From: an uncultured Gemmatimonadaceae bacterium | Lineage (GTDB): Bacteria; Gemmatimonadota; Gemmatimonadetes; Gemmatimonadales; Gemmatimonadaceae | Reading direction: 5' to 3' | DNA: 64,000 nucleotides | Assembly (NCBI GenBank): GCA_963790305.1 | Contig: CAWBOC010000009.1 | Coordinates: forward strand, 96,001-160,000 | Part shown: positions 1 through 64,000 of the stretch, one piece after another | Numbering within the stretch: the first letter of the stretch is position 1 | Layout of the letters: each line of letters begins with the position of its first letter | The notes under the pieces: model-generated | The model's input: only the letters and a program-made list of their open reading frames with translations | Told to the model about the DNA's origin: nothing | Databases searched by the model: none | Program-made: the position numbers and the translations under genes

Positions 1-908
1 GCGGCCCGTCCGTCATCGTCGACCGGCCACGCGTGGGCGAGCGCGTGCGGCTCGGCGCCCTGCACGATCGGAAGTGCCGCACGAGGCACGATGAGCCGAA
101 CGAGTCCGATACCGCTTCGCATGGCCGCACGTGCAGCAAGCACCGCGGCCCCCGTCATGCCTCCACCGCCGCCGACGATCGCGAGACGCCCGCGAACGCC
201 CTTGTGCGCGTCGGCGGCGATCACGGGAACCGCGTCGCGCACCCAGTGCTCGCGGACCAGCTCCGGCAACCCCTCGGCGCCCTCGCCAAGCCCAATGTCG
301 AGCACGACGATCGTCCCGGTGTGCGCGCGTGCGGCGAGGAGTCCTCGCTTGACGGCCGCGAGGGTCAGCGTGAGATCGGCGTGGACGGCGACAGTGGCTT
401 CGCCGGTATCGGCATCGACTCCGCTGGGCACGTCGAGCGCGACGATGGTGGCGCCTCGTTCGCGACCACGGGCCAGCTCTTCGATGGCAGCCGCAACATC
501 ACCGCGGGGAGCACCGCGCGATCCTGTGCCGAGCAGGGCGTCGACGAGGATGCGTTCACGTCCCGTCGCCTCTTCCGCGACGATCCCGCCCGCGAGGGCG
601 CGCTCGGCCTGGGCGTCTTCAGTTTTGGAGCGCGCCGCTTCGGTGATCGCGACGCGAATCCCTGCGGTCGCGAGAGCCCGCGCCAGCACCCATCCGTCGC
701 CGCCGTTGTTCCCCGCCCCGGTGAAGATCTGCACACCTTCGCCGAGAAGGTGGGGGAGTCGCCGTACGATCTCCGTGGCCGCTGCGGCGCCGGCACGCTG
801 CATCAACGCTCGCGATGGAATCCCCGAAGCCGCGGCATCACTGTCGAGCGCGGCAGCATCCGCGGCGCGGAGTACGCGGGCTGCCCGGAGGGCACCCCCG
901 TGTGTCAC
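1..908 (-). CDS. nnr: Bifunctional NAD(P)H-hydrate epimerase/dehydratase (YjeF/Nnr), 3' end truncated by window edge
   Basis: Not in the ORF track (no stop in window). Manual minus-strand translation from GTG 908 gives LMQRAG, GAGNNGGDG, VDALLGTG, ALDVPSG, HKGVRG and AAMRSGIGLV motifs. Start overlaps the amrB stop (GTGA). Confidence 0.9.
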   Translation of the reverse strand, partial: MTHGGALRAARVLRAADAAALDSDAAASGIPSRALMQRAGAAAATEIVRRLPHLLGEGVQIFTGAGNNGGDGWVLARALATAGIRVAITEAARSKTEDAQAERALAGGIVAEEATGRERILVDALLGTGSRGAPRGDVAAAIEELARGRERGATIVALDVPSGVDADTGEATVAVHADLTLTLAAVKRGLLAARAHTGTIVVLDIGLGEGAEGLPELVREHWVRDAVPVIAADAHKGVRGRLAIVGGGGGMTGAAVLAARAAMRSGIGLVRLIVPRAALPIVQGAEPHALAHAWPVDDDGRA

Positions 909-1735
909 GTCCCGATGAGCGCCGCCGCGTATCCGACGACGCGGTCGTGATTGCCGTTGATGAGACCGGAGTGCGAATACCCGACGACTTCAGCGCGCGT
1001 GTGACCCGCGCGTCGCGCGACTTCGAGGGCGCACGCGACCGGCACGCGGCCGCACATCGAGATGTGGCGAGCTCGCGTGACTTCGAGTAACCCCTCGCCA
1101 TCGAGGGCGACGATCCGCTCGAGCGCTGCTGCATCCTTGTCGGTCGACGCAGCCGCCGGCTCGTAGTGATTCATGTCGCTGCTCGCGACGAGGAGCACAT
1201 CGTCCCGCCCACTGATCAGGTCGTGGATCACGTGAGCGAGCCGGCGTGTTCGCTCCCAGTCGTCCCAGCCGAGCACGAGGGGCACGACGCGCACCGCTTG
1301 ATTGCGCATCTGGAGAAACGGCAGCAACACCTCCACGCCATGCTCCTCGGCGTGCGCGAGCGGATCCTCGATCAGGAGCGGGTGAGCCCGCTTCTGAAGC
1401 TCGGCCCCCAGCTCGACATCGGGCTCGATGTTCCCGAGCGGCGTGCGATAGGCCGTGTCGATGAGCAGGCTTCCACCCTGCCGGGTGCGACCCCTGCCGG
1501 TATGGTTAGGCGCCAGGATGAGGCACGTCGCGGGCACTTCCACGGCGGCGAATGCCGCGCCGGCGGTCGCGCCCGAGTACATGTAGCCACCGTGAGGCAC
1601 GAGAATCCCCAGCGCGCGTTTCGGCGGTGCCGTTCCCTGATCCAGAAAGCCCCGAATGTCGGCGCGAAGCCGACCGGGCAACGCCGGGTAAAACGTGCCG
1701 GACACGGCAGGCGTGCGCGACGGCAATACGATCAT
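905..1735 (-). CDS. amrB: AmmeMemoRadiSam system protein B (MEMO1 family)
   Basis: PAVSGTFYP, PHGGYMYSG, PNHTG, EHGVEV, SSDMNHY, SMCG, VVGYAA motifs. Confidence 0.9.
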   Translation of the reverse strand: MIVLPSRTPAVSGTFYPALPGRLRADIRGFLDQGTAPPKRALGILVPHGGYMYSGATAGAAFAAVEVPATCLILAPNHTGRGRTRQGGSLLIDTAYRTPLGNIEPDVELGAELQKRAHPLLIEDPLAHAEEHGVEVLLPFLQMRNQAVRVVPLVLGWDDWERTRRLAHVIHDLISGRDDVLLVASSDMNHYEPAAASTDKDAAALERIVALDGEGLLEVTRARHISMCGRVPVACALEVARRAGHTRAEVVGYSHSGLINGNHDRVVGYAAALIGT

Positions 1736-1763
1736 GCGGCGCGCCCGGGTGGAGATGAACGAT

Positions 1764-1787
1764 GCGGCGACCCGGGAGGGTCGCCGC
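1764..1787 (-). terminator. GC-rich stem-loop between zinc-ribbon gene and amrB (weak terminator or processing site)
   Basis: GCGGCGACCC-ggga-GGGTCGCCGC 10-bp perfect stem; no clear U-tract. Confidence 0.35.
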
Positions 1788-1810
1788 TCACATGCACACC
1801 CACCGCACCG

Positions 1811-2005
1811 TCACTTGTGTGAGTGGGCGATGACTCGGCCAAAGCTGATTTCACCGTTGTCGATCCGGAGATTGAACCCGCAGTCCGGGTTGCTGCACGC
1901 CCATGCCTTGTAGGTGATTGGCGCGCCGTCGCGACCGTAGTCGCTGAGTGGAAGCAAGGTGCCGTCGGTACACTTCCGGCATTTCGGCAGCTCCTTCACG
2001 TCCAT
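1811..2005 (-). CDS. Small zinc-ribbon protein (64 aa), unknown function
   Basis: CRKC...CSNPDC cysteine pairs; strong RBS (GAGGAGGGGAG) upstream. Confidence 0.8.
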   Translation of the reverse strand: MDVKELPKCRKCTDGTLLPLSDYGRDGAPITYKAWACSNPDCGFNLRIDNGEISFGRVIAHSHK

Positions 2006-2038
2006 GCTCCCCTCCTCACCCGTTGTCCGCTTACGTGA

Positions 2039-2425
2039 TCACACCGCCGGGACGCTGCCCCATGGATGGTGCTGTTCGAACGCCTCGTCGAACTGAAAGA
2101 CGCCGACGAAGTCATCGCGCGTATCGGTTGGTTGGCTGATCAGAAGGCCGAGGTCGACCAGCGTGAAGACAATGTCACCGAGGTCGGCCGTGGTGCGGAC
2201 CGACCAGTGGTCCAGGACCACCGGCGCCATCACGCCGTACCGCTCCAGCGCGAGATCGCGGCATGCTTCGACGAGCTCGCGACCGGAGATGTGCCGGCGC
2301 TCGGGAAGCCGTAGCTGCGAATACTCGAGGGCCGCGAGCACGAACAGGTATGCGCGCTCGTGGAAGCGCGGATCCCGCGCGCGAATTCGGTCCATGATCC
2401 CCTCTCGAAAGGCCAACTCCGCCAC
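2039..2425 (-). CDS. Minf_1886-family protein
   Basis: DPRFHERAYLFV, RHISGREL, TTADLGDIVFTLV, DTRDDF motifs typical of this family. Confidence 0.75.
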   Translation of the reverse strand: MAELAFREGIMDRIRARDPRFHERAYLFVLAALEYSQLRLPERRHISGRELVEACRDLALERYGVMAPVVLDHWSVRTTADLGDIVFTLVDLGLLISQPTDTRDDFVGVFQFDEAFEQHHPWGSVPAV

Positions 2426-2511
2426 GTCCTACTCCTCGCGTGAAACGAGCCTGCGGTCATCTCCGAGTTCCGGGCTAAGATGACGAGCGGCCCCGAATCG
2501 CACAAGGAAGG

Positions 2512-2910
2512 TCACAGGCGCAACACCCGGTCGGGCGGGGTTGCTGCCTTACGCAACGTGATGCGAAGCAGCCCGCGCTCGTACCGGGCGCGCGTCTCGT
2601 CGGCGACGACCGGGCCGGGGAGCGACACCGCCCGTTGAAACGGGCCGATACGGACCTCGCCCAGGTGATAGCGCCGCTTGCCTTGCGAGTGCTCGGGGCG
2701 CGAGCCGCTGATCGTGAGCGTCCTGCCTTCGACCGCGATGTCGAAGGCCCGATCGTCAGCGCCGGCCACATCCATGACGACGATGTACTCGTCGTGCGTC
2801 TCCATCACGTCGACGAGGGGAGAGAATGGCGCAGCGGGGAGAAACCCGATCTGCGCGTCGTTCGGCCGCGTGCCGCCGGAGGTCGGGGTCGTGCGGCGTC
2901 GTGGCGTCAC
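2512..2910 (-). CDS. Hsp20/alpha-crystallin small heat-shock protein
   Basis: [39 protein letters not shown]. The ORF track fuses it to glyA through a frameshift; its own GTG at 2910 overlaps the glyA TGA. Confidence 0.85.
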
Positions 2911-4200
2911 CGGGCGGGCATCCCCGCGACAGCACGATACAACGGGAAGCCAGCGGCCAGCTCGCGCACACGCCGCTTCGCGCGCTCGGCGACGCTGGCA
3001 TCGGTTGGTGCGCGCAGCACCTCGTCGATCAGCGTAGCAATCGTGCGCATTTCCCCCTCGCCCATTCCGCGCGTGGTGACCGCCGGAGTTCCGATGCGGA
3101 TCCCGCTCGTAACGAATGGCGACTGCGTCTCCCCGGGGACCGTGTTCTTGTTCACGGTGATGTGCGCTTCGCCGAGCGCGCGCTCGGCGTCCTTCCCCGT
3201 CAACCCGCGGTTGCGCAGGTCCACCAGCATGAGAATGGTTGTCGGTCCCATCCGACACGAGCTTGAAGCCACGCTCCATCAGCGCTCCCGCGAGCGCTCG
3301 AGCATTCCCGACCACGCGACGCGCATACTCGGTGAAAGACGGCTCCATCGCCTCACGAAGCGCCACGGCTTTCGCCGCTATCACGTGCATCAGCGGGCCG
3401 CCCTGAATCCCGGGGAATATTTGCTTGTCGATCGCCTTCCCATGCTCCGCGCGGCACAGGATGAGGCCGCCGCGTGGACCGCGTAACGTCTTGTGCGTCG
3501 TCGTGGTCACGGCATCCGCGTGCGGCACCGGAGACGGGTGAAGGCCGGTCGCGACCAGACCGGCAATGTGGGCCATGTCGACCATGAGCTTGGCGCCGAC
3601 GGTGCGGGCGATCTCGCCGAACGCCGCGAAGTCGATCGTGCGGGCGTATGCGCTCGCGCCGGCAACGATCATCGCGGGGCGATGCTGCCGCGCGAGGTCA
3701 CGAAGCGCATCGTAATCGATATGGCCGGTATCTTCGCGCACGCCGTACGGCACGACGCGAAAGAATCGCCCGGAGAAGTTCACCGGAGACCCGTGCGTCA
3801 GGTGGCCGCCGTGCGAGAGGTTCATACCGAGGATGGTCGCGCCGGGATCGAGGAACGCGAAATAGACCGCCATGTTCGCCTGCGCACCGGAGTGCGCTTG
3901 CACGTTGGCGTGATCGGCCCCGAAGAGCTTCTTGGCGCGGTCGATCGCCAGCTGCTCGGCGACGTCGACGAATTCGCACCCGCCATAGTACCGCTTTCCC
4001 GGGTAGCCTTCGGCGTACTTGTTGGTCAACGGCGTGCCCATCGCCGCGAGCACGGCCGGGGAGACGAAGTTCTCACTGGCGATGAGCTCGATCCCCTCTT
4101 CCTGGCGGCGCGTCTCGGCGAGCACGGCCTCGGCGATCTCGGGATCGGCGGCGCGCAAGGCATCGAGATCGGCATCCCACGTCCAGTCCGTACCACTCAT
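2907..4200 (-). CDS. glyA: Serine hydroxymethyltransferase (frameshift near 3230, probable sequencing error)
   Basis: [37 protein letters not shown]-terminal ITVNKN...SGIRIGTPA continues in ORF 2907..3272. Confidence 0.95.
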
Positions 4201-4664
4201 CGGGCGTCTCCGTGTACCTCGATCTTGTCGACACGTCGCGCGTGGCGGCCTCCTTCGAACGACGTGTCGAGAAACCGCTTCACGATGTCCATCGCCTGAT
4301 CCTCGGTGAGGAACCGGGCGGGCAGCACCAGCATGTTCGCGTCGTTATGCTTGCGCGACAGCTCGGCGATCTCCGGTGACCATACCACCGGTGCTCGCAC
4401 GTTCGGATACCGGTTCGCGACGTACGACATGCCGAGCCCCGTTCCGCAGAGAAGGATGCCCCGCTCCGGCTTCGCCGCGCGAGACGCGCTGCGCGAGCGG
4501 ATGCGCCTAGTCGGGATAGTCGGTGGCGGCGGCGCTATCGGTGCCGAGATCCTCGACGTCATAGCCCGAGCGAGCGCAGACACCGGAACGAGGCGCTGCT
4601 TGAGCTCGTAGCCCGCGTGGTCACTGGCGATCGGAATCTTCTTAGGCGCCACGATGGTCCTCAT
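4197..4664 (-). CDS. rpiB: Ribose-5-phosphate isomerase B (compensating indels and an apparent TAG near 4507)
   Basis: [43 protein letters not shown]. Confidence 0.9.
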
Positions 4665-4683
4665 GGTGACAGACTGCAGAGTC

Positions 4684-4772
4684 AGGTGATCGAGGTGGGC
4701 GAGGATGTCGAAGGTGATCGAGGCGCTGACGCTCACCTGGATCACCTCGATATCCTCGACTACCTCGACACC
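4684..4772. repeat. Palindromic tandem-repeat element, 9-bp unit (AGGTGATCG / CGATCACCT family)
   Basis: 4-5 imperfect 9-mers, short loop, 4 inverted 9-mers; starts right after the Leu-DH stop. Confidence 0.85.
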
Positions 4773-5848
4773 CTATTTGTTAGGCCACTGGGGCCATGTT
4801 TTCACTAGCGATCCGACCGCCTGAACACGCCGCTCAGCGAGTCGATCGGCAGCGTGGTACGACGGGATCGCGTCCTGCTTCGCGATCTCGAACACGGAAA
4901 GCACCGTCTCGTAGATCTCGTCGGCCTTGCGCAGCGAGCGCGCCGAGCTCCCACCCGGCAATCTCGCTGTACACGTTGATGACTCCACCCGCATTCGCCA
5001 CGTAGTCGGGAGCGTAGAGGATTTCCGCGCTCCTCGAGCGCATCCCCGTGCCGGTCCTCGAGAAGCTGGTTGTTCGCGGCGCCGGCCACGATCTCCACCC
5101 GAAGCTGCGGCATCGTCTTGTCGTTGATGATGCCGCCCAACGCGCACGGGCGCAAAGATGTCGGCTTCGACGCAATAGATGTCGTCGGGCTTGACCGGCC
5201 GTCGCACCGAAGTCGGTAACGACGCGCTTGACCCGTTCGGCGTCGATGTCGGTGACGATGAGCTTCGCGCCGGCGGTGTTGCAGCTCCTGCGCAAGGTAG
5301 TAGCCGACGTGCCCACACCCTGAATCGCGACGGCGCGGTCGCTGAGGTCGTCGTCGTCCCAGCGCCATTTCGCGGACGCCTGAATCGCGCGGAACACGCC
5401 GCGCGCAGTCACGGGCGACGGATCGCCGGAGCGATCGGTGAGCCCGGTGACATAGTCGGTCTCCATGTGGACGAAGTCCATGTCGGCGGTGCTGGTGCCG
5501 ACATCCTCGGCCGTGACGTACCGGCCGCCGAGACTCTCGACGAATCGGCCGTGCGCGCGAAAGAGCATCTCTCGGCCGAGCGTCTTGTTGTCGCCGATGA
5601 TGACCGCTTTGCCGCCCGCCGAGGTTGAGTCCGGCGACGGCATTCTTGTAGGTCATTCCGCGCGACAGTCGCAGCGCATCGACGATGGCTTCCTCGTCGC
5701 TCGCGTACTTCCAGAAGCGCGTACCGCCGAGCGCGGGCCCGAGCGTGGTGCTGTGAATCGCGATCACTCCGCGGTAGCCGGCGGAATCATCATGGCAGAG
5801 CACGACCTGCTCGTGCCCCATGGAGGCGATCGTGTCGAAGAGCTTCAC
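4773..5848 (-). CDS. ldh: Leucine dehydrogenase (Glu/Leu/Phe/Val dehydrogenase), several frameshifts
   Basis: [46 protein letters not shown] distributed over three frames. Confidence 0.9.
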
Positions 5849-5872
5849 GTGCCGGAGTGGTTAGGTGAACGT

Positions 5873-5957
5873 CGAATGCGGAATTGCGGAATGCGGAGTT
5901 GAAACTCGCGCACAGAATCGTGTTTTCAGTCGTTCCGCATGCCGTATTCCGCATTCG
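5873..5957. repeat. Palindromic tandem-repeat element, 7-bp unit GAATGCG
   Basis: CGAATGCGGAATTGCGGAATGCGG ... TTCCGCATGCCGTATTCCGCATTCG. Confidence 0.8.
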
Positions 5958-5961
5958 GCCT

Positions 5962-7129
5962 TTATTTCGCATACAACTGTCTCGCAATGACAATCCGCTG
6001 GATCTCGGATGTCCCTTCATAGATCTCCGTCACCTTCGCATCGCGGAAGAGGCGCTCGACCGGATACTCCTTCATGTACCCGTAGCCGCCGAAGATCTGG
6101 ATCGCTTCCGTCGTCACCCACATGGCGGTTTCGCTCGCGAACAGCTTGCTCATCGAGCTGAACTGGGTGATCGGCTCGCCACGGTCCTTCGCCGACGCGG
6201 CGGAGTAGAGCAACGCTCGGGCCGCGGTAATGCGCGTCGCCATGTTCGCGAGCTTGAACTGGATCGCCTCGAACTCCTTGATCGGATGTCCGAACTGGCG
6301 ACGCTCCGCCGCGTAGCGCACCGAGTACTCGAGCGCCGCGCGCGCGATGCCGACTGCCTGCGCCGCCACTCCCAGTCGGCCGTTGTCCAGCGACTGCATC
6401 GCGTAGACGAACCCCTTCCCCTCGCTGGCCGAGCAGCTGGTCCGCCGGGACGCGCATGTCGATCGAAGCTGAGCTGGACCGTCGGCGACGCGCGCAGCCC
6501 GAGCTTGTCTCTCCTTCTTGCCGACGCGAAATCCCTCGAGGTCGGGGGTGACGATGAACGCGCTGATGCCGCGAGCGCCGCGGCGCTCTCCCGGGCCGGT
6601 CGGTTCGCGCCATGGCGAGGATGACGCCGGCCTGGTTGCCGCTCGTGACCCACGCCTTCGTCCCGTTGAGGATCCAGGCATCTCCGTCGCGGACCGCCTG
6701 CGTCGTCATCGCTGCCGCATCCGATCCCGCTTCCGGCTCCGAGAGAGCGAAGGCACCGAGCCACTCGCCACGCGCCATGGGCGGCAGAACCGCTGCGCGC
6801 TGCGCCTCGGAGCCGTAGCGCAGGATCATCTGCGTCGGCAGCGAGTTGTGGACACTCATCGCCACGGCGACCGAGGCATCCACGGCCGCGATCTCCTCGA
6901 GCGCTACCAGATACGTCACCGTGTCGAAGCCCCAAGCCCGTCGTACTGCTCCGGCACCATCATGCCGAGGAACCCGAGCTCGGCGAGCTTGCCGATGATG
7001 GCGGGATCCATCGCCGCCTCGCGATCCCACTTCGTCGGCGTGCGGCGCGATCTCCGAACGCGCGAAGTCCCGCGCGAGCTGCTGAATCTCCTTCTGCTGT
7101 TCAGTGAGAGGGATGAGCGCCCAGGACAT
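5962..7129 (-). CDS. Acyl-CoA dehydrogenase (frameshifted)
   Basis: GAFALSEPEAGSDA, LNGTKAWVT, GRLGVAAQAVG, RQFGHPI, GGYGYMKEYPVER, IYEGTSEIQR. Confidence 0.92.
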
Positions 7130-7138
7130 CGCGGTGGC

Positions 7139-7989
7139 TCAGTAGGTGTAGAAACCGCGACCGGACTTCCGACCGAGCCAGCCGGCGGCGACGTACTTCT
7201 TCAGCAGCGGACAGGCCCTGTACTTGGGATCGCCCAGTCCGTCCTGCAAGACCTCGAGAATCGCGACGCAGGTATCGAGTCCGATCAGATCGGCGAGGGC
7301 GAGCGGCCCCATCGGATGGTTCATCCCGAGCGTCATCACCTTGTCGATCGCCTCGGGCGTTCCTACACCCTCCATCACGCAGTAGGCCGCCTCGTTGATC
7401 ATCGGCATGAGGACGCGGTTCGAGACGAAGCCGGGCGAGTCGTTCACCTCCACCGCGATTTTCCCCAGCTGCTTGCGCGTACGCCATCACGGTCGCCGTC
7501 GTCTCGTCGCTGGTCGCCAGACCGCGAATGATCTCGACCAGCCGCATGACCGGCACGGGATTCATGAAGTGCATGCCGATCACGCGGTCCGGCCGCTTCG
7601 TGCGGCCGGCAATCTCGGTGATCGAGATCGAGCTGGTGTTCGTGGCGAGAATGGTCTCCGGGGGCGCGATCGCGTCGAGATCGGCGAACAGCTTGAACTT
7701 GAGCTCGGCATTCTCGCTCGCGGCCTCGACGACGAGCGTCGCTTCGCGTCGCGACACTGAGATCCTCGCCCACCGCAGAGGCGCTGCAGTGCCCCGTCCC
7801 GCTTCTCGGCGTCGAGCTGCCCCTTTTCCAGAAACCGCGCGAGGCTCTTCTCGATCGAGCCACGCGCCCGCGCCACAGCGTCGCCCGATACATCGACCAT
7901 CGTCACTGGGATGCTCCGCCATGGCAAATACCTGAGCAATGCCGGCTTCCCATCTGCCCCGCCCCAATGACGACGACGCGTTCCTTCAT
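7139..7989 (-). CDS. hbd: 3-hydroxybutyryl-CoA dehydrogenase (frameshifted)
   Basis: [52 protein letters not shown]. Confidence 0.9.
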
Positions 7990-8877
7990 GCGGCTTCTCC
8001 GTCGTCGCGGCGCCGGCGGCGGAGCAGAAGTACTGCCGCGACGAGCATCCCGGCAATTGCGCCGGCGCCTCCTTCCGGACCCCACGCGCCCCCCGTCGCC
8101 CAGTCGGGGCCGCCATCGATGACACGGTAGTCGCCCACCGGCATATCCTGCCCGCTCAACGCCGTATGCAGGAAGACCGCGAGCGTGAGGTTCCAGGCGA
8201 AGTGCGCCGCGGTCGCGGCCCACAGGCTCCGTATCCGGTACACGACGGCACCGAGGAAAATGCCGGCAATCGTCACCAGAACGATCGCGCTCAGCGCCGC
8301 GTTGGGATTGAACGCGTGCAGCAGTCCGAACACGACGCTGGTGAGGACGATCGCCCCCGGCCAGCCTAACGTCTCGCGAAGGACGGCCAGCGGGTAGCCA
8401 CGAATCATGAGCTCCTCCGTCAGCGCCGCCGGCAGGAGCATCATCGTCGTCGCCAGCGCGCCGGTGTGCCAGACACCCGGTGCATCGGCCACGTCGAGCC
8501 ACCCCACGGCCGATGAGAATGATCGACGGAACGCCAATGGCGAGCGCCCCAATCAGAAATCCCGCCGCCAGCAATCGCGGGCCCGCTGCGCGTCGGTCCA
8601 GCCAGACGAAGTCCCATCCTCGGTGCTCGATGAACCGCAGGACGAAGGCGTGCGCTCCTAGAAGAGCCAGCACACTTCCCCAGTAGGTGAGGATGACGTC
8701 CAGCCCAACGACATCCGCAGGGGAAAGAACCTCGGCGCGCTCTGACGATGGTACGAGAAGCCCGACGAGTCCGAAGGCAAGCACCGCGAGAACGACCGCG
8801 ACGAGCCCGAACACGAGCAATCGCCACGGCGCGCGGAGTCTGCCGTCTGCCGAACGCAGCACCGCGCGCGCCGTCAA
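7986..8877 (-). CDS. CPBP (Abi/CAAX-type) intramembrane glutamic protease (frameshift near 8510)
   Basis: EELMIRGY, FGLLH, AHFAWN motifs; multiple TM segments. Confidence 0.85.
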
Positions 8878-9422
8878 GCGGTCGCGCGCGGTGTCTTCGG
8901 TGAGAGCGCGGCGGCGGCGAGCACTTTCAGTAGATCGAGCGGGACGAACGGCGTTGCTCCCAGCGCAATCGCCCGTTCCGCGCTTCCGGTAAGCGCGAGC
9001 AGCTGGAGAAATCCGCCGACGTGAATCACCGCGATGCCCGCGGCGGCCGCGGCAACACGAAAGGCGAAATCACGACGCTTCGTGACGACGAGCCCGGCAA
9101 CGAACGCGGCCACCGGGTACGCCCAGAGGTAGCCTCCGGTGGGACCGAGAAGGCGTGCGAAGCCGGGCGCCCCCATCGGCGCGAACACGGGGAGGCCCGC
9201 CATCCCTGCGGCGAGGTAGAGCGCCATGCTCGTGGCTCCAGCGATGGGCCCGAGCCACAACCCGGCGAGCACCACGACCAGCGGCTGCAGCGTCATCGGA
9301 ACCGGTGTGCCCGGTATCGGGATCGCCACCTGCGACGCCGCCGCCAGGGCGACAGCGAACCCAGCCACGCCAAGGGCCGTCGTGCGCGTGTCGCGCAGGA
9401 GGAACGTCGTGCTCGTGCCCAT
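8874..9422 (-). CDS. bioY: Biotin transporter BioY
   Basis: PVPMTLQ, GLPVFA, GPTGGYL motifs. Confidence 0.9.
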   Translation of the reverse strand: MGTSTTFLLRDTRTTALGVAGFAVALAAASQVAIPIPGTPVPMTLQPLVVVLAGLWLGPIAGATSMALYLAAGMAGLPVFAPMGAPGFARLLGPTGGYLWAYPVAAFVAGLVVTKRRDFAFRVAAAAAGIAVIHVGGFLQLLALTGSAERAIALGATPFVPLDLLKVLAAAALSPKTPRATA

Positions 9423-10634
9423 TAGTTCATGCGCTCCACGCTGAGGGCGACCGCGTCTCCGCCACCGAGGCAGAGCGTGGCGAGCCCGGTTTCCTCGTCT
9501 CGATCACGCATCGCGTACAACAGCGTCGTGAGCACGCGCGCGCCGCTCGCTCCGATTGGATGGCCAAGCGCGATGGCACCGCCATGCACGTTGACACGGT
9601 CCCAATCCCATCCGAGCGCCGTCCCATCGGCGATCGCTTGTACGGCAAAGGCTTCGTTCGCCTCGATGAGATCGTAATCCCCGATCTTCGTTCCGGCGCG
9701 GCTCATGAGGCGCTTCACGGCCTCGATCGGCGCGAAGAAGAGATCGCGCGGCTCCACCGCACCGGTCGCATACGCGTTGATGCGTGCCAACATCGTGAGG
9801 CCATGCGCGCGCGCATACTCTTCCGATGTCACCACCAGCGCCGAGGCGCCGTCGTTCATCGGCAATGCATTGCCGGCGGTCACCGTGAGCTCCTCGGGAC
9901 GCGCGCCGTTGCTCGCGAACGCCGGCCGCAGCTTGCCGAGCGAATCCAGGCTGGTGTCGCGCCGCGGACCTTCGTCGGTGTCCACGGCCGTGGGACCTTT
10001 CTTCCCGGGAATCTGCACCGGGACGATCTCTTCACGGAATTTTCCCGCGTCGATCGCCGCAACCGCCTTTTCGTGCGAGCGGACCGCAAACTCATCCTGC
10101 ATCTGTCCGGGAGACGCTCGCCTTCTTTGCCGTATACTCGGCGTGCCCCCCCATGTGGACGTCGCAGAAGGAGCACCAGAGTCCGTCGCGAATGACGCCG
10201 TCGACCAGCGTTTGATCGCCGAATTTGACGCCCGAGCGCAACCCATAGAGGTAATGAGGCGCATTGGACATCGACTCCTGTCCGCCCGCCACGATCACCT
10301 GCGCGTCGCCCGCCTTGATCGCCTGCGCCGCCAGCATCACCGCCTTGAGCCCGGACCCGCACACCTTGTTGATCGTGAGCGCAGACACCGTGGCGGGAAG
10401 GCCGCTGCGAATCGCGGCCTGACGTGCAGGGGCCTGGCCCACACCACCCTGTACCACGTTCCCCATGATCACTTCCTGCACGTCCTCGGCCCCAATGCGC
10501 GCGCGCTTGACGGCCTCGCGTATGGCGGTGGCGCCGAGGTCGGGGGCGCTGACCGATGCCAGCGCGCCGAGGTAGCGGCCAATGGGCGTGCGGGTGGCAG
10601 AGATGATTACCGGAGTGCGGCTGGGATCAGGCAT
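9422..10634 (-). CDS. Acetyl-CoA C-acetyltransferase (thiolase), frameshift near 10105
   Basis: [32 protein letters not shown]. Confidence 0.93.
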
Positions 10635-10683
10635 GGAAAAAAATCTAAACGGCTGCGAGTTCGAGATGTCAGGGCGACGGCAG

Positions 10684-10826
10684 GAGCACCTTCCGAAGAC
10701 GTCAGAGGTCAGACATCAGATGTCAGTTGTCAGATAACCTACGGGGAGCCGGCTTGCGGCTCCCCGTAATGGTTTTCTGAACACTGAGACCTGACGTCTG
10801 GCCCCTGACGTCGTCGGAAGTTGCTC
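10684..10826. repeat. Palindromic tandem-repeat element, 7-bp TCAGAnn units, central hairpin ACGGGGAGCCG/CGGCTCCCCGT
   Basis: GTCAGAG GTCAGAC ATCAGAT GTCAGTT GTCAGA arm, inverted arm TCTGAAC ACTGAGA CCTGACG TCTGGCC CCTGAC; outer GAGCA..TTCCGA / TCGGAA..TGCTC. Confidence 0.85.
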
Positions 10827-10828
10827 TT

Positions 10829-12980
10829 TCACTCCGGCATTGAGACAGCCGGTACTCCCGCCAATCCGAGTTGATCTATCATGAACGCGTACCTGAACGC
10901 GAGCTCTCTGAGGTTGTCGTAGCGGCCCGACGCGCCGCCGTGGCCGGCGCCCATGTTCGTCTTCAGCACGAGGAGGTTGCCGTCCGTCTTGTTGGCGCGG
11001 ATCTTCGCGACCCATTTCGCCGGCTCCCAATACGCCACGCGCGGATCGTTGAGCCCCGTCGTCACCAGCATCGACGGATACGTCTTGCCGACGTTGTCGT
11101 ATGGCGAGTACGACTTCATGTAGGTGTAGTGCTCCTTGACGTGCGGATCGCCCCACTGCTGCCACTCGCCGGCGGTGAGCGGGATCGACGCATCCATCAT
11201 GGTGTTGATGACGTCGACGAACGGCACATCGGCAACGACGACCTTGAACAGGTCGGGACGCATCGTCACTACGGCACCCATCAACAGTCCGCCGGCGCTG
11301 CCGCCGCGAATCGCCAGCTTCTCCTTCGAGGTGTAGCCCTCACGAATCGAGATGCTCCGCCGACGCGATGAAGTCGGTGAAGGTGTTCCGCTTGTTGAGC
11401 ATCTTGCCCTGGTCGTACCACCAGCGTCCCATCTCCTGCCCGCCGCGGATGTGCGCGATCGCATACACGAAGCCGCGATCGAGGAGCGACAGGTTGTTCG
11501 ACGAGAACGTCGGATCGGTGCTCGAGCCGTACGAGCCGTACGAGTAGAGCAGCATCGGACGCGAGCCGTCCTTCACCAGCGGCTTGCGATACACCAGCGA
11601 GACCGGAACCATCACGCCGTCGGAGGCCTTCGCCCACGTCCGCTCGGTGGCATACTGGGATGGATCGTATCCACCCAGGACATCCTGCCGCTTCTTCAGC
11701 TCACGCTGCTTGGTCGCCATCTCGTAGTCGTAGACCGTCGACGGGGTGACGAGCGACGTGTACACGAATCGGAGCGTGCGCGTGTCGAACTCCGGGTTCC
11801 CGCCCCACCGCACGGTGTAGACCGGCTCATCCATCGCGATGTGGTGCTCCGCGCCACTGGCGAAGTCGCGGATGCGGAAGCGCGTAAGGGCCTTATCGCG
11901 TTCCATCAGGACGAGATGATTCCGGAACACGTCGAAGTCGGCGAGGAGCACCGAGTCGCGGTGTGCGACGACCGTCGTCCAGTTCTCAGGCTTCGGATCG
12001 CGGTCCGGCGCGCGCACCAGCTTGAAGTTCGTCGCGTTGTCGTTCGTGCGGATGTAGAAGTGCGTGCCGTGGTGCTCGACCGAGTACTCCACGTTCGGAC
12101 GTCCCGCCGAGATGACCTTCGGAGCCTCCCCGGGACGGTACGCATCGATGTAATACCATGTCGACTGCGTGAAGCTCTCATCGCCGATGAGCAGGAAACG
12201 ATCGTCCTTCGTCTTGGTGATGCCGAGCCCGAACAGCACGTCGGGCTGATGATGGATCATCACATCGCTCGACGTCGGCATGCCGAGCGTGTGGCGGAAG
12301 ATGCGATCGGGGCGCTGGGCAGAATCGGTGCGCGTGTAGAACAGCGTGCGATTGTCGTTCGCCCACTGGATGCCGAAGTGCACATCATGAATCTGATCGG
12401 GGAGCATCGTGTTCCGCGCGATGTTCTTCACGACGAGGGTGAAGTGCTCCGAGCCGCTCGTGTCGACGAGGAAGGCGAACAGCCGGTGATCAGGGCTCAC
12501 CTGCGTTCCACCGAGGCGGAAGTAGCCCTTCCCTGCCGCCATCACGTTCTCATCGAGCAGCACTTCCTCGGGAGCGTCGAGCGATCCCTTCTTGCGCGCG
12601 TAAATCTGATATTGCTTCCCCTCTTCGGTGCGCGTGTAATAGAAGAAGGAATCACGACGCACGGGCACGGTGAGATCGGTCTGCTTGATGCGCCCGAGCA
12701 TCTCCTTGTAGAGCTGCTCCTGCAGCGGCGCGAGATGCTTCGTCATCTGATCCGTGTAGGCGTTCTCCGCCTCGAGATACTTGATGACGTCCGGATTCTT
12801 TCGATCGCGCAGCCAGAAGTAGTTGTCGACGAGGATGTCGCCATGAATCGTGTCCACCTTGGCGACCGGCTTCGCGAGAGGTGGCGCCGGCGTCTGCGCG
12901 ACAGTGGTCGCGAGCGGCGACAGCAGCGCGAGCGTCCACACGAGCGTGCGCGCGCGGATCGAGAACGAGGACCTACTCAT
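10829..12980 (-). CDS. ptrB: S9A oligopeptidase B (prolyl oligopeptidase family) with signal peptide, frameshift near 11345
   Basis: DNYFWLRD, YGSYG, IRGGQEMGR, GGSAGG catalytic Ser, NDPRV, GAGHGG; RBS AGGAGG before ATG 12980. Confidence 0.92.
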
Positions 12981-13018
12981 GAAACCTCCTGAAAGACTCT
13001 TGGACGTGCGAAAAACGA

Positions 13019-13218
13019 GGAACCGCAGATAGCCGCAGATAGCCGCAACAACAACTGCAACCGCAGTTGGCCACGGCTGAACGCGCATAACAGCCACGGA
13101 TTGTTCCGAGTCCGGACTAGCCCTCCTCACGTGAAACATCCTGCTTTTCCGTGAAAACGGTGGCTGGCGTTTTACGCCGTTGCAGTTCTTGCGGCCTTCT
13201 GCGGCCATCTGCGGTTCC
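13019..13218. repeat. Palindromic tandem-repeat element, 10-bp AGCCGCAGAT units, with ~115-nt interior containing a nested CCACGG-type inverted pair
   Basis: GGAACCGCAGAT AGCCGCAGAT AGCCGCAA..AACTGCAAC / GTTGCAGTT C TTGCGGCC TTCTGCGGCC ATCTGCGGTTCC. Confidence 0.85.
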
Positions 13219-13224
13219 ACGGAC

Positions 13225-15207
13225 TCACGACCCCGAAGCAGCAGCGCGAAGCTCCAAAGCGCGTGTCGAAATCTCGTCGCGAACTCGGGCGATGAACTCG
13301 TCCACTGGCACGGGGACAGGATGCTGCTTCTCCCCGGCGCCGCGCACGCTCACCGCGATCGTCCCCTGCTCGGCCTCGCGCTTCCCAACCACGGCGAGAT
13401 ACGGAACCTTGAGCCGCATTCCTTCCGCGATCTTGTACTTCAGCGTCTCCGACCGGTCGTCGAGATGGACGCGGATCCCCGCCTCCGTCATCCGGCGAGC
13501 CGCCTCGGTTGCAGCATCGCGTTGCGCATCGGTGATCGAGATGACGCGCACCTGCTCCGGCGACAGCCAGGTGGGAAACGCGCCGGCGAGATGCTCGATC
13601 AGCGCGCCGATGAACCGCTCGAGCGTCCCGTAAATCGCCCGGTGGATCATCACCGGTCGATGCGGCTTGTTGTCCGCGCCCGCGTACTCCAGCTCGAATC
13701 GATCGGGAAGCTGGAAATCGAGCTGGATGGTGGGGCCCTGCCAGAGTCGCCCAATCGCGTCCCTGAACTTCACGTCAATCTTTGGCCCGTAGAAGGCACC
13801 ACCGCCAGCGTCAATACGGTAAGGAATCTGTTTGCGCTCGAGCGCTCGCTTGAGCGTATCCTCGGCACGATCCCATGCGGCGTCGTCGCCCAGCTTTTCG
13901 GGCGGCCTCGTGGAGACCTCGAAGTCCAGGTCGAACCCGAATGTCTGCCTGATGAGCCGCTCGACCTGATCGAGACAAAGAAAAATCTCATCCTCTGCCT
14001 GATCGAGCGTGCAGAAGATGTGGGCATCGTCCATCGACAGCATGCGGACGCGCAGCAGGCCATGCAGGACCCCCGACTTCTCGTTGCGATAGACGTTCGC
14101 TACCTCCGAGAGCCGCAACGGCAGATCGCGGTAGCTCCGAGGCTGCGACTTGTAGATCAGAGCGTGCATCGGGCAGTTCATCGGCTTCACGCGATACCGC
14201 ACGTTCTCCGATTCTCCCGCGCCAGCCGCCATCGGCGGATACTGGTTCGCCTCGTACAGCGGGAGATGTCCCGAGACGTGAAACAGCTCCTCGCGCGTGA
14301 TGTTCGGCGTGTACACGAGCTCGTAGCCGTTGGCGACGTTGTCGTCCTCGACCGCTCGCGAGAGCAGCCACTTGATCTTCGCCCCTCGTGGGTGCCAGAA
14401 GACCAGGCCGGGACCAACGATGTCCTGGATCGAAAAAAGATCGAGCTGCTTGCCGATCACGCGGTGGTCGCGGCGCTTCGCCTCCTCGATGCGATGCAGG
14501 TGCGTCTCGAGCTCTTCCTTCTTGAAGAAGGCGGTGCCGTAGATGCGCTGCAGCGTCTGTCGCTTCTCGTCGCCACGCCAGTACGCTGCCGCGGTCGAGA
14601 GCAGCTTGAAGTGCTTGACGTACGATGTGTCGGGCACGTGCGGTCCCCGGCAGAGATCCACGAACGGCCCGTCCGTATAGACCGAGATGACTTCGTCAGC
14701 GCCAAGCTCCTCGAGTCGTTCGAGCTTGAGCGGGTCGTCGGCGAAGCGGCGCCGCGCAGCAGGCTTGTCCACTTCCTCCCGCACGAACGGCAGCTTCTCG
14801 GCCACGACCTTCCGCATCTCGTCCTCGAACACCGCGACATCATCGGGCGTGAAGGGTCGCGTCACCTCGAAGTCGTAGTAGAACCCGTCCTCGATTGCCG
14901 GTCCAAATCCGATCTTGGCGTCAGGGCGCAGGCGTCGCACCGCGGTCGCGAGGATGTGCGCGGCCGAGTGGCGGAGCACATCGAGCGACGTCGCGTCGCG
15001 TTCCGTGAGCACTTTGAACGAGCCGCTTTCACGGATGGGTGTGGCGAGGTCCTGGATATGGCCATTCACCTCGACGGCAATCGCCGCGCGAAGCAGCCCC
15101 GCCCCGATCGAGGCGACGACGTCGCGAGGGAGAGCGCCGTGCTCGACCTCGCGGGTCGAGCCGTCGGGCAACTTCAGCGTCAGCATGTCGGTGGCGCTTT
15201 CAATCAC
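13225..15207 (-). CDS. thrS: Threonine--tRNA ligase
   Basis: TGS domain, RHSAAHILA, DLCRGPHVP, RDHRVIG, KPMNCPMH, GAFYGPKID, IHRAIYGTLERF. Confidence 0.98.
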   Translation of the reverse strand: MIESATDMLTLKLPDGSTREVEHGALPRDVVASIGAGLLRAAIAVEVNGHIQDLATPIRESGSFKVLTERDATSLDVLRHSAAHILATAVRRLRPDAKIGFGPAIEDGFYYDFEVTRPFTPDDVAVFEDEMRKVVAEKLPFVREEVDKPAARRRFADDPLKLERLEELGADEVISVYTDGPFVDLCRGPHVPDTSYVKHFKLLSTAAAYWRGDEKRQTLQRIYGTAFFKKEELETHLHRIEEAKRRDHRVIGKQLDLFSIQDIVGPGLVFWHPRGAKIKWLLSRAVEDDNVANGYELVYTPNITREELFHVSGHLPLYEANQYPPMAAGAGESENVRYRVKPMNCPMHALIYKSQPRSYRDLPLRLSEVANVYRNEKSGVLHGLLRVRMLSMDDAHIFCTLDQAEDEIFLCLDQVERLIRQTFGFDLDFEVSTRPPEKLGDDAAWDRAEDTLKRALERKQIPYRIDAGGGAFYGPKIDVKFRDAIGRLWQGPTIQLDFQLPDRFELEYAGADNKPHRPVMIHRAIYGTLERFIGALIEHLAGAFPTWLSPEQVRVISITDAQRDAATEAARRMTEAGIRVHLDDRSETLKYKIAEGMRLKVPYLAVVGKREAEQGTIAVSVRGAGEKQHPVPVPVDEFIARVRDEISTRALELRAAASGS

Positions 15208-15356
15208 GAAGAAATCCCGTGGATGACCGAGGGCGTCTCCCGCGCGAAGCGGAAGTACAGGTACAGTCCGATGAGCAGCAGCACCGCCGCGATGAGCCAG
15301 ATCACCGCGCGGCCGGCGTATCCTCGCTCCGGACGAGAGGGCTCAGGTGAGGTCAT
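15204..15356 (-). CDS. Small single-TM membrane protein (50 aa)
   Basis: AVIWLIAAVLLLIGLYLYF hydrophobic helix; stop overlaps thrS GTG (GTGA). Confidence 0.6.
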   Translation of the reverse strand: MTSPEPSRPERGYAGRAVIWLIAAVLLLIGLYLYFRFARETPSVIHGISS

Positions 15357-15471
15357 TGCGTGATTTCGAAGGGGCGAACGGGAGGCGGTAGGTGGCCTTC
15401 TTCTTGCCTCTACTCGCGCGTACTCACCCAGAAAGCTACCCTTACGATACAACCTCCGCCACAGGGGAAGC

Positions 15472-16260
15472 ATGGCTCCATTTCGGTATCGGGACGAGGG
15501 CGAGTCTCTCGGCGGCGCTCTCGCGAAGATCGGGGTTGGTGCCGCCGCCGGTTTCGTCGTCGGCGTCATCATGGCGCAGAAGGTCGGCGGCATCTCGGGA
15601 CTCTCGTCCAGGCTTCGTGACAAGATCGCAGGCCTCGGCGGCGACGACGTCGATCGCTACCGCGTATCGCGCGGCCTCACCGCTGACGACGGCCTCGACA
15701 CCATGCTCGAGGAGCGCGTTCTCGAGGCCTTCCGCAATGATCCGATCCTGAGCGAGCGCGGCATCGATATCGGGTCGGTCGGCGAGGGAACGATCGAGCT
15801 GACGGGCTGGGTCGAGACACCGGACGAATCCGAGCGAGCGACGACGATCACGCGCGGAGTTCCCGGCATTGAGACCGTCGTGAATCGCATCATCGTTGGG
15901 GAGGAGGAAGACATGCTCGATGAGAATGCGCGGCGCCACGCCGAAGGAGACCCCGCACTGAACGAAGGGCGCTGGGAAGGTCAGCGGGTCGGAACGGGCC
16001 GCCGGCGCCAGGGGAATTCGGAGGAGCTCGACCGTCACGCGGATCCCAAGCCCGAGCTCGAGAACCGTTGGCTCGCCGAGCAGCACGCGCTCGAACAGGC
16101 GGCGGACGACACGCCGGATACGGGCGTGCGCCGCAGCACGACTCGCAAGGCGCGCCGCGGCGGCCGCGCTGACGGAAGCCCGGTCGCACCGACGGGCGTC
16201 CCGAAGGCCGACCACGTAGCGGATCCGCTCGGAGTCGAGGAGCCGCCGAGGGCGGACTAG
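15472..16260 (+). CDS. BON domain membrane-anchored protein
   Basis: N-terminal TM; LEERVLEAFRNDPIL...IELTGWV...GVPGIETVVNRI BON fold; acidic disordered tail. Confidence 0.85.
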   Translation: MAPFRYRDEGESLGGALAKIGVGAAAGFVVGVIMAQKVGGISGLSSRLRDKIAGLGGDDVDRYRVSRGLTADDGLDTMLEERVLEAFRNDPILSERGIDIGSVGEGTIELTGWVETPDESERATTITRGVPGIETVVNRIIVGEEEDMLDENARRHAEGDPALNEGRWEGQRVGTGRRRQGNSEELDRHADPKPELENRWLAEQHALEQAADDTPDTGVRRSTTRKARRGGRADGSPVAPTGVPKADHVADPLGVEEPPRAD

Positions 16261-16416
16261 GAGCTAGGGGTCAGGAGTCAGGAGTCAGGGATGGAAAGGC
16301 AAACGGCCGCGCAGCGCGCGGCCGTTTGCTCATCCGATGAGTGCCGCACGCGCGAAGCGCGGCGGCACCTTTCCTCCCCTGACCCCTGACTCCTGACCCC
16401 TGACCCCTTACTCCAG
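16255..16416. repeat. Palindromic tandem-repeat element, 7-bp GG(A/G)GTCA units, enclosing a perfect four-way junction
   Basis: GGGGTCA GGAGTCA GGAGTCA arm / TGACCCC TGACTCC TGACCCC arm; three internal hairpins 16300-16367. Confidence 0.9.
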
Positions 16417-16442
16417 CCCGACGCTTAGACTTTTTTTCACTC

Positions 16443-19244
16443 ATGCCGAGCTCCTCCCTCGATTCCCTCTCCGCCCAGTTCGACCCTGTCGCCATCGAGC
16501 GCCCGATCTACGAGCGCTGGCGCGCAGCAGGCGTGTTTACCGCCATTGCCGCGCGATCCAATCGAGTGGGCGGGGATCGCGAGCCGTTCACGATCGTGAT
16601 CCCGCCGCCGAACGTCACGGCGGTGCTGCACATGGGGCATGGCCTCGACAACGTTGCGCAGGACGTGCTCATGCGGTGGCGCCGCATGGCCGGCGACGAG
16701 GCGCTGTGGGTGCCTGGGACCGATCACGCCGGCATCGCGACGCAGAACGTCGTCGAGAAGCTCATCTGGAACACGGAGCGGAAAACCCGGTTCGACGTTG
16801 GGCGGGAGGAGTTCGTCAAGCGCACCGAGGCGTTCGTGCGTGAAACCGGTGGAGCGATCCTGAAGCAGCTCGAGGCGATCGGAAGCTCGTGCGACTGGTC
16901 GCGCACTGCCTACACGCTCTCGCCCGAGCTGTCGCGCGCGGTGCGCGAAGCATTCGTCCGGCTGTACGAGAAGGGGCTCGTCTACCGCGGTCACCGGGTG
17001 ATCCATTGGTGCCCGCGGTGCCTCACGTCGCTGTCCGACGAGGAGGCCGAGCCGCACGAGACCACCGGCAAGCTGTACCACATCGCGTATCCGCTTGCGG
17101 ACGCGCCGGAGCGCTCGCTGGTCATCGCCACGACGCGGCCCGAGACGATGCTCGGTGACGTCGCGGTCGCCGTGAATCCGAATGACGAACGCTATCGCGA
17201 CCTCATCGGTCGCCGCGTCGTGCTGCCGATCGTGAATCTCGAGATTCCGGTCATTGCCGACGACTACGCCGATCCGGCGTTCGGCACCGGGGTCGTGAAG
17301 ATCACCCCCGCCCACGATGCGAACGACTTCGATGTCGGGATGCGGCACACCTTGCCGATGCCGGTGATCATCGATGAGCACGCCGTGGTGCGCGAGGTGA
17401 GTGATGCGCAGGGGCGCGTGCCTGACGAGCTCCACGGGCTCGATCGCTTCGAGGCGCGCGAGCGCATCGTCGAGCGGCTGCGCGCAAACGGCCAGCTCGT
17501 GAACGTCGAAACACATCACCATTCGGTTCGGCGATGCTATCGCTGCGACACCGTCGTCGAGCCGCGCCTGAGCGACCAGTGGTTCGTGCGCATGAAGCCG
17601 CTCGCCGAGCCGGCCCTCCAGGCGGTGCGCGACGGCACGATTCGCATCGTTCCGGATCGGTGGGAGGGCGTCTACGTCCACTGGATGGAGAACATCCGCG
17701 ACTGGAATATCTCGCGGCAGCTCTGGTGGGGACACCGCATTCCGGTGTGGTACTGCGACGCCTGCGGGACGCAAACCGCCAGCCGAACGGACATCGATCG
17801 GTGTCCGAAGTGCGCGGGCGCGGTTCGTCAGGATGAAGACGTGCTCGACACCTGGTTCTCGTCCTGGCTGTGGCCGCTCTCGACGCTCGGCTGGCCCGAC
17901 GCGAATGCACCTGACTATCGCGCCTTTTATCCCACGGATGTCCTCGTCACCGGGCCGGACATCCTGTTCTTCTGGGTCGCCCGCATGATCATGGCCGGCT
18001 ACTTCCTCGACGGCCGGCACGCGTTCCATACCGTGTTTCTCCACGGCATCGTGCGCGACACGCAGCATCGCAAGATGTCCAAGTCGCTCGCGAACGGAAT
18101 CGACCCCCTGGACGTGGTCAACCTGTACGGGGCCGATGCGCTGCGGTGGACAGTGGTCTCGGGGATGGGACTCGGCGTCGATCAGATTCTCGACCCGAAC
18201 AACCTCGAGCAGTCGTTCTCGCCCGGCCGCAACTTCGCCACGAAGCTCTGGAACATCGGCCGGTTCCTGTTAGGCAACCTCGGCGGCGACGAGGTGCTGC
18301 CGCTGACCGAGATGGACACGGCCCGCCTCACGCGCGCTGATCGGTGGATTCTTTCGCGGCTCAACGACGCCATCACGAACATCGAGTCGGCGTTGGGAGC
18401 CGCGCGCCCACCGCGAGGAGTCGTCGGGCGGTGGCCCGAAGGCTCGGCGCGCCTCGGCATGCGCCTCGACGCCTATGCCGAGGTCGCGCGTCGCTTCGTC
18501 TGGGACGAGGTTGCCGACTGGTACGTCGAGGTGTCGAAGGGCCGGCTTGGCGAGAATAGCCCTGACCGCGACGTCGCACGCGCCGTGCTCGTGCATGTGT
18601 TCGATCGCGCACTGCGACTGCTGCACCCGATCGTCCCGTTCATTACCGAGGCGCTCTGGCAGCGTCTTCCCGGCCGGCGCGAGGATGAGCTTCTTGCCGC
18701 GGCCGCGTGGCCGGTCGTTGACGAGCGACTGGGCGCTGTGGAGCGCGAGTTCGAGGAGGTTCGCGCCGCGGTGACCGCCATTCGTCGGCTGCGGGCCGAA
18801 TACGCGGTTCCGCCTGGAACGGTGGTGGATGTATCCCTGTCCCCGCCGGCAGAAGCGGCCGGTCTTGCCGCGGCCAACGGACGATGGGCGGAGATCGCAC
18901 TCCGTGAGGAGGCAGCGCTCATTGGCCGCCTGACGAGGAGCCGCGTGGTGATTGCCGCGCAAGCACCCACCGGTGCCGCGGCGCACGCCGTCCTCCCGAG
19001 TCATTGGTCGATCATCGTCCCGCTGGAGGGCCTCATCGATGTGAGGCGCGAATGCGAACGCCAACGCGGCGAGCTAGCTAATCTCGAGAAGCAGCTGAGC
19101 GCGCTCGGCGCTCGCCTGGAGAACTCCAACTTTCTCTCGCGCGCAAAGCCCGAGATCGTCGAGGCGGAGCGGGCCAAGCACCGGGAGTGGTCGGCGCGGC
19201 GTCTCGTCCTCGCGGAGAAGGTGAAAGCGCTGTGCGGCGACTGA
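16443..19244 (+). CDS. valS: Valine--tRNA ligase
   Basis: PPPNVT..HMGH, GTDHAGIATQ, DWNISRQLWWGH, KMSKS, C-terminal coiled coil. Confidence 0.98.
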   Translation: MPSSSLDSLSAQFDPVAIERPIYERWRAAGVFTAIAARSNRVGGDREPFTIVIPPPNVTAVLHMGHGLDNVAQDVLMRWRRMAGDEALWVPGTDHAGIATQNVVEKLIWNTERKTRFDVGREEFVKRTEAFVRETGGAILKQLEAIGSSCDWSRTAYTLSPELSRAVREAFVRLYEKGLVYRGHRVIHWCPRCLTSLSDEEAEPHETTGKLYHIAYPLADAPERSLVIATTRPETMLGDVAVAVNPNDERYRDLIGRRVVLPIVNLEIPVIADDYADPAFGTGVVKITPAHDANDFDVGMRHTLPMPVIIDEHAVVREVSDAQGRVPDELHGLDRFEARERIVERLRANGQLVNVETHHHSVRRCYRCDTVVEPRLSDQWFVRMKPLAEPALQAVRDGTIRIVPDRWEGVYVHWMENIRDWNISRQLWWGHRIPVWYCDACGTQTASRTDIDRCPKCAGAVRQDEDVLDTWFSSWLWPLSTLGWPDANAPDYRAFYPTDVLVTGPDILFFWVARMIMAGYFLDGRHAFHTVFLHGIVRDTQHRKMSKSLANGIDPLDVVNLYGADALRWTVVSGMGLGVDQILDPNNLEQSFSPGRNFATKLWNIGRFLLGNLGGDEVLPLTEMDTARLTRADRWILSRLNDAITNIESALGAARPPRGVVGRWPEGSARLGMRLDAYAEVARRFVWDEVADWYVEVSKGRLGENSPDRDVARAVLVHVFDRALRLLHPIVPFITEALWQRLPGRREDELLAAAAWPVVDERLGAVEREFEEVRAAVTAIRRLRAEYAVPPGTVVDVSLSPPAEAAGLAAANGRWAEIALREEAALIGRLTRSRVVIAAQAPTGAAAHAVLPSHWSIIVPLEGLIDVRRECERQRGELANLEKQLSALGARLENSNFLSRAKPEIVEAERAKHREWSARRLVLAEKVKALCGD

Positions 19245-20365
19245 TCGCCCTCGCCGCGCTGCTCGCGTGCGCGTCACAGGGTGATCCGCCAGGCGGCCCG
19301 CCCGACGCGGTGCCACCCGTGCTCGTCGCCATCGTCCCCGAAAGCGGCGCCGTCAACATGCGGCCGGAGCGGGTGGAGTTTCGCTTCGATGAGGTCGTGA
19401 GCGAACGCCCGGCCGGCGCAGCGTCCCTCGACCAGCTCGTCCTCATTTCGCCGAGCGACGGATTACCTCGCGTGGATTGGCGGCGCCGGTCGATCGCGGT
19501 TCGCCCCCGGCACGAGTGGAAGGCGAACGCGGTCTACACGGTGACACTCCTGCGCGGCATCACCGACTTGCGCGGGAACGTGATGAACGAGGGCGCCTCC
19601 GTGATCTTCGCGACCGGACCGACGATTCCCGATACCCGCATTGCCGGCCTGCTCTACGACTGGGTGGCGGGAGCGCCCGCTCGCGCGGGGGCGGTCGAGG
19701 CAATCGCGCTGCCTGACAGTGTCGTGTATGTCGCGCGAACCGACACTGCCGGTCGGTTCGCGCTCGCCCACCTGCCGCCAGGATCGTACGCGCTGCGTGC
19801 GTGGATCGACGCGAACAACAACCGTGATCTCGATCCGCGTGAGGCATACGACAGCGTGGCTGTCGCGCTGCGCGATACCGCCTCGGTGACGCTGCTCGCA
19901 TTCGTCCACGATACACTCCCGCTACGCATCAACACCGTGGACGTCGTCGACTCCACGACCTTGCGCGTGGAGCTCAGCCAGCCGCTCGATCCCGAGCAGG
20001 CTCTGGACACGACACTGTTCCGTCTCACCGCGGCCGACTCGAGCGCCGTCGCACTGCGGACGGTTCTCGCCGCGGTCGCGTGGGACCGGGCGCAGGCCGA
20101 CTCGATCGCGCGCGCCGACACGACGCGTCGCCCTCCGGCACGGCAGGTGCCCCCCGCCCCACGCGACTCGGTGGTGCTTCCCCGCCCGGTGCCGGTGTCG
20201 CGCTTTGTCGTGGTAACCGCCCTGCCGCTGCAACCCGAGACGTCGTACCGGCTCATCGCCGTGGAAGCGCGCAACCTGCTTGGCCGTGCCGGCACGAGCG
20301 CGCGCGTGTTCACGACGCCGCGTCGCGCGCCTGCTGACACGACGCGACAGGCTCCGCCGCCATGA
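19232..20365 (+). CDS. Lipoprotein with Ig-like (Big_5-type) domain
   Basis: LLAC lipobox then ASQGDPPGGPPD; FRFDEVV...YTVTL...ITDLRGN Ig-like pattern. Confidence 0.75.
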   Translation: MRRLIALAALLACASQGDPPGGPPDAVPPVLVAIVPESGAVNMRPERVEFRFDEVVSERPAGAASLDQLVLISPSDGLPRVDWRRRSIAVRPRHEWKANAVYTVTLLRGITDLRGNVMNEGASVIFATGPTIPDTRIAGLLYDWVAGAPARAGAVEAIALPDSVVYVARTDTAGRFALAHLPPGSYALRAWIDANNNRDLDPREAYDSVAVALRDTASVTLLAFVHDTLPLRINTVDVVDSTTLRVELSQPLDPEQALDTTLFRLTAADSSAVALRTVLAAVAWDRAQADSIARADTTRRPPARQVPPAPRDSVVLPRPVPVSRFVVVTALPLQPETSYRLIAVEARNLLGRAGTSARVFTTPRRAPADTTRQAPPP

Positions 20366-21716
20366 CCGACCCCCGGCGGGCATTGCCCAGCATCAGCGCT
20401 CTGCTCGAGAGCGACACCGTGCGCCCGCTCCTCGCCTCGGCGCCACGGGAGCTCGTGGTGAACGCCGTGCGCGATGCGGTCGCGGCCGCACGCGATGCGG
20501 TCGATGCTCCGCGTGATGCCGGCGAGTGGGGCGACGGCCATTCGTGACGCCCTCGCAATGCGGCAGCGGCGGTCGCTGCGGCCGGTCATCAATGCCACCG
20601 GCGTCATCCTTCACACGAACCTCGGCCGCGCTCCGCTCGCGACCGCGGCCGTGGAGGCGATTCGAGACGTCGCGGACGGCTATTCCAACCTCGAGTACGA
20701 TCTCGACCGTGGCACGCGCGGGTCGCGCTACGCGCATTGCGTGGGGCTGCTGCGTGAGCTCACTGGCGCCGAGGATGCGCTCGTCGTCAACAACGGCGCC
20801 GCCGCGCTGGTCCTGGCGCTGAATACGCTTGCGGAGGGTCAGCTCGCGATCGTGTCGCGTGGCGAGCTGGTCGAGATCGGGGGCAGCTTCCGCATTCCCG
20901 ACATCATGGCGAAGAGCGGAGCTCGGCTCGCTGAAGTGGGAACCACGAACCGTACGCATCTCGGCGGACTATGAGCGCGCGCTCGTGGGAGGCGGAGTCA
21001 TCGTCAAGATCCACCGGAGCAATTTTGCGCTGCAGGGCTTCGTCGCCGACGTCTCGCTGGGCGAGCTCGCGAACCTCGCGGCGCCCCGTGAGGTGCCTGT
21101 CATCTACGACCTCGGCAGCGGTCTGCTGCTCTCACTCGAGCGCTTCGGCCTAACGGGTGAGCCCATCGCAGCCGACGTCATACGCGACGGGGCGACCGTC
21201 GTCACGATGAGCGGCGACAAGCTCCTCGGTGGACCGCAGGCGGGCATCCTGCTCGGGCGCCGCACCGCCATCGAGCGCATTCGGACGAACCCGCTCACGC
21301 GAGCACTTCGTGTCGACAAGCTCACGCTGGCCGCGCTCGAGGCGACGCTGACACTCTACCGCGAACCCGCGCGCGCATTCCGCGAGATCCCGACCCTCCG
21401 CATGATCTCACACGACGTCGGCGAGCTGCGCGCGCGGGCCCGGTCGATCGCGGAACGGCTGTCGTTGCGAGGCATCGCGTGCGAGGTCGTGGAAACCGAC
21501 GCCAGCATCGGCGGCGGCTCGTTTCCAACGGCGCACATTGCATCCGCGGCCGTCGCCTTGTCTGGAAACCCCGAGTATCTCGACGTTCGCCTCCGCGCCG
21601 CGGACCCTCCCGTGGTCTCCCGCATTCTCGACGGGCGCCTTCTTCTCGATGTCCGCACCGTGCAGCCGGAGCTCGACGAGGAGCTCGCCGGCATTCTCGA
21701 GCGCGCGCTGGCGTGA
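20362..21716 (+). CDS. selA: L-seryl-tRNA(Sec) selenium transferase (two frameshifts near 20530 and 20965)
   Basis: [72 protein letters not shown]. Confidence 0.93.
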
Positions 21717-22285
21717 CGGTCTCGCGCCCCGCTGCGTTCCTCGACCGCGACGGGACGATCATCCACGACGTCGACTACATCTCGCGGCCCGACGATGTTC
21801 AGCTGCTTCCAGGCGCGGCGGAGGCGATACGGTCGCTGAACAATGCCGGCGTTCCCGTCATCGTCGTCTCGAACCAGTCAGGTCTCGGGCGCGGCTATTT
21901 CACCTACGATGATTACGAGCGCGTGCGTGCCCGGATCGAGGAGCTGCTGCATGCCGCTGGGGCGCATGTCGACGCGACATACATTTGTCCCCACCCACCT
22001 ACGACGCCGGCCGCCTGTGCGTGTCGCAAACCGGGCGTCGGCCTCTTCGAGCAGGCAGCGAAGGAGCACGGGCTCGACCTCGCTGGCTCCTGGTACGCTG
22101 GCGACAAATGGCGCGACGTGCAGCCCGGGCTCACGCTGCACGGCCACGGCTTTCTGATACGCGCTCCCTCCACACCTCCCGAGGACCTCCAGCGCGCACA
22201 GAGAAGCGGCATTGTTCGCGACTCACTAACCGATGTCGCCCGGGAGATCATCGCCACCCTTACAGGCGGGCAGAGCACGCGATAA
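21713..22285 (+). CDS. gmhB: D-glycero-D-manno-heptose 1,7-bisphosphate phosphatase (HAD IIIA)
   Basis: FLDRDGTI, SNQSG, CPH..CACRKP, GDK. Confidence 0.8.
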   Translation: MTVSRPAAFLDRDGTIIHDVDYISRPDDVQLLPGAAEAIRSLNNAGVPVIVVSNQSGLGRGYFTYDDYERVRARIEELLHAAGAHVDATYICPHPPTTPAACACRKPGVGLFEQAAKEHGLDLAGSWYAGDKWRDVQPGLTLHGHGFLIRAPSTPPEDLQRAQRSGIVRDSLTDVAREIIATLTGGQSTR

Positions 22286-22296
22286 CATCTGCGCAG

Positions 22297-22989
22297 ATGA
22301 CGGCGCGGATCGCAGTGTTCGCCTCCGGGCGCGGCTCCAACCTGCAGGCCCTGTACACGTATCTCGAGCGTGCTGGTGGCGCCGAGGTGGTGCTCGTCGC
22401 CTCCGATCGCGCCGCGAGCGGAGCGCTCACGTGGGCACGTGACCATGGAATCACCACGTCGACGCTCGGCTCCGGCGGCGATGACGCGAACGCGATCCTT
22501 CAGCTGCTGGCAGCATCACGGGTCGACTGCGTCGTACTGGCCGGCTACCTCCGACTGGTGCCCGCCGAAGTCGTACGGGTGTATCGAGGCCGGATCGTGA
22601 ACGTGCATCCAGCCCTGCTGCCCGCGTTCGGTGGTTCGGGCATGTACGGCGCGCGTGTTCATCGCGCGGTCCTCGCATCGGGCGCCCGGGTGAGCGGGCC
22701 AACCGTGCATTTCGTCGACGAGGTATACGATCACGGCGCGATCATCGCCCAATGGCCAGTTCCGGTTTTCCCCGGTGACACGGAAGCGGCACTCGCCGCG
22801 CGCGTGCTGCGCGCCGAGCATTTGCTGCTGCCGCGCGTGGCACATCTCGTCGCGGTCGGTCGCGTCACCTTGAACGGCGGCTCGCGCGCAACCGCTGGTC
22901 AGTCCCCGCACGAGCGTACTGCCTTTCTCCTTGCCACACCGGAGGATGATGCTCTTGCCGAAAGCATGGCGAGCGCGGTCAACGGCTAG
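22297..22989 (+). CDS. purN: Phosphoribosylglycinamide formyltransferase
   Basis: ASGRGSNLQA, LAGYLRL, NVHPALLP, GPTVHFVDE.YDHG. Confidence 0.95.
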   Translation: MTARIAVFASGRGSNLQALYTYLERAGGAEVVLVASDRAASGALTWARDHGITTSTLGSGGDDANAILQLLAASRVDCVVLAGYLRLVPAEVVRVYRGRIVNVHPALLPAFGGSGMYGARVHRAVLASGARVSGPTVHFVDEVYDHGAIIAQWPVPVFPGDTEAALAARVLRAEHLLLPRVAHLVAVGRVTLNGGSRATAGQSPHERTAFLLATPEDDALAESMASAVNG

Positions 22990-25016
22990 CGCCGTCGCGC
23001 TCCTCATAGTTGCGTCACCGGCGTCGAGTCAGCGCCGTGCGGTCGATGCCATCGCGACCTGGATTGCGCTCGACGCGCCGGTTGGACATGAGCAGCTCGC
23101 GACGGACATCATTCGTCGCGAGCTGCCAGGCTGGTCGCGCGACCGCACGGGCAATCTCCTCATGCGTCGCGGCACGGGAACGCCGCGCAGAGTCGTCGCC
23201 TGCGCGCTCGATCAGGGGGCGTACGTGGTTTCGGCGATTACTCCGAGCGGCTATTTGCGCCTGCACGGCTCGGGAAATCCTCGACGTCATCTGCTGTGGG
23301 ATCAGTTCCACGAGGGCCAACGCGTGCGCGTGCTCACGCGCGCGGGCGCGGTGCAAGGTGTCATCGCGGTTCGCAGCACTCACCTCTGGCGTCGTCGTTC
23401 GGCGGACACACTCATCGCATCCGTCGACGACATGTGGGTCGACGTTGGCGCGCGCAGCCCCGCCGACGTTCGCGCGCGCGGCATCGAGATGCTCGATCCT
23501 GTCGTTCGCGAGTGGCCTTCGTGGCGCTACGGTGAGTTCGTTGCCGGTCCTGGCGCGGCAACGCGCGCCGCGTGCGCCGCGGTGGCGGCCGCTTCGCGGC
23601 AAACACCGGCTGGCGGCGAAACGGTGTACATCCTCGCCGCCCAGTCGGCGTTCAACCACGTGGGACTCGCCGCGGCGCTTGCCGAGCTCGGAAGCGCCGA
23701 CACCGTGACTCTCGTCGATCCGTCGATAGGCGATACGACCGAGACTGTTCAGTCGCGACGCGCCGCCGCCCTTCCCTTCAACCTCCCCGCGGGAGTGCGC
23801 ATTCAGGCAACGATGGTGCTCGGGGCACGCTCGGCATTCCGGGGAACGCTTGCCGAGAGCATCCAGGAAGGCGATGCGCGGGTCCTACTCGGCGAAGTGC
23901 TCGAGGCGGCGGGTGTGAGCGCTACCAATGTGACGTGGCCATTCCTTCGCGGCGCGACGCCGCTCGCGACGATCGCGCCTCGGCGCGATTCACTCACCCC
24001 GGTCGCCGACTTGTTGGGGTTGCTCGCCGATGAGTATGGGGTGTCCGGACACGAGGAGCCGGTGCGCAACGCCGTGCGCAACGCACTTCCTGCGTGGGCT
24101 CGCACGATCGCGCGCGTGGATACGGCCGGCAACCTGATCGTCGCGATAGGCCCGGAGCGTGACACGGTGGTATTCGTCGCGCACCTCGATGAGATCGGCT
24201 TCGAGGTCACGTCGATATCGGCCAATGGTCAGGTTTCGCTGCGCCAACGCGGCGGGTTCTACCCATCACTGTTCGAAGGACAGCCCGCGCTCCTGCATCT
24301 CCCACCGCGACCGCAGGACACCGCGAGCTTCATCCGCGGGGTGTTCGTGCCGCGCAGGACCGTGACGTCGAAGCAGCCGCAAAACCTCACCGCCTGGTTT
24401 GGTGTCGACTCGGCGGCACTCGTCGCCCGCGGCGTGGCCATCGGACGATCGCTGACGAGCTGGAAGCGGTCTGCGCGCCTGGGCGCCACGCAGGTTCACC
24501 GCACGGTCGATCGACGACCGCGCCGGCTCGGCGGCCCTCGTGTTAGCGCTCGCGCGTCTCGACCGCACGCGCCTTCCGCGGAAGGTGATCTTCGTGTGGT
24601 CCGTTCGCGAGGAAACGGCGTTGGCTGGTGCGGCCGCTGCAGCCGCGACGTTCGGTACGAGCGTGACGCGCGTGCACGCCGTCGACACCTTCGTGTCGGC
24701 TGACTCGCCACTCGAGAGCGGACGATTCGCAGTCGCGCCCATTGGGCGAGGTGCCGTCGTGCGCGCTCTCGACAATTCGAGTATCGCTCCGCGACAGGAG
24801 GTCGAGCGGGTGGTCCGCATCGCACAGGAACAACGCATCCCGCTGCAGGTGGGCACGACCAATGGCGGGAACGACGGGTCGGTGTTCACGCGCTATGGCG
24901 TCGTCGACGTCCCGATCTCGTGGCCGCTGCGCTACAGTCACTCTCCGGCGGAGCTCATCGACCTGGGCGACGTGCATGCGCTCGCCCGACTCGTCGCCGC
25001 ACTCGCGCGCAACTAG
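22946..25016 (+). CDS. Secreted M42/M20-family metallopeptidase with tandem duplicated domains (frameshift near 24490)
   Basis: Two M42-like halves; C-terminal half has GVSGHEE, VAHLDEIG, SIDDR, REET, VDT, RYSHSP. Confidence 0.8.
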
Positions 25017-25022
25017 TCGATC

Positions 25023-26558
25023 ATGCCGCGCGCGCTCCTGTCGGTATCGGACAAGAACGGCTTGACCGAGTTCGCTCGCGGGCTCGTCGCTCTCGGGATG
25101 GGAGCTGATCTCGACCGGCGGAACCGCGCGGGCCCTCCGCGAGGCGGGCCTGTCGGCCACCGACGTCGCGAGCGTCACCGGGTTTCCCGGAGATGCTCGA
25201 CGGTCGGGTCAAGACGCTTCATCCCAAGATTCACGGGGCGCTGCTCGCGCGCCGCGACTCGCCAGAGCACATGCGCGCGCTCGCCGAGCACGAGATTCAG
25301 CCGATCGATCTCGTGGCGGTGAATCTGTATCCATTTCGCGAGGCGGTGTCGCGTCCCGACATCGCGCCGGAAGACGCCATCGAGCAGATCGACATCGGCG
25401 GCCCTTCAATGCTCCGCTCGGCAGCGAAGAACTTTGCATCGGTGTACGCGATCGTGGATCCGAGCGACTATGCGCGCGTTCTGGCTGCGCTGGCGGCGGC
25501 GGATGATGACCTCGATCTGCGCCGCCTGCTCGCCGGGAAAGTGTTCGCGCACACTGCCACGTACGATGCGGCAATCTCGGCGTGGTTCGCGGCGCGGCGT
25601 GGCAATGTCTTCCCCGAGCACATGACGCTGGGGCTGCGAGCGCGCGCAGACCCTGCGGTACGGGGAGAATCCAGACCAGCGTGCGGCCTTTTACGTCGAG
25701 CGCTCAGGTGCTGGACTGGCGAGTCTCGAGCAACGCGGCGGCAAGGAGCTTTCGTTCAACAATCTCCTCGATCTCGAGGGCGCGTTGCTCGCGACCGATC
25801 CTTTTGGCGAGCAGGTCGCCTGCGCGATCGTGAAGCATACGACGCCATGCGGGCTGGCGGTGGGGCGCGACGCTCTCGATGCGTATCGTAAGGCGCTCGC
25901 GTGCGATCCCGTATCCGCATTCGGATCGGTGATCTCGCTGACGGTGCCCGTCGAGGAAGCCGCCGCGGAAGCGATCTCGAGCCTGTTCGTGGAATGCATC
26001 GTGGCTCCTGGCTTCTCGGAGGGCGCGGTGGAGATCCTCGGACGCAAGAAGAACCTTCGCGTGCTTCAGGGCACCGCGCCGTGGCCGCGTGCCTCGGCCG
26101 ACCTGAAGCGAGTTCGTGGTGGCTTGCTGGTGCAGGAGCGCCCGGCGGCCATGGGCGCGTACGAGACGTGGCAGGTCGTCACGCGCCGCACTCCGACCGA
26201 TGCCGAGCGTGACGACCTCCTGTTCGCCTGGCGCGCCGTCGCCACCGTCAAGTCCAACGCGATAGTGCTGGCGCGCGACGGCGCGACCATCGGGATCGGG
26301 GCGGGCCAAATGTCCCGCGTGGACGCGTCCTTTCTCGCGGTGCACAAGGCCCGAACCGCGAGCCACGCGACATCTGGCGCGGTGCTGGGTTCGGATGCGT
26401 TCTTTCCGTTCCGCGACGGCGTCGATCAGGCGGCCGAAGCGGGCATCACCGCCATCGTCCAACCCGGCGGCTCCGTTCGCGATGCCGAGGTGATCGCGGC
26501 GGCCGATGAGCACGGGATGGCGATGGTCTTCACCGGGCAGAGGCAGTTCAGACACTGA
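25023..26558 (+). CDS. purH: Bifunctional AICAR transformylase / IMP cyclohydrolase (frameshifted)
   Basis: [66 protein letters not shown]. Confidence 0.95.
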
Positions 26559-26615
26559 GCAGGTGCTCGAGGCACCTGTTCATCGGCATCGATCTCACCA
26601 TGTACTCGAGCCTGG

Positions 26616-27332
26616 ATGCTGACCGTCGTAGCAGTCGCGGCATGCACCGCCGCACCCCGAGAGTCTTCGACTGCTGACACGAGCGCGCGAGCGCAGGAGA
26701 CAGCCATGACGACCTCGACGTCAGAGCAGGGCGCGGGGGGATGGCGCTCGCTGTTCGACGGCGCGACGACGACCGGCTGGCGCGGATACAAAAGCTCCGA
26801 TGTTCCGGACGGCTGGCGCGTCGTCGACGGCGCGCTCACGCGCGTGGGGGCGGGCGGCGACATCATCACCACGGATCAGTTCGGCAATTTCGAGCTCTCG
26901 CTCGAGTGGAAGGTGCAGCCGCGCGGGAACAGTGGCGTGTTCTATCGCGTGACCGAGGAGGGCGACAACACGTACTTCACCGGCCCGGAAATGCAGGTGC
27001 TCGATGATGCCGGTCACGCCGATGGAAAATCCCGCCTAACGTCCGCCGGCGCCAACTATGGCCTGTACCCGGCTCCCACCGGTGTCGTGCGGCCCGCCGG
27101 GCAGTGGAACGAGGCGCGCATTCTGGCCAACGGAGCGCACGTCGAGCATTGGCTCAACGGCACCAGGATGGTCGAGTACGAGCTCTGGAGTCCGGACTGG
27201 GAGAAGCGCGTGCGTGAGAGCAAGTTCGCGGCGTGGCCAAAATATGGGCGGGCCACCCGCGGACATATCGGCTTGCAGGATCACGGGGATACGGTTGCCT
27301 TCCGCAACATCAAAATCCGGGTGCTGCCATGA
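26616..27332 (+). CDS. DUF1080 (3-keto-disaccharide hydrolase-like) lipoprotein
   Basis: [50 protein letters not shown]. Confidence 0.9.
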
Positions 27333-28590
27333 AGAGTGTGAACGCGCGACTATCGGTCATGATGTTCCTGCAGTTCTTCATCTGGGGCGCCTGGTACACG
27401 ACGATCGCCGTGTACATGACGAGCGAGGGGATGGGAACCCTCACCCATTGGCCGTACACCGTGAACCCGATCGCGGCGATCGCGGCGCCCTTCTTCGTCG
27501 GCCTGGTGGCGGACAGGTTCTTCGCGACCGAGCGCGTCTTCGGCATCCTGCACCTGCTGGGCGGAGTGGTGTTGCTCGCCGCGCCGCAAACCGTTGGCAA
27601 CTCGACGCTTTTCATCGTCATGCTGCTGCTCTACAACCTCTGCTACATGCCGACGATCGCGCTGTCGAATTCCCTGGCGTTTCACAATATCGCCGACCAG
27701 GAAAAGCAGTTTCCGCGAATCCGGGTATGGGGAACGATCGGCTGGATCATCGCCGGATTGTTCATCAGCTTTGGGCTCGCGAAGTTCGTGAGCGGCATCA
27801 AGCCGGAGGAGACGGCCCTGCCGCTCTACACGGCCGGGGTGGCGAGCCTGCTGCTGGCGGCCTTCAGCTTCACGCTTCCGCATACTCCGCCGCCGGCTCG
27901 TGGACAGGCAGTGAGTGCGCGGAGCGTCATTGGACTGGACGCGTTCCAGCAGCTGGGGAGTCGCCCCTTCTACGTCTTCATCATCAGCGCGCTGCTGTTG
28001 TGCATCCCGCTCGCCGCGTACTACAACTTCACGCAGCTCTACCTCGCGACGGCGCGCGTCGAGAACATCGCGGCGACGCAAACGCTGGGGCAGGTGTCGG
28101 AGACGGTCTTCATGTTCCTGATGCCGTTCTTCTTCGTCCGCCTGGGCGTGAAGAAGATGTTGCTGGCCGGCATGGCCTCGTGGGTACTCCGCTACGTCCT
28201 GTTCTCCCTCGGAGCACCCAATGCGGTCTACTGGATGATCGTCGGCGGCATCCTCCTGCACGGGCTCTGCTACGACTTCTTCTTCGTCACCGGCATGATC
28301 TACGTCGACAAGAAATCGACGTCGGCGATTCGCGGGCAGGCACAGGGCTTCTTCGTCTTCGTCACCTACGGCGTTGGGCATGTTGATCGGGGCGCAGGTG
28401 GCGGGGAACGTGTACAACCGCTTCCTCGCCGGGGCACCTGGCGCTGACGCTCGACCAGTGGAAGAGCTTCTGGCTCCTCCCGGCAGGATTCGCGGCAGCG
28501 GTGCTGGTCTTCTTTGCGCTGGCGTTCCACGACCGTGAGGTAGAAGCGAGGCGTCGTGCAGGACTGGCGGCGACGTCGGCTGGTCCGTAA
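27329..28590 (+). CDS. MFS nucleoside:H+ symporter-family permease (frameshift near 28375)
   Basis: MMFLQFFIWGAW, ADRFF, FPRIRVWGTIGWI, HGLCYDFFFVTG. Confidence 0.88.
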
Positions 28591-28595
28591 GTCGG

Positions 28596-28710
28596 GAACG
28601 GCAAAGAGAACAGCAATACAGAATACGGAAACGACCACGGGGAGCCATGACTGGCTCCCCGTCGGTTTTGTCTGAATTCTGAATTCTGCAGGCTGTCATC
28701 TTTGCCGTTC
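28596..28710. repeat. Palindromic element with CAGAATA/TCTGAAT 7-mers and central hairpin ACGGGGAGCCA/TGGCTCCCCGT between convergent genes (likely bidirectional terminator)
   Basis: Outer perfect IR GAACGGCAAAGA/TCTTTGCCGTTC; core hairpin 28637-28662. Confidence 0.8.
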
Positions 28711-28713
28711 GCG

Positions 28714-29955
28714 TTACCCCTTCCATTCTCCTTTCGCGACCTTGGGCACGAACTTGTCGATATCCTTCGGCGGAAACTCCAGAGTCTTTCCGGCCTCCGC
28801 GCTCGCGTACGCCGTCATCAAGACTTTCACCACCTCGAGCCCGTCCTCGAACGTTAGGCGCGCCTTCTCTTTCCCGAGAAAGACGCGCACGAAGTGCCGG
28901 TCCTCGGCCTCGTAGCCATAGGCCGCTGCCTCGCTCGCCACCACCGGCATCAAGCCCATCTCCGCGTTCTGCTTCTCCACGAGGTCCTCACCCTCCTTCC
29001 CGCGCACCTCCCGGCTGAAGAAGAGCTTGAGTCCCGCATCGAGCGAGTTCCACTGCATCGAATACTCGGGGCCGAGCAGCTCCGCCGAGAGCCGAAGCCC
29101 CGCACCGACGAAGCTCCACGATGTCGTCGCTTCACCAAGCACGGTCAGCCCGTCGTCCGTCTCGAATTCAATGTGCACGGCGGCGAAATCTTCCGACGGC
29201 GCTGATGTGTAGTCGACCTCCTTCCCCATCCGCGTTTTCAGGAGCTTCGCGTACTCTGGGCGACTCCACTTCAGGCTCGCAATGTGGCCGGTCACCCGCA
29301 CCGGCTTGACCGAGTTGCGCGGTGCCCCCGGCTTCGTGAGGAGATGCCGGACGACGAGCGCGGAGTGGCACATCATGTCGTTGAGCACACCGCCACCTTG
29401 CAGCGTGCCGCGCCAGAACCAGGGGGCATGCGGCCCACTGTGCTCCTCGGCGGCACGCGCGAGGTACGGACGTCCCGTCGTCGCGGCGCCGCGCGCCCAG
29501 ATCAGCTGATGACCGGTCTCGACCTGCGGAGCGAAGAACTGGTTCTCGAGGTAGCCCGTGGGCACGCCGATGCGCTTGACCAGCTCCATGACCTTCTTCG
29601 CCTCGGCGACGTTCCGCGCCAGCGGCTTCTCGCACGCGATCCCCTTGAGCTTCCCTTTCCCTTTCTCGACCGCGGTGACGATCTCCTCGACGTTCTCGAG
29701 TCGCGCGTGGTTCGGCCCCGACAGCCAGATCGCGTCGATGGCGGGATCCACGACCATATCGGTGATGGTCTTGTAGGGCTTCGCGTCGCCGATGTCGAGC
29801 TCGCGCGCGAGCTTCGCGGCACCAGCGGCGTTCTTCGCGTTCGGGCTCCAGATGCCGCGAACATCCCCGTCGCGCACGGTGGTCCACCCGCGCAGGTGAA
29901 ACTTGGTGTTGAAGCCGCTGCCGACGAACCCGACACCGAGACGCTCCCCACTCAT
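28714..29955 (-). CDS. Gfo/Idh/MocA family oxidoreductase
   Basis: VGFVGSGF Rossmann motif, ACEKPLA, GGGVLNDMMCH. Confidence 0.9.
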   Translation of the reverse strand: MSGERLGVGFVGSGFNTKFHLRGWTTVRDGDVRGIWSPNAKNAAGAAKLARELDIGDAKPYKTITDMVVDPAIDAIWLSGPNHARLENVEEIVTAVEKGKGKLKGIACEKPLARNVAEAKKVMELVKRIGVPTGYLENQFFAPQVETGHQLIWARGAATTGRPYLARAAEEHSGPHAPWFWRGTLQGGGVLNDMMCHSALVVRHLLTKPGAPRNSVKPVRVTGHIASLKWSRPEYAKLLKTRMGKEVDYTSAPSEDFAAVHIEFETDDGLTVLGEATTSWSFVGAGLRLSAELLGPEYSMQWNSLDAGLKLFFSREVRGKEGEDLVEKQNAEMGLMPVVASEAAAYGYEAEDRHFVRVFLGKEKARLTFEDGLEVVKVLMTAYASAEAGKTLEFPPKDIDKFVPKVAKGEWKG

Positions 29956-30659
29956 TGTGTATCCGCCTTGTTCATAAGGTCGTAGCTCACGCCAAGCTTG
30001 CGAAGCGCTGGCTCCGGGCACCCTGCCCACGCCGGCAAGCCAGCATTCCCCTGATACTGGAGATCCTTGACCCCGATGGCGCTCGAGAAGAACCCGGCCG
30101 CCACCATGTCGCGGAAGCGCATGAAGAACGCGGATCCGGGGAGAAACTCGGGTCGCACCCGATCCGGGTACGCAATGTCATCGAGGATCTGGTGGCGCTG
30201 GGCCGCGGTCGCCGCGGCGTACGCGACGCCAAACCGACGCCGGCTCTCCGTGTCCATCCACCGCAGACCACCCCGCCACTGGATGCGGATCTCGACCGAG
30301 GTCTCGGGACTGGCGAGGTTGTGATTGAGAAACGCTACCACACCGGCCTCGGTAGCACTGCCGGAGCGCGCATCGCGTGGGATGACGTCATCGGCCAGCA
30401 CGCGCACGGTGCGAGTCTCGCGCGCGGTAAAAAACGTATTCTGTCTCGGGGCCCGCGGCGGGCGCTTGGTGTCCGTCGCCGGCTGGTTAGGCGCTTCGTG
30501 CGTCTGACGCGGAGCCTGCTGCCCTTGCTGTTGCTGTTGCCACACGAGGGCCCCCGCGAGCGGGACCGCCCCGAGCACCTTCAGCGCCGCTCGCCTGCTC
30601 AGCTCTGGCGGCTGCGGGTTCGGCGCCTCCTCACCATCGCGCTCAGTCTCGTCGGTCAT
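29952..30659 (-). CDS. Gluconate 2-dehydrogenase subunit 3 family protein, Tat-exported
   Basis: SRRAALK twin-arginine, LADDVIP.D..SGSATEAGV, GFFSSAIGVKDLQYQGN. Confidence 0.85.
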   Translation of the reverse strand: MTDETERDGEEAPNPQPPELSRRAALKVLGAVPLAGALVWQQQQQGQQAPRQTHEAPNQPATDTKRPPRAPRQNTFFTARETRTVRVLADDVIPRDARSGSATEAGVVAFLNHNLASPETSVEIRIQWRGGLRWMDTESRRRFGVAYAAATAAQRHQILDDIAYPDRVRPEFLPGSAFFMRFRDMVAAGFFSSAIGVKDLQYQGNAGLPAWAGCPEPALRKLGVSYDLMNKADTQ

Positions 30660-32350
30660 AGCGCCCCCTGCTTGCGCTGCTCGGTGATGTAGTCGCTGGT
30701 GCGCCAGGCCAGCGCCAGGATCGTCCAGGTGGGATTCTTGTCGCACTGGGAGACGAACGGCCCGCCGTCCGTCACGAAGAGATTCTTGCAATCGTGTGCC
30801 TGCGACCACGCGTTGAGCGCGGACGCCTTCGGATCCGACCCCATGCGCACGCACCCCAGCTCGTGGATGATGCGGCCGCCGGCAGCAATTCCGTAGCCTC
30901 GCTCGCGCGTCGGCATCGGCGAGAAGACCTGTCCGCCCATCTCGGCGATCAGCGCGCGGAAGGTCTCCTGCATGTGCTTCACCTGGTTGTACTCGTGGTC
31001 GGTCCACTTCCAGTGGAAGCGGAGCACGGGGATGCCCCACTGGTCCACGACCCTCGGATCGATGTCGCAGTAGCAGTCATCGTTCGGGATCTGCTCACCG
31101 CGCCCGGAGAATCCGATCGTCGCTCCATAGAAGCGGCGGTAGTCATCCTTGAGCTTCTTGCCGTATCCACCTGCGCCCGGATAGCGCTGGATCCCGCCCA
31201 TGAATCCATAGGAAGGCTGGGAGAGCCCGCCCCACACCTCAATGTGATAGCCGCGGGGGAAGTCGAGCTTCTTGTTGTCGAGCCACCACGGCATGTACAC
31301 GTGCCCGCCGCCGACACCGTCCTCGTTATGCGGCACGTGGTCCACCATCGCCGGGATGAACCCCGCGACGTCGGTGCCGGTCGTATCGGTGAGGTACTTG
31401 CCGACGACGCCGCTGGAGTTCGCGAGCCCCTGCGGGAAGCTGGAGGACCGCGAGTTCAACAGCAGGCGCGCACTCTCGCAGGCGCTCGCCGCGAGCACCA
31501 CAATGCTCGCGCGCACGTGACGATCCTCACCGGTGGCCTTGTCGATATACGACACGCCCGTCGCCAACCCGTTGGCGCCGACGGTGACCTCGCGCGCCAT
31601 GGCGTTCGTCAGCAGTCGCAGGCGTCCGGTCGCGAGCGCGGGACGCAGCAGTACCTCAGGACTCGAGAAGTTCGCGTTGACCGAGCAGCCGCGGTTGCAC
31701 TGCCCGCAGTAGTGGCACGCCGGTCTGCCGCGGTGCGGCTTGGTGATGACCGACAGACGCGCGGGAATGCAGGTGACGCCGAGCTTGTCGCTCGCCTTCT
31801 TCACCAGCAGCTCGTAGCACCGCGGCTTCGGCGCCGGGTGGAAGTTTCCGTCGGGATGATTGCGCAGCCCTTCGACGCTCCCGAAGATGCCGACAAGGTC
31901 ATCCACCCGATCGTAGTACGGCTTGACGTCGTCGTAGCCGATCGGCCAATCGTCCCCGAGCCCGTCGTTGGTTTTTCCCCTGAAGTCGTCGGGGCCGAAG
32001 CGCAACGAGATGCGCCCCCAGTGATTCGTGCGTCCGCCGAGCATCCGCGCGCGCCACCAGTCGAAGGTCGTCCCTTCCGCGCGGGTGTAGGGCTCGCCCT
32101 CGACCTCCCACCCACCATCACACGCGTCGAACTCACCAAACGGACGCAGTCGCGTTGCACCGCCACGTCTCGGCGACGCGTAGTTCGGGAGAAGCATCGT
32201 CGAGTTCTTCGTACTCCACCATTCGGGTCCGGCCTCGAGCATGACGACGCGAGCCCCGGCGCGCGTAAGCGCGTACGCCGTCATCCCGCCCCCGGCACCG
32301 GAGCCGATGATGCAGACGTCGAATGACTGTCGAGCTGCGGATTGAAGCAC
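30656..32350 (-). CDS. GMC family FAD oxidoreductase (glycoside 3-dehydrogenase large subunit-like)
   Basis: IIGSGAGG, LGGRTNHWGR, CHYCGQCNRGC Fe-S motif, IHELGCVRMG, NPTWTILALA. Confidence 0.92.
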   Translation of the reverse strand: MLQSAARQSFDVCIIGSGAGGGMTAYALTRAGARVVMLEAGPEWWSTKNSTMLLPNYASPRRGGATRLRPFGEFDACDGGWEVEGEPYTRAEGTTFDWWRARMLGGRTNHWGRISLRFGPDDFRGKTNDGLGDDWPIGYDDVKPYYDRVDDLVGIFGSVEGLRNHPDGNFHPAPKPRCYELLVKKASDKLGVTCIPARLSVITKPHRGRPACHYCGQCNRGCSVNANFSSPEVLLRPALATGRLRLLTNAMAREVTVGANGLATGVSYIDKATGEDRHVRASIVVLAASACESARLLLNSRSSSFPQGLANSSGVVGKYLTDTTGTDVAGFIPAMVDHVPHNEDGVGGGHVYMPWWLDNKKLDFPRGYHIEVWGGLSQPSYGFMGGIQRYPGAGGYGKKLKDDYRRFYGATIGFSGRGEQIPNDDCYCDIDPRVVDQWGIPVLRFHWKWTDHEYNQVKHMQETFRALIAEMGGQVFSPMPTRERGYGIAAGGRIIHELGCVRMGSDPKASALNAWSQAHDCKNLFVTDGGPFVSQCDKNPTWTILALAWRTSDYITEQRKQGAL

Positions 32351-32361
32351 AGGATGCCTAT

Positions 32362-32443
32362 GTGGTCGAGGTCGTCGAGGATGTCGAGGTCATCGAGGTG
32401 AAGTCGCCTCGATCACCTGGACGACCTCGACGACCTCGACCGC
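32362..32443. repeat. Palindromic tandem-repeat element, 9-bp GTCGTCGAG units
   Basis: GTGGTCGAG GTCGTCGAG GATGTCGAG GTCATCGAG GTG-aagt-CGC CTCGATCAC CTGGACGAC CTCGACGAC CTCGACCGC. Confidence 0.9.
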
Positions 32444-32452
32444 CTCTGCACT

Positions 32453-33310
32453 TCACCACCTCAGCTGCGCCAAATACTGATAGCTCGCCCGCACCATCTC
32501 GAGCGGATTCGCCGGCTCGTCCTGCTCCACGAACGCATGGCGGATTCCGGCCTGCTCGCGCCGCGAGAAGATCTTCGCGAAGTCGATCGTGCCCTTGCCG
32601 ACGTCGACCTGGCGGTGCTCCGGGGCACCGGCGGAATCCTTCACGTGCACGAGATGGACGCGGCCGGGGTAGCGCGAGATGTACGTCAGCGGGTCGGCCC
32701 CTCCCTTCGTGACCCAGTAGAGATCGAGCTCGAAGATCACGAGGTTGGGGTCAGTACGATCGAAGAGCACGTCGAGGGGCACGCTTCCGCCCATCGCGCC
32801 GAGCTCGAAATCGTGGTTGTGGTAGCCGAGCCGCATCCCTGCCGCTCGCACCTTTTCACCGAAGCGGTTGAGCTCCTCGGCGAGACGCCGATAGTCGTCG
32901 ATCGAGCGCCGCTCGGCCGGGGCGAGCCAGGGCACCACGAGATACTGATGGCCAACCGTTTTCGCCTCGGCGATGGCGCCGTCCGTGTCACGACGAAACG
33001 CCTCGATCGGCACGTGCGATGCGGGCGCGGCGAGACCCAGCCGCGTGAGTATCGCTCGCACGTCGGCCGGAGACCTCCCGTGGTATCCGGCGAACTCCAC
33101 CTCGCGATACCCAATCTCGGCGATGCGAGAGAGCGTCCCCTCAAAATCGCGGGCGAGATCGTTTCGCACCGTGTACAGCTGAACGCCCACCCGCTCGAGT
33201 CGCTGGGTGGATTGGCTGTTGCCCACACGCGAGCACGCGGCCCCGAGCAGCGCGGCTCCAAGCGTGGAGACGAACGAGCGTCGGTCGGTCATGGCGGAGA
33301 AGGTGGACAT
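32453..33310 (-). CDS. Sugar phosphate isomerase/epimerase (xylose-isomerase-like TIM barrel), Tat lipoprotein
   Basis: DRRSFV Tat motif, GVQLYTVR, YHNH, ELDLYW, HVKD, VEQD; alternative start ATG 33292. Confidence 0.9.
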   Translation of the reverse strand: MSTFSAMTDRRSFVSTLGAALLGAACSRVGNSQSTQRLERVGVQLYTVRNDLARDFEGTLSRIAEIGYREVEFAGYHGRSPADVRAILTRLGLAAPASHVPIEAFRRDTDGAIAEAKTVGHQYLVVPWLAPAERRSIDDYRRLAEELNRFGEKVRAAGMRLGYHNHDFELGAMGGSVPLDVLFDRTDPNLVIFELDLYWVTKGGADPLTYISRYPGRVHLVHVKDSAGAPEHRQVDVGKGTIDFAKIFSRREQAGIRHAFVEQDEPANPLEMVRASYQYLAQLRW

Positions 33311-33402
33311 AAGGCGCTAGAGGCGCTAGAGGCGCTAAAGGCGCCAAAGGCGCTGAACGCCGACCCAGCGCCTCTAGCGCCTCTAGCGCCCTTAGCGCCC
33401 TT
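33311..33402. repeat. Palindromic tandem-repeat element, 9-bp AGGCGCTAG units
   Basis: 5 x AGGCGC(T/C)(A/G)(A/G), 10-nt loop, 4 x AGCGCC(T/C)(C/T)T. Confidence 0.9.
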
Positions 33403-33442
33403 CCCGCCCTTCACTATCTTTCCCCGACCCTCAACCCGACCC

Positions 33443-35665
33443 ATGGCCTCGATCACGCGCGCCGAGCTCGACTATCGTCCGTCCTACCTCGCTGCCGCCG
33501 CAACGGCGAGCGCGGTGATGATTCTGTATCTCATCACGCTATCGCCCTCGACGGCCATGTGGGATGCCAGCGAGTACATCGCCGCGGCCTACGTGATGGG
33601 GCTGCCCCATCCGCCGGGCAATCCCCTGTTCGTGATCCTGGGACGCTTCTTCGCCATTCTCCCGATCGCCCCGACCGTCGCCCAGCGCATCAACATCCTG
33701 GCCGCCTTGACGAGCGCGATCTCGGCCGGAATGTGGTTCCTCATTACCGAGCGCGTCCTCGTGGGCTGGCTCGCCGATCGCTGGGAGCGCATTGCCGCTG
33801 GCGTCGCCGCAGCGGTCATCGGAGCGACGGCGTTTACGGTCTGGAACCAGTCGGTCGTGAACGAAAAGGTCTACACGATCTCGCTGCTCGGCCTCGCGGT
33901 GATTTCGTGGCTCACCGTCCGCTGGTCCGACGATCCCGACGCGCCGGGCGCCAACCGGCTCCTCATTCTCATCGCGTACATCCTCGGCCTGGGCTACGCG
34001 AACCACATGATGGGCTTTCTCGCCGCTCCGGCGGTGGCGATCGCGGTGATCATGCGCCGCCCGCAACTTCTGCTCGATTGGAAGCTGCTCGCGCTCTGCG
34101 CCGGTGCGCTGGTCCTCGGAATGACGCCGTTCCTCACGCAGCCCATTCGATCGGCATTCAATCCGCCCATCAACGAGGGAGAGCCGACCAGCTGGCAGGC
34201 GTTCTGGGACAACTTCAACCGGAAGCAGTACGGGAAGCCGAGCGTGGTCGAGCGCCAGGCGCCCATCACCGGGCAGGTCGGGATGTACTGGCTCTATTTC
34301 CGTTGGCAGTGGCTGCGCGATCTCAATGGGAACTGGCGCATCGCGCAGCAAGTCCTCGGTGTGCTGTTCATGGGACTCGGCCTCCTCGGAGCGTGGGTGC
34401 ACTGGAAGCGCGATCGTCGCTCCTTCTGGTACTTCGGCACCTTCATGCTCACGCTCACGGTGCTGCTGATCTACTACTTGAACTTCAAGTTCGGCTTCTC
34501 GCAGAACCAGCCGACCGAGCTCAGCGAAGTGCGCGATCGAGATTACTTCTATCTCATCTCCTTCAGCGCCTGGGGCGTCTGGGCCGCACTCGGCCTCGTC
34601 TACATCTGGGAGGCGATCGCCCACCTGATCGGCTCGGAACGGCTCAAGGTGGGCCGTGACGTCGTGGAGCTGCCGCGTCGCCGCTCATGGTTGCTGGCGA
34701 GCCCGATACTCGCGCTCGCGCTCATTCCACTTTTCACCAACTGGACGGCGGCCTCGCGCGCCGGTCATACCGACACGGCCGATTTCGCGCACGACATGCT
34801 CAATTCCATTGAGCCGTATGGCGTGCTCGTGACCGTGGGCGACAACGACACCTTTCCGCTCTGGTACGCGCAGGAGGTCGAAGGCATCCGCAAGGACGTC
34901 GTCGTCGCCAACACCTCGCTGCTGAATACCGATTGGTACGTTCGCCAGATCATTCGTCGTCCCGTGTTCGAGTACGATATGGACAGCGGGCCGGCGATCT
35001 ATCGCGGCAAGCAGTGGACGAAGCCGAACGGTCCGCCCGTCAGCCTGACGATCGAACAGGCGGACGCGCTGCCGCCATATGTGGAAATCCGCGAGCCGCA
35101 GATCTTCCGGAAAGGAACCCTCGTGGCGACGGTGCAGCCACAGGTGCTCGACAAGGCCAGCGTGCTCGTCTTGAAGATGATCGCCGACGCGTTCCCGGAG
35201 CGTCCCATCTACCTGGCGCGTACATCGGGCAGCTACGGGCGGTCGTTAGGCCTGGACCCGTATCTCATTCAGCAGGGGCTTGCCCGCAAGCTATTGCCGG
35301 CGATTCCAACCCCGGATCCCGATACCGTGATGCTCCAGGGCGAAGGCTGGTTCGACCTCCCGCGGTCCCGCGCACTCTGGACCGAAGTGTTCAAGGCTCC
35401 AAAGTCGATCATCAAGCGCGGGAACTGGGTCGACCGCGCCTCGGTGGGCATTCCCTATCTGTACATCTCCACGGCGGCCAATCTGTACGAGGCGGAGATG
35501 ATGGCCGGCAATCGCGCCGGCGGCGAGCACGTGATGGTGACGGCGGAGGGGATCGCGCGGGCGACGGGATTGGGGGATCTCTTCGCGCAGCAGGCGCCCC
35601 CCGCACCGCCGCGTGGGGACACGGCTCCCGTGATACCGTTAGGCACCGATACGACGCGTCGGTGA
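33443..35665 (+). CDS. DUF2723 multi-TM protein (GT-C fold, protein O-mannosyltransferase-like)
   Basis: WDASEYI..GLPHPPGNPLF, EVRDRDYFY, GDNDTFPLWYAQEVEGIR.DV. Confidence 0.88.
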   Translation: MASITRAELDYRPSYLAAAATASAVMILYLITLSPSTAMWDASEYIAAAYVMGLPHPPGNPLFVILGRFFAILPIAPTVAQRINILAALTSAISAGMWFLITERVLVGWLADRWERIAAGVAAAVIGATAFTVWNQSVVNEKVYTISLLGLAVISWLTVRWSDDPDAPGANRLLILIAYILGLGYANHMMGFLAAPAVAIAVIMRRPQLLLDWKLLALCAGALVLGMTPFLTQPIRSAFNPPINEGEPTSWQAFWDNFNRKQYGKPSVVERQAPITGQVGMYWLYFRWQWLRDLNGNWRIAQQVLGVLFMGLGLLGAWVHWKRDRRSFWYFGTFMLTLTVLLIYYLNFKFGFSQNQPTELSEVRDRDYFYLISFSAWGVWAALGLVYIWEAIAHLIGSERLKVGRDVVELPRRRSWLLASPILALALIPLFTNWTAASRAGHTDTADFAHDMLNSIEPYGVLVTVGDNDTFPLWYAQEVEGIRKDVVVANTSLLNTDWYVRQIIRRPVFEYDMDSGPAIYRGKQWTKPNGPPVSLTIEQADALPPYVEIREPQIFRKGTLVATVQPQVLDKASVLVLKMIADAFPERPIYLARTSGSYGRSLGLDPYLIQQGLARKLLPAIPTPDPDTVMLQGEGWFDLPRSRALWTEVFKAPKSIIKRGNWVDRASVGIPYLYISTAANLYEAEMMAGNRAGGEHVMVTAEGIARATGLGDLFAQQAPPAPPRGDTAPVIPLGTDTTRR

Positions 35666-35715
35666 GGCGTGGCGGGGCCTCCCGCGAGGTGCGAGGCGTC
35701 ACTAGATTTCCAGGC

Positions 35716-35801
35716 GGAGGGCTAGACCTAATTGGTAAGGCACCGGTCTTGAAAACCGGCGGGCTTCACCGCCCTTGTGGGTTCGAGTCCCACGCCCTCC
35801 G
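35716..35801 (+). tRNA. tRNA-Ser (anticodon TGA)
   Basis: GGAGGGC/GCCCTCC acceptor stem, CCGGT-CT TGA AA-ACCGG, long variable arm, GGTTCGAGTCC, discriminator G; CCA not encoded. Confidence 0.92.
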
Positions 35802-35824
35802 TTGTGTCGTGACGTGGTCGTTGC

Positions 35825-35853
35825 TTGACTGGCCAACCTGACATCTCTACGTT
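35825..35853 (+). promoter_or_regulatory. Sigma70-like promoter for leader ORF / mgsA-amtB-glnK
   Basis: TTGACT-N17-TACGTT. Confidence 0.6.
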
Positions 35854-35859
35854 GCATTC

Positions 35860-35946
35860 ATGACCCGCGTCTCGACCCGCACCAATCCGCAGCCCATGAT
35901 CCTCGTCCTGAAGTCCCTGGGGACGGGATCACGCACGCGCGGATAA
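35860..35946 (+). CDS. Putative leaderless leader peptide (28 aa, MTRVSTRTNPQPMILVLKSLGTGSRTRG)
   Basis: ATG 7 nt after the -10 box; followed by a 12-bp hairpin at 35973-36007. Confidence 0.4.
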   Translation: MTRVSTRTNPQPMILVLKSLGTGSRTRG

Positions 35947-35972
35947 CGGGTCGACGTTGGTCGTTCGCAGGT

Positions 35973-36017
35973 CTCGCCCCCGCGCTCCTCACCGACGCGG
36001 GGGCGAGTCGTTGTTGG
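35973..36017 (+). terminator. Hairpin (attenuator/terminator candidate) in mgsA leader
   Basis: CTCGCCCCCGCG-N11-CGCGGGGGCGAG followed by TCGTTGTTGG. Confidence 0.45.
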
Positions 36018-36099
36018 TGACTTACACCTTCGAGGTCCCATGGTCACGAGCAGATTGAGCGCGACGGACGGCCGTCCTCCACGACGACGATCGGTGCGA

Positions 36100-36549
36100 A
36101 TGCACGAGGTGAAGCGCATCGCACTCATCGCCCACGACAACTGCAAGGACGACTTGCTCGACTGGGCGCGGTATAACCGCGGAACGCTCGCCGCGCATGA
36201 GCTATTCGCCACCGGGACCACCGGCGAAGTGCTCGGGTCGGAGCTCGATCTCAACATCACGCGATTCTTCAGCGGCCCGCTCGGCGGAGATCAGCAGGTG
36301 GGCGCCGGCATCGCCGAGGGACGGATTGACTTCGTGATCTTTTTCTGGGATCCTCTCGAGCCGCATCCGCACGACGTCAATGTCAAGGCGCTCCTGCGCA
36401 TCGCCGTGGTCTACAACATCCCGATCGCGTGCACCCGCGCCTCGGCGGACTTCATGTTGTCCTCGCCGCTGATGCGGGAAGAGTACGAGCGGCTGATCAC
36501 CGATCCCACTGAAAAGGTGAGGCGCCTTACGCCCTCAGGCCTTCCTTGA
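36100..36549 (+). CDS. mgsA: Methylglyoxal synthase
   Basis: IALIAHD, ATGTTG, SGPLGGDQQ, FWDPL..HPHDV. Confidence 0.95.
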   Translation: MHEVKRIALIAHDNCKDDLLDWARYNRGTLAAHELFATGTTGEVLGSELDLNITRFFSGPLGGDQQVGAGIAEGRIDFVIFFWDPLEPHPHDVNVKALLRIAVVYNIPIACTRASADFMLSSPLMREEYERLITDPTEKVRRLTPSGLP

Positions 36550-37835
36550 TGCTCCTTCCCGTTCAGGCCGGCGCGCCGACCGAGATGAGCGCGCCGGACA
36601 CGGTCTGGATGCTCGTCGCCACGGCGCTCGTGCTGCTCATGACGCCGGCCCTCGGCTTCTTCTACGGGGGGCTCGTACGGGCGAAGAATGCGCTCAACAC
36701 GATGATGATGAGCATCGCGGCGTTAGGTGTGGCGGGGATCGTCTGGGCTCTGCTCGGCTACTCCCTCGCGTTCGCCGAGGGGAGTGGGTTCATCGGAGGT
36801 ACGAGCTACGCGTTCCTGCGCGGCGTCGGGCTGGAGACGCGAGGGACGATTCCCCACCTGCTCTTCATGGCGTATCAGGGGACGTTCGCCATCATCACCG
36901 CCGCGCTCATCTCCGGCGCGATCGTCGAGCGGAAGCGATTCGGGCCCTATCTCATCTTCGTCGCGTTGTGGACCCTTGGCGTCTACGCGCCGGTAGCGCA
37001 TTGGGTGTGGGGCGGCGGATGGCTCAGCCGTCTCGGGGTGCTCGACTACGCCGGTGGCACCGTGGTCCACGTCAACGCCGGCACGGCCGCTCTCGTGGCG
37101 GCAATCCTGCTTCGGCCGCGAAAGGACTATGCACGCCAGGCCCTTCTCCCGCACAACGTGCCGTACGTCATTCTCGGCGCTGCGTTGCTCTGGTTTGGCT
37201 GGTTCGGGTTCAACGGCGGAAGCGCGTTAGGCGTGAACAACGGGGCCGTGCTGGCGTTCGTCAATACGATGTTTGCTCCGGCCGCGACGCTGCTGGCCTG
37301 GATGCTGATCGATCTCGCGCGAACCAAGCGGACGACGGCGGTGGGCGCCGCGACGGGAATCGTCGTCGGCCTCGTTGCCATCACGCCGGCCGCGGGATTC
37401 GTGACACCGCGCGCCGCAATGGCGATCGGCGCGCTCGCCGCGCTTCCGTCCTACTTCGGCATCCTCTATCGCTCGAGGACGCGGCTCGACGATTCACTCG
37501 ACGTCGTCGCCGCGCACGGGCTCGGCGGCGCAACGGGGGCGCTGCTCACTGGCGTATTCGCGACCGCGGCCGCCGGTGGAACCGATGGATTGCTCGCCGG
37601 GAATCCCCGACAGGTCCTCGTGCAAGCGCTCGGCATCGCCGCCGCCGTGCTCTACAGTGGCGTGGCAACCGTGGTGCTGCTCAAGGTGATCGGACTGGCA
37701 ATGCCCCTTCGCAGCCACGGGCGCGATGAAGCAATCGGGATGGACATCACCCAACATGGCGAGGAGGCCTACACGCACGGCGAAGGCGCCGTTCTGCTCG
37801 TGCAAGGGGCCACGACACCGGAGAATCACCCATGA
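36549..37835 (+). CDS. amtB: Ammonium transporter
   Basis: FFYGGLVR.KN, DYAGGTVVH, LWFGWFGFNGGS, DDSLDV..AHG (twin His present). Confidence 0.96.
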   Translation: MLLPVQAGAPTEMSAPDTVWMLVATALVLLMTPALGFFYGGLVRAKNALNTMMMSIAALGVAGIVWALLGYSLAFAEGSGFIGGTSYAFLRGVGLETRGTIPHLLFMAYQGTFAIITAALISGAIVERKRFGPYLIFVALWTLGVYAPVAHWVWGGGWLSRLGVLDYAGGTVVHVNAGTAALVAAILLRPRKDYARQALLPHNVPYVILGAALLWFGWFGFNGGSALGVNNGAVLAFVNTMFAPAATLLAWMLIDLARTKRTTAVGAATGIVVGLVAITPAAGFVTPRAAMAIGALAALPSYFGILYRSRTRLDDSLDVVAAHGLGGATGALLTGVFATAAAGGTDGLLAGNPRQVLVQALGIAAAVLYSGVATVVLLKVIGLAMPLRSHGRDEAIGMDITQHGEEAYTHGEGAVLLVQGATTPENHP

Positions 37836-38203
37836 AGCTCATTATCGCGATCGTGCGCCCCGAGCAGGCGAACGAAGTGCTCGAAGCACTGTTCCGCGCC
37901 GAGGTCCGCGGGCTTACCGTCTCCCGCGTGCAGGGGCATGGCGGCGAGCTCGAGCGCGTGGAGACCTATCGGGGAACGACAGTGAAGATGGAGCTCCAGG
38001 ACAAGGTGCGCTTCGAGATCGGCGTCTCGAACCACTTCGTCGAGCCAACGGTGCGCGCGATCATGAGCTCGGCGAGAACGGGAGAGGTTGGTGACGGCAA
38101 GATCTTCGTGCTGCCGGTCGAGCGGGTGCACCGCATCCGGACCGGGGAAGTGGATGAGGGAGCCGTTACACCGTTGGCGGAGACCGGCGAGTCCGCGGTT
38201 TAG
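37832..38203 (+). CDS. glnK: PII nitrogen regulatory protein
   Basis: MKLIIAIVRP, YRG T-loop, TGEVGDGKIFV, RIRTGE; adjacent to amtB. Confidence 0.93.
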   Translation: MKLIIAIVRPEQANEVLEALFRAEVRGLTVSRVQGHGGELERVETYRGTTVKMELQDKVRFEIGVSNHFVEPTVRAIMSSARTGEVGDGKIFVLPVERVHRIRTGEVDEGAVTPLAETGESAV

Positions 38204-38225
38204 GCGTCAGGCGCGACGTTCAATT

Positions 38226-38322
38226 GCATCACCACAGAGGCACAGAGGGCACAGAGAAACGGCGAACTGCCGACTGAGCAGTTCGCCGTTTCTCTGTGCC
38301 CTCTGTGCCTCTGTGGTGATGC
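38226..38322. repeat. Perfect 45-bp inverted repeat with CACAGAG(G) tandem units between convergent genes
   Basis: GCATCACCACAGAGGCACAGAGGGCACAGAGAAACGGCGAACTGC-cgactga-exact reverse complement. Confidence 0.95.
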
Positions 38323-38344
38323 CGTTAGGCCCACCGCGAGAATC

Positions 38345-41120
38345 CTATTCCTCGTCGGACTTCCTCGGCGCCTCTCCACTCCTCTTCCGGCTCAGGAACG
38401 GAATGCGAGAGTACTCGTAGGTGGCCCGCACCGACCAGAACGCACCGTTGAATCCATAGGGCGTGAGGCCGTTGTACAGGTAGATGCCACGAGTCTGGTT
38501 AGGCGTAATGTTCGTGTCCGGATAGACGTCGAAGATGTTCGTCCCGCTCAACGCCAGCGAGAACTGACTCGTCAGCTTGTACGACAGCGAGAGGTCGGTG
38601 ATCCACTTGGGCTGGAAAACCTGGTCGTTCGCCGGGTTGGTTTGGCTCGGCCGGCTCACGACCTTTCCGTAACGGCTCGTGTGCAGCATGAGCCCGAAGC
38701 GGTTGAGATCGTACGTCGACGTCAGGGAGATCCGGTTGCGAGGCTGCCCCTCCTCGAGGCGGGAACGCTCGGTACGGTCGAACAAGGCGGCGCTGACCGC
38801 CGCGAGCTGCGGTGGTGTCGGATCGACCTGAAGAACCTTGGTTCGGTTCTCATTGAACCCGGCGGTGAGCCGCACCAGCCCCTTCGTGTTCAAATCGACC
38901 GCCAGGCTGGCCACAATGTCGAGCCCGTTCGTGCGCGTGTTGATGGCGTTCGTGAAGTAGCGCGCACCGCTCACGCCGACGATGCCGTTGTCCTCCAGCA
39001 GATTGGCCACCGTCGAGTCGATGAAGTTGCCGGAGAGCACGATACGATCATCGATGTTGACCCGGTACCAGTCTGCCGTCAGTGAGAAGAAGCGAACCGG
39101 ATTGAACGTGATGCCGGCACTGACGCCCTCCGACTCCTCGGGCTTGAGCGGGACGGCACCCAGCAGCCGGCCGCCAGGGCTCCCGACGGCGAAGGTGCGG
39201 ATCTCGAACGGTGTGCTCACCCCGCTCACGATGATGAAGTTGGTCGACACCGCCGAGAAGTACGACTGACCAAGGGATGGCGCTCGAAATCCGGTTTGCA
39301 TCGCGCCGCGAACGGCCAGCCCGCGCAGGAGCTCGTACCGGAGGGCCGCCTTCACATCCGTCGTGCTTCCGAAATCGCTGTACCGCTCGGCGCGCCCGGC
39401 GACGCTGAGGAGCAGCTGGTCGGTGGGAGACAGCTCGAGATCGACGTAACCCGCGACGTTGTTGCGCGACGCGTCGGTCTCGTCTTCCGGCCGGAAGCCG
39501 GGGAAGACCTGCGCAAAGGGCGCCGCGGGGCGTCCGGCGTTAGGCCCATCCAGAATGTTGAAGGGCCCGACGCGGAAGGAGTTTTCATCGCCGCGCTCGA
39601 GCTTGAAGTTGTCACGGCGGAACTCGGCGCCGACCGCGACGTTCAGGAGACCGATTCCCGTACCGAACTGGCGCGTGATGTCCCCGTTGAACGTCATTCT
39701 GATTGAAGCGGAGCGCACCCGCGTAGAAGTCACGCGGGCTCGTGGTTCCCATCGACGTGTTGACGCTGTTGTGCACGCCGAATTCGAATCCGTTTTGGCC
39801 GTACACACCGCCGAGGTCCCAGCTCCATCCCGAGACGACTCCACGAACACCCGCGGCAAGCGACGCATCCGCGATGTCGCTGCTGATCAGCGGGAGAAAG
39901 CCGTTCGGATAATACTGGGCGTTACGGACGGTGCGATCGTCGAACGCCCGACGGAAGAAGCCGGCGGCGATGCCTTCACGCTGGGTGTAGCCGCCAAAGC
40001 CGTAGAACTCCATCCCGTTTCCGAATGGAAGCGACGTGTTCGCGAAGAGACCCCAATCGCGCGTTCCGGCGTCTCCCTGCCAGCTCTCCCGCGGACCCTC
40101 CACGCAACCCGGAACCGGTGACGTCCAGCCCGTCGAGGGAGAGGTGCACTGCGGCGTGACATCGGGCCGCGCGCGGTTCGTGCTATCGCGGTCGCGGAAC
40201 TCCGCGCTGAAATGGAGCACGCCATTGTTGGCGAATCCCACGCCGTAGTTGCCCTGGGCCTGCATGACGCGACCGTCGCCTTCGGTGGTCTGACCGAGAC
40301 TCGCCGAGAGCGAGCGATGGGCGTCGGAACGCAGCACGACGTTGATGACGCCCGCGATCGCGTCCGAACCGTACTGTGCCGCCGCGCCATCTCGAAGGAT
40401 CTCAATGCGCTCGATGGCGCTTACCGGAATTGCGTTGAGGTCCACGCTCGTCGAGCCGCGACCAACCGAGCCGTTCACGTGCACCAGCGCCGTGGTGTGG
40501 CGACGCTTGCCGTTGACGAGCACCAGCACCTGATCGGGCCCCAGACCGCGAAGGGTCGCCGGGCGCACGTGATCGGTGCCGTCATTCACCGACGGTCGTG
40601 GAAAATTGAACGACGGCGCGAGCATTCGGATGACCTGGCTCGTCTCCGTCAATCCGGTGTTCTGCAAATCCTCGGCGGACAGCACGTCGATCGGAACCGG
40701 GGCCTCGACCGCCGTACGATCGGGGCGGCGCGAGCCCACGACGACAATTTGATCGAGCGACAGTCCCGTTTGATCGAGACGGAAATCCTTCGTCACCGTG
40801 ACGGCGGCATTGACGATCACCGAGTCGCGCCCAGCGGCGTATCCGATGCGAGACACGCGAAGCTCGTAGCGCCCGGGGGCGATCACGAGACGATAGGTCC
40901 CATCGGTGCGCGTCATCACTCCAACCGTCGATCCGACCACGCGCACCTGCGCGTCGGCGATCGGGTTGCCTGACGAGACATCGGTGACGCGGCCCGTGAC
41001 GGTTCCCATCGACTGGGCCGCCGCGGTCGCCGACGCCGCGAGAAGAAGCCCGATCGACGTCGCCAGACGACGCCCTACGGCGGGGATTGTGAACCTTCGC
41101 GAAACGACGTGTGCGGACAT
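38345..41120 (-). CDS. TonB-dependent receptor with N-terminal carboxypeptidase-regulatory-like domain (frameshift near 39690)
   Basis: GTVTGRVTD, LRGLGPDQVLVLVNGKRRH, IERIEILRDGAAAQYGSDAIAGVIN plug; GFRAPSL and NIFDVYP barrel motifs. Confidence 0.92.
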
Positions 41121-41264
41121 GCGCCTGCCTCCGAATGCGGGAGCGTGAGGAGTGCGGGGATGAACGTGCAACGCGCCATGACGGCGCGGCGGTTCCATGC
41201 GTCGCGGCGTCGGACCCGTGCGTGCCGCGGAGCGAGTAAGGCGGTGGGCTTTTCGCGCTGAATC

Positions 41265-41293
41265 ATACTGCCACTCGCCGAACGGGGGGTCAA
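41265..41293 (-). promoter_or_regulatory. Sigma70-like promoter for TonB-dependent receptor
   Basis: Minus strand TTGACC-N17-CAGTAT with extended -10 TG. Confidence 0.45.
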
Positions 41294-41338
41294 GCGGGGG
41301 CGGTCCGTGCGGAATGCGTACACGATGATGTCATCGCG

Positions 41339-41368
41339 TTGACTGCGCATCTCGACCGCCGTTAGATT
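41339..41368 (+). promoter_or_regulatory. Sigma70-like promoter for tRNA-Ser(GCT)/gltX
   Basis: TTGACT-N18-TAGATT; TAGATT also precedes tRNA-Ser(TGA) at 35703. Confidence 0.5.
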
Positions 41369-41390
41369 TGGTGTCCGCCGCGGCGGACCT

Positions 41391-41481
41391 GGAGAGGTGG
41401 CCGAGAGGCTGAAGGCGGCGGTTTGCTAAACCGTTATAGGGTTGAAAAGCCCTATCGAGGGTTCGAATCCCTCCCTCTCCG
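41391..41481 (+). tRNA. tRNA-Ser (anticodon GCT)
   Basis: GGAGAGG/CCTCTCC acceptor, GCGGT-TT GCT AA-ACCGT, long variable arm, GGTTCGAATCC, discriminator G. Confidence 0.93.
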
Positions 41482-41496
41482 TTGCGACGTGATCTC

Positions 41497-41537
41497 AGAG
41501 GGACGAGAGGAAGCACCTCTCGTCCCTCTTCCCTCAT
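41497..41537. repeat. 14-bp hairpin of AGAGGGA/GAGAGG-type units after tRNA-Ser(GCT)
   Basis: AGAGGGACGAGAGG-aagca-CCTCTCGTCCCTCT then an extra TCCCTC unit. Confidence 0.7.
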
Positions 41538-41549
41538 TTTCTCGTCTGA

Positions 41550-43004
41550 ATGCCTGAGCCTCGATTGCGATTCGCGCCCTCTCCCACTGGATATCTGCAC
41601 GTGGGCGGCGCGCGCACCGCCCTCTTCAACTGGCTCTTCGTGCGCAAGCATGGGGGCCAGTTTCTGCTCCGTATCGAGGACACCGACAAGGCACGCAGCA
41701 CCGACGAGAGCACCCGGGCCATCTTCGAGGGGCTCGAGTGGCTGGGCCTGGATTGGGATGAGGAAGTCGTCCATCAGGGTGCGAACCTCGATCGCCATCA
41801 ACAGGACGTCGAGCGTCTGCTGGCCGGCAATGCCGCCTATCGCTGCTTCTGCACGGCGGCCGAGCTGGACGAGCGGCGCAAGGCCGCCGAAGCGCGCAAG
41901 GAGAGCTTCAAGTACGATCGGCGGTGCGACCGGCTGGCACCTGGGGAGGTCTCCGGGCGCGTCGCGGCGGGCGAGCCGTTCGCCGTACGCTTCCGCGTTC
42001 CCGAGGGCGAGACTGCGTGGGACGACATCGTCCACGGCGTCATCGCATTTCCGAACAAGGATATCGAGGATTTCGTCATCCTGCGATCGGATGGGACGCC
42101 GATCTACAACATGGCCGTCGTATCCGACGACATCGCCATGCGCATCACGCTCGTTATGCGTGGTGATGACCATATCTCGAACACCCCCAAGCAGATTTTG
42201 CTCTACCGCGCGCTCGGCACCGAGGTGCCGCAATTCGCACACGTGCCAATGATTCATGGGCTCGATGGCAAAAAGCTCAGCAAGCGGCATGGAGCGACCG
42301 CCGTTGGCGACTATCGCCATCAGGGGATCTTGCCGAGCGCCATGGTCAACTTTCTGGCGCTGCTCGGATGGTCGCCGGGCGGCGATCGCGAGGTCATGTC
42401 GCTCCAGGAAATGGTCGAGCTGTTCTCGACCGAGGGGCTCCAGAAGAAGGCGGCCATTTTCGATCCGAAGAAGCTGGAATGGATGAATGGGCAGCACCTC
42501 AGCCGCACTCCGGCATTCGAGCTGGAGCCGCTCGTCACACCGCTCATGCTGGAGGCGAGGCTCGCCACAGCGGACGAGCTCGCGGCGCGTCGTGACTGGT
42601 ACCGCGCGCTGATCGACCTCCTGAAGATCCGCGCCCGAGCCGTCGGCGACATCGTGAGGCAGGCTGCGCCATACTTCGCGGTGGACATTCCATACGAGGA
42701 GCAGGCTGCTCGACAGCACTGGAAGGATGCGGCTGCGACTGCGGAGCTCCTGCGCGCGACACGTCAGCGATTGGCTTCTGTCGAGCCGTGGACACCCGAG
42801 TCATTGGAGCAGGCGCTGCGCGAGCTCGCCGAGCAACGTGGGGTAGCGGCCGGAAAAATCTTCCAGCCGCTTCGCGTGGCGCTCACGGGAATGAGTGCGA
42901 GTCCGGGTATCTTCGAGGTGCTGGTCGCAATGGGGCGTGCGTTGGCGTTGCACCGGCTCGACAACGCGTTGCGATGGCTCGACGAGCGGCCCGAGGCCGC
43001 ATGA
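41550..43004 (+). CDS. gltX: Glutamate--tRNA ligase
   Basis: RFAPSPTGYLHVGG, LRIEDTD, RGDDHISNT, KLSKRHG. Confidence 0.98.
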   Translation: MPEPRLRFAPSPTGYLHVGGARTALFNWLFVRKHGGQFLLRIEDTDKARSTDESTRAIFEGLEWLGLDWDEEVVHQGANLDRHQQDVERLLAGNAAYRCFCTAAELDERRKAAEARKESFKYDRRCDRLAPGEVSGRVAAGEPFAVRFRVPEGETAWDDIVHGVIAFPNKDIEDFVILRSDGTPIYNMAVVSDDIAMRITLVMRGDDHISNTPKQILLYRALGTEVPQFAHVPMIHGLDGKKLSKRHGATAVGDYRHQGILPSAMVNFLALLGWSPGGDREVMSLQEMVELFSTEGLQKKAAIFDPKKLEWMNGQHLSRTPAFELEPLVTPLMLEARLATADELAARRDWYRALIDLLKIRARAVGDIVRQAAPYFAVDIPYEEQAARQHWKDAAATAELLRATRQRLASVEPWTPESLEQALRELAEQRGVAAGKIFQPLRVALTGMSASPGIFEVLVAMGRALALHRLDNALRWLDERPEAA

Positions 43005-43031
43005 TATTCACGTCACAAACACGCCGCAGTG

Positions 43032-43081
43032 TTGACCGAGCATCCAGGCCATTATAGGTTCCCGGATGAACATCTCCGGGA
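43032..43081 (+). promoter_or_regulatory. lexA promoter with candidate operator
   Basis: TTGACC-N17-TAGGTT; GTTC-N6-GAAC (43058-43071) overlaps the -10; TCCCGGA-N8-TCCGGGA palindrome 43060-43081. Confidence 0.45.
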
Positions 43082-43121
43082 GACGGTCTCGCCGCTTCTC
43101 CCCATTTCGCCCGAGGTCGTC

Positions 43122-43787
43122 ATGCCCGACCCGCTAACCCCGATTGAGCAGCGGGTGTATCACTATCTGCTCGATTTTCTCTGCGACAACACGTATCAGC
43201 CGAGCGTGCGTGAGATTGGGAAGCAGTTCCAGATCAAGTCCACGAAGACCGTTTCCGAGCTGCTCCAGTCGCTGGCTGATAAGGGATACATTGAACGCGA
43301 TCCGTCACGCTCGCGTGGCGTGAAGCTGCTTGGCCATGAAGCCAAGCGGCGCACGCAACCCGTGCCTTATTACGGCAAGATCGCCGCTGGCGAGCCCGCG
43401 CTGCTGCCCGAGAACAGAAAGGGGTTCATCACGCTGGACCGGCGCTTCCTGCCTGGCCCCGAAGTGTTCTTCCTGCGTGTCGAGGGCGAGAGCATGATCG
43501 GCCGCGGGATCCTCGACGGCGATTACGTGCTCATCCAGGAGAAGGACGCCAAGGACGGGGACATCGTCGCCGCACGTATCGGCGACGAGGCCACGATCAA
43601 GACACTGCGGCGTCGCGACGGCAAGATCGTCCTCGAGCCCGCGAATCCCGCGGAGAAGGAAATCGTCGTTCCCAAGGGAAGCGACTTCTCGGTACTGGGT
43701 GTGGCAGCGGGTGTGTTTCGCCCCTTCAGCGAGATGCAGATCGTCGACGAGGACACCAGCAACGGCAACGGGGCCAGCCACGCCTGA
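43122..43787 (+). CDS. lexA: Transcriptional repressor LexA
   Basis: PSVREIG winged-helix, IAAGEP Ala-Gly cleavage site, GESM catalytic Ser, ATIK catalytic Lys. Confidence 0.95.
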   Translation: MPDPLTPIEQRVYHYLLDFLCDNTYQPSVREIGKQFQIKSTKTVSELLQSLADKGYIERDPSRSRGVKLLGHEAKRRTQPVPYYGKIAAGEPALLPENRKGFITLDRRFLPGPEVFFLRVEGESMIGRGILDGDYVLIQEKDAKDGDIVAARIGDEATIKTLRRRDGKIVLEPANPAEKEIVVPKGSDFSVLGVAAGVFRPFSEMQIVDEDTSNGNGASHA

Positions 43788-43791
43788 CGAG

Positions 43792-43819
43792 GCGCGGCGC
43801 TACGGCGCCGCGCTTTTTT
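43792..43819 (+). terminator. Intrinsic terminator of lexA
   Basis: GCGCGGCGC-TACG-GCGCCGCGC (cUACGg tetraloop) followed by TTTTTT. Confidence 0.8.
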
Positions 43820-44663
43820 GTTCCTTCGCCTTCTTCTCGCTTTCCTCGCGCGCTTCGCGTCGCTCGCGCTCCTTCCGCTCGCGGATGCGTTTCACCGCCG
43901 TGCGGAATTCCTCGGCGTTCATGGCGCGGGGCGCGTTGTAGTTGATGTCCTGCGTCATCGCGCGAATCGTGCGCGCACGATCCCCAACCTGCGGGTTCGA
44001 CGCGACCCCGTCGAGAATGCCCCCCTGCGCGAGCGCGGCGCCGAGGCCGAGGAGCTCGTTGGGAATCGTGACACCGCCGAGATGGATTCCCTCGGCGTCC
44101 CATCCGTACTTCTTCCCATCCTTGGTCCAGCTCCAGTCGCCCGGTTTGCGTTGACCGCTGGCCAGAGCGATGGAGTCGCGCACTCGCTGGGTCCCCGACA
44201 CGAGCATGCTGTCGAGCTGTTCCGACAGGCTGCGAGGAAGCGCGAGCACCTGGGCGTTCGGGTCCGTCCACACGCGCGGATCGGAATACGACGGAACGAT
44301 CCCGCGAACGGGACCGCCTCGACCCACCAACGGCCCACTCCCGCCGATCTCCTCGCGCGGGGGTGTAGCCGGCGCCGGCGGGATCGTCGAAGGTGTCTCG
44401 GAGGGTGCCACGAGCGGCTGGGCAGGCCTCGGTGGGCTGTTCGGCCGCTCAGGGAGGCCATCTCCTCCGCTGCGACCGGGCGTCGTCTCTCCCAGATTCG
44501 GAATCGAGATGAAGCTGATCTGCTCGGGTGCGACGCGCGGACGCGTCCGCTCGAGCAGCTCCCGCAGCGGGTACGGAATGGAGAACACCCACAGCAGAAA
44601 CGCGCCGAAGGCGAGGTGGAGCGCGATCGAGACCGCGACCGAGCCGTCGACGCGATGCTTCAT
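43800..44663 (-). CDS. Membrane-anchored proline-rich hypothetical protein (TonB-like anchor and linker)
   Basis: SIALHLAF TM anchor, Pro-rich linker, charged C-terminal helix; ATGA overlap with the upstream gene. Confidence 0.7.
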   Translation of the reverse strand: MKHRVDGSVAVSIALHLAFGAFLLWVFSIPYPLRELLERTRPRVAPEQISFISIPNLGETTPGRSGGDGLPERPNSPPRPAQPLVAPSETPSTIPPAPATPPREEIGGSGPLVGRGGPVRGIVPSYSDPRVWTDPNAQVLALPRSLSEQLDSMLVSGTQRVRDSIALASGQRKPGDWSWTKDGKKYGWDAEGIHLGGVTIPNELLGLGAALAQGGILDGVASNPQVGDRARTIRAMTQDINYNAPRAMNAEEFRTAVKRIRERKERERREAREESEKKAKEQKSAAP

Positions 44664-45845
44664 GAGACCGACGCCCCGAACGACGCCAGGACGCGCCCGG
44701 CGCGCGTGGCGGCTTCCGTCAGCCGCTCCGGTGGGACAATGAACGAGACGCGGAAGAATCCCTCACCCGCCGCGCCGAATGCCGCTCCCGGAAGCACGAT
44801 TACACCCTCGTCGCTCATGAGACGCTCCGCGAAGGCCGCACTTGCAATGCCGTCCGGAAGTGTAACCCAAAGATACATGGTCGCGCGCGGCACCTCGCAC
44901 GCAAATCCGTTCGCGCGGAACGCCGACACGGCCGCATCGCGACGGGCACGGAAAATCTCGAGATTGCCGGGAAGAAAGTCGCTCCAGCTCTCGAGTGCGG
45001 CAATTCCCGCGGCCTGGACGGCCATGAACGCTCCCGTGTCGATGAACGACTTCACCTTTGCGAGGACCCCGGCAAGCTCCGGGCGCGCCACAGCCCACCC
45101 GCAGCGCCAGCCGGTCATGTTGTACGTCTTCGAGAGCGAATGGAACTCGATGGCGACGTCTCGCGCGCCGTCCACCTCGAAGATACTCGCGGGGCGATAC
45201 CCATCATACGCGAGCTCGGAGTAGGCGTTGTCATACACTAGCAGGGCGTCGAGTTCCCTGCACCGCCCGACGAGCCGCTCGAGGTAGTCGCGCGGGGCAG
45301 TCGCGGCGGTCGGGTTGTTGGGGTAATTGACGTACACCATGCGCGTTTTCGCCAGGATCTCGCGCGGGAGCTGGTCGAGCTCGAGCAGGAAGCCCTTCGC
45401 GCTGGCGGAGCGCCACCACGTGCGGGGTGGCGTCGGCGAGCATGGCGCCGCCCAGATAGGCGAGATACCCCGGTTCGGGAATGACACAAACGTCCCCAGG
45501 CTCGGCGAACCCAAAGGCCGTGTGGGCAATGCCTTCCTTGGACCCGATCAGCGGGACGATCTCCTTGAGAGGATCGAAGGTGAGACCGAAGCGACGGCTC
45601 ATCCACCCCGAGATCGCCTCGCGAAAGGCAGGGAGTCCCAGGCCGAAGCCGTAGCGGCTCATTCGAGGGTCACGCGCCGCCCTGTCCAACGCGTCGACGA
45701 CCGCTGGAGGAGGCGCGAGATCGGCATCGCCCGCGCCGAGGTCGATGACGTCGACCCCTTGCGCGAGCAAGTCCCGCTTCCGCTGCGGGATGGCAGCCAG
45801 GGGATACTCGGGGAGAAGGCGAACGCGAGCGGCGGGCGTGGGCAC
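44660..45845 (-). CDS. Class I/II PLP aminotransferase, LL-diaminopimelate aminotransferase-like (frameshift near 45400)
   Basis: IDLGAGDAD, LIGSKEG, NYPNNPT, DNAY, FHSLSKTYNMTGWRCG. Confidence 0.88.
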
Positions 45846-46534
45846 TATTGGTCGGCGCGGACAGGGTTGGTGACGCGACTGACACCGACGATCTCGACGT
45901 CGACGACGTCTCCGGGGACCAACGGACCGACTCCGGCTGGCGTTCCGGTTGCGATCACGTCGCCCGGAAGCAGCGTCATGATCCCTGAGATGTACGCGAT
46001 GAGCCGGGAGGGACCGAACACCATGTCTCTCGCCGTCGCGCGCTGCCGCTCGACGCCGTTGACACGGGTGACCAGCTCGAGCTCGTCCAGCCTCTGTGGT
46101 GCGGCGCCCTCGGCGCCGAGCGGGCAAAACGTATCGAACCCTTTTGCTCGCGTCCATTGACCGTCGGTCTTCTGGAGATCGCGCGCCGTGACATCGTTGA
46201 CGGCGACGACTCCTCGGATGCACTTCGCGGCGTCACGCTCGTCCACCCGATAGGCGCGCGTCGCGATCACGATTCCGATCTCGCCCTCGTACTCGACGCG
46301 CTGGGACGCGCGAGGAAGGACGATGGCTTCTCCATCCCCGATCACGCTCGACGGCGGCTTCATGAAGATCAGCGGCGCCTTGGGAACTTCGTTCCCGAGC
46401 TCCTTGGCGTGGTCGGCGTAGTTTCGGCCGACGCAAATGATCTTGGACGGGATGAGGCATTTGGGGTCAGGAGTCAGGGACCAGGGGTCAGGATTCGAGG
46501 TCTCAGGCGCGCGCGCGCAGGTCTGCCTACTCAC
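45845..46534 (-). CDS. Fumarylacetoacetate hydrolase family protein
   Basis: SKIICVGRNY..H..E, FMKP, YEGE, NDVTARD, WTRAKGFDTF, GDVIATGTP; start uncertain (GTG 46534, or ATG 46460 with an indel). Confidence 0.92.
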   Translation of the reverse strand: MSRQTCARAPETSNPDPWSLTPDPKCLIPSKIICVGRNYADHAKELGNEVPKAPLIFMKPPSSVIGDGEAIVLPRASQRVEYEGEIGIVIATRAYRVDERDAAKCIRGVVAVNDVTARDLQKTDGQWTRAKGFDTFCPLGAEGAAPQRLDELELVTRVNGVERQRATARDMVFGPSRLIAYISGIMTLLPGDVIATGTPAGVGPLVPGDVVDVEIVGVSRVTNPVRADQ

Positions 46535-46544
46535 TCCTGACCCT
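46463..46544. repeat. GG(A/G)GTCA 7-mer element (asymmetric) at the dinG/FAH junction
   Basis: GGGGTCA GGAGTCA GGGACCA GGGGTCA arm; short inverted arm TCACTCC TGACCCT. Confidence 0.75.
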
Positions 46545-49055
46545 CAGAAAAAAAATCCCGTAGCTCGACGAGAATGCTCGTCCAGGCACCGACCACCCGT
46601 TTCGCCGGCGGCAGCCCCGCCAGCAACCCACGCCCGTACGACTTGGTGATCACCCGTGGATCGCAGAGCACCACCGCGCCCTGATCGGTCGCCGTTCGGA
46701 TGAGGCGTCCAAATCCCTGCTTGAGCCGCAGCGCCGCGTTCGGAAGCATGTACTCCCGGAACGAGTCACCGCCGCGCTTCTCGATCTCTTCACAGTGCGC
46801 GGCCGTCAGCGGCTCCGTCGGAACGCGAAAGGGGAGCTTCGCGAGCACCAGCCCGCGCAGCGCGCGGCCTGGAACGTCAATGCCTTCCCAGAAGGATGCG
46901 GTGCCGAGGAGCACCGCGCTTCCGGATTCGCGGAAGCGACGCAGCAGCGCGTCCCTCCCATCATCGCCGTGCACGAGCAGCGGCCACCGCCGCTCGATCC
47001 CGCGCGCCCGCACTTCGGTGGCGGCGAGCCGCACATCGCGGTGACTCGTGAACAGCACGAAGATGCCGCCATCGCTCGCGTCGGCGACGTCCAGCGCGAT
47101 GCGGACGACCGCCTGCAAATGCGCGTGCGCATCGGCATTCGGCGCGGGGATGTCCGTGGGAATCGCGAGGATCGCCTGACGAGGGTACTGGAACGGCGAG
47201 TCGAAGACGCCCGTCACCGGCGCGAGTGCGGGATCGTCGAGTCCAAGGCGCGTGGCGAGAAACCGGAAACCGTTGTCATCGGCGAGCGTCGCGCTGGTGA
47301 GCACCGCCGTGTCGACGCGGCGGAACAGATCCTCGCGCAGGATCGGAGCGAGATCGAGCGGGACCACCGTGGCCGCGACGTTGGCCTCGCGGCCCTTGAG
47401 CTCGACCCATCGCACCGACGGCTCCGCCTCTTTCGGCGGATCCAGCGTGCGACGAAGCCCGTCGCCTAACGCTTCCAGCCGGCGCGTCACGCCGCGCATT
47501 TCCGCGAGCAGCGACGCAACGGCATCACGGCGCGCCGAATCCGCCTCGAGGCGCTCGCGCACGAGGCGCAGCCCATCCTCGAGGAGCGCGATCTCCCCGA
47601 GAGCGTCGGCGAGCGCGGTCCGAAGCCCGGCCGCCCACACCGGGTGAGCGGCGAAGTCCTCGGTGAGCCGCATGACCGGTTGGCCGTGCTGCTTGAGCAG
47701 TATCTCGAGAATGTCGAAGACGCGACCGCCCTTCTCGCGCGCCCCATAGACCGCGGGCGCGAGCCGCGCGTTCACGAGGTCGAGGCTCGCGCGTGCTGAG
47801 CAGGTCGCGCTGAGACGACAGCCGCATCGTGAGCGCCGTCAGAAGGCCCTTTCCCCTTCGATCGAGCCGATTGAGCAGCCGGACCAGCCCTCGTCGCGTC
47901 ACCGTCGTTCCGAGGTGCGACTGCGCCGCATCCTCCACGTGATGCGCTTCGTCGATCACCAGACGTCGATATGCCGGCAGGACGGCCGCGTCACTCCAGT
48001 TCTGCTGCGCCCGCCGCACCGCGAGGTCCGACATGAGGAGATGGTGGTTCACGACGATGACGTCTGCCTGTGCCGCCGCCCGGCGCGCGCGAAAGAGAAA
48101 GCATTTGTCGAAATGCTCGCACTTCAGTCGGCCGCAGAGGTCGGGCTCGGCCGCGACCTCGTCCCACACCTCTGGCCGCGGCGGGCGTGGCGAGATCGGC
48201 GAGCGATCCATCGGTCGTGCGCTCCGCCCATGCCCGCACCTCCTCCAGCTCGCGGGCGAGGGGTGCATCGAACAGCCCGCCGGCGGCGTTCGCGTTCTCG
48301 AGGCGCCACAGACAGAGATAGTTCCTCCACCCCTTGAGGAGGACGTAGCGCACGGGCTGGTCATCGAGTGCGCCCTCGAGGAATGGCAGATCCTTGCCGA
48401 CCAGCTGCTCCTGGAGGTTGATCGTGTTCGTCGAAACGACGGTGCGCTCGCCATTGGCCGCCGCCCAGCGGAGCGCCGGGAGCAGGTAGCCTAACGACTT
48501 GCCGACGCCGGTGCCCGCCTCGAGCAATCCGACCCCCCCGTCGTTGTAGAGCGCGGTGACCGCGGCCGCCATGTCCCGCTGCGTCGGGCGGTCTTCATAT
48601 TGGCTCAGCCGCTGCGCCACCGGCCCGCCGGGCCCGAGTGCCGCGGTCACGACGTCCGGATCGAGCCGCGTCGTATCCGCTGCACGCGGCACCTCCACCA
48701 CGACGTACAGCGATCGCGCATCGTTGTCGATGATGCCGAAGCCAACGCCGCCGTCGTGCATCCGCGCCGCAACCTCGAGGTCGGCGTCCGATGGCTCGAG
48801 CTCCCCCGTCGGATGGTTATGCAGCAGCATCTCCCCCCGCTGCGCGACCCCCGGAAGCGCGATGACGCTGCGCACGTCTCCGCGCGACACGACCCGTGCC
48901 GCGCACACGCAGCCGTCATCGTCGAGCTGCGCGACGAAACACACTTCCCTCCCCCCTGCGAGTCGTATTGCGGCGCGCATCGCGGCGCCCGCCGCCTTCC
49001 CGATACGGGAAGGTGAATGCGGATTGCGGATTGCGGATTGCGGTCGCTCCGACAC
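46531..49055 (-). CDS. dinG: DinG/YoaA-family helicase with N-terminal JAB/MPN (RadC-like) domain (frameshifts near 48180 and 47790)
   Basis: HNHPTG..PSDAD JAB motif; EAGTGVGKS, LKGWRNYLC, DEAHH, TSATL, SFWEGID, LKQGFGRLIR. Confidence 0.88.
49015..49042. repeat. Single arm of GA(A/T)TGCG 7-mer tandem repeat inside the dinG 5' end
   Basis: GAATGCG GATTGCG GATTGCG GATTGCG. Confidence 0.8.
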
Positions 49056-49066
49056 GACCGCGCGGC

Positions 49067-49138
49067 GTGCGAAGTCGTCGAGTTGTCACGCGCACGCCTC
49101 GAGCACCTCGACGACCTCGACGCACCTCGATCACCTCA
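49067..49138. repeat. 9-mer CCTCGACGA-family palindromic element (left arm degenerate)
   Basis: GTGCGAAGTCGTCGAG ... CCTCGAGCA CCTCGACGA CCTCGACGCA CCTCGATCA CCTCA. Confidence 0.8.
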
Positions 49139-50432
49139 GGTCTTCAACGGCTTCTTCTTCGCCGCCGGAAACAGCACGTTGTTGAGGATCAGCCGATAGC
49201 CCGGCGAATTCGGATGGAGCGAAAGATCCGTCGGGGGATTGCCGATGCCGTGCTGCGGGTCCTCCGGATCGTGGCCACCGAGGTAGGTCCAGCTGCCCTT
49301 CCCGTAGTTGCCGTGGAGGTACTTCGCCCACGGCGCACCCTCCTCCTCGGCGAGGACGCTCACGCCCGGCTTCAGCACGCGTCGCATGAAGCTCGTGGTC
49401 ACTCCGTAGAAGTCCGGGATCACCGTGCGGTGGTTCTGCACGAGGATCGTCTCGACCGGATCGAATTTCGCGCTGAAGCTGAACAGCGTGAAGGTTCCGA
49501 GTGGCTGGCGGCGGCCGGGAACGTTCACCTGATGCCCGTCGATGTCGCTCTGCGCGTTGACGAATGGCGACTGCTCCAGATGGGCGTTCGCGAACGCGAA
49601 CGACCGCGCCCAGCGCATCTCTGGCGTCGGCGTTTCCATCGACCGGCGTGCCGTCGGCGAAGTTGCCGGCGATGTCGACGTCGAAGCCGGCCATCGCGAG
49701 CTCGAGCGTCTCCGTAGCACCGCACATCGCGAACAGGAATCCCCCGTTCTCGACGTACTGTCGCAGTCGCTCGCCGACCGCCTTCTTGAGCGCCGGCGGA
49801 TTCGGAAAGCCAAGCCGCTGCGCCAGGGCCTGCGCCGACTGCACCTGCTGGATGAACCAGGGCGCGCCCCGATAGGCAATGTGGAACTTGGAGAACTGCC
49901 CCGTGAAATCCTCGTGGTGCAGATGGAGCCAGTCGTACTTCGCGAGGTCCCCATGGACGACCTCTTCGTCGAACACCGTCGCGTACTCGATGCCGGCGTA
50001 CCGAAGCGCGAGCGTCACGGCATCGTCCCAGGGCGGAGCATCGGGAGGCGTGTAGATCGCCACACGCGGTGCCTTCTCGAGCGGAATGGCATCCATGTTC
50101 CCGCCCGCGATCTCGGCGCGAATTGCCCCCAGTCGCGAGGCGGAGATCGGCTCCACGGTGACCCCGTCGAGGCCCGCGCGGCGACGCACGTCGGCGGCGT
50201 CGGGCAGCAGAAACGATCCGCCCCGGTAGTTGAGAAACCACTCGGCGCGCAGGCCATCCTTGATCGCGTTGTACGTGAGGCCGTACGCCTTGAGATGATT
50301 GCGCTGCTCATCGTCCATGGGGACGAGGAGGAATTGCGCCGCCGCGCGAGCGGGCACGAGCGCGAGCAGCAGAATCCAGACAGCAGCGAACAGCCGCAGA
50401 CGCGGAGTGATCATGCTCAAAGATAACCTCAC
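49136..50432 (-). CDS. Secreted conserved protein of the family often mis-annotated 'asparagine synthetase B' (class I GATase-like), frameshift near 49620
   Basis: Signal peptide; LVPMD..QRNHLKAYG, WLHLHHEDFTGQ, GGFLFAMCGATET, GGHDPED, SPGYRLILNNVLFPAA. Confidence 0.75.
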
Positions 50433-52135
50433 GACGCCCGGGGAATCGCGCCGCGGGCGAGATCGAGCTCGCGTCGGGCCTGCGGCACGAGCGCGCTATT
50501 GGGGTAGGTGAGGATGAGGTGTTCGAGCCGTTCGACGGCGTCGCCGTGCTTGCCCGCGCGCCGAAGTGCGCGAGCCCATTCGAGGTTCGCCTCCGGTGCT
50601 TCGGGCGCCTCGGCATCCTTGGTTGCCAGCTCACTCCAGAGCAGGATGGCCCGCGCGTCGTCGCGCGTCGCCGCGTGCAGGCGCGCCGCCACAGCGAGCA
50701 GAAGCGTCCGCGCGTCCTCGACTGAGACCGCTGCTTCCTCGAATGCAACCGCGGCGCGAAGCGTGTCGCCGCGCGCGAGCGTGAGGAATGCATTGCCCGT
50801 CGCGGCCGACGTGTCCGCTTTCGTCCGTGCGAGGAGCGCCATCGCCGTGACGAGCTCCGGTGTCGCGCGCCCGCGCACGCGCAGGGTGCGCCGTGCGGCG
50901 GCGAGGTCACCAGAGTAGAGCGACAACCACCCGCCGACCTCGCTGGCCTCCGCCGTTGCGTCATTGCCGAGCAGTGCGCGCGCCCGCGTGACGTCTCCCG
51001 CCCGTACCCACGCCCACGCGACGATCGCACGTTGGCGCCGCTGAAGCTCCGGACTCGCATGGGAGACATATGCATTGAGCGTGCGCTGCGCCTCGGCCGC
51101 GCGTCCCAGCGCCGCCAGCGCCTCGAGCCGCATGGGCAGGGTCACCACCGCCGCTTCTGCCGAGTCGAGCCCTCGCTCTGCCTGCCTGACGAGCTCGAGC
51201 GCGGCTTCCGGATCGTCGGCGTGGAGCGCGGCACGAGCGCCGCGCAAGGCGAGATCCGCCGTCGGCCGCTCGCGAAGCAGTGCCTCGAGCGCGGCGCGTA
51301 CGACGGTCCATGCCTCCGCCTCCTCCGCACGGCGAGCGAACTCGCTCCATGCCGAGAAGGTCGCCGTATCGCGAGGGAGATCGCGGAGGACGCGCCAGGC
51401 ATCCTGCGGCGATCCCCAGTGCAGCTCCAGCGCCGCGAGCACCCGCCGCGCGGCGACGTTGCGTCCGGCCGCCAACAGATCGCGTCGCACTGCCGGCCGC
51501 ATCTCCTGCGGCGTCGCGACGAGAGAGAGAATCGCGGCCTGCTCGAGATAGGGCGCGCGCTCGAGCGCTTCGTACCAGGAGGTCGCGCTGAGCGCCCACT
51601 CACCCATCGCCGCGCGAAGTTGCGCTTGCTCGAGCTCGAGCCCGCGCCCGGTGCCAAGGCGCGTTCTCGCACGCTGAAGTACCGAGTCGGCTGTGCGCAG
51701 CTGACCATCCTGCAGCAGGAGACGGGCGTACTCCCGATATGGTCCCGGGTCGCCGGGCATGTCGCGTGTCCATCGCTCGAACGCCTGATGGACACGATCG
51801 ATGAGGCCGAGGGAGCGGAGCGTGCGAATTTGCGCGGCGCGCAACGCCGGCTCGCGAGGCGCGGCCGCGATCGAGCGCTCGAGAACGGGCAACAGCGAGT
51901 CCGTCCAGCCGAGCTGGGCGTACACACGCTCGAGCCCGAGGAACGCCATGATCGAGCCCGGCGTCTGGCTCAGCGCCTCTCGATAGGCAGCAGCGGCCTC
52001 ACGATACTTCTCATCCTGCTCGAGGAGCAGACCGCGCTGCTCCGCGCTACTGACTTGCTGCGCGGCGGCATGCGCAACGGCGAGGAGCAACAGCGAGCAC
52101 GCGAGCGGGAGGCTACGGACGCTCCGACTCCGCAT
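50429..52135 (-). CDS. Secreted tetratricopeptide-repeat protein
   Basis: Signal peptide; TPR helices; C-terminal LEHLILTYPNSALVPQARR (BamD/CpoB-like). Confidence 0.8.
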   Translation of the reverse strand: MRSRSVRSLPLACSLLLLAVAHAAAQQVSSAEQRGLLLEQDEKYREAAAAYREALSQTPGSIMAFLGLERVYAQLGWTDSLLPVLERSIAAAPREPALRAAQIRTLRSLGLIDRVHQAFERWTRDMPGDPGPYREYARLLLQDGQLRTADSVLQRARTRLGTGRGLELEQAQLRAAMGEWALSATSWYEALERAPYLEQAAILSLVATPQEMRPAVRRDLLAAGRNVAARRVLAALELHWGSPQDAWRVLRDLPRDTATFSAWSEFARRAEEAEAWTVVRAALEALLRERPTADLALRGARAALHADDPEAALELVRQAERGLDSAEAAVVTLPMRLEALAALGRAAEAQRTLNAYVSHASPELQRRQRAIVAWAWVRAGDVTRARALLGNDATAEASEVGGWLSLYSGDLAAARRTLRVRGRATPELVTAMALLARTKADTSAATGNAFLTLARGDTLRAAVAFEEAAVSVEDARTLLLAVAARLHAATRDDARAILLWSELATKDAEAPEAPEANLEWARALRRAGKHGDAVERLEHLILTYPNSALVPQARRELDLARGAIPRAS

Positions 52136-55100
52136 TGATCCGCTTGAAGTATTCGAGGACGGCACGCCGCTCCTCGGCGGTGAGGCCGCGGAGCTCGCTC
52201 CAGGTGGGCTCGCGATAACGGGCCGTCGGACGCGACCGAATATCGGCGGGAGGGGTGAACGTCCCCTCGGCGCCCGTCGCCGAGCGCGACTCGCGATCAC
52301 CGCGGTCATCGCGCTCCTCCTTCTCCAGCGTCAGACCCGCGTCGAGCAACCGGCGGAAGAGTCGCTGTTGCCGCTCCACCAGCGTGGGGTCGACGCGACC
52401 CGCGTCGAGCGCTTCCGCGATCTGTCGCATTTCACGGGCGAGCTCGGACGCGCGGCCGGAGCTGCTGTTCTTGCCTGCGTCATCGAGGCGATCGGCAAGG
52501 TTGCGCTGCTGTTCGGCGATCCCGCGCGCCTGCGCCTGACCCTGCGCGTTCATTCTTTGTCCGGGAATGGGCAGCAGTCCCTGCGCCTGCGCGTTGAGCG
52601 AGCCCTGCTGCTTGGCCATCTCGCGCATGCGCTCGAGCATCTCGGCAAAGCCTGAAGCGCTCTGCGACTGACCCACCTGCTCGCGATCCTTCACCAGCGC
52701 CGCCGCTGCGCGATTGAGCGCCTGCGCCGCTTCCTGCATCGCCGGCGCGGCGTCGCTGCCGCCTCGCTGCGATTCCGCGGTACGCTCGGTCGCCTGCTGC
52801 ACACGACGCCTCGCTTCGGCGAGAGCGCCCTGCGATTGCGGGGAGACGTGTGTCGATTTTTGCCCTGCCTTCTCGATCTTCTCGCCGACCCGCTCGACGC
52901 CTTGCTGCAGCGCACCCTGCTCGGCGCGCAGCGAGCCCTGCTCGGCACCCTCACGGGCCTTCTGGGCAAGAGCATCCTGCTCGCGCGCCATCTGAATCAT
53001 TTCCTGAATCGCGCGATCGAGCTCGCCCGTCAGCTCGTTCTTCCATTCCTGGATCTGTCCCTCGCGCGCCTCCGAAAGCTGCTGCGCCGCCTGTTCCATG
53101 TGCTCAGCCGCCTCTCGTGCGCCCGCGGCGCCCTTTTGCGCGCCGTCCTGGCGCTGCTGCGATTGCTGGCCCTGCGCGCCAGCCTGCTGACGGGCGGCAT
53201 CGCGCATTGCCTCCGCGGACTTGCGTGCCTCATCCGCGGCCTGCTCGAGCTTCGGCGGTCCCGCTTCGGCGCGCTCGTCCTCGAGCTTGCGCGCCAGCTG
53301 CTCCACCGCCTCGGCAAGCTTCTTCGACCGATCGCTGAGCTGCTTTCCTTGCTGCCCGGATTCCTTTCCGCGCGCCATCGAATCGGCGGTCGCCCGCTGC
53401 TGCTGCGCGAGGTCTCGCGCCTCGTCGCGAAGCGTCTGCATCGAGCCCTCGAGGGCAGCGCGCTTCAACATCTCGGCGCTCCGCTCGAGCTGCTTGCGGA
53501 GGCGCTCCTGCTGCTCCTTGAGATTCTCCAGCGCGCGACGCGTGTCGTCCGGCGAAAGCTTCTGCGCTGCGCGCGACAGCTCCTCGAGCTGGGCCGCGAG
53601 CTCGGGGGTGAGCGCGTCCTTCAGCAGCTCCTGCGCTTCGCGCAGCTGCCGGGTGAGCGACGTGTCGAGCGCTCCCGCCTCGCGCAGCTGCTTCTCCAGC
53701 GCCCGCGCGTCTTCACGGAGCTTCTCGACCTGCTCGGTGAGCTCTCGCTGCTCCTTCGCCAGCGCCTCCGCCTGCTCCGCAGCTTCGTACTCCATTCCCC
53801 GCTGCTGCTGCGAGTTGTCCCGGTCGCGCGAGCCGGCGGGACGCTGGTCGCGACGGCCCCGTGCGCGCGCCGCGTCCTCCGTACGCCGCTCGAGCTGACG
53901 CTGCGACTTGGCCGCGGCGGCAGCCCGCGACGCCGTGGAGTCGGCGAGCGCCCGCGCCATCTCTCGCCGCTCGGCAAGAGTCGGAACGCGCAGAACGAGC
54001 TCGCGGCTCTCGGCGCGCTGACGCCACGGCGAATCGTCGGTGGCCACCAGCACGACATGCAGCTCGTCGCCCGCCTCGAGCCCGCGTGGCGCGAGATCAA
54101 GGGGAACGGTGCCTAACCAGCGCGGCTCGGCGGGCGCCGTCATCGCCTGCGCTACCTCGGGCAGCGTCTGCCCCGATGCCTGTCGACGCCAGCTGCGCAG
54201 CACGATCGATCCAATGCCATGATCGTCGCTTGCCTCGGCCCGCAGCTCGATGCGATCGCCCGCGGCCACGATCGTGTCGGTGCGCGGAGCGAGGATCTCG
54301 ACGCGCGGGCTCGAGTCGGCCAGCACCGTCAGCTCGAGCGCGGCGGGCACATCGGCGATCGCACCCTGCGCACCCGACGCCCGCCACGTCCAGCGCCCGC
54401 TCTCCTGCGCCGAGAATCTCCCCGCGAAGGCGTGGCCGTCGGGGGTGAGGTGAATAGTGTCACCCTCCCGCGCGAGCGATACGCTTCGCAGCGCCGTGGA
54501 GGCGCGGCCACGCACCTGCAACGACGTTCCGCGCGGAACACGGAGGGGCTCCCCCACGGCGAGGACCTCGGGCGCGCGACGCAGATAGGCCGGATAGGTG
54601 GCGTTGATTGCGACGTCGCCGACGAAGGGGCGATCGGTGACCTGGATGAGGACGGTGTCGCTCGTCGCTCGACCGTCGGTCGCGATGAGCTTGAGATCCG
54701 CGTCGACGGGACCCAGTACGACCGTTGCCGTGCCCTGCTCCACCGGCAAGCTCTGCTCGTTCCACGGGCGACCGGTCGCGCGCGTGTGCAGCTGCACGGT
54801 ACGCCGCTCGGGCGCCGCAACGTTGAGCCGGACGTCCTCACCGCGGAGCACGTGCGTAGGCGGATCGAGGATCACGAGCGGAGGGAGCAGGTCGCCACTC
54901 CACGCCTTGACGGGGTGACGCATCGCACGCCAGCCATCGGGCGCGACGTCGCGGGCGACGGCAACCGTCGCGAGCGACCCGACGGCGACCAGCGCCGAGA
55001 GAACGCTCCAGCGCGTTGCGCGTCCCTGCATCGCGGGCGCCAGTGGCCGTCGTACCCGACCCAGCTCCGATGCCATGCGCTTCGCGGCGAGGTGTCCGAG

Positions 55101-55430
55101 GGGGCCTGACGAGTCGACCTCGAGCGCACCGCGCAGCGAGCCCGCCCGCATCGTGCGCTCCCGCTCGATTGCCGCGGCGATGGCCGACGCCGATGCGCGC
55201 CGGCGTCCTGCGCGCCACGACAGCACGATGAGGACGGCCAACACCACTCCCACCAGGGTCCATGCGCCCAGTGGCGCCGAGGGCCGGGTGATCCACCGCG
55301 CGCCGCCGAGGGCAAAGATGCTTGCCGCCAGCAGGGCGAGTCCGATCGCGAGCGCAATGGCGACGCCGCGCGTCACGAGCGCGATGCGCAAGCGTGAGCG
55401 CTCGCGGGCGATGATCTGGCCGACGGTCAC
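52113..55430 (-). CDS. DUF4175-like large membrane protein with long coiled coil
   Basis: N-terminal TMs, YPAYL, ASDDHGI, Q/E/A-rich coiled coil, C-terminal LEYFKRI. Confidence 0.75.
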   Translation of the reverse strand: MTVGQIIARERSRLRIALVTRGVAIALAIGLALLAASIFALGGARWITRPSAPLGAWTLVGVVLAVLIVLSWRAGRRRASASAIAAAIERERTMRAGSLRGALEVDSSGPLGHLAAKRMASELGRVRRPLAPAMQGRATRWSVLSALVAVGSLATVAVARDVAPDGWRAMRHPVKAWSGDLLPPLVILDPPTHVLRGEDVRLNVAAPERRTVQLHTRATGRPWNEQSLPVEQGTATVVLGPVDADLKLIATDGRATSDTVLIQVTDRPFVGDVAINATYPAYLRRAPEVLAVGEPLRVPRGTSLQVRGRASTALRSVSLAREGDTIHLTPDGHAFAGRFSAQESGRWTWRASGAQGAIADVPAALELTVLADSSPRVEILAPRTDTIVAAGDRIELRAEASDDHGIGSIVLRSWRRQASGQTLPEVAQAMTAPAEPRWLGTVPLDLAPRGLEAGDELHVVLVATDDSPWRQRAESRELVLRVPTLAERREMARALADSTASRAAAAAKSQRQLERRTEDAARARGRRDQRPAGSRDRDNSQQQRGMEYEAAEQAEALAKEQRELTEQVEKLREDARALEKQLREAGALDTSLTRQLREAQELLKDALTPELAAQLEELSRAAQKLSPDDTRRALENLKEQQERLRKQLERSAEMLKRAALEGSMQTLRDEARDLAQQQRATADSMARGKESGQQGKQLSDRSKKLAEAVEQLARKLEDERAEAGPPKLEQAADEARKSAEAMRDAARQQAGAQGQQSQQRQDGAQKGAAGAREAAEHMEQAAQQLSEAREGQIQEWKNELTGELDRAIQEMIQMAREQDALAQKAREGAEQGSLRAEQGALQQGVERVGEKIEKAGQKSTHVSPQSQGALAEARRRVQQATERTAESQRGGSDAAPAMQEAAQALNRAAAALVKDREQVGQSQSASGFAEMLERMREMAKQQGSLNAQAQGLLPIPGQRMNAQGQAQARGIAEQQRNLADRLDDAGKNSSSGRASELAREMRQIAEALDAGRVDPTLVERQQRLFRRLLDAGLTLEKEERDDRGDRESRSATGAEGTFTPPADIRSRPTARYREPTWSELRGLTAEERRAVLEYFKRINAESERP

Positions 55431-56095
55431 GAGACCGGCCTGCTGGTGATCGCGTACACGAAGAGGTTCACCCCCATCCGCAGCGCGGCTTCGTGCAGCT
55501 CGGGTGGGTCCTTGTGCACGTCGGGATCCTCCCAGCCATCGCCAAGGTCCGCTTCGTAATCGTAGAACACGGCCAGGCGATCGCCGAGAAAGATACCAAG
55601 CCCTCGTGGAGGCTTCCCGTCATGCTCGTGAATCTTTGGTAAACCTTTCGGGAACTCGTACACGAGGTTGTAGATCGGATGCTTCAGCGGCACATCCACG
55701 AGCGGCCGCTCGGGGAAAACACGAGCGATCTCTCGCCGGAAGCTGGAGTCGAGTCCGTAGTTGTCGCTGACGTGCAGGAACCCGCCGCGCAGGAGGTACT
55801 CACGCAAGCGCTCCACCTCACCGTCGCTCAGCTTGATGTTCCCGTGTCCGGTGATGTGGAGGAACGGGTAGTCCCACAGCCGATCGTCGAGCAGGGTCAC
55901 GCGCGCCTCGCGCTGTTCCACCGGCAACGTCGTCCGCTCGGCAATCGCCCGCAGCAGATTGGGGATGCTGGACGGATTGGCGTACCAGTCACCCCCGCCA
56001 TCGTATTGCACGCGCGCGACGGTCAGTCGCGTGGGCGCCGCGCCGAAGGTGATCGTCGCGAGAGCAAGGACGGCGAGCGTGCGGGCGAAGGTCAT
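55427..56095 (-). CDS. DUF4159 domain protein
   Basis: YDGGGDWYANP, YPFLHITGHG, LREYLLRGGFL, DLGDGWED, MGVNLFVYA. Confidence 0.85.
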   Translation of the reverse strand: MTFARTLAVLALATITFGAAPTRLTVARVQYDGGGDWYANPSSIPNLLRAIAERTTLPVEQREARVTLLDDRLWDYPFLHITGHGNIKLSDGEVERLREYLLRGGFLHVSDNYGLDSSFRREIARVFPERPLVDVPLKHPIYNLVYEFPKGLPKIHEHDGKPPRGLGIFLGDRLAVFYDYEADLGDGWEDPDVHKDPPELHEAALRMGVNLFVYAITSRPVS

Positions 56096-56922
56096 TCGTG
56101 AGCGATACGGTAGGCGAGGTTGCGTGGAGCGTGATGGTCTTCAACCAGTAGACGAACGATGTCGCGAGTCGATGCGCCCCCGGCGCGAAGCCGCTGAGCC
56201 TGTTCGCGGAGGGCGCCCTCGTCGAGGGGGGCCGAGGCGACTCCACCCAGCACGATGACGACTTCGCCCTTGGGGGCGCTTTCCCCATAGTACTCGGCGA
56301 GCTCGTCAACCGTTCCGCGGCGGAACTCCTCGAATTGCTTGGTCATCTCCCGTGCCACCACGACCTCGCGACCGCCGCCACCGCGTGTGGCGATGTCCCG
56401 CAGCGTGTCCGCCACCCGATTAGCCGCCTCATAGAGCACCGCAGTGTGGGGAAGCCCCATGAGGGAACCCAGCGCCTCCACACGTTCCTTGCCCTTCCGG
56501 GGCAGGAAGCCGAAGAAGGTGAAGCGCTCGGCATCGAGCCCCGAGCCTGCCAGCGCCGCGAGCAGCGCCGACGCCCCCGGTATCGGGCTTACAGACACCC
56601 CGGCGTCGATGGCGGCGCGGACGAGGCGGGCGCCAGGGTCCGACAGGAGCGGAGTGCCGGCATCGCTGATCAGAGCGAACGACTGCCCCTCGAGCAGGCG
56701 CGCAACGATCCGCGGTGTCTGGCGCGCCTCGTTATGCTCGTGATAGGCCTCCACCGGCGTCGTGATGCCGTGATGCGTGAGGAGATGCCGCGAATGGCGG
56801 GTATCCTCGGCCAGAATGGTGCTCACCCCGCGCAGTGTCTCGATCGCGCGCAGGCTAATGTCGCCGAGGTTGCCGATGGGCGTGCTGACGAGATGGAGCC
56901 GCCCGGGCTGTGGGAAATTCAC
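56092..56922 (-). CDS. rsmI: 16S rRNA (cytidine1402-2'-O)-methyltransferase
   Basis: TPIGNLGDIS.RA, AEDTR, SDAGTPLLSDPG, REMTKQFEE. Confidence 0.95.
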   Translation of the reverse strand: MNFPQPGRLHLVSTPIGNLGDISLRAIETLRGVSTILAEDTRHSRHLLTHHGITTPVEAYHEHNEARQTPRIVARLLEGQSFALISDAGTPLLSDPGARLVRAAIDAGVSVSPIPGASALLAALAGSGLDAERFTFFGFLPRKGKERVEALGSLMGLPHTAVLYEAANRVADTLRDIATRGGGGREVVVAREMTKQFEEFRRGTVDELAEYYGESAPKGEVVIVLGGVASAPLDEGALREQAQRLRAGGASTRDIVRLLVEDHHAPRNLAYRIAHE

Positions 56923-56934
56923 GGTCTCGAAAGT

Positions 56935-57020
56935 AAGGCGCTGAGAGCGCTAGGGGCGCCAAGGGCGCTAAGGGCATAGCGGTTCAGCGCCCCTAGCGCC
57001 CTTAGCGCCCCTAGCGCCCT
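56935..57020. repeat. Palindromic tandem-repeat element, 9-bp AGGGCGCTA units
   Basis: AAGGCGCTG AGAGCGCTA GGGGCGCCA AGGGCGCTA / CAGCGCCCC TAGCGCCCT TAGCGCCCC TAGCGCCCT; same family as 33311. Confidence 0.9.
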
Positions 57021-57025
57021 GCCGC

Positions 57026-57349
57026 TTACGCGTGCTCGGCGAACTTCCGCTCGAGGTGCGACTTGGGTACCGCGCCGACGACCGTATCCACGTGCTTTCC
57101 GTCCTTGAAGAACAGGATGCTCGGGATCGACCGGACGTTGAAACGCATCGCGGTCTGCTGATTGGTGTCGACGTCGACCTTTGCGACCTTGGCCTTGCCA
57201 TTGTATTCAGACGCAAGCTGATCGAGAATCGGCGCGATCATGCGACACGGGCCACACCACGTCGCCCAGAAATCCACGACCGCCAGTCCCTTGTGCTCCT
57301 CGATCTCGACTCCGAACGTCGCGTCCGTCACCGCCATTGAGTTCGACAT
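57026..57349 (-). CDS. trxA: Thioredoxin
   Basis: VDFWATWCGPCRMIAP; RBS GGAGGAAGG. Confidence 0.96.
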   Translation of the reverse strand: MSNSMAVTDATFGVEIEEHKGLAVVDFWATWCGPCRMIAPILDQLASEYNGKAKVAKVDVDTNQQTAMRFNVRSIPSILFFKDGKHVDTVVGAVPKSHLERKFAEHA

Positions 57350-57360
57350 CCCCTTCCTCC

Positions 57361-57395
57361 AAAAAAAAAGCGGGGTTCCACGGGGTGCCCCCGCT
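57361..57395 (-). terminator. Intrinsic-terminator-like hairpin immediately 5' of the trxA RBS
   Basis: Minus strand AGCGGGG...CCCCGCT followed by a 9-T run, then GGAGG. Confidence 0.6.
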
Positions 57396-57439
57396 GGCCA
57401 GATTTGTTCGTCGTTCTCGCACCGGAGCGCGAGTCCCAC

Positions 57440-57850
57440 ATGAAAGATAATCACCGCCGCGGCGTCCGCATCGCGCACATTGGCATTGCCGTGCGCGCAC
57501 TCGACGAATCCCTGCCGTTCTACCGCGACGTCCTGGGGCTGCCTGAGGTCCCTCTCGATGACTCCGACGGTGCCACGATTGTCGGTCTCGCGACCGGGGA
57601 CTCGCTCGTCGAGCTGCTGGAAGCTACTTCCCCCGACTCACCGGTGGGACGTTTCGTCGACCGGCGCGGCCCGGGAATCCATCACATCTGCTTCGTGGTC
57701 GACGATCTGGATGCGACGCTCGAGCGTTGCCGTTCAGCCGGCATTCGTCTCATCGACGACGTGCCGCGGCCTGGCGCGGAGGGCAAGCGAATCGCGTTTC
57801 TTCACCCCTCGTCGACGAGCGGAGTGCTCGTCGAGCTCACCGAGGATTAA
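57440..57850 (+). CDS. mce: Methylmalonyl-CoA epimerase (VOC family)
   Basis: IAHIGIAV, VELLE, GPGIHHICF.VDD, AFLHP..TSGVLVEL. Confidence 0.9.
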   Translation: MKDNHRRGVRIAHIGIAVRALDESLPFYRDVLGLPEVPLDDSDGATIVGLATGDSLVELLEATSPDSPVGRFVDRRGPGIHHICFVVDDLDATLERCRSAGIRLIDDVPRPGAEGKRIAFLHPSSTSGVLVELTED

Positions 57851-57881
57851 CGCCCGGTGAACTACCGAGGGTTCCAGCGCG

Positions 57882-58316
57882 TTACCCCGTCGGCATGTTG
57901 CGACAGAGATCCTTCACCGGCTCGAGGTCGGCGCTCTCGACGTACCACCGCTCCGAGGGCCCTTGCGTTGCGGTGAAGTTGGTCGCGCGAGTGATGGGGC
58001 CGCGCGTAAGCTCTACTCGGAAGACCCGCTTCCCCGCCTGTCCGGGTCCTTCGTTGAGAATCCGGAAGCGCTCGTGAGCGAGCATGCACTGCATGACGAG
58101 CTCGCGCTTCTCGAGCTCCCGCCGTTCGATGAGATCGCGCGCCGGACCCTTCTCGGACCCCCAGATGACCGACATGGCCTGGAGATCCTGTGCACGGACC
58201 GCGGCGAGAAACTGCTCGACCGCGGTGCGAGGCGCGGGCGCGCCGGTGAGTGGCCCAGTGGTCTTTGGGCCGCACGCGGCGAGTACCAGAACGAACGCGA
58301 TGATCGAGCGCTTCAC
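57882..58316 (-). CDS. Lipoprotein of unknown function (NTF2-like)
   Basis: MKR..LAAC lipobox; PRTAVEQFLAAV..D pattern. Confidence 0.7.
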   Translation of the reverse strand: MKRSIIAFVLVLAACGPKTTGPLTGAPAPRTAVEQFLAAVRAQDLQAMSVIWGSEKGPARDLIERRELEKRELVMQCMLAHERFRILNEGPGQAGKRVFRVELTRGPITRATNFTATQGPSERWYVESADLEPVKDLCRNMPTG

Positions 58317-58365
58317 AGGGCTGTCTCCGGCGTGCTTGTGAGCGAGAACCTACTGGGGGGCTGAC

Positions 58366-59106
58366 ATGCGAGCAACCCACCTACGACTGTACATCAACGT
58401 CGACCACGTCGCGACGCTGCGACAAGCGCGACGCACCGATGAGCCAGATCCCGTGATCGCGGCGGAGCTGTGCGAGCGCGCTGGCGCCGACGGCATCACC
58501 GCGCACCTGCGCGAGGATCGGCGACACATCCAGGATGACGACGTACGGCGGCTCGCCGCCACAGTCCGGACCGTGCTCAATCTCGAGATGGCGCTCACCG
58601 AGGAGATGCTCGGCATCGCGCTGTCGTTGCAACCCTACCAGGTGACGTTCGTTCCGGAGCGGCGCGAGGAGATCACGACCGAGGGCGGCCTCGACGTCGG
58701 TCGCGATCCGAGGGCGCTCCGGGATGGCATCACCCGCCTGAAACGTGCGGGCATCCGTAGCAGTCTGTTCATCGCCCCCGACCCCGAGGCGGTGGCTCGG
58801 TCACGCGAGCTCGGGGCAGATGCGATCGAGCTGCACACGGGTCGGTACGCGCACGCGTCGCATGAGACACGAACGATCGACGCGTTGCGGCAAGCTGCAC
58901 AACTGGGAGCTGAAGCGGGCCTGGCCGTTCATGCGGGACACGGGCTGACTGTGCGGAACGTCGGCCTGGTGGCGGCGGTGCCGGAGATCGAAGAGCTGAA
59001 CATCGGTCACTCGATCGTCAGCCGCGCAGTGTTCGTCGGCATCGAGAAAGCGGTGCAGGAAATGCGAGAAGTCATGCGCTCGGCAAGGCAGGCGTCAGAT
59101 CGTTAG
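58366..59106 (+). CDS. pdxJ: Pyridoxine 5'-phosphate synthase
   Basis: [48 protein letters not shown]. Confidence 0.97.
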
Positions 59107-59171
59107 AACTCCAGCGCTCCGGCTCCGGATGGTCAGAAGTATGTTGAGATCTTCGAACCCATGAGAGGAAC

Positions 59172-60671
59172 ATGACGTCGCCTGTTGGCCTCCTCGATTT
59201 CTTCATTCTCGAGGCGAACGACTCGATCGATCGGCTCGACGGGGCCATCAGCGGGGCCGCCACCCGCCCCCCCGATGTCGACCTGTTACTGCGCCACGCG
59301 CGGACGCTGCGGGGCAGCTCCACCATGGCACGACAGAATGGGATCGCCGAAGTCGCGGGCGGGATCGAGCGCATTGCTCGTGCGCTGCGCGATGGTGAAG
59401 CGACATGGAGCCAGTCGCTGCACGCGGCGCTCGTGGCCGCCGTGGATGACTTGAAGCTGCTGCTCCGCTCGGTGCGAAACTGGAGCACAGCCGATGAACG
59501 CCGCGCCCAATCGCGCACCGCGGAGCTGGCGCGGCTCGCGCCCGAGGTGCAGCGTCGCACGCCGACGCCCAGCTCCACCGGCGGGAGCGCGTTCCTCGTC
59601 GCCGAAACCGGCGACATCGCCGATGCCCTCGAACAGGTGGTTCGCCGACCCGGCGATCGCGAGGCGCTGGACGCCGCGCTCCGTCATGTCCGTACGCTGC
59701 GCGGGGTCGCATCCGTCCGGGATGTCCCGCCACTGCCGGAGGTCGTCGACGCCATCGAGCGTGCCGCCAAGCCGCTCGAGATTGGGACGCTCACCTCCCC
59801 CACCGTCAGGCAGCTCGCGCTGCTCACGGCGGCTGCGATGCTATTGCGACGCATCTCGACGGAGCTGGGTGGAGGCCGCAGGCCCGATTCGAACTCGCCC
59901 GAGGTACGCCAGTTCGCCGCGGCGGCGTCCGCGCTGGCCGAGGAGGCGCCACAGGCCGACCACATCGTCCCGATCGCGGCACTCTTCCATGGCGACACTG
60001 GTCCACACCTGGTGTCGACATCGCCGAACCCACCGACGACACCTCCGGAGCGCTTCCGGATGGAGGTGGTCAGTCAGGCGGAGCACCTTCGCCGGTTGGT
60101 TGCCGATGCGCGCTCGTCGAATGACCCGGCATCCCGCGAGCGCCTTGGACGCGAGCTCCGGACCGCGCTGCGTGCGCTCGAGGCAGCCGCGGTGAGCTTC
60201 GACGAGCGGGGCGTGGCGGGAATCGCACGAGACGGGGCCGCCACCGCCGCATCGCTCGACCCGCGCGCGCTCGAATCCCTCGATCGCCTCGCGACGGTGC
60301 TCGCCGATCCTCGGCTTCAGTCGTCCGATCTCACGCGCGAAATCGAGGCACTCGGGCGGCCGGCAGCTCGCGCGCCGTCGGCTCCCGCCCCAGCCCGCGG
60401 TCGCACCATGACTCCGACCGGCCGGGAGCTGAAGGATTTTCTCGACCAGGGCATCGAAACGCTCGACCGACTGCAGGACAAGCCGCTCCGCGAGCCGACG
60501 CCGCTGCCTGACGAGAAGATCGTTCCCATTCAGGAGCTTCTCTACCGGGGGCGCGCGGCTGTCGAGCGGGCGCGAACGCTGCGCGATGAGCTGCGCAGGC
60601 ACGGCAGCTCCCCACCGCAGGACGTCATCGACGAGTTGTACGATTTGCTGGATCTCGCGCTGGTCGAGTGA
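59172..60671 (+). CDS. Protein with tandem Hpt-like helical domains
   Basis: FFILEA..IDRL...RTLRGSS and FLVAE...RTLRGVA repeats resembling CheA P1; RBS GAGGA. Confidence 0.65.
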   Translation: MTSPVGLLDFFILEANDSIDRLDGAISGAATRPPDVDLLLRHARTLRGSSTMARQNGIAEVAGGIERIARALRDGEATWSQSLHAALVAAVDDLKLLLRSVRNWSTADERRAQSRTAELARLAPEVQRRTPTPSSTGGSAFLVAETGDIADALEQVVRRPGDREALDAALRHVRTLRGVASVRDVPPLPEVVDAIERAAKPLEIGTLTSPTVRQLALLTAAAMLLRRISTELGGGRRPDSNSPEVRQFAAAASALAEEAPQADHIVPIAALFHGDTGPHLVSTSPNPPTTPPERFRMEVVSQAEHLRRLVADARSSNDPASRERLGRELRTALRALEAAAVSFDERGVAGIARDGAATAASLDPRALESLDRLATVLADPRLQSSDLTREIEALGRPAARAPSAPAPARGRTMTPTGRELKDFLDQGIETLDRLQDKPLREPTPLPDEKIVPIQELLYRGRAAVERARTLRDELRRHGSSPPQDVIDELYDLLDLALVE

Positions 60672-60691
60672 ACCGCGCAGACTGATACGCA

Positions 60692-61706
60692 ATGAAATTC
60701 GGATGGCGTAGCGCGCTCGGCATTCTGCTGAGCGTCCTCTTGCTCGCCTTCACGCTGCGCGGCGTCGATTTCGGCGATGTCGCGCAGGCGCTGCGCGCAT
60801 TCGAGCCTCCCGCTCTTTTTGCTCGCCACGGCGGTCGGGACGATCATCTTCCCGCTACGCGCGCGGCGGTGGAAGACGATCCTTTCCCCGATCGACGATC
60901 AGATTCCGTTTGCACCGTTGTGGCGGTCCACCGCCATCGGCATGATGGTGAACAACGTGGTTCCGGCGCGCGCCGGTGAGCTGGCGCGGGCGTTCGCCCT
61001 CACGCGCGAGCGGCCAAGCATTCCCTTCTCCGCGTCCTTCGCATCGCTGGCGGTCGATCGCCTGTTCGACGCCTTCGTCGTCCTCTCGCTCATGCTGCTG
61101 GCGATGCTCGACCCGGCGTTCCCGCGAGGTGAGCGCGTGGCCGGGCAGCTCGTATCGCACTGGGTCGCGTGGGGCGCGATCGCGGCAGGACTGTTTCTGG
61201 TTGCGGTCTATCTGATCGTGTTCTTCCCGAGCCGCATCGTCACGCTGTATCAGGCTTTTGCTCGCCGGGTCGCCCCGCGGCTCGAGCAGCGAGGGACGGA
61301 CGTGCTGCTCGCGTTCGCATCAGGGCTCAGCGTCTTGCGATCACCGGTCCGCTTTCTGGTGGTGCTGCTCTGGACCGTGGTGCATTGGATCGTGAACGCG
61401 CTCGCGTGGTGGATCGGGTGCAAGGCGGTGGGCATCGCCGTGCCGTTCAGCGCCATGTTCGTCCTTCAAGGTCTCATCGCCATCGGCGTTGCCGTGCCGT
61501 CGGCGCCCGGGTTCTTCGGTGTGTTCGAGGCGCTGGGACGCGAGGGACTCGGTTTGTATGGCATCGACCCGACGCTGGCAGTGACCTGGGCGATCGGTTA
61601 TCACCTGTTGTCGTTCATCCCGATTACCCTCATCGGCGCATACTACTTCGTGCGGCTGGGACTCCACTTCCGCGACCTCGGCACGGCGACGGAGCGCACG
61701 ACGTGA
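60692..61706 (+). CDS. Lysylphosphatidylglycerol synthase TM-domain (flippase-like, UPF0104) protein, frameshift near 60805
   Basis: RARRWK.IL, NNVVPARAGE..R, VDRLFD, PSAPGFFGVFE. Confidence 0.85.
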
Positions 61707-62602
61707 GCGTTCCGGCCGCGCGCTTGTCGGCGCAGGCCAAGGTCAACCTCGCGCTTCGAGTGGGCCCGCGGAGTCCGGACGGGTACCACGAGATCGCAAC
61801 GCTCTTCGCCCGCATCGAGCTCGCTGACGACGTGGTCGTGCGCACGCTCCGGAGCGGGGTCACGATCACCGTGAGACGTTCGGGCCTGCCTGACGAGTCG
61901 GTGGGGCCGCCCGACAGGAATCTTGGCGTGCTCGCGGCGCGGGCGTACATGCGCGAAGCGAATTGGCCCACTGGCTGCGCCATCGATATCGAGAAGCGCA
62001 TTCCGGTCGGCGCGGGACTGGGTGGCGGGAGCGCCGATGCGGGCGCCGTGTTGCGAGGGCTCGACTCGCTTTCACCGAGTCCACTCGGCATCGACCGGCT
62101 CTCCCGAATCGCGACATCGCTTGGCGCGGACGTCCCCTTCCTCACGCTCGACGCACCGCTCGCGTTGGGATGCGGACGCGGAGATGACGTGGAGGTGCTG
62201 GAGCCACTGCCGTCACGCTGGCTCGCCCTCGTGCATCCCCCATTCGCCGTGTCCACCGCGGACGCGTATGCATGGCTCGACGCCGACCGCGCGCACCGGC
62301 AAGCGGACGGGCTCGATTCGAAGGCACTGCGGGAGGCCGCACGGGATTGGGATACCGTGGTCGCGATCGCCGCCAACGACCTGCAGTCTCCGGTCGAAGC
62401 CCGCCATCCCGTCATCGCGATGCATTGCGATCAGTTGCGCCGCGCCGGGGCTCGCCTGGCGATGATGTCCGGCTCCGGGTCGGCGGTGTTCGGGCTATTC
62501 GACGAGGAACCTGATGTCGTCGCCCTCGAGCGCGCGAGCAATGCTACAGTGATCGCGACGCGGATCCCCGCGCGTGTTGTCGGTCATCTCTCGAACGAGT
62601 AG
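61703..62602 (+). CDS. ispE: 4-diphosphocytidyl-2-C-methyl-D-erythritol kinase
   Basis: AKVNLAL, DGYHEI, KRIPVGAGLGGGSADA, GADVPF, MSGSGS. Confidence 0.95.
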   Translation: MSVPAARLSAQAKVNLALRVGPRSPDGYHEIATLFARIELADDVVVRTLRSGVTITVRRSGLPDESVGPPDRNLGVLAARAYMREANWPTGCAIDIEKRIPVGAGLGGGSADAGAVLRGLDSLSPSPLGIDRLSRIATSLGADVPFLTLDAPLALGCGRGDDVEVLEPLPSRWLALVHPPFAVSTADAYAWLDADRAHRQADGLDSKALREAARDWDTVVAIAANDLQSPVEARHPVIAMHCDQLRRAGARLAMMSGSGSAVFGLFDEEPDVVALERASNATVIATRIPARVVGHLSNE

Positions 62603-62615
62603 CTTTCAAGGCTGC

Positions 62616-62686
62616 TGCCCCCTCGTCCAATGGCAGGACATCGGACTTTGGATCCGAGAATGGTGGTTCGAATCCACCGGGGGCAA
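62616..62686 (+). tRNA. tRNA-Gln (anticodon TTG)
   Basis: TGCCCCC/GGGGGCA acceptor, TCGGA-CT TTG GA-TCCGA, GGTTCGAATCC; classic ispE-tRNAGln-prs synteny. Confidence 0.95.
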
Positions 62687-62688
62687 TT

Positions 62689-62808
62689 GGGGGTCAGGAG
62701 TCAGGGGTCAGGGATCAGGGGGTGTCAGGGTGAAGGTTCGAGGAGAACGGCGCGTGCAATTCCTGAAACCTCTCCCCTGACACCCCTGACCCCTGACTCC
62801 TGACCCCC
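62689..62808. repeat. Palindromic tandem-repeat element, 7-bp GG(A/G)GTCA units, directly after tRNA-Gln
   Basis: GGGGTCA GGAGTCA GGGGTCA GGGATCA .. / ..TGACACCCC TGACCCC TGACTCC TGACCCCC. Confidence 0.9.
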
Positions 62809-62815
62809 TTTATGA

Positions 62816-62844
62816 TTGACCTCGAGATCGTAATCGCCTATGCT
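62816..62844 (+). promoter_or_regulatory. Sigma70-like promoter of prs
   Basis: TTGACC-N17-TATGCT. Confidence 0.6.
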
Positions 62845-62859
62845 TCAAGGCTGTAGCCA

Positions 62860-63816
62860 ATGGACGAGCTCCTAGTCCCGCGTCGCGGGTTCAAGCTCCT
62901 CGCGGGGACCGCCAACCGGGTGCTCGCCGAGGAAATTGGCCGGTGTCTCGGGGCCGAGCTGGCGAAGGTCACCGTCAGTCGGTTCGCCGACGGCGAGTGC
63001 TTCGTTCGCATCGACGAGAACGTCCGCGGCCACGATGTGTTCATCGTTCAGCCGACCAATCCACCGGCCGAGAACATGATGGAGCTGCTGCTCCTCATTG
63101 ACGCGGCACGGCGGGCGTCGGCGGCGCGGATCACCTGCGTGATGCCGTACTATGGCTACTCACGGCAGGACCGGAAGGACCAGCCGCGCGTCGCGATCGG
63201 AGCCAAGCTCGTGGCGAACATGATCGTGACGGCTGGGGCAGACCGGGTGCTGGGGATCGATTTCCATCAGCATCAGCTGCAGGGATTCTTCGACATTCCC
63301 GTCGATCATCTCTACGCAGCTCCGGTGTTCGTGTCGCACTACCGCAGGAAGCAGCTGCGAGAGCTGGCGGTCGTCGCGCCGGACGTCGGCTCGGCGAAGA
63401 TGGCGCGAGGGTTCGCGAAACGCTTGAACGGCACCTTCGCGATCATCGACAAGCGGCGTCCAGCGCCGAACGTGGCGGAGGTGCTGAACGTCGTCGGTGA
63501 TGTCGAGGGACGGGACTGTCTCATCCCCGATGACATGATCGATACCGCGGGGACGGTGACCGAGGCAGCGCGAGTGCTGAAGGGGTTGGGTGCCGAAGAT
63601 ATCTACGTGTGCGCGACGCACGCGCTGTTGTCAGGACCGGCGGTGGAACGCATCCGCGACGCGCCGATCGCCGAGATCGCGGTGACCGACAGCGTCGCGA
63701 TTCCCGACGATCGCCGGCAGCTGAAGCAGCTGAAGGTGCTGTCCGTCGGGGAGCTGCTGGCGAAGGCGATTCGGTACACGCACTTCGATCAGTCGGTTAG
63801 TTCACTCTTTGAATAG
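62860..63816 (+). CDS. prs: Ribose-phosphate pyrophosphokinase
   Basis: FADGE, PYYGYSRQDRK, APDVGS, DKRR, DDMIDTAGT. Confidence 0.97.
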   Translation: MDELLVPRRGFKLLAGTANRVLAEEIGRCLGAELAKVTVSRFADGECFVRIDENVRGHDVFIVQPTNPPAENMMELLLLIDAARRASAARITCVMPYYGYSRQDRKDQPRVAIGAKLVANMIVTAGADRVLGIDFHQHQLQGFFDIPVDHLYAAPVFVSHYRRKQLRELAVVAPDVGSAKMARGFAKRLNGTFAIIDKRRPAPNVAEVLNVVGDVEGRDCLIPDDMIDTAGTVTEAARVLKGLGAEDIYVCATHALLSGPAVERIRDAPIAEIAVTDSVAIPDDRRQLKQLKVLSVGELLAKAIRYTHFDQSVSSLFE

Positions 63817-63825
63817 CCAACGGCA

Positions 63826-63921
63826 CAGATGTCAGATGTCAGAATACAGAGCTCAGAAATCAGAATGCGGCGGGCGGGCGATGTCTGACATCTGATTCCT
63901 GTATTCTGACCTCTGACATCT
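63826..63921. repeat. Palindromic tandem-repeat element, 7-bp CAGAnnn units
   Basis: CAGATGT CAGATGT CAGAATA CAGAGCT CAGAAAT CAGAATG / TCTGACA TCTGATT CCTGTAT TCTGACC TCTGACA. Confidence 0.88.
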
Positions 63922-63958
63922 TGAAGTTCACGAATACTTCCTTTGGAGATCCTGTAGC

Positions 63959-64000
63959 ATGGCAACCGCAACCCTGAACGCCACCCCGCGAACCGACGTC
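63959..64000 (+). CDS. rplY: 50S ribosomal protein L25/Ctc, 5' fragment
   Basis: MATATLNATPRTDV after RBS GGAGA; follows prs as in the conserved prs-rplY operon. Confidence 0.65.
   Translation, partial: MATATLNATPRTDV

What the first reader, a model, noticed from the sequence alone, without database searches (positions are those of the whole stretch)
4684..63921. Dense set of palindromic elements built from tandem 7-10 bp units at gene junctions (about 16 copies, at least 7 sequence families)
Seen: many intergenic gaps hold an 80-200 bp inverted repeat whose arms are arrays of short imperfect units. Families: 7-mer GG(A/G)GTCA (16255, 46463, 62689), 7-mer CAGAnnn (10684, 28596, 63826), 7-mer GA(A/T)TGCG (5873, 49015), 9-mer GTCGTCGAG (4684, 32362, 49067), 9-mer AGGCGCTAG (33311, 56935), CACAGAG(G) (38226), 10-mer AGCCGCAGAT (13019) and AGAGGGA (41497). 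The families differ in sequence but share one architecture. They often start within a few bases of a stop codon or tRNA end and occur between co-directional, convergent and divergent genes. Most lack a U-tract, so they are not ordinary terminators. They are also not classical GTAG/CGTC REPs or CRISPR. Inference: they are footprints of a dispersal or insertion system, i.e. empty cassette ends. From memory (unverified here), small four-helix-bundle (TIGR02436) and GxxExxY (TIGR04256) genes are often bracketed by this kind of 7- and 9-mer arm; these copies would be the cargo-less form.
Basis: partly seen in the sequence, partly recalled or inferred. Interest (0 to 1): 0.8.

Follow-up and report, generated by a model that had tools for sequence, protein, structure and literature searches.

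The report
One small gene per hairpin-repeat family
This bacterium's genome carries hundreds of DNA hairpins built from short tandem words just behind its genes, sorted into ten word families that each match one small gene wrapped in the same words, and because a family is common mostly in relatives that hold its gene, these little-studied proteins likely spread or maintain the hairpins although they are not known transposases.

Summary
Twelve intact hairpins lie in the window. 46463 is decayed, 49015/49067 is one hybrid gap, and 41497 is a single-copy hairpin of no family. Genome-wide there are 891 arrays (15 in a shuffle) and 308 inward-facing pairs, hugging stop codons. All 6 four-helix-bundle (TIGR02436) and all 4 GxxExxY genes carry arms, each of a different family. 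In nine genomes of the genus the arm word follows the protein clade, and the proteins are under purifying selection. For four families, every genome holding the gene has more arrays per Mb than any genome where it was not found; a fifth test had two exceptions. Orthologous junctions occur gene-filled, gene-free, empty, or occupied by an unrelated family. I found no target-site duplication, U-tract bias, RAYT or reverse transcriptase. Best reading (0.55): a REPIN-RAYT-like system run by non-transposase proteins; the chemistry is untested. The parts are published separately (Xanthomonas heptamer pairs, Coxiella 23S IVS); I did not find the gene-family coupling in print. The scan noted this design before, here and in other genomes.

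The parts
4684..4775 (.). F4 (GTnnTCGAG 9-mer) hairpin between an amino-acid (ELFV) dehydrogenase gene and rpiB
   Evidence: relatives carry GGGCCAR (G001, G005), F1 (G004, G008) or nothing (G003)
5868..5955 (.). F3 (GA(A/T)TGCG 7-mer) hairpin after an acyl-CoA dehydrogenase gene
   Evidence: GGGCCAR in G001 and G005, CTGCGWA in G004 and G008, no hairpin in G003
10684..10826 (.). F2 (CAGAnnn 7-mer) hairpin with inner GGGGAGCC stem, between an S9 peptidase and a thiolase gene
   Evidence: F2 in 4 of 4 relatives with data
13016..13221 (.). F7 (CCGCAGATnn 10-mer) element after thrS; GxxExxY-linked family
16259..16414 (.). F1 (GG(A/G)GTCA 7-mer) hairpin, cloverleaf subtype, before valS
   Evidence: F1 in 4 of 5 relatives, F3-like in G003
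28596..28712 (.). F2 hairpin between convergent genes
   Evidence: F1 in G005, extra gene plus F2 in G001
32355..32450 (.). F4 hairpin
   Evidence: F4 or the related GGGTSCTCA word in 4 of 4 relatives
33311..33411 (.). F5 (AGGCGCTAG 9-mer) hairpin between divergent genes
   Evidence: F5 in G005 and G008, F4-like in G001, remnant in G003
38226..38322 (.). F6 (CACAGAGG(G)) hairpin, arms 100% complementary over 45 nt; GxxExxY-linked family
   Evidence: F6 in G008, F4-like in G005
41490..41540 (+). Plain hairpin after tRNA-Ser, probably not a member; replaced by F1 elements in G004 and G005
46460..46550 (.). Decayed F1 element (left arm plus stub)
   Evidence: z -0.2; intact F1-like in G005, F2 in G004 and G008, absent in G001
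49015..49137 (.). Hybrid gap: F3 left arm and F4 right arm, no hairpin
   Evidence: also hybrid in 4 of 4 relatives with data
56935..57022 (.).
   Evidence: F5 in G005, plain hairpin in G001, G003, G004, G008
62689..62808 (.). F1 hairpin between the tRNA-Gln 3' end and the promoter-like site of prs
   Evidence: four different families among 7 same-genus relatives, none in G003
62816..62844 (+). sigma-70-like site (TTGACC-17-TATGCT) of prs directly behind the element
   Evidence: consensus match only; a TTGAC word is kept in all 8 same-genus relatives
63822..63925 (.). The F2 four-helix-bundle cassette lies about 3.3 kb past the window end (G000:C9:163272-163780)
   Evidence: full F2 in 6 of 7 same-genus relatives with data, shortened in G003

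Best explanation
These hairpins are ten repeat populations, each matched to one small arm-flanked gene (a four-helix-bundle or a GxxExxY protein) whose product likely recognises its own tandem word on single-stranded or hairpin DNA and so would spread or maintain gene-free copies at gene ends, much as a RAYT does for REPINs. Shown: the one-to-one match, the word following the protein clade, purifying selection on the proteins, abundance tracking the gene, and filled, gene-free, empty and swapped states at one junction. Inferred: the protein acts in trans. Copies land or survive at a limited set of tolerant junctions just behind stop codons and often overwrite an earlier hairpin by cleavage and repair without a target duplication. 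Some gene-free copies arise by loss of the gene from a full cassette and are then copied on their own. Untested: binding, cleavage and the integration chemistry. The four-helix-bundle protein has no known active site, so it would need host repair enzymes. An oligomer binding several units (arms have a median of 3.4-5.4 units in its families) is my guess.
For: One-to-one: 6 of 6 TIGR02436 and 4 of 4 TIGR04256 genes carry arms, ten different words. 70 of 71 four-helix-bundle genes and 17 of 24 GxxExxY genes from this genome and relatives have inverted flanks above the 95th percentile of mismatched pairs. Words group by protein clade. dN/dS is 0.06-0.17 in 10 clades. The GxxExxY residues E, D and E-x-K are invariant in 10 aligned sequences, family PDDEXK_3. 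Pattern counts, gene found versus not found among 9 genomes: GGGCCAR 78-221 vs 0-1; F5 52-285 vs 0-18; GGGTSCTCA 110-268 vs 0-19; F1 68-272 vs 0-61. The four patterns split the species tree differently. Prediction test at the sucB-lpdA-like junction: G000 and G006 share a 79% identical protein with GAATGCG arms and have 148 and 54 such arrays; G005 and G008 share an 82% identical protein with GAACGAG arms and have 176 and 208, with 0-7 of the other word, against the species tree. F5 cassettes are gene-filled in one genome and gene-free in another at the same base. A relative has an element at 35 of 658 junction comparisons where G000 has none, but a different-family element at 36 of 74 where G000 has one and the family is not shared; 14 of the 36 are strictly unrelated named families. 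Wobble bias is weak in elements (104 G-T vs 81 A-C, p 0.11) and clear in ordinary post-stop hairpins (20 vs 7, p 0.019).
Against: No activity is shown and no precise empty site was available (relatives are about 78-86% identical). Exceptions: G001 has 61 F1 and 42 GAATGCG matches and G004 has 87 GAACGAG matches with no matching gene found (96% and 90% complete). Several low-copy words in G000 have no gene. Nine related genomes give only about five to seven independent changes. Labels were read from the arms by eye, and three of the ten patterns were written after seeing the gene flanks. Three of the six four-helix-bundle frames in G000 are interrupted; the assembly splits 26 of 118 test genes, so this may be error, but that is not shown. 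Some junctions keep one family across the genus (10684, 63826), and the wobble trend is in the RNA direction. Several genes in other genera have paired but non-periodic flanks, and only 39 of 76 distant loci pass a strict test. Correlation could run the other way: a protein retained because its binding sites are abundant.
Confidence: 0.55

Rival explanations
1. RNA-level system: the hairpins are mRNA processing or stability elements (long stems cut by RNase III, as in 23S rRNA intervening sequences) bound by the cognate protein. The host needs a hairpin at these junctions, and gene conversion homogenises them to whichever word the resident protein binds.
For: Same junctions are re-occupied by different families, and a plain hairpin is replaced at 56935. 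Stop-codon and convergent-junction bias. The Coxiella IVS has heptamer repeats, an S23p gene and an RNase III-cut stem (PMC4990558 passages). PF05635 resembles Avd, the accessory protein of DGR retrohoming (PMC10053308 passage; bAvd E 1.8e-4, below cut-off).
Against: No clear G-U bias on the transcribed strand, unlike ordinary hairpins. 64 sites lie between divergent genes. Junctions are empty in some relatives. It does not explain how an unrelated word arrives at a junction.
Confidence: 0.25
2. Passive footprints: full cassettes were inserted many times by an outside enzyme or by recombination, and each gene-free hairpin is what remains after the gene was deleted. The protein is cargo.
For: F5 filled and gene-free forms at the same base. 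F5 genes at different sites are old paralogues, about 75% identical. Cassettes have been swapped at one junction.
Against: Gene-free sub-families share cores absent from the cassette and match each other at up to 91% over most of a 118-nt element. Cargo would not need to match the word clade by clade. No RAYT, reverse transcriptase or target duplication was found.
Confidence: 0.13
3. Ordinary terminators or slippage-born simple repeats, with the genes sitting among them by chance.
For: Position after stop codons and very stable folds.
Against: No U-tract bias. 10 of 10 genes are arm-flanked with ten different words. Abundance follows the gene. Families are swapped at junctions.
Confidence: 0.04

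Closest known systems
REPIN-RAYT systems (Bertels and Rainey 2011, PMC3116915, abstract seen; bioRxiv 10.1101/2021.07.10.451892, abstract seen)
   Same: Hairpin-forming inverted doublets in extragenic space, several families per genome, each next to its own mostly non-jumping gene, conservation depending on that gene.
   Different: No Y1/HUH transposase found in this genome. Arms are tandem 7-10-nt words, not small palindromic REPs. The partners are PF05635 and PF13366 proteins. Some cassettes do change place or are swapped.
Xanthomonas GGGAATC and Nostoc GGGGA(C/T)T heptamer repeats (Rehm et al. 2015, PMC4692102; abstract, passages and part 1 of 6 of supplement 2 seen)
   Same: Arms of about four heptamers, 70-75 inward-facing pairs per genome, close to stop codons. 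Their table row 15 puts a four-unit arm over the start of XCC0516, which is PDB 2GSC, the best solved relative of the F1 protein.
   Different: Read there as G-quadruplex sequences; 'helix' does not occur in the main text and no downstream partner arm is listed for row 15. One family per genome was studied, against ten here, and most words here lack G-tracts.
ORF-bearing 23S rRNA intervening sequences (Coxiella IVS with S23p, PMC4990558, passages seen)
   Same: PF05635 gene inside a terminal stem, with tandem GACAGAT heptamers before the start codon, resembling the F2 word.
   Different: Here the cassettes lie between protein genes, with many gene-free copies. RNase III excision was not testable.
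NTS-ssnA-NTS (Ssn GIY-YIG nucleases, PMC11893778, passages seen)
   Same: Small single-domain nuclease gene flanked by its own hairpin repeat that is abundant genome-wide; homologues assayed on their own repeats with partial cross-specificity.
   Different: Different fold (GIY-YIG versus PD-(D/E)xK and four-helix bundle), non-periodic repeats, and activity shown there but not here.
Classical MITEs of DDE transposases (recalled)
   Same: Short non-coding elements with inverted ends; a longer gene-bearing form exists.
   Different: No target-site duplication, ragged ends, and the enclosed gene is not a transposase.

Membership tests
REPIN-RAYT | Inverted doublets forming hairpins in extragenic space | tested here: met
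   308 inward-facing pairs versus 1 outward; folds
REPIN-RAYT | Associated RAYT (Y1/HUH) transposase | tested here: not met
   PF01797 not found in G000, 94% complete
REPIN-RAYT | Family persistence depends on the cognate single-copy gene | tested here: met
   correlation only, with exceptions in G001 and G004
REPIN-RAYT | Excision or transposition intermediates | not testable with these tools
   no run holds half of the stretch
23S rRNA IVS with S23p | PF05635 gene inside terminal inverted repeats | tested here: met
23S rRNA IVS with S23p | Located within an rRNA gene | tested here: not met
   the flanks of the six cassettes read as protein-coding DNA; Rfam finds only tRNAs in the window
23S rRNA IVS with S23p | Excised from RNA by RNase III | not testable with these tools
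   no RNA holder listed
DDE-type MITE | Target-site duplication | tested here: not met
   280 elements, direct-repeat lengths equal to shuffled flanks
DDE-type MITE | Autonomous partner with the same ends encodes a transposase | tested here: not met
   enclosed genes are PF05635 and PF13366; two IS3-like elements sit inside F10 loops but have their own ends
Intrinsic terminator | U-tract on the transcribed strand | tested here: not met
   25 of 168 sense versus 18 of 168 antisense
NTS/SRM-Ssn | Repeat-flanked gene is a GIY-YIG nuclease | tested here: not met
   flanked genes are PF05635 and PF13366; I did not search the genome for GIY-YIG genes separately
NTS/SRM-Ssn | Site-specific ssDNA cleavage near the cognate repeat | not testable with these tools
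   needs purified protein
Diversity-generating retroelement / retro-mobility | Reverse transcriptase in the genome | tested here: not met
   PF00078 not found
Xanthomonas-type inverted heptamer pairs | Inward-facing arms of about four heptamers just behind stop codons | tested here: met
   compared with the table; the words differ

The most novel reading that the evidence does not exclude
Four-helix-bundle (IVP/Avd-like) and GxxExxY proteins are two very large families of programmable word-readers that run a transposase-free class of genomic replicators. Each reads a 7-10-nt tandem word, writes gene-free hairpins at gene ends by overwriting existing hairpins, and competes with sister systems for the same junctions, so that swapping one 500-bp cassette rewrites a hundred or more intergenic sites. 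This would explain the heptamer repeats of Xanthomonas and cyanobacteria and the origin of ORF-bearing 23S rRNA intervening sequences.
Probability: 0.35. Interest if true: 0.9.

Novelty: new variant of a known kind. Interest (0 to 1): 0.72.

Why it matters
It gives two widespread protein families of unknown function a specific, testable substrate: ten natural protein-word pairs in one genome and more in relatives, with built-in negative controls. It ties together three separate published observations: abundant bacterial heptamer repeats of unknown origin, the crystallised but unexplained XCC0516, and ORF-bearing 23S intervening sequences. If the proteins move or maintain the repeats, REPIN-like replicators do not need a transposase, and the GxxExxY members may be new small sequence-specific nucleases.

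Tried and rejected
Target-site duplications: none above control. Other cargo between arms: long-gap pairs held housekeeping genes between two separate hairpins, two IS3-like insertions, and a cupin-like gene between F4 arms that I did not follow up. DUF559, RAYT and reverse transcriptase: not found. GxxExxY nuclease as the obligatory partner of four-helix-bundle families: unlikely, since 8 of 21 genomes have the four-helix-bundle gene and no GxxExxY hit and 2 show the reverse (draft genomes). Target = one copy of the word: true at one empty site (G000:C7:15.39 kb reads one F5 unit in relatives without the element) but not at the other empty sites seen, so not accepted. Rfam: only tRNAs. Sequencing runs: no RNA holder listed, best DNA share 0.07; no reads were laid, so strain-level empty sites and RNA ends remain open. 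A structure prediction had not finished after five collections and was not used. Beggiatoaceae TAACTGA paper (PMC4679880, passages): direct repeats, no helix-bundle mention. Literature searches that did not return the gene-family coupling. The library lacks most subscription papers, searches were too broad to be informative, and bioRxiv supplements were closed. Dropped rows: 3 of 74 four-helix-bundle and 7 of 31 GxxExxY loci with short flanks, 4 of 80 loci, junctions over 700 bp or beside genes under 200 bp. The F6 exact-word counts (44, 23, 12 in G000, G004, G008; 0-1 in the seven others) fit but mark a single clade, so I give them no weight.


Full report
Setting. The window is G000:C9:96001-160000 of a 4.31-Mb, 66% GC assembly in 13 contigs, 94% complete. 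The closest named homologues of one of its proteins (91% and 89%) come from Gemmatimonadaceae genomes, so I infer that family. The assembly is rich in indels: 26 of 118 test orthologues are split over frames.

Twelve of 14 folded sites beat all 200 shuffles. Three entries need correction: 46463 is decayed, 49015 and 49067 are one hybrid gap (F3 left arm, F4 right arm), and 41497 is a single-copy plain hairpin after tRNA-Ser. Genome-wide, tandem arrays scoring 40 or more peak at periods 7 (335) and 9 (438). Eleven patterns find 891 arrays against 15 in a shuffle, with 308 inward-facing pairs and 1 outward-facing pair; 44 further listed pairs, a few of them duplicates, are variants or minor words. 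The 581 sites lie a median 12-13 nt from stop codons and fill 30% of convergent, 10% of co-directional and 12% of divergent junctions (on my own gene calls). Stops abutting F1 arms are TAG in 29 of 39 cases against 1006 of 3924 overall, so the arm often overlaps or supplies the stop.

One gene per family. The genome has 6 TIGR02436 and 4 TIGR04256 genes. Every one carries arms, each of a different word. The four-helix-bundle genes are enclosed by GG(A/G)GTCA, GGGGAGT, GTCGTCGAG, CAGAnnn, AGGCGCTAG and GAATGCG arms. The GxxExxY genes go with CACAGAGG(G), CGCAGAGG, CCGCAGATGG and ACGCGGATT; three of these have a full hairpin downstream, and one is cut by a contig end. All seven families with intact copies in the window thus have a gene elsewhere, the F2 gene only 3.3 kb beyond the window. 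The proteins are PF05635 (closest solved relatives 2GSC and 2RLD, five chains per entry) and PF13366 with an invariant E, D, E-x-K set. That 2GSC is a pentameric ring is recalled, not checked. Median units per arm are 3.4-5.4 in the six four-helix-bundle families and 2.5-3.9 in the four GxxExxY families.

Relatives. TIGR02436 occurs in 18 of 21 and TIGR04256 in 12 of 21 genomes searched. I examined 74 four-helix-bundle and 31 GxxExxY loci, then 20 more. Inverted flanks exceed the control in 70 of 71 and 17 of 24 loci with enough flank. On the protein tree the words fall into clades (labels read by eye), and dN/dS is 0.06-0.17 in ten clades. Among 76 more distant loci from several phyla, 39 pass a strict test whose control is inflated by related words.

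Abundance follows the gene. Over the nine genomes of the genus, exact-pattern counts with versus without a gene found are: GGGCCAR 213, 96, 166, 221, 78 versus 0, 0, 1, 0; F5 179, 285, 234, 52, 234 versus 0, 18, 0, 1; GGGTSCTCA 268, 198, 143, 110 versus 14, 0, 13, 0, 19; F1 190, 178, 68, 129, 272 versus 61, 49, 0, 7. Per Mb, each gene-positive genome exceeds each gene-negative one within a family, narrowly for F1. The patterns cut the species tree (G003,((G001,G006),((G002,G007),(G005,(G000,(G004,G008)))))) in different places, but this is only a handful of independent changes, and four of the nine genomes are under 90% complete. I then made a prediction at one junction (dihydrolipoamide acyltransferase-dehydrogenase by sequence, G000:C10:203 kb), where all cassettes are syntenic. 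G000 and G006 have GAATGCG arms and 79% identical proteins; G005 and G008 have GAACGAG arms and 82% identical proteins; other pairs are 48-62% identical. Genome-wide counts match: GAATGCG 148 and 54 versus 2 and 0; GAACGAG 176 and 208 versus 5 and 7. Two genomes disagree: G001 has 42 GAATGCG matches and G004 has 87 GAACGAG matches without a gene so armed.

Junction states. At tRNA-Gln-prs, seven same-genus relatives carry four different families and G003 none. At 4684, 5873, 28596, 33311, 38226 and 46463 at least one relative has an unrelated family. At 56935 four of five have a plain hairpin. At 10684 and 63826 the family is stable. Across 772 junction comparisons in about 1.5 Mb from four relatives (detector false positives 1 of 400), a relative has an element in 35 of 658 cases where G000 has none (8-9% for roomy gaps). 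Where G000 has one, the relative has the same family in 40, a different call in 36 (14 strictly unrelated) and none in 38. The F5 gene sits at four junctions in five genomes. At two of them G000 has a gene-free F5 hairpin starting at the same base, and several other genomes have no element. Those genes are old paralogues, about 75% identical, which fits insertion of full cassettes followed by gene loss. Other clades stay at one locus (F2 in 7 of 7, GGGCCAR in 5 of 5). Where relatives have a filled cassette, G000 often has a gene-free element of another family. Gene-free copies are also replicated as such: F1 splits into 43 of one core type, 19 cloverleaf and 9 other, and the cloverleaf core is not in the cassette.

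What it is not. There is no target-site duplication and no U-tract bias. No Y1 transposase, reverse transcriptase or DUF559 gene was found, and there is no Rfam match beyond tRNAs. Isolated mismatches on the transcribed strand are 104 G-T to 81 A-C (p 0.11), while ordinary post-stop hairpins give 20 to 7 (p 0.019). This leans towards a DNA-level element but does not exclude an RNA role.

Mechanism. Shown: matching, co-variation, selection and turnover. Inferred: each protein recognises its word in trans and promotes copying or upkeep of hairpins, which settle at tolerant sites behind stop codons and often overwrite an earlier hairpin. The GxxExxY protein could cut by itself. The four-helix-bundle protein has no known catalytic site and occurs without GxxExxY genes in 8 of 21 genomes, so it would act as a binding adaptor with host repair. 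I give this 0.55, an RNA-processing system 0.25, passive footprints 0.13, and terminators or slippage 0.04.

Comparison with print. It works like REPIN-RAYT (abstracts) and NTS-ssnA (passages) but fails their defining enzyme tests. The gene-free form is published for Xanthomonas (passages). That paper's supplementary table places a GGGAATC arm over the start of XCC0516, and its main text does not contain the word 'helix'. The gene-filled form is published as the Coxiella 23S IVS, with heptamers and RNase III cleavage (passages). Ten searches did not return the coupling of protein clade to word family; subscription papers are largely outside the library. Earlier notes of this scan describe the same design in this and other genomes; they are unchecked notes and are not counted as support.

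Verdict. Real, widespread, and a new variant of the repeat-plus-partner-gene kind with unexpected partner proteins. The one-to-one coupling and the junction swapping make the function of two large uncharacterised families directly testable. Interest 0.72.

Noticed in passing
G000:C12:2462-3889 and G000:C7:4662-6090: Two IS3-like elements are inserted in the loop of F10 hairpins at what looks like the same inner position, so the hairpins may serve as IS targets.
   Followed up: partly
G000:C9:846736-847311: A cupin-like open frame lies between inward-facing F4 arms; either a third kind of cargo or a gene between two half elements.
   Followed up: no
window 16290-16370 and 18 other F1 copies: Cloverleaf core GGAAAGG-hairpin-CTCATCnGATGAG-hairpin-CCTTTCC. 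The same core occurs between GGGCCAR arms in G001 and G005, so cores and arms recombine or drift separately.
   Followed up: partly
window 4773-5848, 5962-7129, 9422-10634, 10829-12980: Housekeeping genes split over frames; the assembly splits 26 of 118 test genes, likely indel errors.
   Followed up: partly
window 59100-59175: No element in G000, but G004 and G008 carry F4-like and G005 an F2 element at this junction.
   Followed up: partly
G000:C7:15385-15480 in G004 and G008 (L209, L210); G000:C5:122945-123032: An 11-mer variant of the F5 word (GCGCTGGAAAA/TAG) forms its own small family with no gene found.
   Followed up: no
G000:C10:112690, 146907, 297744 and others: A few F3 pairs fall deep inside called genes; some may be in-frame insertions, others gene-call errors.
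   Followed up: no
L027, L068, L069, L074 (G009), L026 (G010): A clade of four-helix-bundle genes in other genera mostly has long paired flanks without a periodic word.
   Followed up: no
PMC4692102 supplement 2, rows 26-28, 35-36, 40: Xanthomonas heptamer pairs are also listed inside genes such as purL and mraW.
   Followed up: no
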